A stretch of DNA of 64,000 nt from Chiloscyllium plagiosum. Lineage: Eukaryota. How positions within the stretch are numbered: position 1 is the stretch's first letter; each line of letters opens with the position of its first letter. The notes below the pieces were generated by a model that was given only the letters and a program-made list of their open reading frames with translations, was not told the DNA's origin and searched no databases. The stretch is taken from assembly GCF_004010195.1 (NCBI RefSeq), contig NC_057718.1, forward strand, positions 59,168,838-59,232,837, read 5' to 3'. Shown here piece by piece: positions 1-64,000 of the stretch. Position numbers and translations under genes: made by a program.

Positions 1-420
1 ATTTGCCAGACTCATGGCTTGAACAGATGGATAATCTTATGAGGAATGGTTGAATAATCTAAGCTTGTATCCACTGGAGTTTAGAAAGTAAGAGGTAACT
101 TGTTTCAAACAATTAAGATCCTGAGAGTCTTGAAAGGGTAGATGTTTCCTAGAACTTAGAGGTCAATGTTTAAAAGTCAGGCTTTCTCCATTTATGACAA
201 AGATGAGGAATATTTTTTTTTACTTAGGTCATGAGTCTTTGGAACTCTCTTCCTCACAAAGTGGTGTTTGCAGAGCCATTAAATATTTTTAAAGGCAGAA
301 GTAGATAGATTTTTGATTACCAAAAAGGTTATTCTGGGTATTTGGGAATGTGGAGTAACGGATCAGCCATGATCTTACAGAAAAGCAGAGCAGGTTCAGG
401 AGCCAACTGGTCTACTTCAT
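1..420 (+). mobile_element. CR1/HER1-type LINE 3' fragment
   Basis: Degenerate CR1 ORF2 C-terminus and 3' tail (gatcagccatgatctt...), similar to the copy at 37240-37770. Confidence 0.75.
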
Positions 421-424
421 ACAT

Positions 425-1260
425 ACACTAGTAGTAAGGTAGAACCAAAAGGTTACAGTTAGACATGACCAAGCAGCAAGTATGTGCAGCACACCAGAGG
501 CAACATTAAACAAAGCACATGCATGAGGTTAATGGCAACACAGGCCTCAGTCAAGATTCACAGTAGAGAATTCTCCAACTAGAAAGAGAATATTTTCTAC
601 CTCATGAGTATGACATAATGCATGTGTGAAGTTAAATAGTTATAGGTATCAGACACCAAAAGAAAATAGTGATGCACACTTGCCAAAGTTAACACAAAGT
701 GTGCACTCCAAATTTCATCTAAAGTTCATCACAAGCAAATGAGAGTCAAAGCCAACATGAAGACAATCAGGTGTCTGATAATGCACACGATGCAAGTACA
801 CCGACAAAGCAAGAGCACCGAAGTAGTAGATCCAAATCACAGGAAGGTGATACTATCAGAAAGTCAGGAGGATGACTAAGCCACTTATACGCAGTATAAA
901 CTTCTAAATTCTTAAAATGATGAACACAAATCTATCCTTTGTGTAAGTAATTGCATTAACATCCTGTGTATGTATATTGACTCTCAAGGAAAGCCATGTT
1001 ACCTTTTGAAAAAAATGTTGCTATTGGACTCGAAGAAAATGTGAAAAAGATGTCTACATATCATTGAGGAACCAGGATGTAAATCAGCATATGACTAGCA
1101 GACTGTGTCCTGCTGTTCATATTGCTGTTGGTCGATGTGTGTGTTGAATCCCAAAACTAGACCTGTTTGTTCCTGTAATGTGTCTATAAATTAATTCTAA
1201 TCTTCAACTAAAGAGAACCCTGCAGCCAAACTAGAAAGAAGCAACTTTTATTTTGCAAAT
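425..1260 (+). mobile_element. Possible decayed LTR-retrotransposon 3' end
   Basis: A-rich coding-like debris ending in a purine tract followed by tgtt at about 997; no intact protein motif. Confidence 0.25.
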
Positions 1261-1284
1261 AGTTCATTTAATTAAAGTTTTTAA

Positions 1285-1690
1285 GGGGTGATTTCTGACA
1301 AATATTGTAGTCGCTAAGGAGAGGATTCAAAGCTGGATCACCTGATTAGTTTTCACTTAATGGAGGATACCACTATACCAGCTGAGTTGGAAGTCAGTGG
1401 TGGCAACAGCTGCCCAGAGGCTTGTGAGACCCACTTAAAATACTGGGGCCAGTGTTCTTAAAGAGTTGGACCAGAATACGGTTGACATGCTTCGATTCTA
1501 AGTGCTCATTCACTTTGTTCTTACTTAGAGGTTGCCAACCCCTATAGCATGCATTGCTTTTTAGCATAGAGGGAGAGGTGGGCAGTTTGTTATGGTTCAG
1601 AGCATTGAACAGATATGGGGGTGGACATGTCACTGTGTTTGAGAGTAAACATCTACAGATGGTGGATTTCAAGTACCACTTAAAGGGATA
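1285..1690 (+). mobile_element. Old interspersed repeat, possibly PIF/Harbinger-derived
   Basis: 1520-1635 is clearly similar to 6230-6345 (cttactt.gagg.tgcca...gcattgctttttagca...gagggagag..gggcag); family assignment is tentative. Confidence 0.4.
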
Positions 1691-2372
1691 CTCACCACTT
1701 ACAGGTAGAATCACAGTTGGAGTCTACAAGGTCCAATGTGCCATCATGAGCAAACATTTCTACTTCTGATTTACAATGGAGCGATGGTCAATAGTGCAGC
1801 ACCTGAAGTTGGCAGGACCTTGGGCACTCCCCTGAAAACCTCCTGTTGTGATGTCCTGGAATTGAGATGACTAGCCTCCAAAATCTTTTATTGTGCCTGG
1901 TATGAACTCAAGCAGGGAAGGGTTTGCTACTCCCAACACCTAGTAAAACTTCAATTTTCTTTGGGCTTTCGATGCCATGCTCAGACAATGCTGTCATGAT
2001 GTCAAGGGCAGTCGTGCTAAACTCACCTCTGGGAATTAGCTCTGTTGTCCATGTTTGGACCAAGGTTTGCAGCCAAAAAGGCCTGGTGCAGCCCAAATGG
2101 AACATGACAGGTTAATCAAGTGTTACTCAAATGTCACTACTGATGGCATCTTCCATCATTTAGCTAATAATCAAAACTAAACAGATGGGGTGGTAATCAG
2201 CAGAGGTCAGTTTGTCCTGCTTCTTATGGACAGGATGCACGTGGGCTATTTTTCACAAAGTTGAGTAGATGCCAATGTTGCAACTGTGCTGGAGGAGCTT
2301 GGCTTGAGGTATGGCTAGTCCTGGAGCACAAATCTTCAGCACTTTTGGATTATTGTCACCTATAACATTTGC
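1690..2372 (-). mobile_element. Non-LTR retrotransposon RT fragment (second LINE family); continues at about 4527-4870 beyond the Penelope insertion
   Basis: ORF 1908..2105 LVQTWTTELIPRGEFSTTALDI resembles an RT segment and is homologous to ORF 43725..43907. Confidence 0.7.
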
Positions 2373-4511
2373 ACCTATAACATCACCATCAAACCAGCTT
2401 TAAAGGGGTAGTTTGGCATACTGACCTCTACACCGCTGCCAACTCATACAAACACCCTCCTACCGCCCCCTCGACCATGACCCCACCCCCTATAACTAAA
2501 CCGTCATCTCCCAGACCATACAGAACCTCATCACATCAGGAGATCTCCCACCCACAGCTTCCAACCTCACAGTCAGGGAACCCCGCACTGCCCGACTCTA
2601 CCTCCTTCCCAAGATCCACAAGCCTGACCACCCTGGCCGATCTATTGTCACAGCATGCTCCTGCCCCACTGAACTCATATATACCTACCTCGACTCTGTC
2701 CTATCCAGGAACTCCCCACATACGTTCGAGACACCATCCATGCCCTCCACCTCCTCCAAGACTTCCGTTTCCCCGGCCCCCAACGTCTCATCTTCACCAT
2801 GGATATCCAATCCCTCTACACCTCGATCCGCCAGGACCACAGCCTCCAAGCCCTCAGGTTCTTTCTCTCCCGACGTCCCCAACAGTACCCTTCCACCGAC
2901 ACTCTCATTCGTTTGGCTGAACTGGTCCTCACCTTTAACAATTTCTCCTATGAATCCTCCCACTTCCTCCAGACCAAAGGGGTAGCGATGGGCACTCATA
3001 TGGGCCTCAGCTATACCTGGCTCTTTGTTGGCTACGTAGAACAGTCCATCTTCCGTAGTTACACTGGCACCACTTCCCACCTCTTCCTCCGCTACATTAA
3101 TGACTGCATTGGCGCCACCTTGTTCTCCCGCGAGGAGGTTGAGCAATTCATCAACTTTACCAACACATTTCACCCTGAACTTAAATTTACCTGGACCATT
3201 TCTGACACCTCCCTCCCCTTCCTGGACCTCTCCATCTCCATTAATGACGACCGACTTGACACTGACATTTTTTACAAACCCACCGACTCCCACAGCTATC
3301 TGGATTACACCTCTTCCCACCCTACCTCCTACAAAAATGCCATCCCATATTCCCAATTCCTCCGTCTCCACTGTATCTGCTCCCAGGAGGACCAGTTCCA
3401 CCACAGAACACACCAAATGGCCTCCTTCTTTAGAGACCGCAATTTCCCTTCCCACTTGGGTAAAGATGTCCTCCAATGCATCTCGTCCACATCCCGCACT
3501 TCCACCCTCAGACCCCACCCCTCCAACTGTAACAAGGACAGAACCCCCCGGTGCTCACCTTCCACCCTACCAACCTTTGCATAAACCAAATCATCCAATG
3601 ACATTTCTGCCACCTCCAAACGGACCCACCATCGAGGATATATTTCCCTCCCCACCCCTTTCCACCTTCCGCAAAGACTGTTTCCTCCGTGACTACCTAG
3701 TCAGGTCCACGCTCCCCAACAGCCCACCCTCCCATCCTGGCACCTTCCCCTGCCACCGCAGGAATTGCAAAACCTGTGCCCAAACCTCCTTCCTCACCTC
3801 CATCCAAGGCCCCAAAGGAGCCTTCCACATCCATCAAAGTTTTGCCTGCACATCCACCAATATCATTTATTGTATCTGTTGCTCCCGATGCAGTCTCCTC
3901 TACATTGGGGAGACTGGACGCCTCCTAGCACAGCGCTTTAGGGAACATCTCCGGGACACCCACATCAATCAATCCTACCACCCTGTGGCCCAACATTTCA
4001 ACTCCCCCTCCCACTCTGCCGAGGACATGCAGACCCTGGACCTCCTCCACCACCGCTCCCTCACCACCCGATGCCTGGAGGAAGAACACCTCATCTTCCG
4101 CCTCGGAACACTTCAACCCCAGGGCATCAATGTGGACTTCCCCAGTTTCCTCATTTCCCCTTCCCCCATCTCACCCAGCTCCAACCTTCCAGCTCAGCAC
4201 TGTCCCCATGACTTGTCCTACCTGCCTATCTTCCTTTCCACCTATCCACTCCACCCTCCTCTCTGACCTATCACCTCCATCCCCAGCCCCCATTCACCTA
4301 TTGTACTCTATGCTACTTTCTCCACACCCCACCCCCCTCTCATTTATCTCTCCACTCTGTCGGCACCCTGCCTCTATTCCTGATGAAGGGCTTTTGCCGA
4401 AACTTCGATTTTCCTGCTCTTCGGAATGCTGCCTGACCTGCTGTGCTTTTCCAGCACCACTCTCATCAGCACCACTCTCATCTAGACTCTGGTTTCCAGC
4501 ATCTTGTTTTT
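2373..4511 (+). mobile_element. Penelope-like retroelement (Neptune-type), 5'-truncated and frameshifted: RT + Cys linker + GIY-YIG endonuclease + terminal repeat
   Basis: MDIQSLYTSI, QTKGVAMGT, LRYIND (catalytic D to N), PFLD, YKPTD; CHRRNCKTC linker; IIYCI..C..LYIGETGR..RFREH; 15-bp TSD acctataacatttgc at 2358-2372 and 4512-4526. Confidence 0.95.
4376..4411 (+). ncRNA. Minimal hammerhead-ribozyme-like motif in the Penelope terminal repeat
   Basis: CTGATGA-A-GGGC-TTTT-GCC-GAAA-CTTC: conserved core boxes flanking stem II; activity untested. Confidence 0.65.
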
Positions 4512-5322
4512 ACCTATAACATTTGCTGTGTTCAGTGCTTTTAACATTTCTTTATAATGCAGAGCGAATCAAATTGTCCGACTGGCAACTATCATGTTAC
4601 CGTTCGCAGGAGAAAACTGAATCATCCACTCAGCACCTTTGGCTGAAGATGGTTCCAAATGTTCAGCCTCATCTTTTTTAACGACATGTTGGGCTTTCCA
4701 TCACTGAGGATGGAGATGCTTGTACAGAATCCTCCCTCCTGTTAGCTGTTTAAATGTCCACCACCACTCAGGACTGGATGTGGCAAGACTGCAGGTCTCT
4801 GATTTGATTAATTGGTTGAGAGATCACTTAGCTCTGTTAATTAAGTGCTGGCTCCACCTTTTTACATGTGTTTACACCTATTCTGCAGCTTCTATCTACT
4901 GTAGCTAAAATTAATCTTGTTTTCACTCAATATCTGTTTGCATATATTCACCAACACAACTTATTCCATAATAAAAGGAATCCTCAGAAATTTGTCCCAT
5001 GGATAAAGCTGAGAACATCTTTGCTCTATATGGTCCAGCACTGTATCATTTCTTGAGAAACTGGTGATAATGTGACAATAATTTTAAATAACTAATGTTA
5101 CGCCCTTTCTAAGGAAAGGAACTATGCTTTCACTTAACTTTTAAAATAGTCTTGTTGAATTTAAAATGGCTCCTGGCAAACACAAAATGGGCCAGTTGTC
5201 TGCTTTTGGAAACTTCCAGTGATTAACAAGAAAAAAGCTAGCTCTTTGTCTCGCTGGTACATTTCATCTCCCACATTTCTATGAATATTACAGTAAAACT
5301 TACACAAAGAAACATCAAACAA

Positions 5323-6440
5323 TGGGTGGAATTTTCCCATGAGCGGTGTTAGCTATGGCGAGAAAGTTGAGAATATATGGAGAAAACTTAAAAATCAGAA
5401 CATCACCATCAAAAAAGAAATTTCAATTTTCCCTTTAGACAGCAATGTCAGCATCTCATTAATGGGTGGTGACTACCATTTTTCATTTTGTTATTAGCTG
5501 AAGTCACCATATTTCTTTGAAGTTCCTAATTCTTCCCTCTTTCTCTGAGAAACCAGGCAGTGCCAGTTCCAAATATGAAGGCCAAAGCGGTAATCTGGCA
5601 GCAGCAATTAACAATCAGCTTGTCCAGACCCTCATCCAACTCTGTTCTCACTCACAATGGCCCTGCATGCTCCAAGGATATGGTCATCTTCCACAAGTCA
5701 CCACCAGCATACCTCCATCCTCACCGCATCATCAGCCCAATCTCAAACAACTTCACACCATGTTTTTTTTATTCATTCACAGGACGAGGCTGTCACTGGC
5801 CAAGCCAATTTATTACCTATCCCTAATTGCCCAGAGAGCATTTAAGAGTCAACCACATTGTTGTGGTTCTGGAGTCACATGTAGATTCCTTCCCTAAAGG
5901 ACATTAGTGAACCAGATGGGTTTTTCCAACAATCGACAATAGATTCAGGGTCATCATTAGACACTTACTTCCAGATTTTACTGAATTCAAATTACACCAC
6001 CTGCTGTGGCAGGTTTGAACCTAGGTTCCCAGAGCATTACCTGGGTCTGTGGATTAACAGTCTAGCAATAATACCAGTGGCCATTGCTTCCCATGTCATG
6101 AACTCCCACATGTTGGGACATATGTACCTTTTTCACTTTGCATACAGCAAGACACACACATCTAATGCATCTACATATGTTAGATCTTACAATTCTTAGT
6201 TTCAATTCTTACTGTTCACTGACTTTCTGCTTACTTGGAGGCTGCCAGCTCCTGGAGCTTGCATTGCTTTTTAGCACTGAGGGAGAGTCGGGCAGCTTGT
6301 CATGTTCGGAGCACTGATCAGTCAAGGTATTGAACATATCATGGTTCAGTGCCATGTTTCAACAATGTGTCATCTATAGAACATGCCAGCAGCTTCCACA
6401 GTAGAAATGCTGCACACATTTTAAACAAATGACCATGTGT
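5323..6440 (+). mobile_element. Old interspersed repeat, possibly PIF/Harbinger-derived, interrupted by a SINE
   Basis: Starts gggtggaattttccc (TIR-like); shares a segment with 1520-1635. Confidence 0.4.
5763..6092 (-). mobile_element. tRNA-derived SINE (family B)
   Basis: tRNA-like head at the right end on the minus strand, gaatgaataaaaaaa tail; paralogous to 12001-12395. Confidence 0.8.
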
Positions 6441-7689
6441 GAGTGTGAGAGAAGCAATGTTTAGTTCAGTCATTCCAGACCAGGGGGTTGACTCTGGTAA
6501 GTCAGGCATTTGATCCGACCAGTGTCTGCGGATTTATGTCTTTGCAGTCCAGAATTGGTTCTGCAAGTCAAACACAACCAGTCCAGGGATTATAAACTAG
6601 ACGTTGTAAAAATTGGACTTCACAAACAGAGGGTTTAGGGGAACATACCACAGCCTATCTCAAAAGAGAAAAATGAAACAAAACAAAAATCTTTTACAAA
6701 CAGAAGGGGAGGATCATAAAATTAACTCCAAGCTGGTGTGGATAGAGAGGTGCAAAGAGATTTTATACAAAACTTGAAAAACATCCTGCTGCACATAGAT
6801 CACAAATCTTATGACAATTTCCAAAAACAAGTGAAAGCTAGCGTATTATGCTGGAGTTCACTCCTGCAAACATTTAACCTCAAAAAATATTCATGTTGGC
6901 TGATAGCCAATCCTCTTTGATAGTATCAGGGGCATCACATTTTCTGCAATAAGATCAGTCATTTTGAAAATCTGACATTTCTAGTACATTGTTTGCCTTT
7001 TTTGTATTACAGCTTCCTTTGGAAAAGCACTTTCACCTTTGTTCTTTAGAAATTGGCTTGCTAAACTTTTCTCAGATTATTTTCATATCGCCCAACTACC
7101 GAATTCAAAATTCATTTACAATTTAGTTAGGTTTGTTTAATTTATGCTGACAGTTTCAACTTCTCCATTTAACTGCATCACTCTGGAATTTGACACTAAT
7201 CTTCTAATCTATGTCGGGAAAATGTTTGCTCCCTCCTTGATATATTCTTTAATTTCATATTTATTCATATTTTCCACTTCTGTAGCCATCACTCTAAAGT
7301 CATATTCTCAGAACCTGCTATATCCTTTATCATAATTACTGATATTCAGGTGTCACCAAACTGTAGATTTCCCCCAGTCTCAGTTAACTTCCAGATACTG
7401 AACCATATGCAGCCTGTTTTTTACGAATGAGAACAAGGAATAAATGTTGTAAAGTTTTAAAAGTTCAGCTGTCATTTAGGATTACAATTGTTTGAATGCC
7501 AGTTTATATTCCTTGTCTATTTCTGTTAATTTGTTTGACTGTAATTGTTTAAGAATTTAATCCTGATGACAAGATCATCTGTATAGGAGCAGATTACTTT
7601 GTGATTTAGACAGTGTGCTGAAGCTCAATTAACATCAGTTAATATCATTATTGACCCAGTGTGTTACAGCTTCAGATAGGTGTGTATTT

Positions 7690-7890
7690 TATATTGAAGT
7701 ATATATGAGCAAAAGAGAGGATAAATGAAAAGAAAAGAAAAGGAGAATAAGTAAAGTAAAAGAGTGAGTGGATAAATGAGAATGAACAAGGGTAAATGAG
7801 AGTGAATGAATGAGTATAAAGTGAGTATGAGGGTAAATGAATGAATGAGAGGTGGAATAACTGAGTTTGATTGTGTGAGAGGATAAAATT
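7690..7890. repeat. GA-rich low-complexity / degenerate (GAGT/GAAT)n tract
   Basis: Repeated gagtga, gaatga and taaatga units. Confidence 0.7.
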
Positions 7891-7939
7891 CTGTGATTAG
7901 GAATATGTGCTCTTGGTCACATAAATTCAGTTCTTCTAA

Positions 7940-8745
7940 CAGGAGAACTAGAAGCAGGAGCAGGCCGTCTGGTCCTTCAATCCCAGTGCACCATTCAACA
8001 TGATCAGGACTAATCTCTTCATGGCCTCAGCTCCACTTACCCATCCTCTCACCACAACCCTTCATTCACTGTTCAAAAAATGATCTATCTTAGCTTTAAA
8101 AACATTTACTGAGGAAGCTTCAACTATTTCACTGGGCAGGGAATTTCATAGATTCATAACCCTCTGAGTGAAGAATTTCCTTCTCAATTTAGTCCTAAAT
8201 CTGCTCCCCCTAATTTTGAGGCTATGCCCTTTTGTCCTAGTTTCACCTTCCAGTGGAAACATCCTCTATACTTCTATTTTATCTATTTCCTTCAAAATTT
8301 TATATGTTTCTCTTAAGATTCCCCCCCAACCCATTCTTCAAAATTCCAATGAATATAATCCCAGTGCGCTCAATCTCTCCTCATAAGCCAACCCCCTCAA
8401 CTCTGAATCAACCTCTTGAACCTCCTCTGCACACCCTCTAGTGCCAGTACATCCTTTCTCAAGTAAGGAGACCAAAACTGCACGCAGTACTCCAGGTGTG
8501 ACCTCACCAGCACCCTATAAACCTGCAACATAACCTCCCTGCTTTTAAACCCAATCCCAACAGAATATGATTTGCCTTCTTAATTACCTGTTGTACCTCC
8601 GGACCAACCTTCTGCGATTCATGCACAAGAATACCCAGGTCCCTCTGCACAGCAGCATGCTGCATTTCTTTTACCATTCAAGCAATAGTCCTTCTTACTG
8701 TTATTCCTACCGAAATGGATGATTTCACATTTATTAACATTATTC
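7940..8745 (-). mobile_element. CR1/HER1-type LINE 3' fragment
   Basis: Reverse complement encodes ..LVRSHLEYCVQFWSPYLRKDVLALE.. and the CR1 3' tail. Confidence 0.9.
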
Positions 8746-9586
8746 TCTTGATGTTATCAGTATAAAACATTTAAACAAAGTGTTTTTAAAAAGAGCAGTA
8801 CAGGAAAACACTGGTCCTAGTTAATTCGAATTCTTTTTATAACAGTGAATTTCAAAATGATCTAAATTTTGAAAGTTCTCCTTTAAAGTTTGAAGTCAAT
8901 AGATATAACAGGCAGTTTCTAGAAATTGTTTTCTATAGGATTCGGGGTATATAATCATTTAAAGCAAACAGCTAAAATCCAAGTGACTCAGCCAAACTCT
9001 ATAAACCTAAGTCCTTGATTGCCTTAGCCACTTGTTCAGCTATTTGAATACTTTGTGAAGTTTTGAGATGCTTATTAGGTTAATGGCTCCAGACAAGTGT
9101 AAGATTGAAATGGGTTAACACCATGGCTAAAGTAGCAGAGAAAGGAATTATACATGAATATGTTAATGGCCCTTACATTAATATCTCATATTGTAATTTC
9201 AAGGCTCATGTTCTTGAGGTGCCCCATGCTGCTCATTGATTAAGACAGAAAATTCATTCCTGATCCTTTGCAAGTGCTATTCTATGTTAAATTCTCTAAG
9301 AAGCATATTATATTGGCCATCTCTCCATCCAGTATTCCAAAAAGGAATTCTCCCTCTTTTAATTCACAGAAGTCGAGAAATCCTTTGGTCCACAATAAAT
9401 TGAAATTAAATATTTGGAGATCTCATAGCAGGCAAAATCAAAAACCTGGTAAAAGTGCAGGCACGTTGTGCTGTATCATCATCAGTATAGAGTATTACCA
9501 TAGATAAACTGTGACAAAATATATCAGAAAGCACACATCCATTAATTTCATCATACTGGAAACTGAAATAAAATGTAACTACTTAC

Positions 9587-9759
9587 ATTTTGAATTTTGT
9601 GATTTGAAGGTACGTTCTTAAAATTTTCCGTATCAAATAGAAACTGAGAATCCATGCACTTATATCGGCTGTTCAATAAGATTTTGCGTAGTTTCTGATA
9701 TTGTGGCTTTTCTTCATACTTCAGAGTGCTCACATAACAGAAATAGTTGATTATTTCAC
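9587..9759 (-). CDS. VRK2: VRK-family kinase exon (173 bp): (S)EIINYFCYVSTLKYEEKPQYQKLRKILLNSRYKCMDSQFLFDTENFKNVPSNHKIQN
   Basis: Within ORF 9551..9775; cttacag acceptor, gtaagt donor; LxYxEKPxYxxLRKIL end-of-kinase motif; phase 1/0. Confidence 0.9.
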
Positions 9760-10747
9760 CTGTAAGACCATTCAAGGATACAAATTAGGAAAACAAATAT
9801 CTGATTTAATGAGTGCATTTAATAATTAGGACTATCCATTTATTCTGATAGTGAATTCTCCAGCCAAACTGAAACATAGCAGTCTGTTCTCCATCAAGAG
9901 TTTATATCACAGTCAATATTATCAGGAAGATTTTATATGCTAAAATGTCTAAGGCAGCCTTTACATTTATACGCAAGAATAAGTGCTCCTAACCTTACCA
10001 AATTTAGTGATGCAATGTAAAGGGATTGGCAATGCCTTAGAGAATAACATAAATAAGACTAGTCAGCCTGAGACTGTGGCATAACATCGGATTCAATGCA
10101 ATAACAAAAAGATATTAAACATACACATAATTGATCACGAGTTGAAACTAACAGGGGACTGGGCTCCTAAATCTTTGCACCTGCCTCTAATTTACAGAAA
10201 TCATGACTCCATGCTGCCTGCATATTCTAAATTGTGAGCAAGGGATTTGAGAGCAGCTTCGACCCAAAGCTGCCAAATGTCAAATCTAAAAATCCACAGC
10301 ATCGTAAATATAAAAAATAGAACACCAAGAAAATGTATTTAAAAATAATGGCATAGGAATATTATGATTCTTTTAATCAAATGCAGCCAAGCATTTGTTT
10401 CTTTAGTATCTGTGAAGTTTGTCTCCATCGGAAGTTAAGCATTTTGTTCAGCAATTTATTTTGAAATAGCTTCTCCATATTTTTGACTGGCTATGTCCTG
10501 TACACTATATGATTATAAGTAAAATCTTTCTGCTGACCACAGCATATGCTTTTGGAAAACTATTCTATCAGTAAAACATTCAGTGTTGCTGGCATCAGTA
10601 CCAAAACTTTGTGTTGCAACCATTACGTTTTCTCTGCATCTGTCATTGTGAACATTTCTCAGCCGGACACACACAAAAACTGATCATAATGGCAAGTGAC
10701 CTTTCAGCTCACTGTGATTATAATTAAAATAGAGTTGCTCCTTAACA

Positions 10748-10893
10748 ATAATATAGTAATATCATCATCTTGTGCGGGCATAACTGGCCCTGAGGTACTC
10801 ATTACTAGACCAAGTGAAGCAAGGGATGGTAATGAGCACCTCAGGGCCAGTAATGACCATAATCCTTGAACAAAATGATGTTATCACTATTAT
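10748..10893. repeat. Long hairpin repeat, Crypton/Eulor-like
   Basis: 27-bp inverted arms at 10779-10805 and 10829-10855 (2 mismatches) plus outer arms at about 10753-10766 and 10877-10890. Confidence 0.7.
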
Positions 10894-11759
10894 CAATCTA
10901 TGTGGCCTTATTCTGTCTTCTATACTTGTAACAATGCTATTTTTCACAATTTTTGCATTCCAAAGGCATTTAATTTAATTCTTAGCACTTCAATAATACA
11001 GGTTATAACTTCTATCAGTGATCCATTTAAACCAGAGTGCTTCACTAGTGGTGCACATAGTCAGTTATTACAGACATTCCAAATGTTCTCATTATATTGT
11101 GCAGCATGCTGCAATACAAAGACCCTGATTTTCCCCATGATAGAAAACATCTTCACCATGGCAAAAATACTAGAAGTCCGGAAAGCCAAGACCTGCATCA
11201 AAACCTGACATTTCTCACATTTTCCAGGGTATGCTGAGCTTCTTATGTGCCAGGTAACTGAAGGCAGCTGACCATTTAAACTATCCACATACATATTATA
11301 TCAGCTCTGTAGAGCTGAATCTGTGTAAAATATGCATAAATCTCCTGGAACTATCCATTCTTGCCAACAAGTGTCATACTACAAAGAAGTGTCAAGATGT
11401 ATGTTTATGAATGAGTGTGCTTTTCTCAATAAAGTGCAGTCTGCAGCATAGAAATTTAAGAACTGCAACTTTTTTTTTCCACACAATGATCACGGACATT
11501 ACAAACATAAATGAGTTGACATAGTTCTATAAAGATGCCTCCGGAATCATGCCAATGTTGGATAATAGGTGAATCAACATGAAGAAAGCAGCGTAAAGGA
11601 TCGTGGGTGGGAGTTAAGAGTTAGTACTGAGTTGTACACAGATCATAGGGCAAAAAGAGATCTTGGGAATGATTGGGGCCAGATGGGATATGGGAGGTCA
11701 AGGGAAACAGTATATGGGCACAGGTGGTACAGTGGTTATGAGGATCCATGGGGATGGAT

Positions 11760-12485
11760 AATCTTTAAACTTTAACCACAGTGTGGATGGGGGTATGACA
11801 TGGCAATTTAAAAATAAAGGGTCTCTCATGTAAAGTGGAAGTGAAGTTTTTTTTTGCCTTTCAGAAGGTTGCAAGTCTCAGAACTAACTTCCGCGGACAT
11901 CACTAAAGCTAAGAGTCATAGAATAATTTTACAGCAGAGGTAGATTGACTGTTTTGTTGGTCAAGAATCTATGCTTATTGGTAGTATGCAGGAATGTGTT
12001 GTTTTATTTAAATTCATTCACAAGAAGAGGGCATCACGAGTTAGGGAAGCATTTATTGCCCAGCCCAGAGGGCACTGCCACGGTTCTGTAGTCACATGGA
12101 TGGCAGTGTCCTTCTGTAAATGATATTAGTGAACCAGGTACATTTTTCCTGACAATCATGGTCATTATTAGATTCATAATTCCAGATTTTTACTGAATTC
12201 AAATTCTATTATCTACCATGGCAGGATTCAAATGCAGATCCCTAGAACATTACCTGAGTCTAATGAAGAGCTCCAGCCCGAAATGTCAATTTTCCTGCTC
12301 TTCAGATGCTGCCTGACCTGCTGTGCTTTTCCAGCAACACACTCTCATATCTGGATTAATAGTCTGGTGATAATACCACTAGGCCATTACCTCCCCAACT
12401 ATAATTAGAGGCCATAATCAGATTAGTCATTATCTTACTAAATGGAGGAGCAGGCCCAACAAGGTCAAATAATCTTCTACATCTT
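11760..12485 (+). mobile_element. Old CR1 3' fragment split by a SINE
   Basis: CR1 tail sequence at about 11760-12000 resumes at about 12400-12485. Confidence 0.6.
12001..12395 (-). mobile_element. tRNA-derived SINE (family B) containing a Penelope terminal-repeat insertion at about 12260-12350 (+)
   Basis: Paralogous to 5763-6092; insert reads ctaatgaagagctccagcccgaaatgtc...ccagcaacacactctc. Confidence 0.8.
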
Positions 12486-13001
12486 CTAAATCTTTTATTC
12501 ATAGGTTCATAAGTTAGTAGCCAGAGGAAGAATGCTGGCACCTAGACTGCTGTTGCTGAGAATGATGGTAGGCCTTCTAACCAGCTCACCTCAGTACACT
12601 CACTCCAAGCACACTGCATTGCGGTTTGTTTTTAAACTGCTCACTGCCTTAGCGAGAGAAATCAAGAATCCCAAGTAAGGTCAAACATGAGGCAGGTATG
12701 GGTTTCTCAAACAGTAAAAGGACTGGAATCGCATTTTGCAAACCGGAGATGAATATCCCAGATGTAGTAGCTGCCTGAATGAGGGGCAGAGGTAACGGAA
12801 AACACATCGGCACTGGTATTGATGATGTCATTCTTTTTTTCCCCAATGCTAAGCACCACATTATTTTGGTTCATGATAAATGTTGAATAAAGAACATGCA
12901 TTATTTGCTCTGCAAACAATATGATTGAAAAGACTAAAAGCTTGGAATAGTTCAGCTACTGAGCCCATGTAGGTCTGTACAGTGCACTTAGTTCTATAGG
13001 A

Positions 13002-13205
13002 GCAAGGCAAAAGTGAGGACTGCAGATGCTGGAGATTAGAGTTGAGAGTGTGGTGCTGGAAAAGCACAGAGGATCAGGCAGCATCCGAGGAGCAGGAAAA
13101 TCGACATTGCAGGCAAAAGCCCTTCAATCAGGAATGATACCAGTCAATTTTCCTGCTCCTCGGATGCTGCCTGACCTGCTGTGCTTTTCCAGCACCACAC
13201 TCTTG
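13002..13205. mobile_element. Penelope terminal-repeat inverted dimer
   Basis: Inverted arms at about 13038-13105 and 13143-13208; perfect 16-bp TSD acttagttctatagga at 12986-13001 and 13206-13221. Confidence 0.9.
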
Positions 13206-13339
13206 ACTTAGTTCTATAGGAATCTATTGATTCTGAGCATGACCTTTTTGTGGCACATCAGCGCCAGTCTATCCTCATTTTTTCATTTGTGAAATATTCT
13301 GGACAGGAATTCTGGGTAAAAGTTCTTCTTTCTCTGAGT

Positions 13340-13600
13340 GTCAGCCTAGATTCAGTCAAAAGATTATTTGTTCAAGTCCCATAGCAAAAGCTAGACTGCA
13401 TTAAGTGGGCTGAAAACCCAAATGCAATACTGATTTGGTCCCACACTTATGGATGCAGCATTTTTTGGATGTAACATTAATCCAAGGCTTTGTTACCTTT
13501 ACAGGAAGATGGAAAAGACATGGCATTATTTTGGAAAATAGCATGAGTTGTACCAATGGTTTTAAGGAAGGAATCCTCTGCCACACAAATTTCACAAGGA
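13340..13600 (+). mobile_element. Ancient Deu-domain SINE-like relic
   Basis: gttcaagtccc B-box followed by degenerate Deu-core-like sequence; heavily diverged. Confidence 0.4.
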
Positions 13601-13997
13601 TCAATAGCCATGTCATTGTACAGAAATCTGCAGCTAAGCTATAGTGAAGAAATGGAAGGGGAAATAACAGTGCTTATTCTCTGCAGCCATTCAAGTTAAT
13701 TAAGTAATCCTTTTTAACCTAAAATCCAATTAGCATATTTACTTAAAACGAATCAATAGAGTTGCATTTTAAATGCTAATAATGCATCTTTTTCCACACA
13801 TAGATGATATGATTCATCTGATAATGGGTATAAATGGAGGACAGTGAAATTTTTTTCATTAACTCAAAAAAAGATGAGATAATCATTTTATTGGACATTC
13901 TAAAAGGAGCTCCCGTTCAAATTGGGACAGACTACTGAAGATTATCATTGCACAGTACTAAAAATACACTAGTGTATTTGTACATTGATGCACTTAC

Positions 13998-14056
13998 TGC
14001 TTTCAAATCCAGAGGGAAAACAATGGTGCACAGAGGTAGGAAGGTTTTCCATAAAT
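13998..14056 (-). CDS. VRK2: VRK-family kinase exon (59 bp): (K)FMENLPTSVHHCFPSGFES(S)
   Basis: ttattccag acceptor, gtaagt donor; phase 2/1 bridges the 121-bp and 173-bp exons exactly in frame with no stop. Confidence 0.88.
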
Positions 14057-14634
14057 CTGGAATAAGAATAGCGAATGCATTATCATAAGTCACAGGAATA
14101 CTTTCCAACAGTAAAGGGTTGTTAGCTACAAAACCTCAGATCATCGAGAAAATGTGTAAAATTGAATATTTTGCATTTTGACTTCAACTCTTTATCATAA
14201 TAGTCTTTCAGAGCATTTAATCTTTCACTATGGATAAATGCAAAGAAGCTCATAAAAGCTCAAGCATATTAATTTTCATCTCAACTAAAATGAAATGAAG
14301 TTTTTCTTGCAATTTCATGTTAAAATGTTTTATCAAAAGCCGAGTCATTGCAATTATCTGCATTAATGCTGATACATTAATGTTGGACTGGGGAGAATTA
14401 GCTTATCACACATAATATGCATTATTATAAATACTTTAACATCTATCTCTAGATTTAACTACCTTTAATTAAATAATAAATTATTACATACAAATCTGTA
14501 TTACATCACAATGCAATTTTAACACTTTGGATATAGGATTTATACATGCTAATTCTGATCTGTCCATTATCAGATTTGACACTTCATCTAGTGAATTTTG
14601 AGTTACTTTCCATTTTTAGTGATCTGAAGGACAA

Positions 14635-15275
14635 ATAAGAACAAAGAAATATAGGGAAGCAGTAGGCCATTCAACCCTTTGAGCCTGTTCCACCATTCTA
14701 AGAGATCATGCTGATCTGTGGCCTAATTCCATGTACCAGCCTTTGGTCCACCTCCCTCAATACCTTTACTCAACAAAAATGTCTCTCACTCAGATTTAAA
14801 ACTAACAACTCATGCAGCATCCACTGATGTCTGGTGAAAGAGAGTTCCAAACATCTTACCACCATTTGTGCACAGAAATGTTTCCTAACATCTGACCCTC
14901 ATTCTCAGAGTAAGCCGCCTAGTTCTGGAATCGCAAATCAATGGAAATAATTTATCTACCCTGTCTTTTCCTAATAAGGAAGATCTTGAAGACTTTAATC
15001 AGATAACCTTCTAACTTCTAAAGAAAACAGATTTAATTTACATAATCTCTCTGCATAACTTAACCTCCAAAGTCCAGATATCATTCCTGTAAACATATGT
15101 TGTACTCCTTCCAAGGCCAATATGTCCCTCCTAAAGTATGGTGCAGAGATCTGTTCACAGTACTCAAAGTGGGGTCTAACCAGCGTTTGTGTAAATGCAG
15201 CATGATATCTGCACCCTTGAACTCCAATCCTCTAGAAATAAAGGCCAGTATTCCATTTACTTTCTTCATTATTTT
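14635..15275 (-). mobile_element. CR1/HER1-type LINE 3' fragment
   Basis: ORF 15081..15269 KKVNGILAFISRGLEFKG and CR1 tail. Confidence 0.9.
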
Positions 15276-16028
15276 CCACCCCTGTTTGCGACATTTTTAA
15301 AAGATCTTTCCCCAATTTTCCAAACAGTTATGTCTCCCTCCTTTCATCTCCATTTACTTCCTTCTGATTGCAGCTTGTCTTTAAGGACTGCTTCGGGTCT
15401 TAAACTTACCTTGGTGTCCTTTAATGGTATTCTTGGCTACCACAGTCAAATGCTAAGTATTTTGATATTGTTATGCTATCTACAACAATTTTTTTCAAGT
15501 TATTGTTTTTAGGATTCTGTCCTACTGGTTAAGGTTCAAGAATCTACTTTTATTTTCTTATTTTAAATTAATTCATAATTTCCAAAACATCTTAAAAACA
15601 TTGGAGGAAAGGTTTGGAAACATTTCCAACATTAAATATCAAACTTAATAAATCATCTAATTTATTCATATCTTAAATAGACATCTTCTTAATTTAGTAG
15701 TTTTATTTGAATGTAAAGAAACCACCTAGTCCTGAAATTGACAATGTCAAGAACTTACTGTTTAAGTACTCTAAATAATGTCACTGAAAAGTGTGTATAT
15801 CTGAGTAGACATTAATGGAATGGAACTTGTGGATAATTTTGTCAAGAACACCAAATTTGAAATTACTATAATATTTATAATGACAATTTAAGTTTTACCA
15901 TTGCGAATGAAAATAATACTTGGATTGTGTAGAGGTGAAAAGTGATTTTCTAAAGTCACGGATGAGCTTTGAAGTATTTTTTTGAATCTGTTACAATAAA
16001 CATTGAATAGTTATTACAAAACTCATAC

Positions 16029-16149
16029 TTGATTTTAGCTTCTTGAACTGCTACAGGATCCTTCAAGCTCTGCTCCCAGGGTAGCTTCCCACACAGCCAC
16101 TGTAGCATGCAGTAGCCGAGGATTTCCAGGTCACCTCGTCTGGATGGAG
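16029..16149 (-). CDS. VRK2: VRK-family kinase exon (121 bp): (A)[39 protein letters not shown](K)
   Basis: Manual translation (absent from ORF track); ccttag acceptor, gtatga donor; SRRxDLE..GY and LPW motifs; [19 protein letters not shown] is VRK2-like; phase 1/2. Confidence 0.94.
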
Positions 16150-17218
16150 CTAAGGGAACGTGATTGAGGAAAGGGAATTAAGAATGAAGGATTAAAAGTC
16201 AGTCAAGGCAAAAAATAGAGAAAGCTTTCATTTAACTCCTGTTGATGAAATGTGTAAAATCCAAGCAGGCAAGTGTCTTGTTTGTTCAGCTGTATTGGAG
16301 TTGGAACGCCCAGGTTTTTGGCTGTGGTTCATAGACAGGCTGTGACTTGTGCAGTAAAAGCAGGGGTCAGTTTCCTTACCTCCCCTAACCTCATCCTTCC
16401 TTAGTCTGGCCTGTCACATGAACTTGATCCCGGTGGCCTCTGACATGATCCAGACAGCTCATAATCCAGCACCAACACTTGCTCAAAGAGCCAGCAGTAA
16501 AACAAAGAAATAAATGTCTGCCTCTAAATTACTAACATATGTTCCAGGAAGTCCACAGGATCTGAATCACCCGTACAGAGACCCCGCTCACAGACTAAAC
16601 AGTGATGGCCTTTCCTCTGCTGTACAAGTACTAAAAGTTTGAGGCAATGGCAAAACTGCCATCTAGTGTAGAACAGAAATGGCAACAAATAAAACTTAAA
16701 GGGGATTTGTTCGGTTTGGCAGTACATTTTCCAAATAAATAAATTATTTATTAAATTAAACTGTTGAACACAGGAATCACTCACTTGAAGTGTCATTTAT
16801 CATTTCATGTTTATTGAAATATTTTTAACATAGCAAAAATGTTGGAGAATGCAGCGGCTTAATCTTTAATCACATAACATTATCCTAACTCTTAATCTAA
16901 TAGGGTATACCAAAGCAGGCTTCTGCAATCCCTTGGGAGGCTTGTTATCTGTTCTTATGATCTGACATGGATACACTAAAGTTTGGGGCAGCTGCTACCA
17001 AAGCGCAATGGGGACCTCACTATCTGAGGTCCTTCTTTCAAAATTAAATGGGGGTCGTTCAGTTATCAGACTCTCCAAGTGCCTCAAACGCATGTAAATA
17101 TAGTTTTGTACAAGTAAGAGATGCCTTTGGTTTGTCTGTCGGATAGAGTCAAACTCCAATGTTTGTTTCCTTGATATGCTACTGGAGAGAACTGAACTGC
17201 ATCTGTGACTATCACACG

Positions 17219-17414
17219 CAGTTCTCCTAGAACGCAACCCCGCATTATAGATAAATCACATTTTAGAAACAGCGCTTAAAGTGTTGGCAATGTAATCGTG
17301 TTACAGCCAACATACATTTTAAAAGTTCGTACTGTAGAAACAGCATCCCCAACTTGTCGATCGCATTGCAATGAATTTGCATTGACGAAATGCAAGTTAA
17401 AATAGGAAGATCTG
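17219..17414. mobile_element. Tc1/mariner-type MITE relic
   Basis: Degenerate terminal inverted repeats cagttctcctagaac ... gttaaaataggaagatctg; CpG-decayed interior. Confidence 0.45.
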
Positions 17415-19489
17415 AATACAAAAAGATATTTATGAATAATGTACATTTTTGAAATTTTAAAAAAGTGTCCAGCCATGGAACATGACTCCTACATTACAAC
17501 CAATTTACACTGCATTGCAACTTCATTTTCTGAGAATTCTCAGGCTATGGATTTCTTATTAACTTTGTGGAATGATGCAATCTAATGAAAACCCCTTAAT
17601 TTAAATCTCTGTTATTCCACATCTCATCAAACAAATACTAAAGTTATATTTGTTCATATGTATAAAACTATTGGGATTCAAAATACAAAATCACAGGTTC
17701 CGAGAATCCCCCTTTGAATGTGGACTACTCACACTCTACAGGTGGGATCCCCAAAAATGTCCAAGTCACTTGCAACTAAATCTCGCCGATTAAGAGCAGT
17801 ATGCAAATATGCTACTTTTCCCATTATGAATGCTGCATCATAGACGAGGAACCATAAACTATACAATCACAAAGGGAAAGCATTTGAGTGTGGAGCATTA
17901 ATTGCTCAGAATTCATTGTTGGCAACATTAACAGTGTTTGGGATTTGTAGAAGGCTGGAGCATTTTCTTTGTTTGACAAAAGGTATATTACAAAATCAGA
18001 AGGAATGGTGGAAGTGCATGGTAGTTGAGGCTCAGTATATATTGGAAAACATAACACCCATTTGTCAATTGTATTATCCACAGTAAGGATGGGTTGTTTT
18101 TGCACAGAGCTAATGAATTAGTTAAAATGTCATCACCAACACAATGAGCCAATGGTCTCCTTTTATGCAGTAACCATTCTATGAATCTATGATTCCAAGT
18201 CTATCTAAAAAAATTAAACACACCTAATTTTATCTGAACGACAGAATAGGGTTGCACAAGAACACAACTATTGAATCTCAAATCTGAGGGTTTAATTTCT
18301 TACTACAGCATGTATTCATGTGACCTCCTCCACAAATTTCGCGACTACTGCATAGCATCTAGCTTTAGAAATTATTGAATTACTGGAAAATAATGTCATA
18401 AGATAATCTGATCCAATACTTGTACCATTGATCCTCAATAATATCTAATCCTATAATAAATTAAATCCAACTCAGCTTTTGTTTAGATGTTTAGCTGTGG
18501 CAGAATGGTAGTTTTTGTTTGCCTGATTCGAATGTTGCATGGTCAAGGGCCACTTCTGAGATCAGAGCACATGTTCTAAAGTGGAATCTCAGCATAGTAC
18601 TGAAGGAGTGCTTTACTAGTGGAAGTGTCTTTTTGCAGACACATGAAACTAAGACACAGAACGTTCTGCCACCAACCAGAATGGCAGATTGTTGGCAAGG
18701 TCCGGCCACTGAGCCATCTTTAAAGACATTGGGTAGGGTATGAGTTGGTTGTCCACCACAAATCTTTGATGCTGAGGCCACTGATAATAGCCCCTTTAAT
18801 AGCCCCTTCTCCTGCACTGACTGGAGGGCTGCAGTCAGCTAGGGCCTTGCAGTAGCTGAAACACAACTAGAGAAAAGGTGGTGGTTTCCAGGTGGCAGAA
18901 AAGAAGCCCAAGCATCAGTTCGCTTTCCATGCTTTGACCTATGAGGCTGAGTTAAAAATGGCTGTAGGCCACCCTATAGAGGGATTCCACAAAGAATCTC
19001 TGACAGCAGTGAAAATGTTTAAGTTGCCTAGTTCTAAATACACTGAAAGAATGCCTCCATCTGGAAGAGCTACAGCTCTTCCACAGCTGGACAAACTCGA
19101 ACACAGGCCTGCAGCATCAGGGCATGTCTGCTATTCTCAACTGAACAGTGAGAGCTCCCTCAGGCCACTCTGATTTTTCAATTATAAATCTGGACCTGAA
19201 TGTTAGTCCGGTTTCAGCGACCCAGTGCAAGACCAAAAATTCAGTCCATTGTATTGAAATCAATCTGAACGGATATCACCAGATATATGGTTTAATGGAG
19301 TTTGTGCTATATTAGAAACTGTAATACCTCCTGGCATTGACACAGAGTATCATTTCTTTTACTCTAGGTTTGGATGAGGCTTTATACCCTGTCTTTTCTG
19401 TCAAGATGATTTTATCTTTGGAAGCATGGATAGGATGATTTTCAAATTTGTGAAAAGGGATATTATATCGCTTAGTTTTTAAGAATATA

Positions 19490-19660
19490 CAAACTAAAAA
19501 CAAGATCAGGCCCTTTGAGCTTGCTCCACCATTCAATAAAGTAATCTCACCTTGCAGGGCAATTCTTGCATTGAGGAAATCTCTTGCTGCATTCTCTCTA
19601 AGGCAAGCATATCTTCTCTAGGTGAGGAGATCAAAATGTGCAGAACACTTCAGGTGTAGA
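19490..19660 (-). mobile_element. CR1 fragment, internally deleted
   Basis: ggccctttgagcttgctccaccattcaat tail plus a FWSP-like region. Confidence 0.6.
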
Positions 19661-21727
19661 CCAGCGCACAATTTTTAATTGTTCCAAGGACTCCTTTTGA
19701 GAGTTACTTCTGATTTTATACAGTTACATTGTGGTTTTTGGGGACTATCTTTTCATTCTCACTGATTTCTTTATTAAGTAATATTATCACATAATAACTT
19801 TAGCTTCAGTATTTGTATTGATATACAGGGTATTTGTGGTTGCAAAAAAGCAAAGTTCAAAGTATTCATCGATATTCTCAATCAGTATCAACCCCATTAA
19901 ACATAAAGCCACACAGGTGTCACAGAATTTTAAATCGACTTAAGAAAACAGAAGTATTTTTCAAAATAAGTGATGTTTACTTCTGCACACAAAAAGCCAT
20001 CACCCAAAACACACCTTCTGCAGAATGATGACACAGCTAAGATACTTCTAATGCATATGCACAGAGCTGAAATATTTTATACAGGGAGTTACTACCTTTT
20101 TGAAAGTATGTCTAAGATCTCAGTCACAGATTTAAATATAAGGACTGACACAGTGTTCATAATAATAGCTTCCACTACAATCTTCACCACACAGAAGCTC
20201 CTAACATTGGCAGCCATAAGCTAGAGATACAACATTCATTCGCAAGTAATTCATTACCTCCATGATTCAAAGTTTTCCTAGCTCCTAGTTTGATCATTCT
20301 CTCTTCTTTCAGCTTCTTTCTCCCTTCTCTTCCCTTCCATCTTGAGTTTTTCTCCCAATCCTCCACCCCCGAAGTTTCCTCTCCCCTCCTGGGCTCTGGA
20401 CTTCCACATTCCTGCCCCATAGCTCCATGTAAGCCTACTTTTGATTTGCTCTGTTTCTAACCTGGAAGAATCATCTACTATTATTAGTTCAAAGGCTTGT
20501 CTTTGTTAAATGTAAAAACCATTGTTTTAACTAAAACATCCAGATCAAAACTGTATTATCCCAGGGGTTACTTTGAGAATCAAGGAACAATCATTTCAAA
20601 AATGAATTTCCATTGCCCTGGACTGTTTTGAGATTTCGCTAGTAAATTCTAAGCTGTAGATTCTTAAAACTGGAAGGCAAGGATTGGTAGACCACAGCAG
20701 CATGCCTGCCTTACACCTCAATGGCTGTGAATATAAAACCTTAACATCCTTCATTCACCTGCCAACATACACACCCAAGAATTCACTCTAGATATTCAAT
20801 GTGGTGATCTACTGGGACTGCATGTTACTGCCAGACTTTTAATTAAAGGAATACTTTTCAGCCATATTGCTTCACTTGGCTCCAAGTTCCCCACCCCAAT
20901 CCTCATTTCCCTCACCTCCCCTATCCCTAGACTGCTTCATTCTAGAATGAATTTGAAACTTATTTCAAACCTGGGAGAAAAATATTCCTGAGCAGCCATA
21001 AATATTCACGCTCCATTTCCTAATAACTTAGAATGCAAATGAAGAAATTACCAAACTTATTTAGCCCCCTCTCGTTTCCTTCACTTTACACAATGGGACA
21101 ATCAACAGTGGCCTGTTGTAAAGGTAGGTTAGTGCCTGGAATTCTTCTTAAAGGTTTCACTATAGAGTGCAAGATAATTGTAATATATAAAATTACATCT
21201 AAGTACACTATTGTGTTACATCACTGCGATAAAGACAAATAAAGGGCTGAATCTTAACTTTTTCTGGAAAAACTGCATATCACATTATGTGGAATGATTC
21301 ACACTGCAAGGCCTAGCAAGTTTTCTCACCACATCTTACTGACCTCACCACATTATTTGCCATTTGACCCCTCAGGGTGAGAATCATGCCTAAATTCCAC
21401 GCCATCCAACAGTGCACCATTCCCAAAACAACTTGCCGCTCAGTGGAGATCCACCCTAAGATCTGCAATCCTTGCAACAGTGCTATCTTTTAAAGTCCAC
21501 GGCATACCTCCAGGAATGTTGCCATCTGGAAGCTGTGGGGCTCAGTCGTGGAAGGAGTAAGGCGAGATCTCAGAGATAGGGAAGTTGGCATGATGAAAGG
21601 TCCTTGCGAATGGGATGGTTGAAAGAACTACTACTCCTGGAGGTCCAGCAGCAGAAGGCACACTATCAGATTCTGCCCAAGTAGCCAGAAATTGCCATAT
21701 AGATCAGTGCCATCTTCATGATAAGGA

Positions 21728-21933
21728 ATGAAATAACTCCACAAAGGCCAGTATCCCGTCACCCTTTATTTACACATGAAGATTCCTTGACACTGATCCA
21801 GTTCCCTCAGAGCCAGATCTCAGAGTGAACAGAACCTCTTGACACTCCTGTTCTCATCTGTCAGCCAGGGCTCCTTGTTAGGGACTGTTAATCTGGTCCA
21901 ATCTATGAAGTCTACCTAGCTGACCTCACTGCA
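21728..21933 (-). mobile_element. Probable short solo LTR
   Basis: tg...ca ends; AATAAA on the minus strand about 40 nt from the end; interrupts the Harbinger-like fragment. Confidence 0.45.
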
Positions 21934-23260
21934 AGGAAGACCATGAAGCTTCAATTGTATTCTCTGCTCTGCCGGCATAACTGCAACAGTCTGCTCTTTG
22001 CTGCCTCTCATTATTTGTACCACCCCATTCGCCTCCCACTAATGCGTAAGCTCTACTGCCCCTCTGTTACACTGCAACACCTTCCCTATCATAACATTTG
22101 CTACCCCCCTCAAGATCTCAGACCATTAACTCTGCATAGCCTTTGCACTGCCTCCTCACTCCCTTGGAACACCTCAACACTTTTCTCCCACATATACCAG
22201 CCCTCAGAGCTGTACCACCCATTTCCATCCCAATTATTCAGCCCCTTTGTCAGTACAGGAGAAGAAATCCCATTACAAGGTGGAGCAACATAGTGCAGGA
22301 AAACAGGGGTGTGATATCTGAGCCCTCACCTCCTCTGAGGAAAATGTTTCTTGCATTAGTAGGAAAAGACAGCAACCGCTCCTCTGGGGACACAGTATGT
22401 TCACCCCACTGTAATGGTTGCATTAACCAGGTGTCAAACTCCGTGAGTGCAATGTCTTCTTCCTTGTATGCATTACAGGTAGACCTATCCTCCGAAGGAC
22501 AACCACGCAGAGAGCAGTTCCTCCAACTCCCTGGATGAGAGTGTAAACACGTCAGAGAAACCATCAATCAGACTGGCTCCAGAATTCCCGGCTGGATAAT
22601 GACATCTCAGTCAGCACCATAAGGTCTCACAGAGAGTTTCAGACATGGATAGCTCTGTATGTGGCTGAGGGATAAACGGCATAGCCCACCTGTAGTCAGA
22701 GGACTTCAGGAGAGCAGGCCCTTTCTGAGCCCCCCAGCAGGAGGTAAGGCTGTGGTCTCAGCTTGGAGGGACTTTCTGCAGATGTACAGGGAGGAGCAGC
22801 GATGCAGCGAACCCAATGACACACTGGTCATCTTTGCTCTCACACTGCAGCTGTATAGGCAGGCAGTCTTGTGATCACTCATCTGCCTTCATGGTCAGTT
22901 TGTTGACTGCCCCGGAGACACAGGCCTAGCACTTCATGGTGAATCAACAACAAATCACCCCATGCATTGGTTCCTCAGGCCTGAAGGCAAGGCAAGCATG
23001 GGAAATGGGGCCTTGAGCCTACTCCACACAAGGAGATAAAGTAGTGCCATGAGACACCTGACCAAATGAGGCCCTTCCACAATCTCCTCTCAGGAACCGG
23101 AGGAGGGGGGTGGGACTGAGCACTTCCATCTCCGGACCCTCAGCATGTCTGGCCTGTCTGAGCATAAACATGCCTGGGGTCAAACCTGACCAAACCTTTA
23201 GGGCCAGCACACTCCAGTATAGAGCAGGCTCCCCTCCAAAACCCACCTACAAAGGAGGAG

Positions 23261-23310
23261 GGAGTTCAGTGCAGAGGAAAGGAAAGGAGTTCAGTGCAGA
23301 GGAAAGGAAA
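23261..23310. repeat. Perfect 25-bp tandem duplication (ggagttcagtgcagaggaaaggaaa)x2
   Basis: Direct reading. Confidence 0.95.
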
Positions 23311-23650
23311 GGAGGAGGAATTTGTACAAATGGCACTACAGGATGCAATGGCTAAAAATGTTATGCAAATCATTTGGTTTGTATACAATATGTGAATAGC
23401 TTTTTTATTTCATGAACCCTTGTGTTTCACCATTCTTGTTGTTGTCTCTGTCTCTGAGTAGAGTCTAAACACTTTGTAGCACCCTGTGGCATCACTTTGT
23501 GGCCTTTAATGAGGCATAGTGGTTGTGACTGGACTGCAATGATCACCAAATCCATCATGACAACAGGGGTATGAACCGCACCAACTCACTCCAGTATCTT
23601 AGCATCCCCCAACTCCCAATCCTCACTGTCTACTGTTCAGCTGGCTGTGT

Positions 23651-23900
23651 CCTGAAGAAGGGTTACAACCAAAACATCAATTTCTCCACCTCCTGATGCT
23701 GCCTGGCTTGCTGTGTTCTTCCAGTCAAAGAGTGTGGTGCTGGAAAAGCATAGCCGGTCAGGCAGCATCTGAGAGCAGAAGAATCAACATCTCAAGCATA
23801 AGCTCTTCACCCTCTGCAATTCTCATTTTCTCCCTGCTGTGTTCTTCCAGTCTCCTGCCTGTCTACTTTGAATGCCAGTATCTGCAGCTTTTTGTCTCTA
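23651..23900. mobile_element. Penelope terminal repeat (+) with a second terminal repeat inserted in it (23727-23834, mostly -)
   Basis: 18-bp TSD tgctgtgttcttccagtc at 23709-23726 and 23835-23852. Confidence 0.85.
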
Positions 23901-24568
23901 ACCAAGTCTGCCCTGCTAGACTAGTCTGTCTTCAGTGCGGCGGGAGAGAGCAGCGCACTGGAAGATGCCAGGATGGCTATCTGGAAGTGGAGCTCCAAAT
24001 GTCAGTGGTGGAAGGGTATGTGCAGTGAATCACGCCCTGGTCTGCAGATTGACCCTGGGCAAGATGGAGCTCTTTTAAAGCAGTGAGTTGAACTCACAAA
24101 AGGTCTTTAATAAGCACTAATGAGCATCATTTAGGAACTCACTGCTGTCTAATGAGAATCGTACCACACCGTGTGAGGAAATGAATAAGATACAGTGAAA
24201 TGATCTTAATAACTGAGATTGGCCTGACTGAAATCTCACTCAAATCTACTGCTCATTTCCCCATTGCCCAGAGAATGATAACATTTTATTCAAAATACCT
24301 TTCATTATCAGGTTGATGTTTAGAGCGTTTGGATTCAGGATCGAGCAAAAGTCCCTGTCATCTAAAATGCTGGACAAGACCCTGGAGTTTTCTAATATCC
24401 AAAAGTACTGGACAAAATCCAGAGCTCAGGCTGCAACAAACACACACACAGCCAGAATGATTTCAGTCTGGGACTATTATTCAGCCTGGAATTCCAATTT
24501 ACACCTCCATTCTAGGAGAACAATCAACCAAACCTAACACTCTGGACTGAAACTAACTTTTACACCTC

Positions 24569-24789
24569 CGGAGTGTGGTGCTGTAAAAGCACAGCAGGTC
24601 AGGAGCATCCGATGAGCAGGAGAATCAACATTTCGGGCATAATCCCTTCATCAGAATGAGACTTGCTGATGAAGAGCTTATGCCCGAAACATCAATTCTC
24701 CTGCTCTTCGGATGCTGCCTGACTTGGTGTGCTTTTCCAGCACCACACTCTCGACTCTGATCTCCAGCATCTATAGTCCTTACTTTCTG
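24569..24789. mobile_element. Penelope terminal-repeat inverted dimer with two opposed hammerhead-like cores
   Basis: Minus-strand core at about 24625-24655, plus-strand core at about 24666-24695; TSD ctaacttt(t)acacctc at 24553-24568 and 24790-24804. Confidence 0.9.
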
Positions 24790-24843
24790 CTAACTTTACA
24801 CCTCGGCTACCAAACGCAGGCTACACAGATACCCAACATTCAA

Positions 24844-25060
24844 GTTCAGCAGGTCTAACAGCATCTGTGAAGAGAAATCAAAGTTAATGTTTCAAGTCCA
24901 GTGATCCTTCCTGAGTTCTGCATTCTGAGGAAGGATCACTGGACCTGAAGTGTTAACTTTGATTTCTCTTCACAGATGCTGTCAGACCTGTTGAGCTTTC
25001 CCAGCAACTTCTGTTTTTGTTTCTGATTTATAGCATCAGCAGTTCTCTTGGTTTTTACCA
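24844..25060. mobile_element. Inverted dimer of a second Penelope terminal-repeat family
   Basis: About 70-bp arms at 24847-24914 and 24925-24995; CTGAGGA core; TSD aacattcaa at 24835-24843 and 25061-25069. Confidence 0.85.
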
Positions 25061-25096
25061 AACATTCAACTTTAATCAAAATCCATTTACACATAC

Positions 25097-26223
25097 TGTT
25101 AACTATCAGGAAGTCAATCGACTTCAGAAGGGACCACCAGAGAAACAATGGACGACACAGATTTGAGGGGAGATATCGGGGCACACAGTTTGTGTAATTG
25201 CTAGGTGATCTCACACCAGAAGAGAACCGTTTCAACAACAAGCTTCTGTAGAACCAGTTTCTCCGCAGGCTCCCCAGCTCTCACAAGCAACTTTAGAACC
25301 AAGAACCACAGACACTGAACCAGGAAGCCAAACCAAGGGCATCATCACAACAAAGGACATCTCAGAGAGGGAGGAGGCAAGCAAGCACTATCCAAACCAC
25401 AGCTTCCAGACACAAGCCTTTTCCAAACCAAGAGAACTGACAGCAAGAACCTCAGCAGCCAGCTGTACATCAAGATTCCGTTTTCCCCAGTGGTGAGCTG
25501 AAACTCCCAAGACTCGTGGGCGGAACGGTGGCACAGTGGTTAGCACTGCTGCCTCACAGCGCCAAAGACCCGGGTTCAATTCCCGCCTGTGGAGTTTGCA
25601 CGTTCTCCCTGTGTCTACGTGGGTTTCCTCCGGGTGCTCTGGTTTCCTCCCACAGTCCAAAAAAAAATGTGCAGGTCAGGTGAATTGGCCATGCTAAATT
25701 GCCCGTAGTGTTAGGTGCAGGGGTAAATGTAGGGGAATGGGTCTGGGTGGGTGCGCTTCGGTGGGTCGGTGTGGACTTGTTGGGCCGAAGGGCCTGTTTC
25801 CACACTGTAAGTAATCGAATCTAAAGCCCAGTTTCTAACCTAGCTAGCTGGGAGGGGAAGGTGGATGGTGACAGTGTATGGGACCCCAAGAGGAGGGAGC
25901 CTAACTAAGGCTTCTGTGATTAAAACTGCTGTTTAGGTTCTAATAGTGTTTAATAGTGTATTTAATTACTGTCCTCTGTATAATTGATAGTGTTAATTTC
26001 ACTGTTTAGTGCTTTTGCCTGTATTTCTTGTTTTATGCTTACCTTTTGTATTTAAACAAACGCAGACATCCTTTTCCCCAGAAACACCTGGCTACTGCCT
26101 TCTTCCTTGCACATTCCCTAAATATATCCAGTGTCAGAACCAGGGTTCTGGGAGTGATTCAAACCAGCCAAAAATCAACAGATTACTGATCGCAAACCAG
26201 CACCCCACAGGATGGAAGTGACA
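25097..26223 (+). mobile_element. Probable solo LTR interrupted by a V-SINE
   Basis: tgtt...gaca termini; flanks atac/atgc (4-bp TSD with 1 mismatch); no coding capacity. Confidence 0.6.
25518..25825 (+). mobile_element. Young HE1-type V-SINE
   Basis: tRNA A/B boxes (tggcacagtgg, ggttcaattcc), V-domain gtgggtttcctccgggtgctctggtttcctcccacagtccaaa, CR1-derived tail. Confidence 0.92.
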
Positions 26224-26532
26224 ATGCATGGTGGTCCAGCAGAGATACAGAAGAAAACTTTTGATTCTGCAATTGTAAGGAAAGGAAATCCGCTGAGCAG
26301 CATGCTGAAATAAATACAGTGGGCAGTCAAGAAAATATGCATGAAATGGTTTTACTTCTAATACACCTGTATGAAAGATAACTCTGCCAGTTTATGACTA
26401 GATAAATAAGATTGAACCTCACGAAGTTTTAATCCTGGCTTCATAAATGATGAGGATAAATGCCACAAGTTCACCTGTCTATCGGGTTGGCAGACTTCTC
26501 AACAGTGCAACATAGTTACAGCCATCAACATA

Positions 26533-26657
26533 GGCAAAAGGAAGCACTGCGGATGCTAGAAATTAGAGTCAAAAGTGTGGTGCTGGAGAAGCACAGCAAG
26601 TCAGGCAGCATCCGAGGAACAGGAGAATCGACGTTTCGGGCAGAAGTCCTTCATCAG
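26533..26657 (-). mobile_element. Penelope solo terminal repeat with intact hammerhead core boxes
   Basis: Minus strand CTGATGA-AGGAC-TTCT-GCCC-GAAA-CGTC; 14-bp TSD cagccatcaacata at 26519-26532 and 26655-26668. Confidence 0.9.
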
Positions 26658-27919
26658 CCATCAACATATCCAGGCTTGAAAGAGTGAGCCTCTGAATACC
26701 TAGTTCCCCAACACTGTGCCAGCATTTGGGAAGAATGTGTGCATGCAAAGTATATAGAGCATGCATTTGATTCACTTCATTATAAAGGTGTTTTTCACTC
26801 CAATATGGAACTCAGAAGAACTATAAAATGGCTACTGCCAGATATTCTAGTATAAAGCTATTTCTGCTAGACCAGATTTCTACTGCAGTGCTGCAGAATC
26901 TAGTAATCAAACCAATAAAATAGGTCCTGACTTGTATGTTGGCAAATAGACAATACTTTAAAAAATGCCTCATTTTGGTAATATACTGGTATCTCCAGAG
27001 AAATTAGATATTGACTACATGCTTCAGTGACTAGAAATACGGCCGCACAACAGTCTGTGCATTAATCTAGACACTACCATTTCAGTGACACTAACAATGT
27101 TTAAAAGTTCAAACAGAACTCGGATACAGTAATAATTCCCAGTAATTATCAAAAGCTGACAATGCAGGATTTTAATTAATAAAGTTATTCATTGTGCTCT
27201 TTCGTAATTTGCTTGTAATATTGACAACAATAAAGTATTTTGCTCCATGATAGATCAAGCAGAACAAGCTTGACCTCTGCTTTGCTTCAAATGATACGTA
27301 AAAATAATGGGCAACACTATAATTAGTCTGTCTGTGTAATGGGTGTACTGTATTAGAACACTGACATGAACATTCATGTTTACTCCACACTGAAAGTGAC
27401 CATTAAGACGCTCATCAGTCGGGCAGACAGCTTATTTTATCTGCTAACTCTATAGACTGTGAAGAAAATAGGTTCAAGTAAACTAATATGTCACAGAACT
27501 GCAGTCCTTTACTGTGCCAAAAGCAATTTCTATTTCTGTTCAGCATAATGTGCAAACAGAGAATGCAGTGGAGCAAAAAGATTAATAACTCTTCATTTTC
27601 CGTCAAAAAAATAAAAGTAAGATTCAAATTTATAAAGTTGTTATTAACCAAAACTGAATTTGACAGATAGAATTAAATAGATGCAGTGAACTGTCCCAAA
27701 CTATGGAGCTTTCCAAAATTGCATTCTTCCTCTCAGTGATGCAATTGTGAAAGCTGAGGAAAATCAACGTGCAAGCATGGAAAACAAGCTTTGTCTAGGA
27801 ATTTCTGAACAACTCTTGCTGCCTTGCCAGTAGAACTGTTCGACATTCCTGATATGTTTTGCTGATGATGGACAGACTTAGGGAAGTCATAAGGTGAGCT
27901 CTGCCTCTCCCTTGCTGAA

Positions 27920-28260
27920 TAACATAAGAAATAGGAGCAGAAGTAGACCATCTGGCCTCTTGTGCCTGTTCTGCCATTCAATAAGATCATGGCTGAGGTT
28001 TTCCTGGACTCAGCTCCATTTACCCACTCACTCTCCATAACCCTTAATTTCTTTACTGTTCAAAAATCTATCTTTGCCTTAAAAAACATTCAATAAGGTA
28101 GTCTCAACTGCTTCACTGGGCAAGAAATTCCACAGATTCACAACCCTTTGGGTGAAGAAGATCCGCCTGAACTCAGCCCTAAGTCTGCTTCCCCTTACTT
28201 TGAGGCTGTGTCCCCTAGTTCTAGATTCGCCTGCCTGTAGAAACATCCCCCCTGCTTCTG
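27920..28260 (-). mobile_element. CR1/HER1-type LINE 3' end
   Basis: aacataagaaataggagcagaagtagaccat tail; similar to 7940-8260. Confidence 0.9.
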
Positions 28261-28600
28261 AAGTAGCGACTGCTACTGTGACCAGTCCAGTTTAGTTCTG
28301 ATGAACAATGATTTCCAGGATGTAGATTGAGGACTCTCAACAGTGATAATGCTGTTGAATATCAAAGGGAGATATTTATGCTGTTTTACTTTTGTCATCA
28401 TTGCCTAGCACTTGTGTTGTGCAAATGTTCTTTGCTGCATATGGGTGTCTTGTCCCGATCTCTCTGCCTGCGTACAAAGACTGCTTGACTATCTGACAAG
28501 TGCCAAATGTAGCTGAACATTGTGCAAACTTTCTGTAATCAGTCCCACGCTTGATTTTATAATGGAGGAAAGGTTGAGAAAGCCACTAAAGATGGGTGGG
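28260..28600 (-). mobile_element. Fragment of the second LINE family
   Basis: Degenerate RT C-terminal-like sequence (tgctgaacattgtgcaa...). Confidence 0.45.
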
Positions 28601-28604
28601 CCTA

Positions 28605-28716
28605 TAGGCTGTTGTGTCACCACGTAGTTCCTAACTCCCAGTCAGGAGATCTGGGTTCAAGTCCCACCTACTTCAGAACTATGCAATAATATCTTTGAAC
28701 AGGATGATTAGAAAAG
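28605..28716 (+). mobile_element. Short tRNA-derived SINE (family D); other copies at about 34525-34615, 34717-34832, 54911-55017 and 63355-63440 (-)
   Basis: gggttcaagtcccacc B-box and shared tctttgaacagg.tgattagaaaa tail. Confidence 0.7.
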
Positions 28717-28981
28717 ATCCTGATGAGCTTACGACACTGCTGAAATATCCTTGGTCTGATAACTGTGTTACAATTGTGATGAGGGTGACGTGCTGGTAAT
28801 GAAGACCCACTATTCCACTAGTCACACCATTCGTATAAATATTTTCATAAAATGGCCAACTGTTTCCATTTTGTTCTGCTACCCAGAATGAAAAACACTT
28901 TCACCAGATTTCTGAACTGTACTCTAAACAAGACTGTTATAAAACAAATCTCATTTCTCAAAACCAGTGCCAAAACTAATG

Positions 28982-29081
28982 GGTCCTGACGAAGGCTTTC
29001 AGCCTGAAATGATGACTTTCCTTCTCCTCGGATGCTGTCTGACCTGCTGTGATTTTCCAGCTTCACATCTATTGACTCTGA
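28982..29081 (+). mobile_element. Penelope solo terminal repeat
   Basis: CTGACGA-AGGC-TTTCA-GCCT-GAAA; TSD caaaacta(a/g)tg at 28971-28981 and 29082-29092. Confidence 0.85.
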
Positions 29082-29529
29082 CAAAACTAGTGAACATCTA
29101 GGCTATAATCTGCAGTTAAATAGTGTAGGTTAGATGGGCATCAGATTGTTTTCACAGGTGGGCGTAATATACAGGACTGAAGGGCCTGTATTGAGCTGTA
29201 ATGTTCTATGTTCTGTGTTCAAACAATATTCCATTTTAATCCCAACACAGATTCACAATACAAGACAGCAAAATTCTGCAGGGCAAATTCAAAAAGGGCA
29301 AAAGAAAGAAAACACCCTTCCTGGCCAATGATCTGAAAAGCAAAATGTAGAATTTGGTGAATCCTCACAGTCCATCAGGTTTCTTGTTGACAAAATCGCA
29401 ATACTGACAGTTGTAGACTGGTGGAAAATCTTCCAAACAAGCTTTTGTTCCATGGGAATCTAGCAAGTTTCAAGGCTTTCGAAAGTAATCACGGTTCAGC
29501 TTCTCAAGCTTTAAAAGGTAGTCAAAATA

Positions 29530-32500
29530 CTGAGTCACAGAGTCGTATAGCATGGAAAGAGACCCTTTGGTCCAACTTGTCCATATGACCAGACATCCCA
29601 ATTTGACCTAGTCCCATTTGTCAGCATTTGGTCCATATCCTGCTAAACCCTTCCTATTCACATACCCATCCAGATGCCTTATAAATGATGTAATTTTACC
29701 CACATCCACCACTTCCTCTGGCAGCTTGTTCCATACACATACTACCCTCTGCATGAAAAAGTTACTCCTCAGGTGTCTTTTAAATGTTTCCCCTCTCACC
29801 TTAAACCTACACCCCTAGTTTTGGATTTCCCCACCCTAGGAAAAAGGCCCTGGCTGATCACCCTATCTATGACCTTCATGATTTTATAAACCTCAATAGA
29901 AGGTCAACCCTCAGACTCCAGGGAAAACTGCCCGAGCCTATTCAGCCTCTTCCTATAACTCAAACTTTCCAGTCTCAGCAACATCCTTGCAAATCCTTTC
30001 TGCACGCTCTTAAATTTAACATCCTTCTTATAAATGGGCGACCAGAAGTCTATGCAGTATTCTGCCTCGCCAATGTCCTGTACAGCCACAACATGACATC
30101 CCAACTCCTACAATCAATACTCTGACTAATGAAGGTTTGACAGCTTACCTTCTTCACTACCCTGTCTACCTGAGACTCCACCTTCAAGGAACTATGCACT
30201 GTCACCCCTTTGGTCAGCAACACTCCCAGGGCCCTACTACAAAGTGTATAAGTCCTGCTCTGGTTTGCCTCACCAAAATGCAACACCTCACATTTATCTA
30301 AATTAAACTCCATTTGCCACCCCTTGCCTTACTGGCCCATCTAATCAAGATCCTGTTGTACTCTGGAAATCGTATTCTTCACTGTCCATGACACCTATTT
30401 TGGTGTCATCTGCAAATGTACAAACCATACCTCCTACACTCACATCCACATCATTTTATATAAATAATGAAAGGCAGGGGAATCAGCACTGACACCAAAG
30501 GTCACAGGCCTCCATTCTGACAAATATCCCTCTATCATCACCCTCCATCTCCTACCTTTAAGCCAATTTTGTATCCAATTGGCAAGCTCCGGCTGGATCC
30601 CATTTGATCTAACCTTACTAACCAGTCTACCCTGCGGAACCTTGTTGAATAATTTGCTGAAGTCCATACAGACATCTACCGCTCTGCCTTCATCAATCTT
30701 CTGTCACCTCTTCAAACAGCTCAAATCAAGTTAGGGAAACATAATTTTCCACACACAAAGCCATGTTGACTATCCTGTCCCTCAGAATCCCCTCCAACAA
30801 GTTACCCACCACTGACATAAGGTTCACTGGTCCACAGGCTTTTCTCTACAGCCTTTCTTAAATAAAGGCACCACATTAGCCAACCTTCAGTCTTCCTCAC
30901 CTCACACATGCTGTCAATGATACAAACATCTCAGCAAGGAGCCCAGAAATCTCTTCTCTAACTTCCCACAAAGTTCTAGGAAATACCTGATGAGGTTCTG
31001 GGGATTTATCTACCTTTATGTATTGTAAGTCCTCGGATACCTCTTCTTCTGAAATATGAACTCTCTTCAAGACATCACTATTTATTTCCCCAAGTTACCT
31101 CACCTTCATGTCCTATCTCACCAATCTCCTGTGATTCCAAACATACACAGCTATGTTGATCTGTAAGGGGCCCTATACTCTCCCCAGTTAATCATTTGTC
31201 CTTAATGTACTTACAGAATCACTTTGGAATCTCCTTAACCCTATTTGACAAACCTATCTCATGTCTCCTTTTTGTCCTCATAATTTTCCTCTTAAGTATG
31301 CTTCTACTGCCCTTAGACTCCTCTCGGAATATACCTAATCCCAGGTGTCTAAACCAGCCATATGTCTCCTTTTTCTTGACCAGAGCCTCAATTTCTCCGG
31401 TCATCTCGCATCCCCTACACCTACCAGCCTTGCCCTTCGCAATAACGTAAACACAATGTCTCTGAACCCTCCTTGTCTCATTTTTAAAGGCCTCCCACTT
31501 CCCAAATGTTCCTTTACCTACAAATAGCTCCCCGAATCAACTTTGAAAGTTCCTGTTAAAATTGGCTTTACTCCAATTTACAACTTTAACTTTTTGATCA
31601 GTTCTATCCTTTTGCATAACCGGTTTTAAAACAAAGAATTATGACCATTTGCACCAAAGTGAGCCCCCACTGACACCTCAGTCACTTGCCCTGACTTATT
31701 TCCCACCAGAAGGTCAAATAGTGCTCTTTTTCTGTTATGTAAATCCACATATTGAATAAGAAAGTATTTTTGTAAACACTTAAATTCCTCCCCAGCTAAG
31801 CCCTGAACACTATGATAGTCTAATCTGGAAAGTTAAAAATCCCCTACCATTCCAATCCTATTATTCTTACAGATATTTGACGATATATAAATTTGCTTCT
31901 CAATTTCATGCTGACTATTGCACGGCCTATACTACAATCTAATTTCTCAGTTCCACCCATATAACTTCACTGGATGATCTCGCAGGAATATCCTCCCTAA
32001 GTACAGCTGTAATGTTATTCCTAACTAAAAGTGCCATTCCCCCTCCTCTCTTGCCTCCTTTTCTGTTCTTTCTATAGCATCTCTACCCCAGAACATTAAA
32101 CTGCTAGTTCTGTCTATTCCTGACCCACATATCTGCAATAGCTATGATATCCCAGTCCCATTTTCTCAGTCATACCCTGAGTTCATCTGCCTTACCTGTC
32201 AGGCCGCTTGCATTGAAGTAAATGCAGTTTGATTTATCAGTCTTACCTCATTCTCTGCCAAGCTCTCGTCTGCCTTGACTATATGACTTGCTCCCCTTGT
32301 CTACTGTATCAGCCTCAACCTTTTCTCACTATCACTTTGATTCTGCATGCACCCGTCCCCTGGCACCGTTACTAGTAGCAAAGCTTTCTGCAAGGATATT
32401 GCTCCCCATCCATCTTGTAGAGGTCATTTCTATCCACGAAGAGATCCCAATGGTCCAAAAATGTGAATCCTCTCCACCCGCCCCGCACAGCTACTCAGCC

Positions 32501-33080
32501 ACACGTTCATCTGTTCTTTCCTCCTATTCCTACTGTCACTAGCACATGGCACTAGTAGTAGTCCAAATATTACTCATGAGGTCTTACTTTTTAACCTCCT
32601 ACCTAGTTTCCTATATTCTCTCTGCAGAACCTCCTCCCTTTCCCTACATCATTAATACCAATATACACCACGACCTCTTGTTGGTCACTCTCCCCTTTCA
32701 GAATATTCTGCATCCACTCTGAAAATTCTTAATCCTGGCACCAGGGAGGCAACACACTTTTCTAATGTCTCATTGATGGCTGCAGAAATGTCTGTCTGTC
32801 CCTTGGACTGAACAGTCCCCTATCATAATCAATCGTTTGGCTCCTGACATACCGCTTGTTCCAATAAAGCCAGTCACGATACCAGAAACCTGGTTGTCAG
32901 TGCTATAATCACTGAGAGACTTTCCTCCACTACAGTATCCAAAACAGTATTTGAGATGAGGATAGCGACAGGAGATTCCTGCAGTACCCAGCTACATTTT
33001 CTACCATTCCTGTTGCTCAACCATTTACCTGACTGTATCTGCAGTGTCTCCACCTTCCTGAAACTACGATCCATTGCACC
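29530..33080 (-). mobile_element. Long decayed CR1 LINE: ORF1 SGNH-esterase remnant, ORF2 endonuclease/RT and 3' tail
   Basis: Minus strand IGD, VCCLPGAR and VVVYIGIND (about 32640-32830); MDFSKLFNKVP, FADDTK and MEFNLDKCEVLHFG; many frameshifts. Confidence 0.93.
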
Positions 33081-33874
33081 ACCTTACGATGGTAACTTTC
33101 TCAGTGTTGATAGGCAGCCTTCAGCAAAGGGCCCATGGTCTCTTCCAAAGCCAAATTATGCAGCAATTAAGGACAATAAACTCCATTTCTTGTCTTATAA
33201 GCTTTGCTTTGCTATTTTTCCAAAGTCTCAACTGCCAATAGTTCACAGCCCATTTTAAATGGTTGACCTCATAACCTAGTTAAAAATCCTGCTTCATCCG
33301 GGAAGTGTTCAATACCTTCCAGTTTTTCACATAACCCCCCTTTCTTGAATATGCAGAAGCACTCTTACACACGACTGAATATTTTTTTCTCCATTACCAA
33401 ATCAATCATGGTTTTTTCTTCATCTATTAACCATCATCAGTAAATCACCCATGTTTTCCAATTAATTTACATGCAAAGTTCCTTTAAAGCCAATCACCTC
33501 ATCCATAAACGTAGACATCTAGCCCCAACAGCTGGCTCTCACCAATCACACTGCAGGAATAATTCTAGCCACTGAATCTAATCTCCTCGTGATGTGAGAC
33601 ACAGTGAAAGACAATGGGTGTACAAATCTTTATTCAATTTCCACCACCAGGAAGAAAGGAAACACCTGAGAGGCCAGTGACAAGCAGTGCCCTCTCAAAG
33701 GGCAATGCTGTGTGATCAAAAAAGTGAAGGGGAGTGCAGGGATATAAGTTAATAAGACCCCAAGACGTGACGTTCTACATCCTAGAGTGTTGAAAGAGGT
33801 GGCCATGCAGACAATCAGTGCATTGGTAATCGCCTTAAAAAATTCCATTGATTCTGATTGTATTGTGTCAGAAC

Positions 33875-34347
33875 AGTCTTACCAGATCATAGGGGCTGCT
33901 CTCTCAGAGTCATAGAATTGTACAGCACGGAAACGGACCCTTCAGTCCAACTTGTCCATGCCGACCAGATTTCCTAACCTAGTCTAGTCCCACATGCTAG
34001 CATTTGGCCCATATCCCTCTAAACCCTTCCTATTCATATATCCATCCAGATGCCTTTTAAATGTTGTAATTGTACCAACCTCCACAACTTCCTCTGGTAG
34101 CTCATTCCATACACTCACCACCCTGTGTGAAAAGTTGCTCCTTACTCACTTTTAAATCATTCCCCTCTCACCCTAAACCTATGTCTTCTAGTTGTGGACT
34201 CCCCTTACCCTGTGGAAAAGACCTTGTCTATTTATCATATCATTAGAGAGAAGCAACTGGTGGTAATTTAACCTGAGGGCCACCAGACTATTGGCATCAC
34301 ACTGCTCTGTAATCCAACAACCCAGCCAACTGAGCTAAACTGATTCC
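33875..34347 (-). mobile_element. tRNA-derived SINE (family C) split by a CR1 3' fragment at about 33907-34238 (-)
   Basis: The two halves join to match the reverse complement of 42585-42812; the insert matches 29535-29880. Confidence 0.8.
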
Positions 34348-34379
34348 CAACAGCAGGAGCAATAGAACAAATCTCAGGC

Positions 34380-34452
34380 AACCTGAGGTGGGACATGAAC
34401 CCACAATTCCTGGTTTAGAAAGCCAGCGCCTTATCCAAGAGGCCAGTGGAGC
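34380..34452 (-). pseudogene. tRNA-Arg-like pseudogene (CCT-family body, anticodon now TCT)
   Basis: GCTCCACTGGCCTCTTGGATAAGGCGCTGGCTTTCTAAACCAGGAATTGTGGGTTCATGTCCCACCTCAGGTT; 73 nt, colinear with recalled vertebrate tRNA-Arg(CCT); acceptor stem broken. Confidence 0.8.
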
Positions 34453-34640
34453 CATACAGCTTTGTACACCTTTTGTCTTTCACGATGTCTCACACCTGCA
34501 CAAAATAAATCTAATCTCCTCATTGTGTTCCTGCCCATGAACTAAGAGACTTGGGCGCAAGACCCACCTACTGCAGGGGTCCATAATAACATCTCTGAAC
34601 AAGCTGATTCAGAAAAAAGATTAATAAAACAAAAAATAAT

Positions 34641-34708
34641 GACAGCTCAATCAGCTGGGTATCAGACTTTTAATCACGGGGTGCAGTGTTCAAGTTCCTG
34701 TTCGGGCA
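34641..34708 (+). pseudogene. tRNA-Lys(TTT)-like pseudogene, 5' end eroded
   Basis: atcagacttttaatc anticodon arm and gttcaagttcctgttcgggc T-arm/3' end match recalled tRNA-Lys(TTT). Confidence 0.78.
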
Positions 34709-35573
34709 TTGCTTTGAGGTACTCTTGTGATGCAATAAGAGTGTCCCTACCCCTGGACTGAGCGACCCAAGTTCAAATCTCACCTGATCCAAAGGAGTGC
34801 AATGACATCTTTGAACAGGTTGATTAGAAAAACTAGGTGAAATGAAAACAATTTTTAAAAATTAAATCTCCATTGAGATTGACTGTTTTGGTGCATCAGT
34901 TTACATCTTAGGGCAGAACCTTTGGTTGTGGGTTGTTTGGTTTCACGTCAGGATCAAATGTGCCTTGCACTGCAGTGGGAGAGAGAGTGTACTCACCATC
35001 CAATTAAGGATGGCAAGTGGACCATCAAAGCTGGAGAATATCCAGTAATGAAGGAGCTCCAGCTGCTATCACAGGAAAAAGAAACAAAGGTTGCCTCCAT
35101 CATGAATCAACCTCTCAGCACTTTGAAAATGACCAGTGGGAGACCTCAAAGTGATCCTGGAAAGTTGACTCCTCTGGCTGTCTCTGAGAGGCCACCTCCA
35201 GTCATCTACGGGACTCATAGACTGCCTGGAATTTTCTGATCAATCTCTTTAGTTGGTCTTTTAAATAACTTAGCAAATTACCAACTGCTTGCAGGCATGT
35301 AGTTGTTCATTATTTGATTTAAACTCCAGGAAAATGGCCAGGCAACACAATCATGGCAGGGAACTGATTAAATCAGCTGACAGGAAATGCAACATATGTT
35401 GCATGATATGTTGCTGTCTCCATATCAATGCCAATATCCTGCCCTCGACCTCAAAGGAAACCATTCTCACATCATCTCAGAAATTTAGGTTATGACCATT
35501 TGTGGACCAAGGCTATAATGAGTTGTGCAACAAATTGTCCTGACCCAGATCAAATTCAGCATCGCCATATTTA

Positions 35574-35912
35574 TAGAACCACAGAATCTCCAAAATGTAA
35601 AAAAGAGGCCATTCGGCCCATTGAATCTGCACTGAATCTCTGAAGAGCATCCAGACCCAGCCCCCTCAAACCCTGCATTTCCCATGGATAATCCACCTAA
35701 CAAGCACATCCCTGGACACTATGGGCAATTTAGCATGGCTAATCCACCTATACTGCACATCTTTGGACTGTAGGAGGAAACCGGAGCATCCAGTGAAAAT
35801 CCACGCAGACATGGGGAGAACATGTGAACTCCCTACAGACGGTCACCCTAGGCTGGAATCAAACCTGGTCTCTGCGGTTGTGAGGCAGCTAACCACTGAG
35901 CAACTGTGCTAC
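35574..35912 (-). mobile_element. HE1-type V-SINE
   Basis: Reverse complement of the V-domain (tttggactgtaggaggaaaccggagca). Confidence 0.88.
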
Positions 35913-36924
35913 CTATTTAGAGAATGAGCCATCATTCAGTCAGAGGCTCGGGAAATTGAAAGAATAAACTAAACTGACAGCAACTATCATTTATTTTACT
36001 GATTTTAAGATATGTTGCATCAACATATCTAAAAGCATTGAATACAAACAAAACATATTTGGTGTATAATGAAACTGTACCACATAATGAAAATACAACA
36101 AAGTAAGTGAACAAGTGTTAGCTGTGTATTCATAACTTATCACCTACTCTCCTTGGTGTAAAGAAATCTAGAATAACAGCAGTTACACCTAATATTAGTC
36201 CGGCAGCCTTTAGCACTCCACCTGAAGGAGTATTGGCTGTGCCACACCCAGTACACCTATCCGGTGACTGTACACCCTCAGTGAGACCAATACTTTATCT
36301 GAGCTGTCATCCTTGTGTCTCTAAAATCCTAGCCACTTTCTCCTTTTGTTCTAATGTAATAAAACCATCAGTGGCTTCAGTGTTTAGTTGATAGTTATTT
36401 ACTTCACACTATTCATGTATATGATGGTACTTCAAAAGCATATTTTTATATTCCTAATATGCAAAACCCTATCCCCTTTTCAATGTGATTCTACAGCTTT
36501 AAAGGATGAAAGAAGATCATCAACAATAACTGAATAAAGTATTACTAAAAACAAACTTTTCCAACTGTGCAGTTGTCTGCTTTAACTTTTCTTTGGTGTG
36601 GGGAATTAATTTGGAACATAATTGATCAGTGGCTTTCACCCAACATGAATTACACTGCAATATAATTCCACATGTTGCTAAAATTTATGAATAAAAGCAC
36701 ATCCAAAAACTTTAACGTGTGGGCTATAAAATGCAAACACAGAAAAAGCAGTATTTTCTTTCTTCGTGGTTGAGAAAAATTGTGTGATTATTAACGGTAG
36801 CCAATATCATTCCTGTGGAAAATCCACGTTTTGAAGGCAGTGGTGATTTCCAGGTCAGGTATTCAATAATGCTCTATATAATGTAGTCACCCGAGAGTCA
36901 GCACTGATCTGAACCATATATCCA

Positions 36925-37030
36925 GTTCTGAGGAAGGATCACTGGACTCGAAACATTATCTCTGATTTCTCTCCACAGATGCTGCCAGACCTGCTGAGCT
37001 TTTCTAGCAATTCCTGGTTTTGTCTCTGAT
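36925..37030 (+). mobile_element. Penelope solo terminal repeat (second family)
   Basis: ctgaggaaggatcactggactcgaaac; matches 24925-25030. Confidence 0.85.
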
Positions 37031-37239
37031 CCTGACTACACTGGTATCCTTTTCCATTTTCCACACTAACCAATTTTGTAGTTACACTGATCTTCCTATT
37101 GTAGGGGCAATTCTACAAAATTGTCGGCATGACTGAGTAGAGGACAGATGTCCATAGAAAACAAAAGACAATAACTTCAATACTCCAATTCCATAATTAT
37201 GGATATCACTGTGAAATATTGCAGCCACTGCTGTGGAAG

Positions 37240-37770
37240 TTCTCTCTGCTCTGTAGGGTGCTGGTGAGGCCACACCTGGAGTACTGTGTGCAGTTTGGGG
37301 GTTGCAGAGAGGTTCACTAGGTTGATTCCGGAGTTGAGAGGGTTGGTTTATAAGGAGAGATTGAGTAGACTGGGACTATACTCATTGGGATTTAGAAGAA
37401 TGTGGGAACATCTTATGGAAACATATAAAATTATGAACAGAATAGATAAGATAGAAACACGGAGGCTGTTTCCACTGGCAGGTGAAACTAGAACTAGAGG
37501 CATAGCTTCAAAATAAGGGGAAGCAGATTTCGGACTGAGTTGAGGAGGAATTTCTTCACCAAAGGGTTGTGAATCTGTGGAATTCCCTGCCCAGTGAAAC
37601 AGTTGAAGCCAACTCACTGAATGTTTTTAAGGGAGAGGGAGATAGATTTTTGAACAGTAAAGGAATTAAGTGTTATGGTGAGCAGGTGGGTAAATGGAGC
37701 TGAGTCCATGAAAAGATCAGCCATGATCTTACTGAATGGCGGAACAGGTTCTCACCTACTTCTTTTCCCA
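37240..37770 (+). mobile_element. CR1/HER1-type LINE 3' fragment
   Basis: ORF 37286..37516 RFTRLIPELRGLVYKERLSRLGLYSL. Confidence 0.92.
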
Positions 37771-38247
37771 GTTGCTTATCCTGCAAATGTTTCCATTGTC
37801 ATTGCGTTCAAGTCAAAAACTTGCATAATAATATTAGATACAGTCTTATTGCACTGTTGGCTGAGCCTGGCGGTCACTGTTTCAAGCCCCATTATAAAGA
37901 CCAAAGTACAAAGTCTCGGTTGACACTCCACTGGATGGAAAGTCTGCTGCCTGCCAGAGATGTGAAAATGAGGCTCTAGTGAACATATACTATTTAAAGA
38001 GCCTGAATCTCTCGCAATTCTAGCTGGAAATACTCTGCAGATCTGGCAGCATCTGAAGAGAGAATCTTTTAAACGCCTCAATTTAATATTGTTATCATTA
38101 CCTTAGCTTGGTAAAGTCAGGTGAAACAACTGGGCATTAAATATAGTGAGTACGCTAAAGAGACAAGTAAAAACTGAACCTGAACTTAATTCTATTTTTA
38201 AGAAAAGTTTAGAATGCAAACTTCTCAGAAACAAAAGCCATCTGTTT

Positions 38248-38585
38248 GGGTCGACACAGTAGCTCAGTGGTTAGCATTACCACCTCACAGCACCACCGAC
38301 CCGGTCTCAATTCCAGCCAAGGATGACTGCGTGTGCTTAGTCTGCACATTATCCCAGTGTCTGAATGGGCTTCCTCCAGTTGCTCTGGTTTCCCCCCACA
38401 GTTGAACTATGTGCAGGTTAGCTGGATTGGCCATGGTAAATTGCGCTAAGTGTGCAGACTAGGTGGATTAGTCAATGGGAAATGCAGGATTATAAGGTGG
38501 AAGGTGAATCTGGATGGGACGCTTTTCAGAGGGTGTGTGGATTCGATGGACTGAATGGCCTGCTCCCATACTGTGGTGATTGTAC
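38248..38585 (+). mobile_element. HE1-type V-SINE, older copy
   Basis: Similar to 25518-25825. Confidence 0.85.
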
Positions 38586-41029
38586 GAATGTACGGCTGTC
38601 TCCACAGACTTTTAAAAGAGACTTGGCTTTGAAATGTACTTGGCAGTCCCTGTGTAGAATTTGCTGAAGGTTACAGCAGAAACTGGTATCCAGGTGCTGC
38701 AAAGTTCTAGGGACAGTAACAACAGTCTGGATTGGATTTAAAACCAGCACTCCAGGTGAAATTCTAATTCTAAATTCTAAAATACACTGCCACTGAATTT
38801 CCAAGTGAGAACCAAGTCAACAAAACAGTCTAGATTAAACGTTGAAGTAAACTTTTTTTTTCCCCCTCTCATTGTATCCCTAGATTCTCAGTTATTTTAT
38901 TCTATTCCAACTCCATTTTTATGGAAAGATAAGGCCATCTCAAAGAATGGAAACATCAATCCTGCTCAACATGCTTTTGAGAGATTAAGATGGAAACTGA
39001 CAGTTTTTCCATCCAAGGTGATATAATGCCAGTACTCCATGTAGTTATTTGACCAAAAGTGACAGAAAAAGATACCAACAACTAGAAGTATTTCTAAGTA
39101 TCAGCTGTGACCAGAGTTCGAAAACGCTGCTGGAGGGCTGCACTCGATCTTAATATCCGTAACACAATACAAGTTTTGATACAAAAATCTGTGTTTTGAA
39201 AAGGACTCGAAATTGATATTACATTAGGTACTCACCAGTCAATTACTTCCGCTTCTGAACGTTGACCAGGAAGCAGCAGATGCTGACATTCACATCTGCA
39301 TTCAGCATTATTGATCAATAGCCATGTCACACCAATGTTCACTGAAGATTATCTCACCAGTACTGATTTTAATGTGAGGCAAGTCAACTGAACTTTGCAT
39401 ATTCTACTAAGGGTTTCAGTGCCCCAACTACCCACTCCCAATTCCACACCCCCAAACACACACTACAATTTACCTCCTCTCCCTGATCCACCACACTACA
39501 AAACACCCATCCACCCGCCCCCACCACATGCACAATAAGCCCCTTTTCCTGTGCCCTCAACTCTCTCACACGGTCATCAGTCTCTCTCCTACTACAGAAT
39601 TACAGATACTGTAATTAGTTTGGGGCAGATTAAAGGTTTTTCCATTGAGTTAGCTTTGTTCACTTCAATAATGCAGAGCACATCACAACTTGAGAGAGAA
39701 AGAAAGAGACACACAAAAAGCTTACTGGAGTAATATAACATTGGGCACTTTCCATGCCTCACTAATAGCATGGGGTGCAGTGGTGGAGAAAGGGCCACTT
39801 GGATCAATTATATGTGTTTTAATTACATAACAGCATAAATATATTTAGCACAAAGGCCAGCGAGAAGTTGTCTTTTTCTCTCCTTTGTTCCTTCAAGTTA
39901 ATTTAGTGCCAGTACTTGACAAACTATCTACAGAAATCACCATGAAGGTTCAATAGAGTGTAGAATCTGTAAGTCCTAAACAAAATTCAATATAGGTTGC
40001 TTGGTCTATTATAATCTCCGTTATGCAATGGCCTTGCTGGAAGACTATAAAAAATGCTATTGATTGGTGTAAGGATTATTGTGACTGCATTTGCTTTTCT
40101 CAGCTGGGTGGCCAGCAATTTACCTGACTTTGCCCAGGTTTCTAATATTTCTCCCTGGTCCAGAGATACAAAACTGTGCCTGTTCAGTGAGTAAATCATT
40201 TATGTCTTAATAGGCTTTTCCCAAGCAGTTATATATTTCTTCTTTATAATGACCTGCATGTTGTTTTCAAACTCAATATGCAGTTAAGGACTTCCTTGTA
40301 TTTTTCCCCCTCTCTTCTGGATTTACGTGTAAGTATAATGAATGTAGCTTGTTAATATTATTGTAAGATTTAAACCAAACCTTAATGTGAATGAAACAAA
40401 CTTTGCAATTAGAATTCTTAAAGTTTATTTCAAATGAATAAAATAGCATCCATCCCCTAAGTAACTGCTGTGCTGAAGCTTTGTCTTTCAATACCTTCTT
40501 TGAGTTTTATGACAATAAACTGTTTCATCTACAAGAACAAATTGTTGTGATATTTTCCCCTAAATTATTTGTTAATTCCTATGTTCTTAATTAAATTTGC
40601 AAAGAAAACACCTCCCCCCCGCCAACTTAGTGAGATTGTTGTAGGTAGCAATAGGTAACAGATCAAAAAGATTACACTTTCAATCTCCTGTCTCCGCTGA
40701 GACATCTGGTCTTCCCTGATTTAGCTGCATAAAGCTGAAGTCAACAAAGGTTATTGCAACTGACCAGACTACAGTGACTGGTGCTCAAGCGGTTCTTGTG
40801 ATTGAAATAGAATAAGAAGCAGTGATGTCCTGTGGTTAAATAAATAGAAAAGACTCACATTGAAAGCTTAAACACAAATATCATTGAAATGGTCAAGGTA
40901 TTGACACCAATTAGAAAATTAATGAGAAAATAAAAACAATTCTAAACTATTTTCGAAACAGATAATAGTCACCATGTTAGCTCCTCAATATCACAGGAAT
41001 TTCATTCAAATGTGTAAAACTCTAGCATG

Positions 41030-41302
41030 ATGGGTCATAGCTTTAGGAGAAAGGTATAGAGGAGACGTCAGGGGAAGGTTTTTTATGCAGAGTTATAAAT
41101 GCATGGAATGTGTTGCCAGCGGAGGTGGTGGAAACAGAGTCATTAGGGACATTTAAGCACCTGCCAGACATGCACATGGATAGCAGTTAATTGAGGGGTG
41201 CAGAGGTTAAGTCATTTATTTTACATTAGGATTAATGCTCGGCACAACATCGTGGGCCAAAGGGCCTATTCTGTGTTGTACTTTTCAATGTTCTATGTTC
41301 TA
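41030..41302 (+). mobile_element. CR1 3' end
   Basis: CR1 tail ending in (atgttct)n. Confidence 0.85.
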
Positions 41303-41994
41303 AGGTCATGTTAAGCAATGATAAGATTTGAAAACAGAATAGTTAATCTCATCATATTTATTTTTCACTTGATTGGTTTGTGCTCTGAATTTACTGAATC
41401 TCCTGAGGCTGATTTTCTGGATCCCTTTGCTCTTCAACTGGATGGGCTAGCCTCACGCTTGCCCAATCTTCATATGCCTGGATGTTAGATTTATGTGAAA
41501 AGTCCAATTGTATCCTGGAGCAAGCCAATACCCAGGAAGTAAGGGAAGGACATTTGACCTCCTGCTATATTCAGGAACTTTTAAAATGACAATTAGGACT
41601 GCAGTGAATACTTGACTCAATATCTCCCAAATTCATTAAAATGAAACATTCATCTGTTGTCGGTGATCCCCTGGTTTCAGGAGTGCTGGATTATAAGGCC
41701 GAATGGACAATTTCTTCACAGCGCCTTGCAGTGGGTGCCCCTTTGAGATGGGAACAAATGAGGCATCAGTGTCAACACCTTTCTACCTCATTCAAATGAC
41801 TGACCAGACCAGAATTTATTTGTTTTGCTGCCTCATTAAAGCCTATGAACCCTGAAGCAATGTCAAAGGATTGGAGTTCTGCTGTGAGTGCACTTACACA
41901 CAGAGAGGTCACATTCTGAGTCTGCTGGATCCTTATTGCAAATTATAATTTGATTCAAACATGATGCAATTGCTCTCCTTCACAATATCTCAAA

Positions 41995-42092
41995 CAAATA
42001 AAATGAAAATTGCTGGAGAAACTCAGCAGGTCTGGCAGCGTCTGTGGAGAGAAAACAGACTTAAACTCGAGTCGAAATATCAACTCTTACAG
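41995..42092 (-). mobile_element. Penelope terminal-repeat fragment (second family)
   Basis: tgctggagaaactcagcaggtctggcagcgtctgtggagagaaa is the reverse complement of the 36965-37010 type. Confidence 0.75.
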
Positions 42093-42584
42093 ATTTCCTG
42101 ACACCATAGTTCTTTATTTTATATTATTACAATATCTAAATATTAGGGAAGTCATTGTTTTGGAGCACTGCTTGTCTAAACCATGTGGATGAAATGATTT
42201 GACAGTCTGGCCTTGCCAAACATAGTTTCTGAAAGTATATTAAACATTTTACTGTTAAATGTTTGGGAGGGTAGTTGTTCATAGTTTGTTTTTCTGTTTA
42301 TTTGGGTTGTATTAATTCCTATTGCTTTTCAGAGCTCAATTTTACACAGTAGTACTTTCATGCTTCCTGCAGTTTACAAATGGCTATCCTGACGTTTTTT
42401 TTAATTCATTCATGGAAATTTGAACACTGTTAGCAAGGCGAACACTTAATGCTCATTGCTAATTACACTTGACAAAGTGACAGTGAGCCACTTTCTTAAA
42501 CCTTTGCAGCACTTAAGGCACTTCCACAGAACTGTTCAGTCAGGAATCCAATTTTATACTCCACAGTCTGTACAGTTCTGCTTG

Positions 42585-42812
42585 GGGGCTGGTTTAGCTT
42601 AGTTGGCTGGATAGCTGGTTTGCATTGTAGAGAGACACCAACAGCATAGGTTTATTTCTTGCACCAATTTAAGATACCACGAAGCACTCTTCTTCTCCAA
42701 CTTCTCTCCTCACTTGAGGTCAGATGATCCTCAAGTTCAACCACCACCAGTCATCCCTCTCTAATGAGGCAGGAGCCCTGTGGTCTCATAAGACCACAAT
42801 GACTTTATCCTT
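42585..42812 (+). mobile_element. tRNA-derived SINE (family C)
   Basis: tttagcttagttggctgg tRNA-like head; paralogous to 33875-34347. Confidence 0.75.
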
Positions 42813-43699
42813 ACAGCTCTGTTATCTGCTGAATAAACTGAATGAGCTATAGGGGAAGTTCACATTACGAAGGTTTAATTAAGAATATAGGTAGAACAGA
42901 TGCTTGGGGCAAAATATGGCACTAATTTATTCATGTACGCTAAACAGCTGACTTTAACAAAACTAAAAATGGATATGGAACAATGATGTTTCAAAGTAAC
43001 AGTTACTTAGGACTGGATCTCTTTAATCATTAAAAATAAATATTAAAAATATGAAAACTTAAATACTGCATGTTGTTGCCAGCTGCTATTTTAATTGCAG
43101 CAACTAAATAGCTCAGCTCAAATTTCTCTAGGGATTTCAGTACCTTTGAGATCCCCAAAGGAATTCCCACAAAGAGGCCAGAAAACAAAATATGATTTAG
43201 GCATTCTGCACAGATCTGCCCTTACTTAGAAAGGCAGATCAACAGGCCTAAGTCTGGCCAAAGTACAGGCTGGACATCAGACCTAGCCTGCAGGGAAATA
43301 AGCACAGAAAACAAACAAAGCAACTGATAAAAAATAGATCCCTCCTCTTGATTGCTTTTTTTAAAAAGCACAAAATGGCTTATGATCCAATTGTCAGAAG
43401 TACCTTAATAAACCCTCCATCCCAGCATGCACATCCTTGTAGTCCTGCTATTTTGTATCCTGTGCTGCAAACTTCAGAATCTCAAAAATGTAGTTTGCAA
43501 TCATGGTACAAGATGAATAGTGGTTGCTAAGAATGGGAGCAAACTCTTAACTCAGGATTCAAGATAGAATTGGTGCTCGGGGTGCACTTCACTCGGCCAT
43601 CCATGAGCACCCTGTGACCATTTTAAAATCACTGCTGGTAGTTTTAAATTTTACATCACTATCTCTCCTTTTTTGTCATTAGCACTCGCTTTGTCTTTT

Positions 43700-46600
43700 C
43701 CTCTGGGCACTCTCAAAATCTGTTCTATTTGATTCCTTCTCCTCCACCATCAGCAGCATTAAAACTTTTATTTTCTAGTGGAGAGATTTTTTCCCAGATT
43801 CCAACTGATGCCATTTTAGTTGGGGCTCCTTGATACCATACACAGTCAATCACAACCTTGATATCTCGGACAATCACTCTCAACTCACCTCTGGAGTTCA
43901 GGTCCATTATCCAGGTTTGAACGAAAGCTGCAAAGGGGCAAAGGTTGAGTGGCCTTGATGGAACCAGTGTCAGTGTAAGTCAGCAGGTTATTACTGTACA
44001 AGTGCCACATAATAGCACTGCCAATAGCCTCTTTCATCACTTAGAAGATCCGACTGGACTGACAAGATGATAATTGGCTGGGTAAAATTTGCTCGTCTTT
44101 GCCTACAGAGCATATTTGGGCAATTTCCCATAATGCCAGCGTTATAACTCTACTAGAACATCAAGGGCATGAGTGGCTCTGGAGCACATGTCTTCAGTAC
44201 GACTGTTGGAAAGTTGTGAGGACCCCCAGCCTTTGCAGTAGCCAATGCCTTCAGCTATTTCTTAACACCATGTGGAATGAAACAAAATGGTTGAAGACTA
44301 ACATTTGGGATGGTGGAGGCCTCACAGTGGATTATCCACTTGCCAACTCTGGCTGATGATTGTTGGAAATTACTCCACTTTGACTTTGGCATTGACATGC
44401 TAGGCTCCTCTATCAGTGAGGATGGGGATATTTGTGGAGCTTCTTCTTCCTGTCGGTTGCTTAAATGTTTACCACCATTCATGAACGGTTGTGGCAGGAC
44501 CGCAGAGTTTAGATCTGATCCGTTAATTTCGGGATCACTCTGTCCACTGAATGCTGCTGACATGGTTTGGTATACAATCAAACCTGTGTTGTAGTTGCAC
44601 CAGATTGAAGCCTCATTTGTAGGCACATAAGTATTTAAGGTGCTACTCATGGCATGTGTAGCTGCACTCTTCATTTAATAAGGTTTATCTCCCAGTTTGA
44701 AGGTGATAGTAGAATATGTAAAGCCTTGAGGTTACACATTACTTTTCAATATAACTCTGTTGCTGTTGATGGCCCATAGCATCTTATCAATGCCCAATTT
44801 GAATTGCTAGATCTATTCAAAGGTTTCCCATTTCACATGTTGGTAATTTAGATTTTATTATCACATACTCAAGTACAGAAGTACAGTGAAAAGTATATAA
44901 TGTTTCCACACACAGTGCCATCTTGGGTACAAAGGTACCAAGTACAAAAATCTTAGGTACAAAATGGTAAGAGAAATAGAGTTTAAAAATTAGGCATTAC
45001 CTTCATAAAGTAGAAAAATAAAGAAATAAGGTAATAGTCAACATTAATTTAAACTAGAAAATAAAGGAATAAAGTTAAAAGCACAACAGTTTTTAATGAT
45101 TCCTCCTTTTAGCTCACTCTCCAAGAGACCTCAGCCACCTGCTCTCATTGCCGTGGGTACCAGGGACCATGCTCACCACTTGCTCTTCCTGTTTTGGGCC
45201 GCAATGCCATCTGCTGAAACTGTTGCCTCCCCAAAACTCCCCCTGCCGCACAATATGATGGAAAGTATCATCAATGTGAAGACAGGGCTTTGTCTCCACG
45301 AGGCCTATGCAGTTATCACTCCTATCCACAGTTCACAGACCGTGCATGTGTCAGGTAGCTTGGTGACGATAAGGTCAAGTGCCAAGGAAGGCGGAAGCGA
45401 CATGTTGGGTAGATTTTGCATTGATTACGGTGGTGGTGGATCTAGTGGCAGTTGAATCAACAGTGGATCTTGCAGCAGTTGTGGAGTGGTTGTCCTGGCA
45501 GCAATCATGGAGGCGGTTGTCATGATAGCAGTGGAAGTGATGTGCAGAGTAGACATCGGGTATGTCCATCTTCCGCAGCTACACCAGCGCTACTCCCCAC
45601 CTTTTCCTCTGCTACATTGGTGACTGTATCAGCGCCATCTCATGCTCCCACAAGGAGTTCATCAGCTCCACGAACACCTTCTACCCCGACATCAAGTTCA
45701 CCTGGACCATCTCGGACACCTCCCCCCCCCCATCTCGACCTCTCCATCTCCATTTCCGGTGACCCATTCAACACAAACATCTACTACAAACCCACCTACT
45801 CTCACAGCTACCTTGACTATACGTCTTCCCTACCTCCTGTTAAAACGCTATCCCTTAATCCTAAATCCTCCGCCTCCACAGTATCTGCTCCCAGGAGGAC
45901 CGATTCCACCACAGAGCATCCCAGGTGGCTTCCTTCTTCAAAGACTGTAATTTTCCCTCCCATGTGGTCAACGATGCCCTCCAGCTTATCTCCACCACTT
46001 CCCGGACCTCCGCCCATGAGCCCCACCCTTCCAATTGCAACAAGGACAGAATACCACTAGTCCTCTCCTTCCACCAACTTCTAGATACACCGCATCATCC
46101 TCTGCCATTTCTAGTACCTACAAACAGACCCCCACGCCAGGGATATATTTCATTCCCCACCTTATCTGCATTCTGGATAGACCATTCCCTCTGCAACTCC
46201 CTTGTCAGGTCGACACCCCCACCAACCGACCTTCCACTCCTGGCACCATACCCTGCCACCACAAACTTTGCCCACACCTCCCCCCTCATTACATCCAAGA
46301 ATCCTTCCACATCCAACAGAGACTTACCTGTACTTCCACATTCATCATCTACTGTGTCCGTTGCTCTCGATGTGGTCTCCTCTATATTGGGGAGACAGGA
46401 TACCAACTTGCGGAACATTTCAGAGAACATCTCCGGGACACATGCACCAAACAACCGCACCGTCCTGTGGCTGAACACTAACTCCCCCTCCCACTCTGCC
46501 AAATACATGCAAGTCCTGGGCCTCCTCCACCTCTACACTCTAGCCACCCAACATCTGGAGGAAGAACACCTCATCTTCCACCTTGAAACCCTCCAACCAC

Positions 46601-47140
46601 ACAGGATCAATGTGAATTTCACCAGTTTCCTCATTTCCCCTCCCTCCACCTTATCCCAGATCCAACCTTCCAACTCGACACCACACTCTTGAACTGTTCT
46701 ACCTGTCCATCTTCCTTCCCACCTATCCACTCCACCCTCCCCTCCAACCTATCATCTTCACCCCCACCTTCATCTATCTATCGCATCTTAACCGCCTTCC
46801 CCCCAGCCCCAACTGCCTCCCATTTGTCTCTCAGCCCCCTTGGCCACCACCACCCCTCCCCCCGGCCCATTCCTGATGAAGGGCTTATGCTCGAAGCATC
46901 GAATCTCCAGTTCCTTGGATGCTGCCTAGCTGGTTGTGTTTTTACAGCACCATACTCTTCAATGACGACAAGGTCAAGTAAGTTTTTCCCATCACCGTAA
47001 GTGGTAATCAGCTGGAGATTTCGTTGTTATATTTGACCTGATGTCTTGAAACTTCACGAGGTCTAAGGCAACCCCTTGATGATCCTAGACCTCTGGGAGA
47101 CGTATAACCAGCTATGTCACTGCTTCAAGTGGCACTGCCC
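43700..47140 (-). mobile_element. Second LINE family copy, interrupted at about 44848-45240 (another LINE tail) and 45381-46962 (Penelope)
   Basis: ORF 43725..43907 LNSRGELRVIVRDIKVVIDCVWYQGA; 43860-44560 is colinear with 1990-2370 joined to 4527-4850. Confidence 0.7.
45381..46962 (+). mobile_element. Second Penelope-like (Neptune-type) element, truncated, with an apparent inverted 5' segment (45381-45560)
   Basis: RT C-terminus (YKPTYSHSYLDY), IIYCVRCSRCGLLYIGETG..HFREH, hammerhead-like motif at about 46869-46905; 17-bp TSD tgacga(t/c)aaggtcaagt at 45364-45380 and 46963-46979. Confidence 0.92.
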
Positions 47141-49081
47141 ATAAGAGGGAACTGTTTGCCTCATGTTGCTTGGCAGTTCATGGAACTGGAAGGAATTTCC
47201 CCGCTCCAACTCCACATACGGATGTTTTAAATCTCAGGAAAGACCTACAGCAAAGTGTTAGCACTTAACAGTGGGCCTTCCCCACTAGACGTGTCTAAAG
47301 GCTTTCATCAGTCTCCAAAGGGTGGCAAGATGTGGGCTGCCTGGATTAAATTCTGTCTAGTGAACTTGCCATACAACATAGACATAGACTTGGCACAGGT
47401 CCTCAACAACACAAGCATTTTACAAATGCATTATGCCACTCAAGGTGCTCCTGGCATTGGTGCTCAATAATGGGCAAGGGCACAACATCCACTACTCAAT
47501 TCAAACGTAGATGCCTAACTGTAAGACAATAGACATATTATAGTTTGTTCATTTTCATTGCTAATTAGCATTAATTGGTGCAGCTAGTCAAGTGGCAACA
47601 TTGGGCAGTAAAGCTATATTGAGTGCACGTGACATGCTCAATATCACTTCAGTCCAATAACTTTGGCTTGGAGTGTCTCTATAGTATTTTATACTAAAGC
47701 GTACTGGCACACAATTAGCTTCAGTTCACAGATATTTTAACTGAATGACACTTTATCAGGGGCACTCTGTCATGTCATGCAAAAGTCATTATTTCTTCCG
47801 TTCCTATTCCGATTCATAATACCAAATGGGAGTTTGACAATGTTGAATGAAAAATGCTTATTTCCAGAGTCGCTGCATTTCAAAAAGCACTTAGCAGTAA
47901 ACTTGAAAACTATTCCTAATATACATCATAATTTAAAGTAATATTGTACAATAAGGGAAAAAAGTCGCAATTAGAAAAATTGAGGATATTTAAATATGTC
48001 GAACTGAACTGGTCTGCAGTAACAATCAGAATCACATGCTCCTTTTCTCATATTAAGGTTGCATTTTCTGAAGTCAGAGAGACTCCACTGATTTTTAAAA
48101 ACAGCAGTGATTTTGGGATTCACAGAATCCACAGGATAAGGACGTGGGCTGTGCAGACCACGAATGTGTACCTTGCATTCAGCATTGCTGACCCTGCTGC
48201 AGTTTCATGCGTTCACATCAGCTTTGAGGGGTTATAGTTCACAGTTCCTGGAAGGTGTCCTGATAAGGGAAAATTTTGATCGGGAAATCTAAAAGATGTT
48301 ACCCAATCCCTCTACTAAACTAAGGTCCTCCACTCACTCCCATTGGCCCATATATACTTCATGCCAACTTATGGCATTCTATACTCTTTCACCCAGTATT
48401 GACTTTATACAGAACCAGTGAACTGTAGAACAACAATCGCATGTGTGATAAAGCTTGAAAAAATTAAAATCATAATTTCCTACTTTCTTGACAAAAGTCT
48501 TTAACTCGACGTCCGTTAAAGTTTCAAAAATACAATCATTCAAACTTTCAATAGCAGAAACTAAAAGTACTTGACACCTCTTTATCTTGTGTAAACAAAC
48601 ATATGATTGATCAGAAAAAAAGTTGTCAATCATTCAATGTTTTCAGTTGGACACAACTATTTCAATAATGTATTAGATGGCTGGATTCTCAGATGAATGC
48701 TTTGAGGTTTGGCTGAATGTAGACATCCATTAGTCTGCTGAAAGAGCTGCATCCAAGGGAAAATACTGCTTGCTTGACAGCTCTTTCTCTGTGATCTATT
48801 CTATCAATTGGACAATTGAGCATTTCTTAGATGTTTAGTTTTTTAAAAAACTTTTAGTTTTCCTAAATGTGACATCAGTTGTATTCAGGACATTTACGAG
48901 TCATCAAGAGGGCATCCATAACAAAATTAACATTTCTGATCAAGTATTAATTCGGTTTCTCTCCACAGATGCTGCCAAATGTACTGAATATTTCTCGTTT
49001 TTTTTAAAAATATTGGGGATTTCCAGCATCTGCATAACAAATATACAAATCAAGAGTAAGGGTTGGACAACCAATACCTCA

Positions 49082-49204
49082 TGAAGGGCTTTTGCCCGAA
49101 ACGTCGATTTTGCTGCTCATCGGATGCTGCCTGAATTGCTGTGCTCTTCCAGCACCACTGATCCAGAATCTGGTTTCCAGCATCTGCAGTCATTGTTTTT
49201 ACCT
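49082..49204 (+). mobile_element. Young Penelope solo terminal repeat, truncated inside the hammerhead core
   Basis: tgaagggcttttgcccgaaacgtcg...; TSD caatacctca at 49072-49081 and 49208-49217. Confidence 0.9.
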
Positions 49205-49224
49205 AATCAATACCTCAAGTCTAT

Positions 49225-49560
49225 TCCACTATTTAATAAGATCATGGCTGACCTGATAAATCCACATTTCTGCCCTTATTTATAACAATCTACTGATCTA
49301 CTCCTAAAAATGCTCAAAGACTCTGCTTCCACCATCTTTCAAGAAAGAAAGCTCCAAACACTCATGATCATCTAAGAGAAAAAAAAAGTTCTCCTTAGTT
49401 CTTAAACATGGAAATCCTTATTATAAACAGTCATCTGTAAATCTACATTCTATCACAAGAGAAAACATCCTGCTGACATTTCTCTGTCAAGATCCCTCAG
49501 GTTTTTAATTGTTTCAATTATCATCTCTTGCTTTTCTAAACTCAAGCACATACAAGTGTT
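49225..49560 (-). mobile_element. Old CR1 3' fragment
   Basis: aataagatcatggctga tail motif. Confidence 0.65.
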
Positions 49561-50099
49561 TTGTTTTTGCATATTCATAGGGAGCAGTTTTACTTGGAGA
49601 TACCAAAATGCCATATTCTAATAAGAAATTGTACATAATTTACTTTATAAGGCAGGACAGAATAGGCTGTTCCTCTTTTGCTTTTCTTTATGAATCCAAA
49701 ATTTCCCAACATTTTTGAAAAAAAAAACTAATTGCCTGCAAAACTCTATCTATAATCTGATATTCCATGACTACTCCCATTTTACTCAATAATTCCAAGA
49801 GTTCCCTCGTGCAACAAGGTAGGAAACTCTACAACAGCTACGTTAACACTGGGATCTGACTTGTCTGTTAATGTCAAAAGATTGGATAACAAACTGAAAC
49901 CGGGCTTGATAGACCATGTTTTGATTTCATGAAGTGATCACTCACTGAAACATAAAGCAGAATCTTCGGCATTGCATTAACAATAAAACAGATTAACAAA
50001 AGGAATCAAGAGAAGACTGAATAAACCAGACTATCGACATACAATGATGCTTAACCACATAGCAGAAGGAACTCTACATTAATCCCAAATACTCAGAAG

Positions 50100-53000
50100 C
50101 ATAGAGTCACAGAGCACAGAAAATTTCCCAAACTGAACTAATCTCATTTGCCTATGTTTGGCCCATATGCCTCTAAACCTTTTCTATTCATATACCTGCC
50201 CACATGTTGTAATTTTATTTGCTTTTACCACTTCCTCTAGCAATTCATTCCATATACACAGCATCTTAGGCTTGAAAAGTTGCCCCTTTTAATCTTTCCC
50301 TGCTCACCTTAAACCTGTGCCCTCTAGTTTTGGACTCTCCCAGCCTGGGGAAAAGACTTGGCTATTCACCTTATCTATGCCCCTCATGATTCTATAAACT
50401 TCTATAAAGTCACGCCTCAACCACCTACTCTCTAGTGAAAAAGGTCACAGCCTATCAGGTTGTCCTTTTAAATCAAACCCTCCACTCCTAGCAACATAGT
50501 TGTAAATCTTTTCTAAACCCTCTCCAGTTTAATGACATCCGTCCAAAGGAGGGCTACCAGTACTTCAATGTCTTGTACAGATGCAACTTGATGTCCCAAC
50601 TCCTTTACTCAATCCTCTGACCAATGAAGGCAAACTTGCCAAACGCCTTGTTTACCGCCGTCTACATGTGACATTACTTTCAAGCAACTACGTATCTAAA
50701 TCCCTTTTCTCTCTTTTCAGCAACACTCACCCAAGTCCCTACTGTTAATTGTGTAAGTCCTGCCCTGGGTTGTCTTCCCAAGATGCAACATTTATCGAAA
50801 TAAAGCTCCATCTGCCATTCCTCAGCCCATTGGCGCAGATGATCAAGATTTTGTTGTACTCTTCTTCACTGTCCACTATACCACAATTTACTATCCACAA
50901 ACTTGCTAACCATGCCTCTGAAATTTTCATCCAAATCATTTAAATGAATGAAAAACTTCAGTAGACCCAGCACTGATCCTTGTGGCACACTGCTAGTCAC
51001 AGGCCTCCAATCCTAAAAACTACCCTCTACCACCACCCTTTGTCTCCTGCCGTCAAGCCAATTTTGTATCCAATTGGCTAGGTCTCCCTGAATCCCATGT
51101 GACCTAACCTTACTAACTCGTCTACCAAGCGGAACCTTGTCAAGGGCCTTACTGAAGTCCACATAGATAACATCTACCGCTCTGCCTTCATCTGTCTTCT
51201 TAGTCACCTCTTCGAAAAACTCAACTTAATTTTGTGAGACACTGTTCCCCATGCACAAAGCCACACTGACTTTCCTTAATCAATCCTTGCCTTTCCAAAT
51301 GTAAATCCTGTCTCTCAGAATCCCCTCCAACAACTTACCCAACACTGATGTAAGGCTTACTGGTCTATAGGATTTACCTTGCAGCCTTTTTTAAATAAAG
51401 GCACATTAGCCACCCTGCAGTCTTCCGGAACCTCACCAGTGGCTGTCGATGATTCACATCTCTCTGCTGGGGCCCCGCAATCTCTTCCCTAGCTTCCCAA
51501 AAAGTGTTGAAATACAGCTGATCAAATCCCATGGATTTATCTAACTTCATGCATTTTAAGAGCTCCATCACTTTCTCTTCTGTAATGTGGACTCTTTAAA
51601 GATATTGCTATTTATTTCTCCAAATTCACTAACTTCCATGTCCTTCTCCACAGTAAATACTGATGCAAAATATTCATTTAGTATCTCACCCATCTCCAAT
51701 GGTTCCATGCATAGATGGCCTTGTTGATCTTTATGGGGCCCTGTTCTTTCACTAGTTACCCTTTTGCCCTTAAAAGTACTTGTAGAATCTCTTTGGATTC
51801 TCCTTAACCTTATTTGCCAAAGCTATCCCATGACTCCTTTTTGCCCTCCTAATCTCCTTCTTAAGTGTACTTGTCCTACTCCCCGTGCACTCCTCAAGGG
51901 GGTCACTTGATCACGGCTGCCTGTACCTTTAAGAACATAAGACACAGAAGCAGAAATTAGGCCATTCAGTCCATCGATTCTGCTCCACCACTCAATCGTG
52001 GCTGATAAGTTTCTCAACCCCATTCTCCTGCTCTCTCCCTGTAATCCTTGATCCCCTTGGTACTCAAGAACCCATCTATCTCAATCTTAGATATACTCAA
52101 TGACCTGGCCTCCACAGCCCTCTATGACAATGAATTCCATAATTTCACCACTCTCTGGCTGAAGAAGTTTCTCCTTATCTCAATTCTAAAAGGTCTTCCC
52201 TTTACCGTAAGAGTACCTGACATATGTCGTCTTCTTTTTCTTGACCAGAGACTCAACATCTCTCATTATCCAGTGTTCCCTACTCCTGTCAGGTTTGCCT
52301 TCACACTAACAGGAATACTCTGTCCCTGAACACTCCTGACCTTGCCTCTTAAACAGCCTCCCCAATCCTGATGAGGAGCTTTTGCCCAAAATGTCAATTC
52401 TCCTGCTCCTCAGATGCTGCCTGACCTGCTGTGCTTTTCCAGCACTATACTCTCAACTCTGATCTCCAGCATCTGCAGACCTCACTTTCCTCCTTTTAAG
52501 AGTTCCTGTGTATTAGCATCGAAAATGGCCTTTTAGAACTTTAATGTTGAGACCAGACCTATTGTTTTCTATAACTATTTTAAAACTAACAGAATTATGG
52601 TGACTGTCCTGAAGCACTCTCCCACTAGGACCTCAATCACTTGCCCTGCCTTATTTCCCAAGAGGATGTCAGGTTTTGCTATTTCTCTATTAGGTACATC
52701 TACATATTGGAAAAGAAAATTTGCTCGAACACGCTTAAGAGATTCCTCGCCATCCAAGCCCTTAACACTATGACAGTCCCAGTCTCTGTTTGGAAGTCAA
52801 AATCCCCTATCATTACATAGAAATCATAGAATCCCCAAAGTGTGGAAGCAGGCTATTCAGCCCAGAGTCCACACCGACCTTCCGAAGAACATTCTACCCA
52901 GACCCACCCTTATAACCTTGCAATTCCCATGGATAACCCACCCAGCCTGCAAATCTCTGGACACTATGGGCAAGTTGACATGGCCAATCCAAATAAGTTG

Positions 53001-53180
53001 GACATCTTTGGACCAAGAGAGGAAACAGAAGCAGCAGGAAGAAACCCATGCAGACATGGGGAAAATGCACAAACACCATGCAGACAATTGCCTGAGGATG
53101 GAATCAAACCTGGGTCCCTGGTGCTGTAACTACCATCCATTACAACCCTATTATTCTTACAGACATGAGATCTCCTACAT
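50100..53180 (-). mobile_element. Long decayed CR1 LINE with nested CR1 tail (about 51930-52211), Penelope repeat (52366-52493) and V-SINE (52818-53136)
   Basis: ORF 51013..51207 DEGRAVDVIYVDFSKALDKVP; colinear with 29530-31880; gtacct flanks the nested CR1 tail. Confidence 0.92.
52818..53136 (-). mobile_element. HE1-type V-SINE
   Basis: Reverse-complement V-domain and tail; cattaca on both sides. Confidence 0.85.
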
Positions 53181-53832
53181 ATTGAAAAAAAATACTGGGT
53201 ACATGCCTTTGACGTAGAACCTAAAACATCAGAGCTTAAAGGTAATCACTTTAAGTAACCTCTTCAGGATTTTACCCCAACACTTCTGGTCTGAGACTAA
53301 CAATAACTCTTTACTCTAAGAAAATTCATTTCACTATATTCTTCCCTTCTCACCAGCATTGGTCTATACAACCACCTTTATCCAAAAATTTCACAAGATT
53401 TCTCCACTCAAAGTAAAACTGAAACCAAATATTTGCCATTCTGAATTATAGGTGTTTCTCCAAGCTTAGAAAAAAAGTTCCAGAAGTCTATAATAAACCT
53501 TGAAGCCCCATTATTTGCCTTGCTGGGTCATAAAACAATCCAAGATAAACAAAAGTCCAACAGTAGCACAAAAAAAATTCACTCTAAAACCAGGCCTCAC
53601 CTGCTGCTTGTCATGATGACAATATAATAGGAAAGTTCACCAGACCCAATCTTCCCTTGCTATTTTATTGATGACCTGGTGCAAGAGTGCTGGTAAAGTA
53701 CAGATCAAATTATTCAGATATCTCCAGAAATTTTCATCACAATTATGTAATTTTGATGTTGTAGAAGTGCTTCCACAAGTTATGAGCTTACAGTTTGCCT
53801 TCTATAGTAGAGTGGTAGACAAATGCCTCACA

Positions 53833-54106
53833 GTCAAAACATGTGGTGCTAGAAAAGCACAACAGGTTGGCAGCATCCACAAAGCAGGACATTCCTATGA
53901 AGGGCTTATAAATGAAATGTTGAGTCTCCTGCTCCTCAGATGCTGCCTGAGCTGCTGTGCTTTTCCAGCACTATACTCTCAACTCTGATCTCCAGCACCT
54001 GCAGACCTCACTTTCCTCCTTTTAAGAGTTCCTGTGTATTAGCATCGAAAATAGCACCGCACCTTTCAACTCTGATCTCCAGCATCTGCAGTCCTCACTT
54101 TCTCCT
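53833..54106. mobile_element. Penelope terminal-repeat inverted dimer containing a 128-bp copy of 52399-52526
   Basis: 12-bp TSD aaatgcctcaca at 53821-53832 and 54107-54118. Confidence 0.88.
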
Positions 54107-54150
54107 AAATGCCTCACATTAAAAGGTTCAATTCTACATATTCTGCAGGA

Positions 54151-54729
54151 TGCTGACAATACTATGGCTTTAAGAAATGTATTTTGTCCTTTTTAAAATG
54201 AAGACAGGTTGAGACGGATGCTACGAGCGGTTTATGCAAAGCCAATAAAGTAAACAGCCTGCGAGGTCTTGAGTTTTTTTCATCTATGATTGGTGTGGTC
54301 AAGCTCCTACAGAACCAGAATTGTTAGTTTTAGCTTCCTGCAGTTGCTAGAGTCTTGAAGCTGGAAGTGGAAGTTTTTATTCCTCCCTCTGTTACAGCTA
54401 AAAGCCGGGGTTCTCTGCCTGCTACTGGAATTGCATATGACACAATATATTTTACTGAATTTGCCTTTGCCAAGGATGGGTTTATTGGATGTCACTAACA
54501 TTGGAACTGTGTACTTTGTTAAGCATTTCGATAGTCACAGTTAAGCCAATTCTTTTCTTTTTACTTTGTCTATATTTTAACTGTAGTATAAAAATAATGT
54601 GTATTGTGCTTAAAGTTGAGTAGTTTGACCAATTGAATTGTATCTGGAACAGTACACCTTACATTTACCTTTAAAATAACATTCGGGTCTAAGCTATTTA
54701 TTTTGAGTGGTTTGGTGTGGTCCATGATA
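54151..54729 (+). mobile_element. Probable solo LTR
   Basis: tg start and degenerate end, T-rich noncoding body; resembles a common shark LTR from recall; no clear TSD. Confidence 0.55.
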
Positions 54730-55250
54730 GCTGTGCTTCTCCTCCTCCTCGGACAGAAGAGCAGCTGTCTGTCTCTGTTGACACAAGGTCAAGAAATTTA
54801 AAATTAGGAGGGAGAAGATGGGGGGGAGGACAACCTCACACAATCAGCATAATGCATACGGAAATTCGAGTAGCAGAAGCAAAAACAATTTAAAATGCTT
54901 TCCAAATCTAAGGGTTCTTGTAGCACAGTGGTAGTGTCCATACTTCTGGTCTAGAAGGCCTTGTTTGAAGTCCCACCTGCACCAGAAGTGTGCAACTACT
55001 GAGCAGGTTGATGAGGAAGCTACCTATTTTCTAAATCTATGGAGAAATAGTTAACCTGTGCAGTTTTTTAAAGCCATATCTGGCTCTAATCTATCACCTC
55101 GGGTACAATGAGTAATGAGATATGTTGTGTCATGCCATTATTGTCTCATTTAATTATGCAAACCCATTTCAAAACAGGTATTTCCATCATTTAGGAGAAA
55201 TTGTACCAGATCGTACAGCTAGATATTCCATAGGACATATAAATCACTGA

Positions 55251-55379
55251 GGAGAAAGTGAGGACTGCAGATGCTAGAGATCAGAGCTGAAAATGTGTTG
55301 CTGGAAAAGCGCAGCAGGTCAGGCAGCATCCAAGGAGTAGGAGAATCGACGTTTTGGGCATGAGCCCTTCTTCAGGAAA
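55251..55379 (-). mobile_element. Young Penelope solo terminal repeat
   Basis: Minus strand CTGAAGA-AGGGC-TCAT-GCCC-AAAA-CGTC; perfect 14-bp TSD atataaatcactga at 55237-55250 and 55380-55393. Confidence 0.92.
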
Positions 55380-56501
55380 ATATAAATCACTGACTCAGCC
55401 TCAGCCTTCCATTTCAAAATACATTGGAAAGTCCCAGGTCAGCACATCTGAATAGGAAGTTGTGTCATTAAAACTGTCAACATTCACATAAGCATCCAAC
55501 ACTTTCAAGGGTGACATTATGATTTGGAACAAAATATTTAACACGAGGCTAAAGTACAATACTATGTCTACCCTGTTCCTTACCTTAAATAATCATCTGT
55601 GTCAGCATGCAAATGGAAGTGCAGAATAAAAGTTTGTACAAAGTCTCTTTTTAAACCCGTCAAAAATCTAGATGTACGGTCAAAGGGTTCTGGATCCTAC
55701 TACTTTCCTGCTGACCCCCATTCTCACAAAAAAAAACAGGTCTTTCCAATGTTATTAACACATAGCCCTTTCTCCATGAAAGATATTCAAGGAATCCCAA
55801 ACGTGAATTACGAGGTTCCACACAATCACTGCTATCCTTCCACAGTTGCTCTTCTTTTGCCCTCTAGGCATTGTATAGATTCTTATTTCCATTTTAATTG
55901 ACCTATGTACTTTAGTTAAGTAACTCTTCAGTTTACACATTTTCTTGGGTATTTCTTCTGCATTTTCAAGATCAATTTCAAGAATGCATTCCATTTCCCC
56001 TCAGCTGAGATATCATTCACTGATAGCTCACAATTACCTTATTTTAGCTCAACCCTCATTCAACTGATGGCTTGCTTTTGAAAGTAGGTATCTTACTCCA
56101 AGACTTCAAAATGAGTTACAGTACAAAACCTTTTTTAAAAACAATCCCTAGTTGAAGGGCCTGACAGAATAGCTAAAACAATTCGAACGAATTTGAAAAG
56201 AAACAAATCAAATTCAGTTTCAGTGTCCAAGTTATGGTATCAGATGTGACAATGTCATTACTTTCAAGATTATTATATTACTGCATTACCAGAGGAGTAA
56301 AGTCTGTGCTTCTGGGATAGTACTAATTCCTGCATGGGTCAGCAATAAGCATTCATAACCCATACAGCAGTTGGTTCACTGTAGCTATACAGGCTGGATT
56401 AAAGTGTCAGACACACAAACAAGACACACAATATAAATTCTGCCCCAATCTGGCAGTGTAGATGGCTAGTTACACAGTAACTGAATAGATGTCATTCCTA
56501 C

Positions 56502-56634
56502 CTACACCTTTGTGAGCATCGATACTGGTAAATTCAATCGTCCCATTGTGACCTTTCTTCGGATCCTCCTTATACTGCTTGTGAGCTCCATTAGGATGAT
56601 ATCGGAACGCCAGACCATAATCTGCTAGATAAAT
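56502..56634 (-). CDS. VRK2: VRK-family kinase exon (133 bp): [44 protein letters not shown]
   Basis: Within ORF 56470..56658; tttcag acceptor, gtagga donor; DYG motif and [16 protein letters not shown] activation segment resemble VRK2 more than VRK1; phase 0/1. Confidence 0.94.
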
Positions 56635-57261
56635 CTGAAAGAAGAAAAAACATGTCATTTTGAAAAAAAATTTATTTTTCTCAAATTTTCTACATCAGAA
56701 CTTCCCATGTCATTGTTGACTCTACACCCTACCCCTGTAGAGGTCAGAGTTAGTGTGAACTGTTGGAAATCTCTTTTCCAGAGCTCCCGGTCCCCTTCCA
56801 TTCGCAATGAGTCTCCACCCTACTGTCTGTAATTGTCCCCTCTCACAGTGACTGCAGTACAGTGAAGCCATCCCCAGATTTATTTTGCCCATTTTCTTTA
56901 GAATTTCATATACTGCTCCCTGACCATTATTGATCAAACTCCCAGGATTTCTCTACACTACCCTGACTGAATGACCATAAATCCCCAGACAGCTTGCAAT
57001 TGAGCTGCAGGACTGATTGTGGTCCACTTCTTTGACTGCAAAGATACTTACCTCCACACACTGGCAGGACAAGTGTGTGACTGACTCTGGCCAATCCCCT
57101 GGGTAGGAATGTGAAAAGCCATTTGCTGACTGTGTCAGTACTCCCTGGCTGAGCATTGTCCAACTTGACATAACTAAGGGTGGGTCCCATTGGAGTTTCA
57201 CATATGGTGACATTCCCTATGGAATCAATCTAGTGAACCTCCTCTGAACTGCCTCCAATGT

Positions 57262-57920
57262 TAAACAGATAGATGGAGACAGACCCCAGAGAGACAAAAA
57301 GACATGAAAGGAATAGGTATAGGAGATTTATGGATAGCAGACCAGGACAGGACAGAAAAAAAGCTGAATAAATGGTAATGAGGTAATTGTGCTAAAAGCA
57401 TCCCATTTTGTAACAGAAAGTGGGAATGGGGTGGGTGAAAAAAAAACATGCAAGGACAGGATTAGGCCCGAAAGTTATTGAATTCCATGTTGAATCCTAG
57501 AGACTGCAAGGTCTCCAAGTGGAAAATGAGAAGTTGTACTTTGAGCTTACGCTAAGGCTTACTGGAATATTGCAGCAGGTCTGTGAAAAAAAATGTTGGT
57601 GTGGGAACAGGGGAATGTGTTGAGTTGTCAACTGGATGCTCAGGGTCATTTTTGCAAACCGAGAGCAGATGTTCTGCAAACTGGTCTTGTAGCCAGCGCT
57701 TCATCTCCCTGATGTAGAGGAGACCATATTGTGAACAGTGATTATAGCAGATTAGATTGAGTGAAGTATAGGTAAATCATTGCTTCGCCTGGAAGGTGTG
57801 TCTGGGGTCTTGGATAATGAGGGAGTGAGGAGGTAAACGAACAGGTAATACACCTTCTGCAATTGCATGGGAAGGTGCTGTGGGGAGGTGTATGAGTGAT
57901 GGAGGAGTGGAGAGAGTGTC
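57262..57920 (-). mobile_element. Old Penelope-like GIY-YIG fragment; an inverted terminal part lies at about 57920-57985 and 59693-59937 (+)
   Basis: Minus strand TYTSLNLICYNHCSQYGLLYIREMKRWLQDQFAEHL at about 57660-57775. Confidence 0.75.
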
Positions 57921-57984
57921 AGCACAGCTCATCCACTGTCTCAATCGTAGCTCTTACTGTCTCTTATTCAGCTTTCTTCCTTCC

Positions 57985-59692
57985 TGGCTTCAAACATTAT
58001 GGGCTGCAAAACGAAACACAGCAAGATAGCGGACAAAGACACATCCCTCCCTGACGTGCTCAACGTTTTCTATGCTCGATTTGAGCAGAATGCCAGCGGT
58101 GCAGTGATGCCTGCCCCGACAGCTCCAGACGCACCTGTTCCCTCTGTCATCACTGCAGATATCAAATTGGTCTTCCTAGGATTCAACCCAAGGAAAGCGA
58201 CAAGTCTTGACGGTGTTCTCAGTCAAGTACTCAGATCCTGCCGTGGAGCAGGTAACTGGCGGAGATATTCACTGACATCTTCAACCTGTCCCTCCTACAA
58301 GCTCAAGTCCCCAACTGCTTCAAGAAGATCACCATCATCCCATTCTTAAGAAAGCACATGGAATGTGCCTTAGTAACTACCGCCCAGTGGCTCTGACCTC
58401 AATAATCATGAAGTGCTTTAAGAGGCTGGTCATGGCTCACATAAGCTCCAGGCTTCCAGCTTACCTCAATCCCCTACAATTTGCCATTCAATGTAATAGG
58501 TCCATTGTGGATGCCATTTCGCTAGCCCTGCACTCACCCCTGGTACATCTGGACAACAAGGACACCTATGACAGACTGCTGCTCATTGGCTACCGCTCCA
58601 CCTTCAACACCGTTACCCCCTCTAGACTGACCTCAAAACTCCGTGACTTTGGTCTCAGCTCCACACTCTGCAAGTGGATCCTCAGCTTTCTGACCCACAG
58701 ACCACAATCAGTGAAGATAGACAATTACACCTCCTCCACTGTACCACTCAACACTGGAGCCCCCCCGAGGATGCATCCTCAGTCCCCCTACTGCACACCC
58801 TGTACACACACAACTGTGTTGCCAAATTCCAAATGAATGCCATCCATAAGTTCACTGGCATAGCAGGACAGATGTCTAACAATTCCGTAAAAATACAGAA
58901 GGGAGATAGACCACTTGGTGTCGTGGTGCAGTGAGAACAACTTCTCTCTCAATGTTGCTAAAGAACTGATCACTGACTTCAGAAAGAAAGGAGAAGAATA
59001 TGTCCCCACCTACATCAACAGAACTGAGGTTGAGAGGGTGGAGAGCATCAAGTTCCTCGGAGTGACGATAGCCGACAACCTGTCCTGGACTTTAACGTAC
59101 ATGTGATGAACATGAAGGCACAACACCGCCTCTTCTTCTTCAGGTGGATCAGGAAATTTGGCACGATCATAAGGACCCTCATAAACTTCTACGGATGTAC
59201 CATTGAAAACATACAGTCTGGGTAGAAAACAGTCAGGTACGGCAACTGCTCTGCCCAGGACCATATGAAACTACAGAAGGTGTTGTGCACAGCCCAGACC
59301 ATCACAGAAACCAACCTTCCATCCATGTGCTCCATTTGTACCCCTCGCTCCAACAGAAAGGTTACCATCATCATCAAAGACTCATCGCACCCCAGTAATG
59401 ATCTCCTACAACCTCTTCCATCAGGCAGAAAACACACCCACCAGCAGGTTCAGGTACAGCTTTTTCCTGGCTGTTATTAGACTGATAAATAGACTCTCTA
59501 GCCTCAAATAATGCTGATCTTGCCAACGTTGATCTTGCCTAGTGCATGCCCTGTGCAATATAACCTGTATACCTCTGTCTAAATCTTTTTACAACCACTG
59601 ATCTGTACATCTTTGCTTACTAGGATCTGTCTGCGCTGCTCATAAACATAGTTTTTCACTGTATTTCGGTACACGTGACAATCAATCTATCT
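57985..59692 (+). mobile_element. Rex1/Babar non-LTR retrotransposon, 5'-truncated and frameshifted
   Basis: NYRPVALTSIIMKCFKRLV, LNPLQFA, HLDNKDTY, WCSENNFSLNVAKELITDFRK, KFLGVTI. Confidence 0.92.
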
Positions 59693-59937
59693 GTTATCTT
59701 TTTGTTTACTTACCCCTTTCATATCTCTCTGTGCGGCCTCTATCTCCATCTATCCACTCAGCTTTCCCCCCCGCTGTCTTCACCCCTACCACTCACATTT
59801 GCTTCTGTATACCGACTACTTGTTTCTAGCTGTAACAGTTCCAGTGAAGAGTCCACAGCCTCAAAATATTAGTTCTGCTTTCTTCTCACAGATGCTGCCA
59901 CATGTGCTGAGTTTCTCCAACAACTTCTGTTTTTGTT

Positions 59938-60960
59938 GCCTTCCTTGTTGCCTGCTGTACCTGCGGATTAGTTTTCTGAGATTCATGTACGAGCACACCC
60001 AGATCTCTCTGCACTGAAGCACTTTGATGTTTCTCTCCATTTAAATAATAACTTGCCTTTTGTTCTTCCAACCAAAATAACGTTCTGCTTATCCAAATTA
60101 AACGTCATCTGCTCAATTTTGACACATTCCCAAACGTATCCATATCCATAGATAAAAGTTTCTTATTTCTTCATTGCCACTTGTTTTCCTGTCTATTTTA
60201 GTATTATATGCAAATTTGGTCATAATATGTTCTATCCTGACATCCAAGTCATTAATACAGATTGGAAACAGCTGAAACTTGAGGACCAAACTCCGTGACA
60301 CCCCAGTAGTTACATCTTATCAACCAGGAAATGACCCGTTTATCCTGATTCTCTGCTTTCTGTTGGTTAGCCAATCACCTGTGCAAACTAATAAATTACT
60401 CTTAACCCCTGTAATCATGCCTTCTATATTAACCTTTTGCATAGCACCTTGTCAAATGTCTTCTGGAAATCAAATATACTACATTGACGAGATCACCACT
60501 GTCCATAAAGCTTCTTAAGTCTTCAAAGAATGTTAGCAAATTAGTCAAACAGGATTTGCCCTTCATAAAACCTTGCTGATTCTGATCGATTGTATTTTGA
60601 CATTCCAAATGTCCTATTATTACTTCATCAATAATTGATTCTAACAATAAGAGGTCCATAGTTTCCTATTTTCTGCCTCTCTGCCTTTTTGAATAAGTGT
60701 GTTATATTAGTTTTTTTTCAATCCAGTGGGACCTTCCTCACATCCAGAGAATTTTGGAATATTATAACCAATGGATCCCACTATCTCCATTTCATTTAAG
60801 ACGCTTTCCTTTAAGGGTATAAGGCATTAGGCCCTGGGGACTTGTCTGTCTTTAATCTGAACAGTACTTTTTCTCTCGTGACGATGCTTGCTCTAATTTC
60901 CTTCCTTTCTGTAACCTCTACACTACCTGTAATATTTTGGATGCTACTATGTTCCACTAC
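59938..60960 (-). mobile_element. CR1 RT fragment; continuation at about 57200-57261, inverted piece at about 60965-61110 (+)
   Basis: NQQGFMKGKSCLTNLLTFFE, INDLD..KFAYNTK, VQRDLGVLVHES; LEAVQRRFTRLIP lies left of the Penelope/Rex1 block. Confidence 0.88.
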
Positions 60961-62045
60961 AAATTCCCCAGTCAGTAGTGGGGAACACAGAGATGGCAGA
61001 GTCATTAAATATTTTGTTTCAGTTTTCAAGGTGAAGGCTATCAGTACCATCCCAACAACAACAGGTAGTGCAGAAGTTATAGAAAAGGAGGAAATTAGAA
61101 CAATCTTGCCTTTACTCTCACCACACCAGGAAAGAGAAAATTCTACCCAATGTTTTGAGGCAATATGACTCTTCTTTTGATCTCCACCTTAATTAGTTAA
61201 TTTAGCATTGTTTATTAACTTTGTCAACAAAGTTGTTTGCTAAAATGTAGAAATTAACCCATGTGTGAAAGCAGAATAGCAGATGCTTTTGTAAATAATA
61301 GCGAATCATCCTTTGGTAAATACTTTGTTCAAGGAGTGAAACAATTATATTGGATGGTTGGCCTATCTGAACACAAACAACAACAGAAACAAACAATTTG
61401 GATATTGACTGAACTCTGTTTGAAGGTCAATAAGTTCCCAGGGACATACCTGATGACAAATGTTAAACATTTCAATATAAACTTTGCCAGTCAAACACTT
61501 AATTAAAAAAATAAAGTGATACAATAAACTGAAATATCTCTAGTTTTCTGACCACATTGCTGACACCACAGTTTCCATTACAAACTGCAATTTTGCATCA
61601 TTTGAGTAGTTGGCATTTGTCTTCACTAATATTCTTACATTTTTTTTATAGCTTCAAGTACAATAGTTTTGCAAATCTCTTTCCATTTGCTCTTTGTTCA
61701 ACAGTTCTCCACAACAGATTGCATATCCCAGTTCAACTTATTTGAGTTGTGTTGCAGTACAAGAAATGACATGACAATGACACTTGCAAATTATGAATAT
61801 TTATGAAGTAATTGCTTTGGGAATCTAACAATGAAAGATGTCTCACATTCAACAGGCTACAAATGTTCTACAGCCATGATATCAGCCTCCATATATTTGT
61901 AAAAAGGCGACTGAGATTCCAAAATCAGTCACATCAAAATAGCTTACACCTTTCATGTTTATGCACTTTCTTAAGACTTTATTTCTCTTTTGTTCATTCA
62001 GCAAATTAAAAACATAACTGTTATCAGCACAATGGTGCACAATAC

Positions 62046-62138
62046 CTCTTTGTGATTTCTGAAGCCTAGAAGTAAGTTTGCTGACTTGATATCACCATGG
62101 ATGTATTCGTGTTCATGAATAAACTCCAAAATCTCAAG
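62046..62138 (-). CDS. VRK2: VRK-family kinase exon (93 bp): catalytic loop, LEILEFIHEHEYIHGDIKSANLLLGFRNHKE
   Basis: Manual translation of the minus strand; tttctgcag acceptor and gtatt donor; HGDIKxxN catalytic loop of VRK kinases; phase 0/0. Confidence 0.93.
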
Positions 62139-62361
62139 CTGCAGAAATGAAATTTTTTAAAATGAATATTAGTCTGTAAGATACGGAGAATAATACATTT
62201 TCCTACAGGTTACATTATTCATGATTTAACAGTCGTAATAATAAGCTAACATAATCATGACCTGATCCACATTAACCATCCAGCTAACTCAGTCAACTCT
62301 CTACCTCCCAAGATAATTTGATTTGCTATGGTCTGCAGCTTTCAATACAAATATACAAAGC

Positions 62362-62537
62362 AAGAGTACAATTGCAACATTTAAGAGGCATTTGGATGGG
62401 TATATGAATAGGAAGGGTTTGTAGGGACATGGGCCACGTGCTGGCAGGTGGGACTAGATTGGGTTGGGATATCTGGTTGGCATGGACAGATTGGACCGAA
62501 GGATCTGTTTCCATGCTATACATCTCTATGACTCTAC
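62362..62537 (+). mobile_element. Young CR1 3' end
   Basis: Reverse complement of the 33907-34075 type tail. Confidence 0.88.
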
Positions 62538-62559
62538 TCGACCTCTTGAACCAGCACTG

Positions 62560-63228
62560 CCCATCAAAAGATAATGTCCAATCTGGTTGCCCCACATTCC
62601 CACTCACCTACAATAACCTTTCACCCTCCTGTTTATAAAGAATCCTTCTAGCTCTGCCTTAAAAACATTCAGTCTGCTTCTTTCATCTTTTGGCTCTTGA
62701 CACTGTGAGGAAAAAAACTGCATCTCATCTCTGTCTTAGATGGGTTATCCTTTATTTTTGAAGTGACCCTGAGTTGTAGAATCTCCCACAAGAGGAGAAC
62801 TCCTTTCCACATCAACATTATCAAAACCTTTCAGGACCTTATATATTTCAGTAAAGTTGTCTCTCTCTAAATGCCAGAGGATTCAACCACAGCAGCCCAA
62901 TCTTTCCTAAAGAAAACCTGCCCATTAAAGAAATTAGTCTGGTAAAACTTGCCTGAACGGCTTCTTACAATATATTTACATTCTCCCTTAAATATGGAGA
63001 GCACCAGTTATGGTCTCGTCAATGCCCTTTTTAGCTGAAGCATAACATCCCTTCTTTTTGTGTTCAAGTGTGCTTGTAATAAACATAATATTATATTTGC
63101 TTTCATAATTACACTCTGCACCTGCTCACTAATCTTCTGTGATCCATGCAGTGGCACACCCAGATCTCTCTGCATCTCGCAACTCTGCAATCTCTCACAT
63201 TTATTAGTATGATTCTTTTCCATCCTTC
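62560..63228 (-). mobile_element. Old CR1 3' fragment
   Basis: ORF 63008..63223 QRDLGVPLHGSQKISEQVQSVIMKAN. Confidence 0.85.
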
Positions 63229-63733
63229 ACACAAACATTGATACTGACGGTGGAGGCTCCAATTTCTATCCATTACATGATTGACCAGGAAACTTGACTG
63301 CTCTTACCACTTGCCACTGGTCCATGCAGAAGGATTTAGAAGTTGATACCCAACTATTATGGACTCATTACCTTTCTTCTTGAGCAGGACTTGAACTCGG
63401 AGCTTCTGGCTCCAAGGCAGGGATGCTATCCATAGCACCTGGTACTGTACAAATCACAACCAATAACAAACCAAATGGCGAAAACATCTCTGAAATTTAA
63501 GTTAGCTTATTGCCTCACCTCCAAAGTTTTAATAATAAGAATTTTTCAAAGTTGGTAAATCATGTTGATGTGCAATTGCACAGGTTCCTCTCATGCATTA
63601 CACTGGTTAATTCCTCTTATGCAAAAACCCAGAGACAGACCGGTCTTTAAATGAATGAATCATGTACAAACCTAAACTGGAGTTCACCAAGCTCCTTTAT
63701 ATCTGCATCGCTAGCAGGTGTCTTGGAAATATT

Positions 63734-63835
63734 AGGAGAAAGTGCAGATGCTGGAGATCAGAGTCAAAAGGTGTGATGCTAGAAAAGCACAGGCAGCATC
63801 CGAGCAGCAGGATGGAGAGCTTAAGCATGAAACGG
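63734..63835 (-). mobile_element. Penelope solo terminal repeat, internally deleted
   Basis: 12-bp TSD cttggaaatatt at 63722-63733 and 63836-63847. Confidence 0.85.
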
Positions 63836-64000
63836 CTTGGAAATATTGCCTACAGAGATAAGCCATGCCAAGGAAGGTGAAGCAAAGCATGTCAATTTAC
63901 AAGCCTAGTTGATAGCTAGTCAGCACACATAAAAAGTTTAATCACATTTCCTTATTTATCCTGCATTTAACCTTCACTAGTGTTAAGCATTTTTAGATCA

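Follow-up and report, generated by a model that had tools for sequence, protein, structure and literature searches.

The window, meaning the whole 64-kb stretch of shark DNA analysed here, contains two long copies of a Penelope-like element (PLE) with reverse transcriptase (RT) and GIY-YIG endonuclease (EN) sequence, together with 18 short insertions, one of them nested in another, for a total of 19 loci (Table 1). Both long copies end in a module, a pLTR plus tail, that sits after the ORF. The parent RT is 88–89% identical to shark proteins and ~50% identical to invertebrate RT/GIY-YIG proteins, and the GIY-YIG domain scores above the Pfam cut-off. We take the parent element to be Neptune rather than Nematis. 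A CxxxxCxxC motif is present in the ORF at 3040–4266 and in the consensus of relatives; a Zn-finger-like Cys motif between RT and EN is a Neptune feature common to Nematis (PMC8557442). The element groups with EN+ PLEs by a PLE-type RT followed by a C-terminal GIY-YIG domain, a minimal hammerhead in the pLTR, and an optional 30–40 nt tail with an adjacent inverted pLTR. The 3' UTR was matched by the two long copies only, and a C/T-rich tract beside the module edge is 76–78% pyrimidine. The window held no full-length copy of the element.

Table 1 Long PLE copies and short module insertions in the window. Signed numbers are positions relative to the hammerhead CUGA (C3); TSD, target-site duplication.
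Feature	Position	Strand	TSD	Remarks
Long PLE copy, Neptune-type	2380..4511	+	2358-2372 / 4512-4526	5'-truncated, frameshifted; RT ~2440-3548; Cys linker and GIY-YIG ~3640-4143; C/T-rich 3' UTR, then terminal module 4376-4511
Minimal type I hammerhead motif	4376..4411	+		Front of module in long copy; C3 at 4380
Short tail-less copy	12260..12350	+	None above background	Starts at CUGA
Head-to-head pair	13002..13205	.	12986-13001 / 13206-13221, 16 bp	Minus arm -5..+129 with tail; plus arm +25..+87 without tail
Older divergent-type copy with tail	23650..23897	+	None	Split by nested insertion; may extend upstream
Nested insertion	23727..23834	.	23709-23726 / 23835-23852, 18 bp	Inside 23650..23897; tail-less minus arm plus ~24 nt of tail on plus strand
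Head-to-head pair	24569..24789	.	~24552-24568 / 24790-24804; 10 bp exact, ~16 allowing a 1-nt indel	Tail-less minus arm (best-preserved hammerhead, C3 at 24654); tailed plus arm
Head-to-head pair, longer-stem-II type	24844..25055	.	24830-24843 / 25056-25069, 14 bp, 1 mismatch	Tail on plus arm only
Solo module with tail	26533..26654	-	26519-26532 / 26655-26668, 14 bp	TSD overlaps first CUGA bases
Solo tail-less module, third type	28982..29081	+	Borderline, 11 bp, 1 mismatch
Solo module, longer-stem-II type	36925..37031	+	None found
Decayed module fragment	38021..38064	-
Decayed module fragment	42006..42080	-
Second long PLE copy	45381..46962	+	45364-45380 / 46963-46979, 17 bp, 1 mismatch	73% identical to first; tail-less 3' end; hammerhead C3 at 46873
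Decayed copy, short inverted 5' piece	48924..49032	+	Borderline, 9 bp
Solo module	49082..49204	+	49069-49081 / 49205-49217, 13 bp, 1 mismatch	Tail matches that of long copy 2380
Solo module with tail	52366..52493	+	None found
Head-to-head pair	53833..54106	.	53821-53832 / 54107-54118, 12 bp	Plus arm holds a 95.7%-identical duplicate of 52389-52529, unique flank included
Solo module with tail	55251..55379	-	55237-55250 / 55380-55393, 14 bp
Old longer-stem-II copy	59846..59937	+		100 nt upstream 73% pyrimidine, probably retained 3' UTR
Tailed module, hammerhead part (~+6..+27) inverted	63734..63835	-	63722-63733 / 63836-63847, 12 bp

The short repeats are separately inserted copies of the PLE terminal module, 90–130 nt long. 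A sequence-only reading of the window had listed 13 such sites and related them to the 3' tail of the long copies; all 13 carry a module copy that matches the last 90–130 nt of the long element at 2380–4511. Two profiles, built on ten window copies so that the seed copies match by construction, gave 24 matches each at E<0.05 and in combination 26 distinct pieces, while the reversed window gave none. Four loci (38021–38064, 42006–42080, 48924–49032, and 59846–59937) are additional to the original list, and the family, a sizeable repeat class in this DNA, makes up ~2.4 of the 64 kb. We found at least three to four sequence types, in line with the at least two or three subfamilies originally suggested. 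The proposed consensus, CTGA(T/A/G)GA-A-GGGC-N4-GCCC-GAAA-CGTC, describes the commonest type, although single copies have decayed: apart from one locally duplicated pair, main-type copies share 75–88% pairwise identity. The module motif had no match in metagenome contigs. A shorter version had five matches, all in viral contigs, which we left out of the analysis.

Clear TSDs of 12–16 bp were present at 8/13 of the originally listed sites (13002, 24569, 24844, 26533, 49082, 53833, 55251, and 63734). Among 150 random site pairs used as background, two reached a score of 10 and eleven a score of 9, which is the score of the borderline TSD at 28982. Nothing above background was found at 12260, 36925, and 52366, and 23651 is an older copy lacking a TSD whose nested insert has one. 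The earlier claim of 9–18 bp TSDs at most sites holds for eight of the 13. Because of these TSDs we regard the short copies as independent retro-insertions and not recombination remnants, as had been proposed. They derive from a PLE terminal repeat, and their mobilisation by the RT/GIY-YIG protein of the PLE, also claimed from the sequence, is almost sure.

The module opens with a minimal type I hammerhead motif. The family consensus has the catalytic core (CUGANGA, GAAA, NUH), but only five copies have kept it, one of which (24654) also has stems I and II and the 15.2-16.2 pair. An Rfam search returned no hammerhead family at E≤10. The minimal pattern occurred in 27/89 related loci. No two-sided compensatory changes were seen among seven shark copies. 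Between shark types stem I differs in paired form as judged by eye, and invertebrate relatives appear to show stem covariation: across 22 motifs the first three stem I pairs, which the motif filter did not demand, hold in 22, 20, and 20 cases with four pair types each. RNAalifold proposed a 9-bp stem between core and tail, which we treat as a hint only, given no two-sided covariation and single-copy z-scores that were not significant. A short peptide (ATG at ~+46, ~27 codons through the tail in several copies) was rejected as unsupported because its frame shifts between types and none of 120 listed homologous N-termini looked similar by eye.

Most of the short copies share a 5' edge. Ten of 13 TSD-bounded insertions reach -5..+6 of the hammerhead CUGA (C3), ~30 nt before the cleavage site, one reaches +17, and the remaining two are the long copies of 1.6 and 2.1 kb. 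None of the 13 starts between -6 and ~-1490. With start positions read by eye, this clustering has P<1e-8 against exponential truncation with mean lengths of 50–1000 nt. The count omits TSD-less copies, of which 59846, 23652, and 52368 may extend upstream, and 59846 is probably an exception to the fixed edge through its retained UTR. A continuous length distribution, named beforehand in the sequence-only reading as evidence of ordinary random 5' truncation, was not seen; lengths are discontinuous. Random truncation, with the edge marking only where similarity in a fast-evolving UTR is no longer detectable, could draw on the ~76% identity between the UTRs of the two long copies, on the possible upstream extensions, and on a metazoan survey in which the minimal hammerheads of PLE pLTRs, mostly single motifs, were ascribed to truncation of the elements (Cervera and De la Pena 2014, PMC4209133). 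We nevertheless consider it hardly credible given the clustering, and no UTR can be hidden in the TSD-bounded cases because a TSD or partner arm abuts the edge.

The position of the edge also bears on the role of the ribozyme. The starts of six pieces, at +17..+39, are spread to either side of the cleavage site (~+28) and do not fall on it, and we rejected ribozyme-cut 5' ends. Nor do the boundaries fit a retrozyme, in which monomers would be cut from tandem arrays by paired hammerheads, circularised, and re-inserted: units begin ~30 nt ahead of the cleavage site, without permutation, and this largely refutes a reading that we rate as very unlikely. A type I hammerhead is present, joints from 4464 back to 4376 (89 nt) occurred in seven and six contigs of two runs, and vertebrate retrozymes have been proposed from pLTRs (bioRxiv 10.64898/2026.07.22.740005). 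However, those tandem joints had depths <100 compared with millions for the module, among the joints listed; TRF detected no array of tandem units in the window; and paired copies lie on opposite strands, where no cis dimer is possible.

At the other end of the module, 3' ends fall into two classes ~38 nt apart, near +87 and +126, which bound the known tail. The 15 measured arms end at +85..+95 (seven), +124..+130 (seven), and +71 (one). Five head-to-head inserts have two module arms, and in every one of them the tail is confined to a single arm.

A sharp edge could also come from preferential truncation, if RT entering from the 3' module of a full-length RNA stalled just past the hammerhead fold or in the C/U-rich UTR, or if the endonuclease trimmed the new DNA at a favoured site there. 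Both the 5' strand of stem I and the start of the pyrimidine-rich tract lie at the edge, where both long copies also have an ATT; an ATT motif near the ORF-pLTR junction is the preferred cutting site of the anole protein (PMC11167929). Stem I is only 3–4 bp long, however, and the module folds no better than shuffled sequence in 8/8 copies (z -1.3 to +0.6). ATT is not conserved in the other two types, and long copies that pass the site are abundant. We regard preferential truncation as unlikely.

Invertebrate relatives suggest another origin for the edge. The full-length relatives L007 and L011 have the hammerhead 161 and 184 nt, respectively, ahead of the likely start codon, and L007 has another 3' of the ORF, so the module would form the 5' end of the element's unit, as inferred by analogy with relatives ~50% identical in protein. 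Only 2/11 hand-picked extra pLTR copies from relatives start at the hammerhead edge and the others start from -16 to beyond -300, although these loci were fetched through the ORF and are not like for like with solo shark copies. Module start 4376 recurs among the joints listed. In three DNA runs the first module bin was 5.7–14x deeper than the preceding bin and 2.1–4.1x deeper than the mean of four endonuclease bins, but only 1.4–2.3 fold deeper than the deepest single ORF-end bin, and a C/T-rich UTR that diverges faster between subfamilies confounds the comparison. Both long copies have an initiator-like sequence at the edge, matching the initiator consensus YYANWYY; this motif is short and common in pyrimidine-rich DNA.

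The module origin of the stubs, their TSDs, one sharp 5' edge, two 3' ends, and tails on one arm are all observed. The explanation that we judge best, and on balance probable, is that RT begins internally in the 5'-most module of a transcript whose first bases are those of the hammerhead front, and copies until it runs out of template. The stubs would be solo terminal-module insertions made directly by the Neptune-type RT/GIY-YIG protein. The module would also form the 5' end of the element RNA; the start of this RNA, at ~-5, would fall in the 5' strand of stem I and would probably be driven by a promoter within the module. The endonuclease would nick the target with a 12–18 nt stagger and RT would initiate internally at ~+87 or ~+126. 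Initiation in the downstream module would produce long, randomly truncated copies, while initiation in the 5'-most module would run off after 90–130 nt, like a strong-stop cDNA, and leave stubs. Where both nicked strands were primed, one at each RT site, two cDNAs would be joined head to head. The template would be uncleaved RNA, and the ribozyme would therefore ride along without setting the ends. In the anole PLE, the protein nicks both strands and extends them, has two internal start sites bounding the tail, and can dispense with hammerhead cleavage (PMC11167929). The pLTR of Drosophila Penelope contains an internal promoter (PMC2377424), although transcription there starts upstream of the hammerhead, with an exon and an intron in between (PMC2377424, PMC4209133).

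Run-off from element RNA is compatible with a self-propagating SINE-like family, and both could run together. In such a family the 130-nt module would be a cassette sufficient in itself, comprising promoter, ribozyme, and RT entry site; solo copies would be transcribed starting at their first base, and the PLE protein would copy them again in trans; a terminator or poly(A) would not be needed because RT starts internally. The excess of short insertions, 18 against two long ones, their fixed ends, and their at least three to four types are consistent with this. In rotifers pLTRs are enough in cis to move unrelated sequence (PMC3846280), and putatively non-autonomous PLE derivatives occur in Chlamydomonas (PMC8557442). 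On the other hand, the copy at 49082 has the same diagnostic tail as long copy 2380, and UTR seems to be retained in the longer-stem-II copy 59846, which makes long parents probable for that type too. The identities among main-type copies are star-like, with no short-only sublineage except one local duplication, and the long elements are themselves very abundant. A and B boxes were absent from 6/6 copies scanned, and no tRNA gene and no tRNA, 7SL, or 5S Rfam match was found on any copy. We consider the self-propagating family doubtful, and the cassette reading of the module equally so. The SINE/retrozyme-like class proposed in the sequence-only reading is not demonstrated as a separate class with its own masters. 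Membership of SINEs or retrozymes is likewise not demonstrated because there are no Pol III boxes or tRNA heads, tandem arrays, or 5' ends at the cleavage site.

SINEs are short, high-copy, TSD-flanked, and share their 3' end with an autonomous partner. The shark stubs have all of these features in common with them, but lack a tRNA/7SL/5S head, A or B box, and simple-repeat tail, and take their whole sequence from the partner. Metazoan non-LTR retrozymes are similarly short, non-coding, dispersed as monomers, and linked to PLE pLTRs through a type I hammerhead (PMC7229834; bioRxiv 10.64898/2026.07.22.740005), but their definition rests on hammerheads repeated in tandem and on circular RNA, and the hammerheads of the 2020 paper are canonical, whereas shark copies are single or head-to-head, of minimal type, and start before the cleavage site. 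The minimal hammerheads described in metazoan PLE pLTRs resemble those of the shark in CUGANGA, a single bulged base, a stem II closed by G-C, GAAA, a palindromic 15.2-16.2, and a short stem I, and also occur as dispersed single copies and as opposite-strand pairs 100–700 bp apart; the portion of that survey covered here includes no shark example, TSD analysis, or fixed 5' boundary at stem I (PMC4209133). EN+ PLE insertions comprise a pLTR, an adjacent inverted pLTR, an optional 30–40 bp tail, and an 8–10 bp TSD, with the upstream copy 'variably truncated' and several solo pLTRs lacking TSDs (PMC3846280; PMC8557442). The shark stubs likewise have an inverted 5' arm, a ~38-nt tail at one end, TSDs, and a parent with the Cys linker, but differ in being ORF-less with 12–18 bp TSDs, outnumbering long copies 9:1, and sharing one 5' edge. 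Poseidon_Ac (Frangieh et al. 2024, PMC11167929) has the same two 3' ends around the tail, an AC-rich tail-less end, and an uncleaved template; it belongs to another clade, its ORF starts inside the hammerhead, and stubs ending at the RNA 5' end were not addressed. Our literature search listed no publication that deals with end stubs of shark PLEs or with a 5' edge located at the hammerhead, which is weak evidence of absence as most subscription papers and Repbase lay outside its coverage.

This class of module has already been described, and the Neptune-type PLE end stubs of the shark are a further case of a known kind, so their value lies in testable detail. They form a large natural record bearing on the PLE transposition route and the role of the hammerhead. 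The fixed 5' edge hints at where the copied RNA begins, and its position before the ribozyme and not at the cut site argues for uncleaved RNA as the template and offers a prediction of the RNA start. With the two 3' ends and one-tailed pairs, two-site initiation, observed in vitro with one anole element, is extended to in vivo insertions of another clade. If the cassette reading were true, the stubs would be a SINE-like class lacking a Pol III promoter, terminator, or poly(A), its 5' end set by the start site and its 3' end by the internal starts of the PLE RT, and each head-to-head pair would preserve in the genome an event in which a dimeric PLE protein primed the two target strands at different sites.

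Two long Penelope-like element (PLE) copies, putatively of the Neptune clade, were present in the window (table). The nearest named relatives of the reverse transcriptase (RT) were Chiloscyllium punctatum proteins (88–89%), followed by invertebrate proteins (near 50%), which identifies the host as a shark. The Cys linker is described as a mark of the Neptune/Nematis group (PMC8557442).

Long PLE copies and other features, in window positions
Feature	Position	Strand	Observation
Long PLE copy 1	2380–4511		RT, Cys linker and GIY-YIG domain; 15-bp target-site duplication (TSD)
Long PLE copy 2	45381–46962		73% identical to copy 1; 17-bp TSD
5′ part of copy 2	45381–45560		inside the TSD; no sense-strand match to the ORF; perhaps an inverted segment of a more upstream part of the element
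Hairpin	10776–10858		near-perfect, ~30 bp; miRNA-family match below threshold; more likely the relic of a small inverted-repeat transposon than a miRNA
Nested module	23727–23834		lies within the conserved core of an older module copy that belongs to a different type; 18-bp TSD; self-targeting or chance possible
tRNA-like fragment	34388–34445	minus	at the Rfam gathering score (29.6 bits); not called by ARAGORN
PLE remnant	57471–57912	minus	older endonuclease region of another family; no module match behind it
LINE-type RT fragment	57951–58836		unrelated (RVT_1)

All 13 sites listed as short dispersed insertions in the sequence-only reading held the last 90–130 nt of the long element, its terminal module (pLTR plus tail). 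Two profiles combined, both seeded with 10 copies taken from the window, recovered 26 distinct module pieces spread over 19 loci, with zero from the reversed window, and the insertions amounted to 18 short and two long. Individual TSDs, claimed for most sites, were clear (12–16 bp) at 8/13, borderline at 28982, and absent at 12260, 36925, and 52366, while 23651 was an older copy holding a nested second insertion with an 18-bp TSD around it. Among 150 random site pairs, TSD scores of ≥10 occurred in two and ≥9 in 11. Main-type copies were 75–88% alike, one local duplication excepted, and the proposed subfamilies were borne out as at least three or four types differing in stems I and II and the tail. 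A module copy plus ~33 nt of unique 3′ flank was duplicated between 52389–52529 and 53915–54055 (95.7% identity, 1.5 kb apart), the latter within the plus arm of the insertion at 53833; the pattern resembles one-sided repair by gene conversion between neighbours, or else an error in the assembly.

The short copies shared a sharp 5′ edge. With offsets counted from the C of the hammerhead CUGA, the 13 TSD-bounded insertions (11 short, two of these with borderline TSDs, and two long) began at −5 to +6 in ten cases and at +17 in one, and were kilobases long in two. Their length distribution was discontinuous. Random truncation, modelled as exponential, gave P < 1e-8 at all mean lengths tried, with positions read by eye, and we regard it as barely credible. 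The seven TSD-less copies were excluded from this count: two began at the edge (12260, 36925), two were fragments from inside the module, and three may continue upstream past it. Of these last, 59846 followed a 73% pyrimidine stretch resembling the UTR of the long copies, and 23652 and 52368 each showed weak upstream alignment, in either case to a single long copy. By BLAST, no short copy matched the 3′ UTR of the long copies. Across three DNA runs, read depth on a long copy in the first module bin was 5.7–14x that of the preceding bin, 2.1–4.1x the mean of the four endonuclease bins and 1.4–2.3x the deepest of the four. These depths do not give copy numbers, and divergence of the UTR confounds them. 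Position 4376 recurred among the joints listed from these runs. It is unlikely that these ends came from long templates on which RT stalled, or the endonuclease cut, at the edge.

The edge coincides with a hammerhead motif. Rfam found no hammerhead in the window. The family consensus has the minimal type I arrangement known from PLEs (PMC4209133), as had been proposed, and the catalytic core was intact in five family copies. Only one of these, at 24654 on the minus strand (an arm of the pair at 24569–24789), also retained stems I and II and the 15.2–16.2 pair. Among seven tailed copies there were zero compensatory changes, as expected for neutrally decaying copies, and these seven folded no better than shuffles. 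A hammerhead-like pattern occurred in 27/89 related loci. The first three stem I pairs were kept in 22, 20, and 20 of the 22 relatives' motifs examined, with four pair types each, under a filter that required stem II but not stem I pairing and with loci that are not all independent. This retention through varied pair types argues, from sequence comparison, that the motif is a genuine structure under selection in this clade. In the type with a longer stem II, the stretch just past the hammerhead (24955–24978, 36958–36981, 59872–59894) ran from a pyrimidine tract through CAG to ATG, resembling a 3′ splice site; in the main type, CGG stands in that place. In one GTDB 'bacterial' genome bin, eight contigs carried animal-type PLEs, several of them with a hammerhead, a sign that host DNA contaminates the bin.

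The predicted cleavage site, at about +28, would be ~30 nt inside the common edge, and the template would therefore be uncleaved RNA. The proposed retrozyme-like class found no support under published criteria (PMC7229834; bioRxiv 10.64898/2026.07.22.740005): the window held no tandem array, in no case did the cleavage site mark the boundary of a unit, and an origin from retrozyme circles is highly improbable. As to the proposed SINE-like class, Pol III features were not found in the copies scanned. By the tests applied, the short repeats are PLE terminal modules that may act in a SINE-like manner without belonging to that class.

Judging from relatives, since the window holds no full-length shark copy, the unit probably also begins with the module found at the end of each shark copy. 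The hammerhead lay upstream of the ORF start in five relatives, 161 and 184 nt ahead of the likely start codon in two, with no start matched in the other three, and in one related locus (L007) the repeat flanked the ORF on both sides. Among extra pLTR copies of relatives, 2/11 began at the hammerhead edge (Fisher p 0.012 vs the shark count), a hand-picked sample that is not like for like with the shark one and leaves out hammerhead-limited cross-family matches, loci L045 and L081, and the ORF-adjacent copy of L094. A sharp edge may be a peculiarity of the shark family.

The 3′ ends of 15 measured arms fell at +85 to +95 (7), +124 to +130 (7), and +71 (1), and the gap between the two main classes corresponds to the PLE tail (PMC3846280; PMC8557442). 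In all five head-to-head inserts with two module arms, the tail was on one arm only and both arms shared one type, while the centres differed. Where tailed copies meet their 3′ flank (e.g. 4512, 26533, 49205, 54107, 63734), the tail ended in CCT or a close variant followed mostly by A, and by inspection often overlapped 1–4 bases of the TSD start, which suggests slight primer–template pairing. Drosophila Penelope has an internal promoter within its pLTR (PMC2377424), and the PLE protein of the anole, which nicks both strands and extends them, does not need hammerhead cleavage and has two internal RT start sites bounding the tail (PMC11167929). We lean towards an account of the short copies in which shark RNA would begin at the front edge of the hammerhead, RT start in the 5′-most module would yield cDNA whose 5′ end is fixed and whose 3′ end falls at either of two sites, and one-tailed head-to-head pairs would arise when both strands prime. 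Re-copying of solo modules in trans is compatible with this RNA-start account; we consider it doubtful.

The literature already describes dispersed, solitary minimal hammerheads linked to truncated PLEs, along with pairs on opposite strands, inverted pLTRs, and tails. Our literature search returned no account of this shark family or of a 5′ edge at stem I, though Repbase or supplements could hold the family. The shark module family is real and abundant, and it shows one testable regularity, the 5′ edge at the hammerhead.
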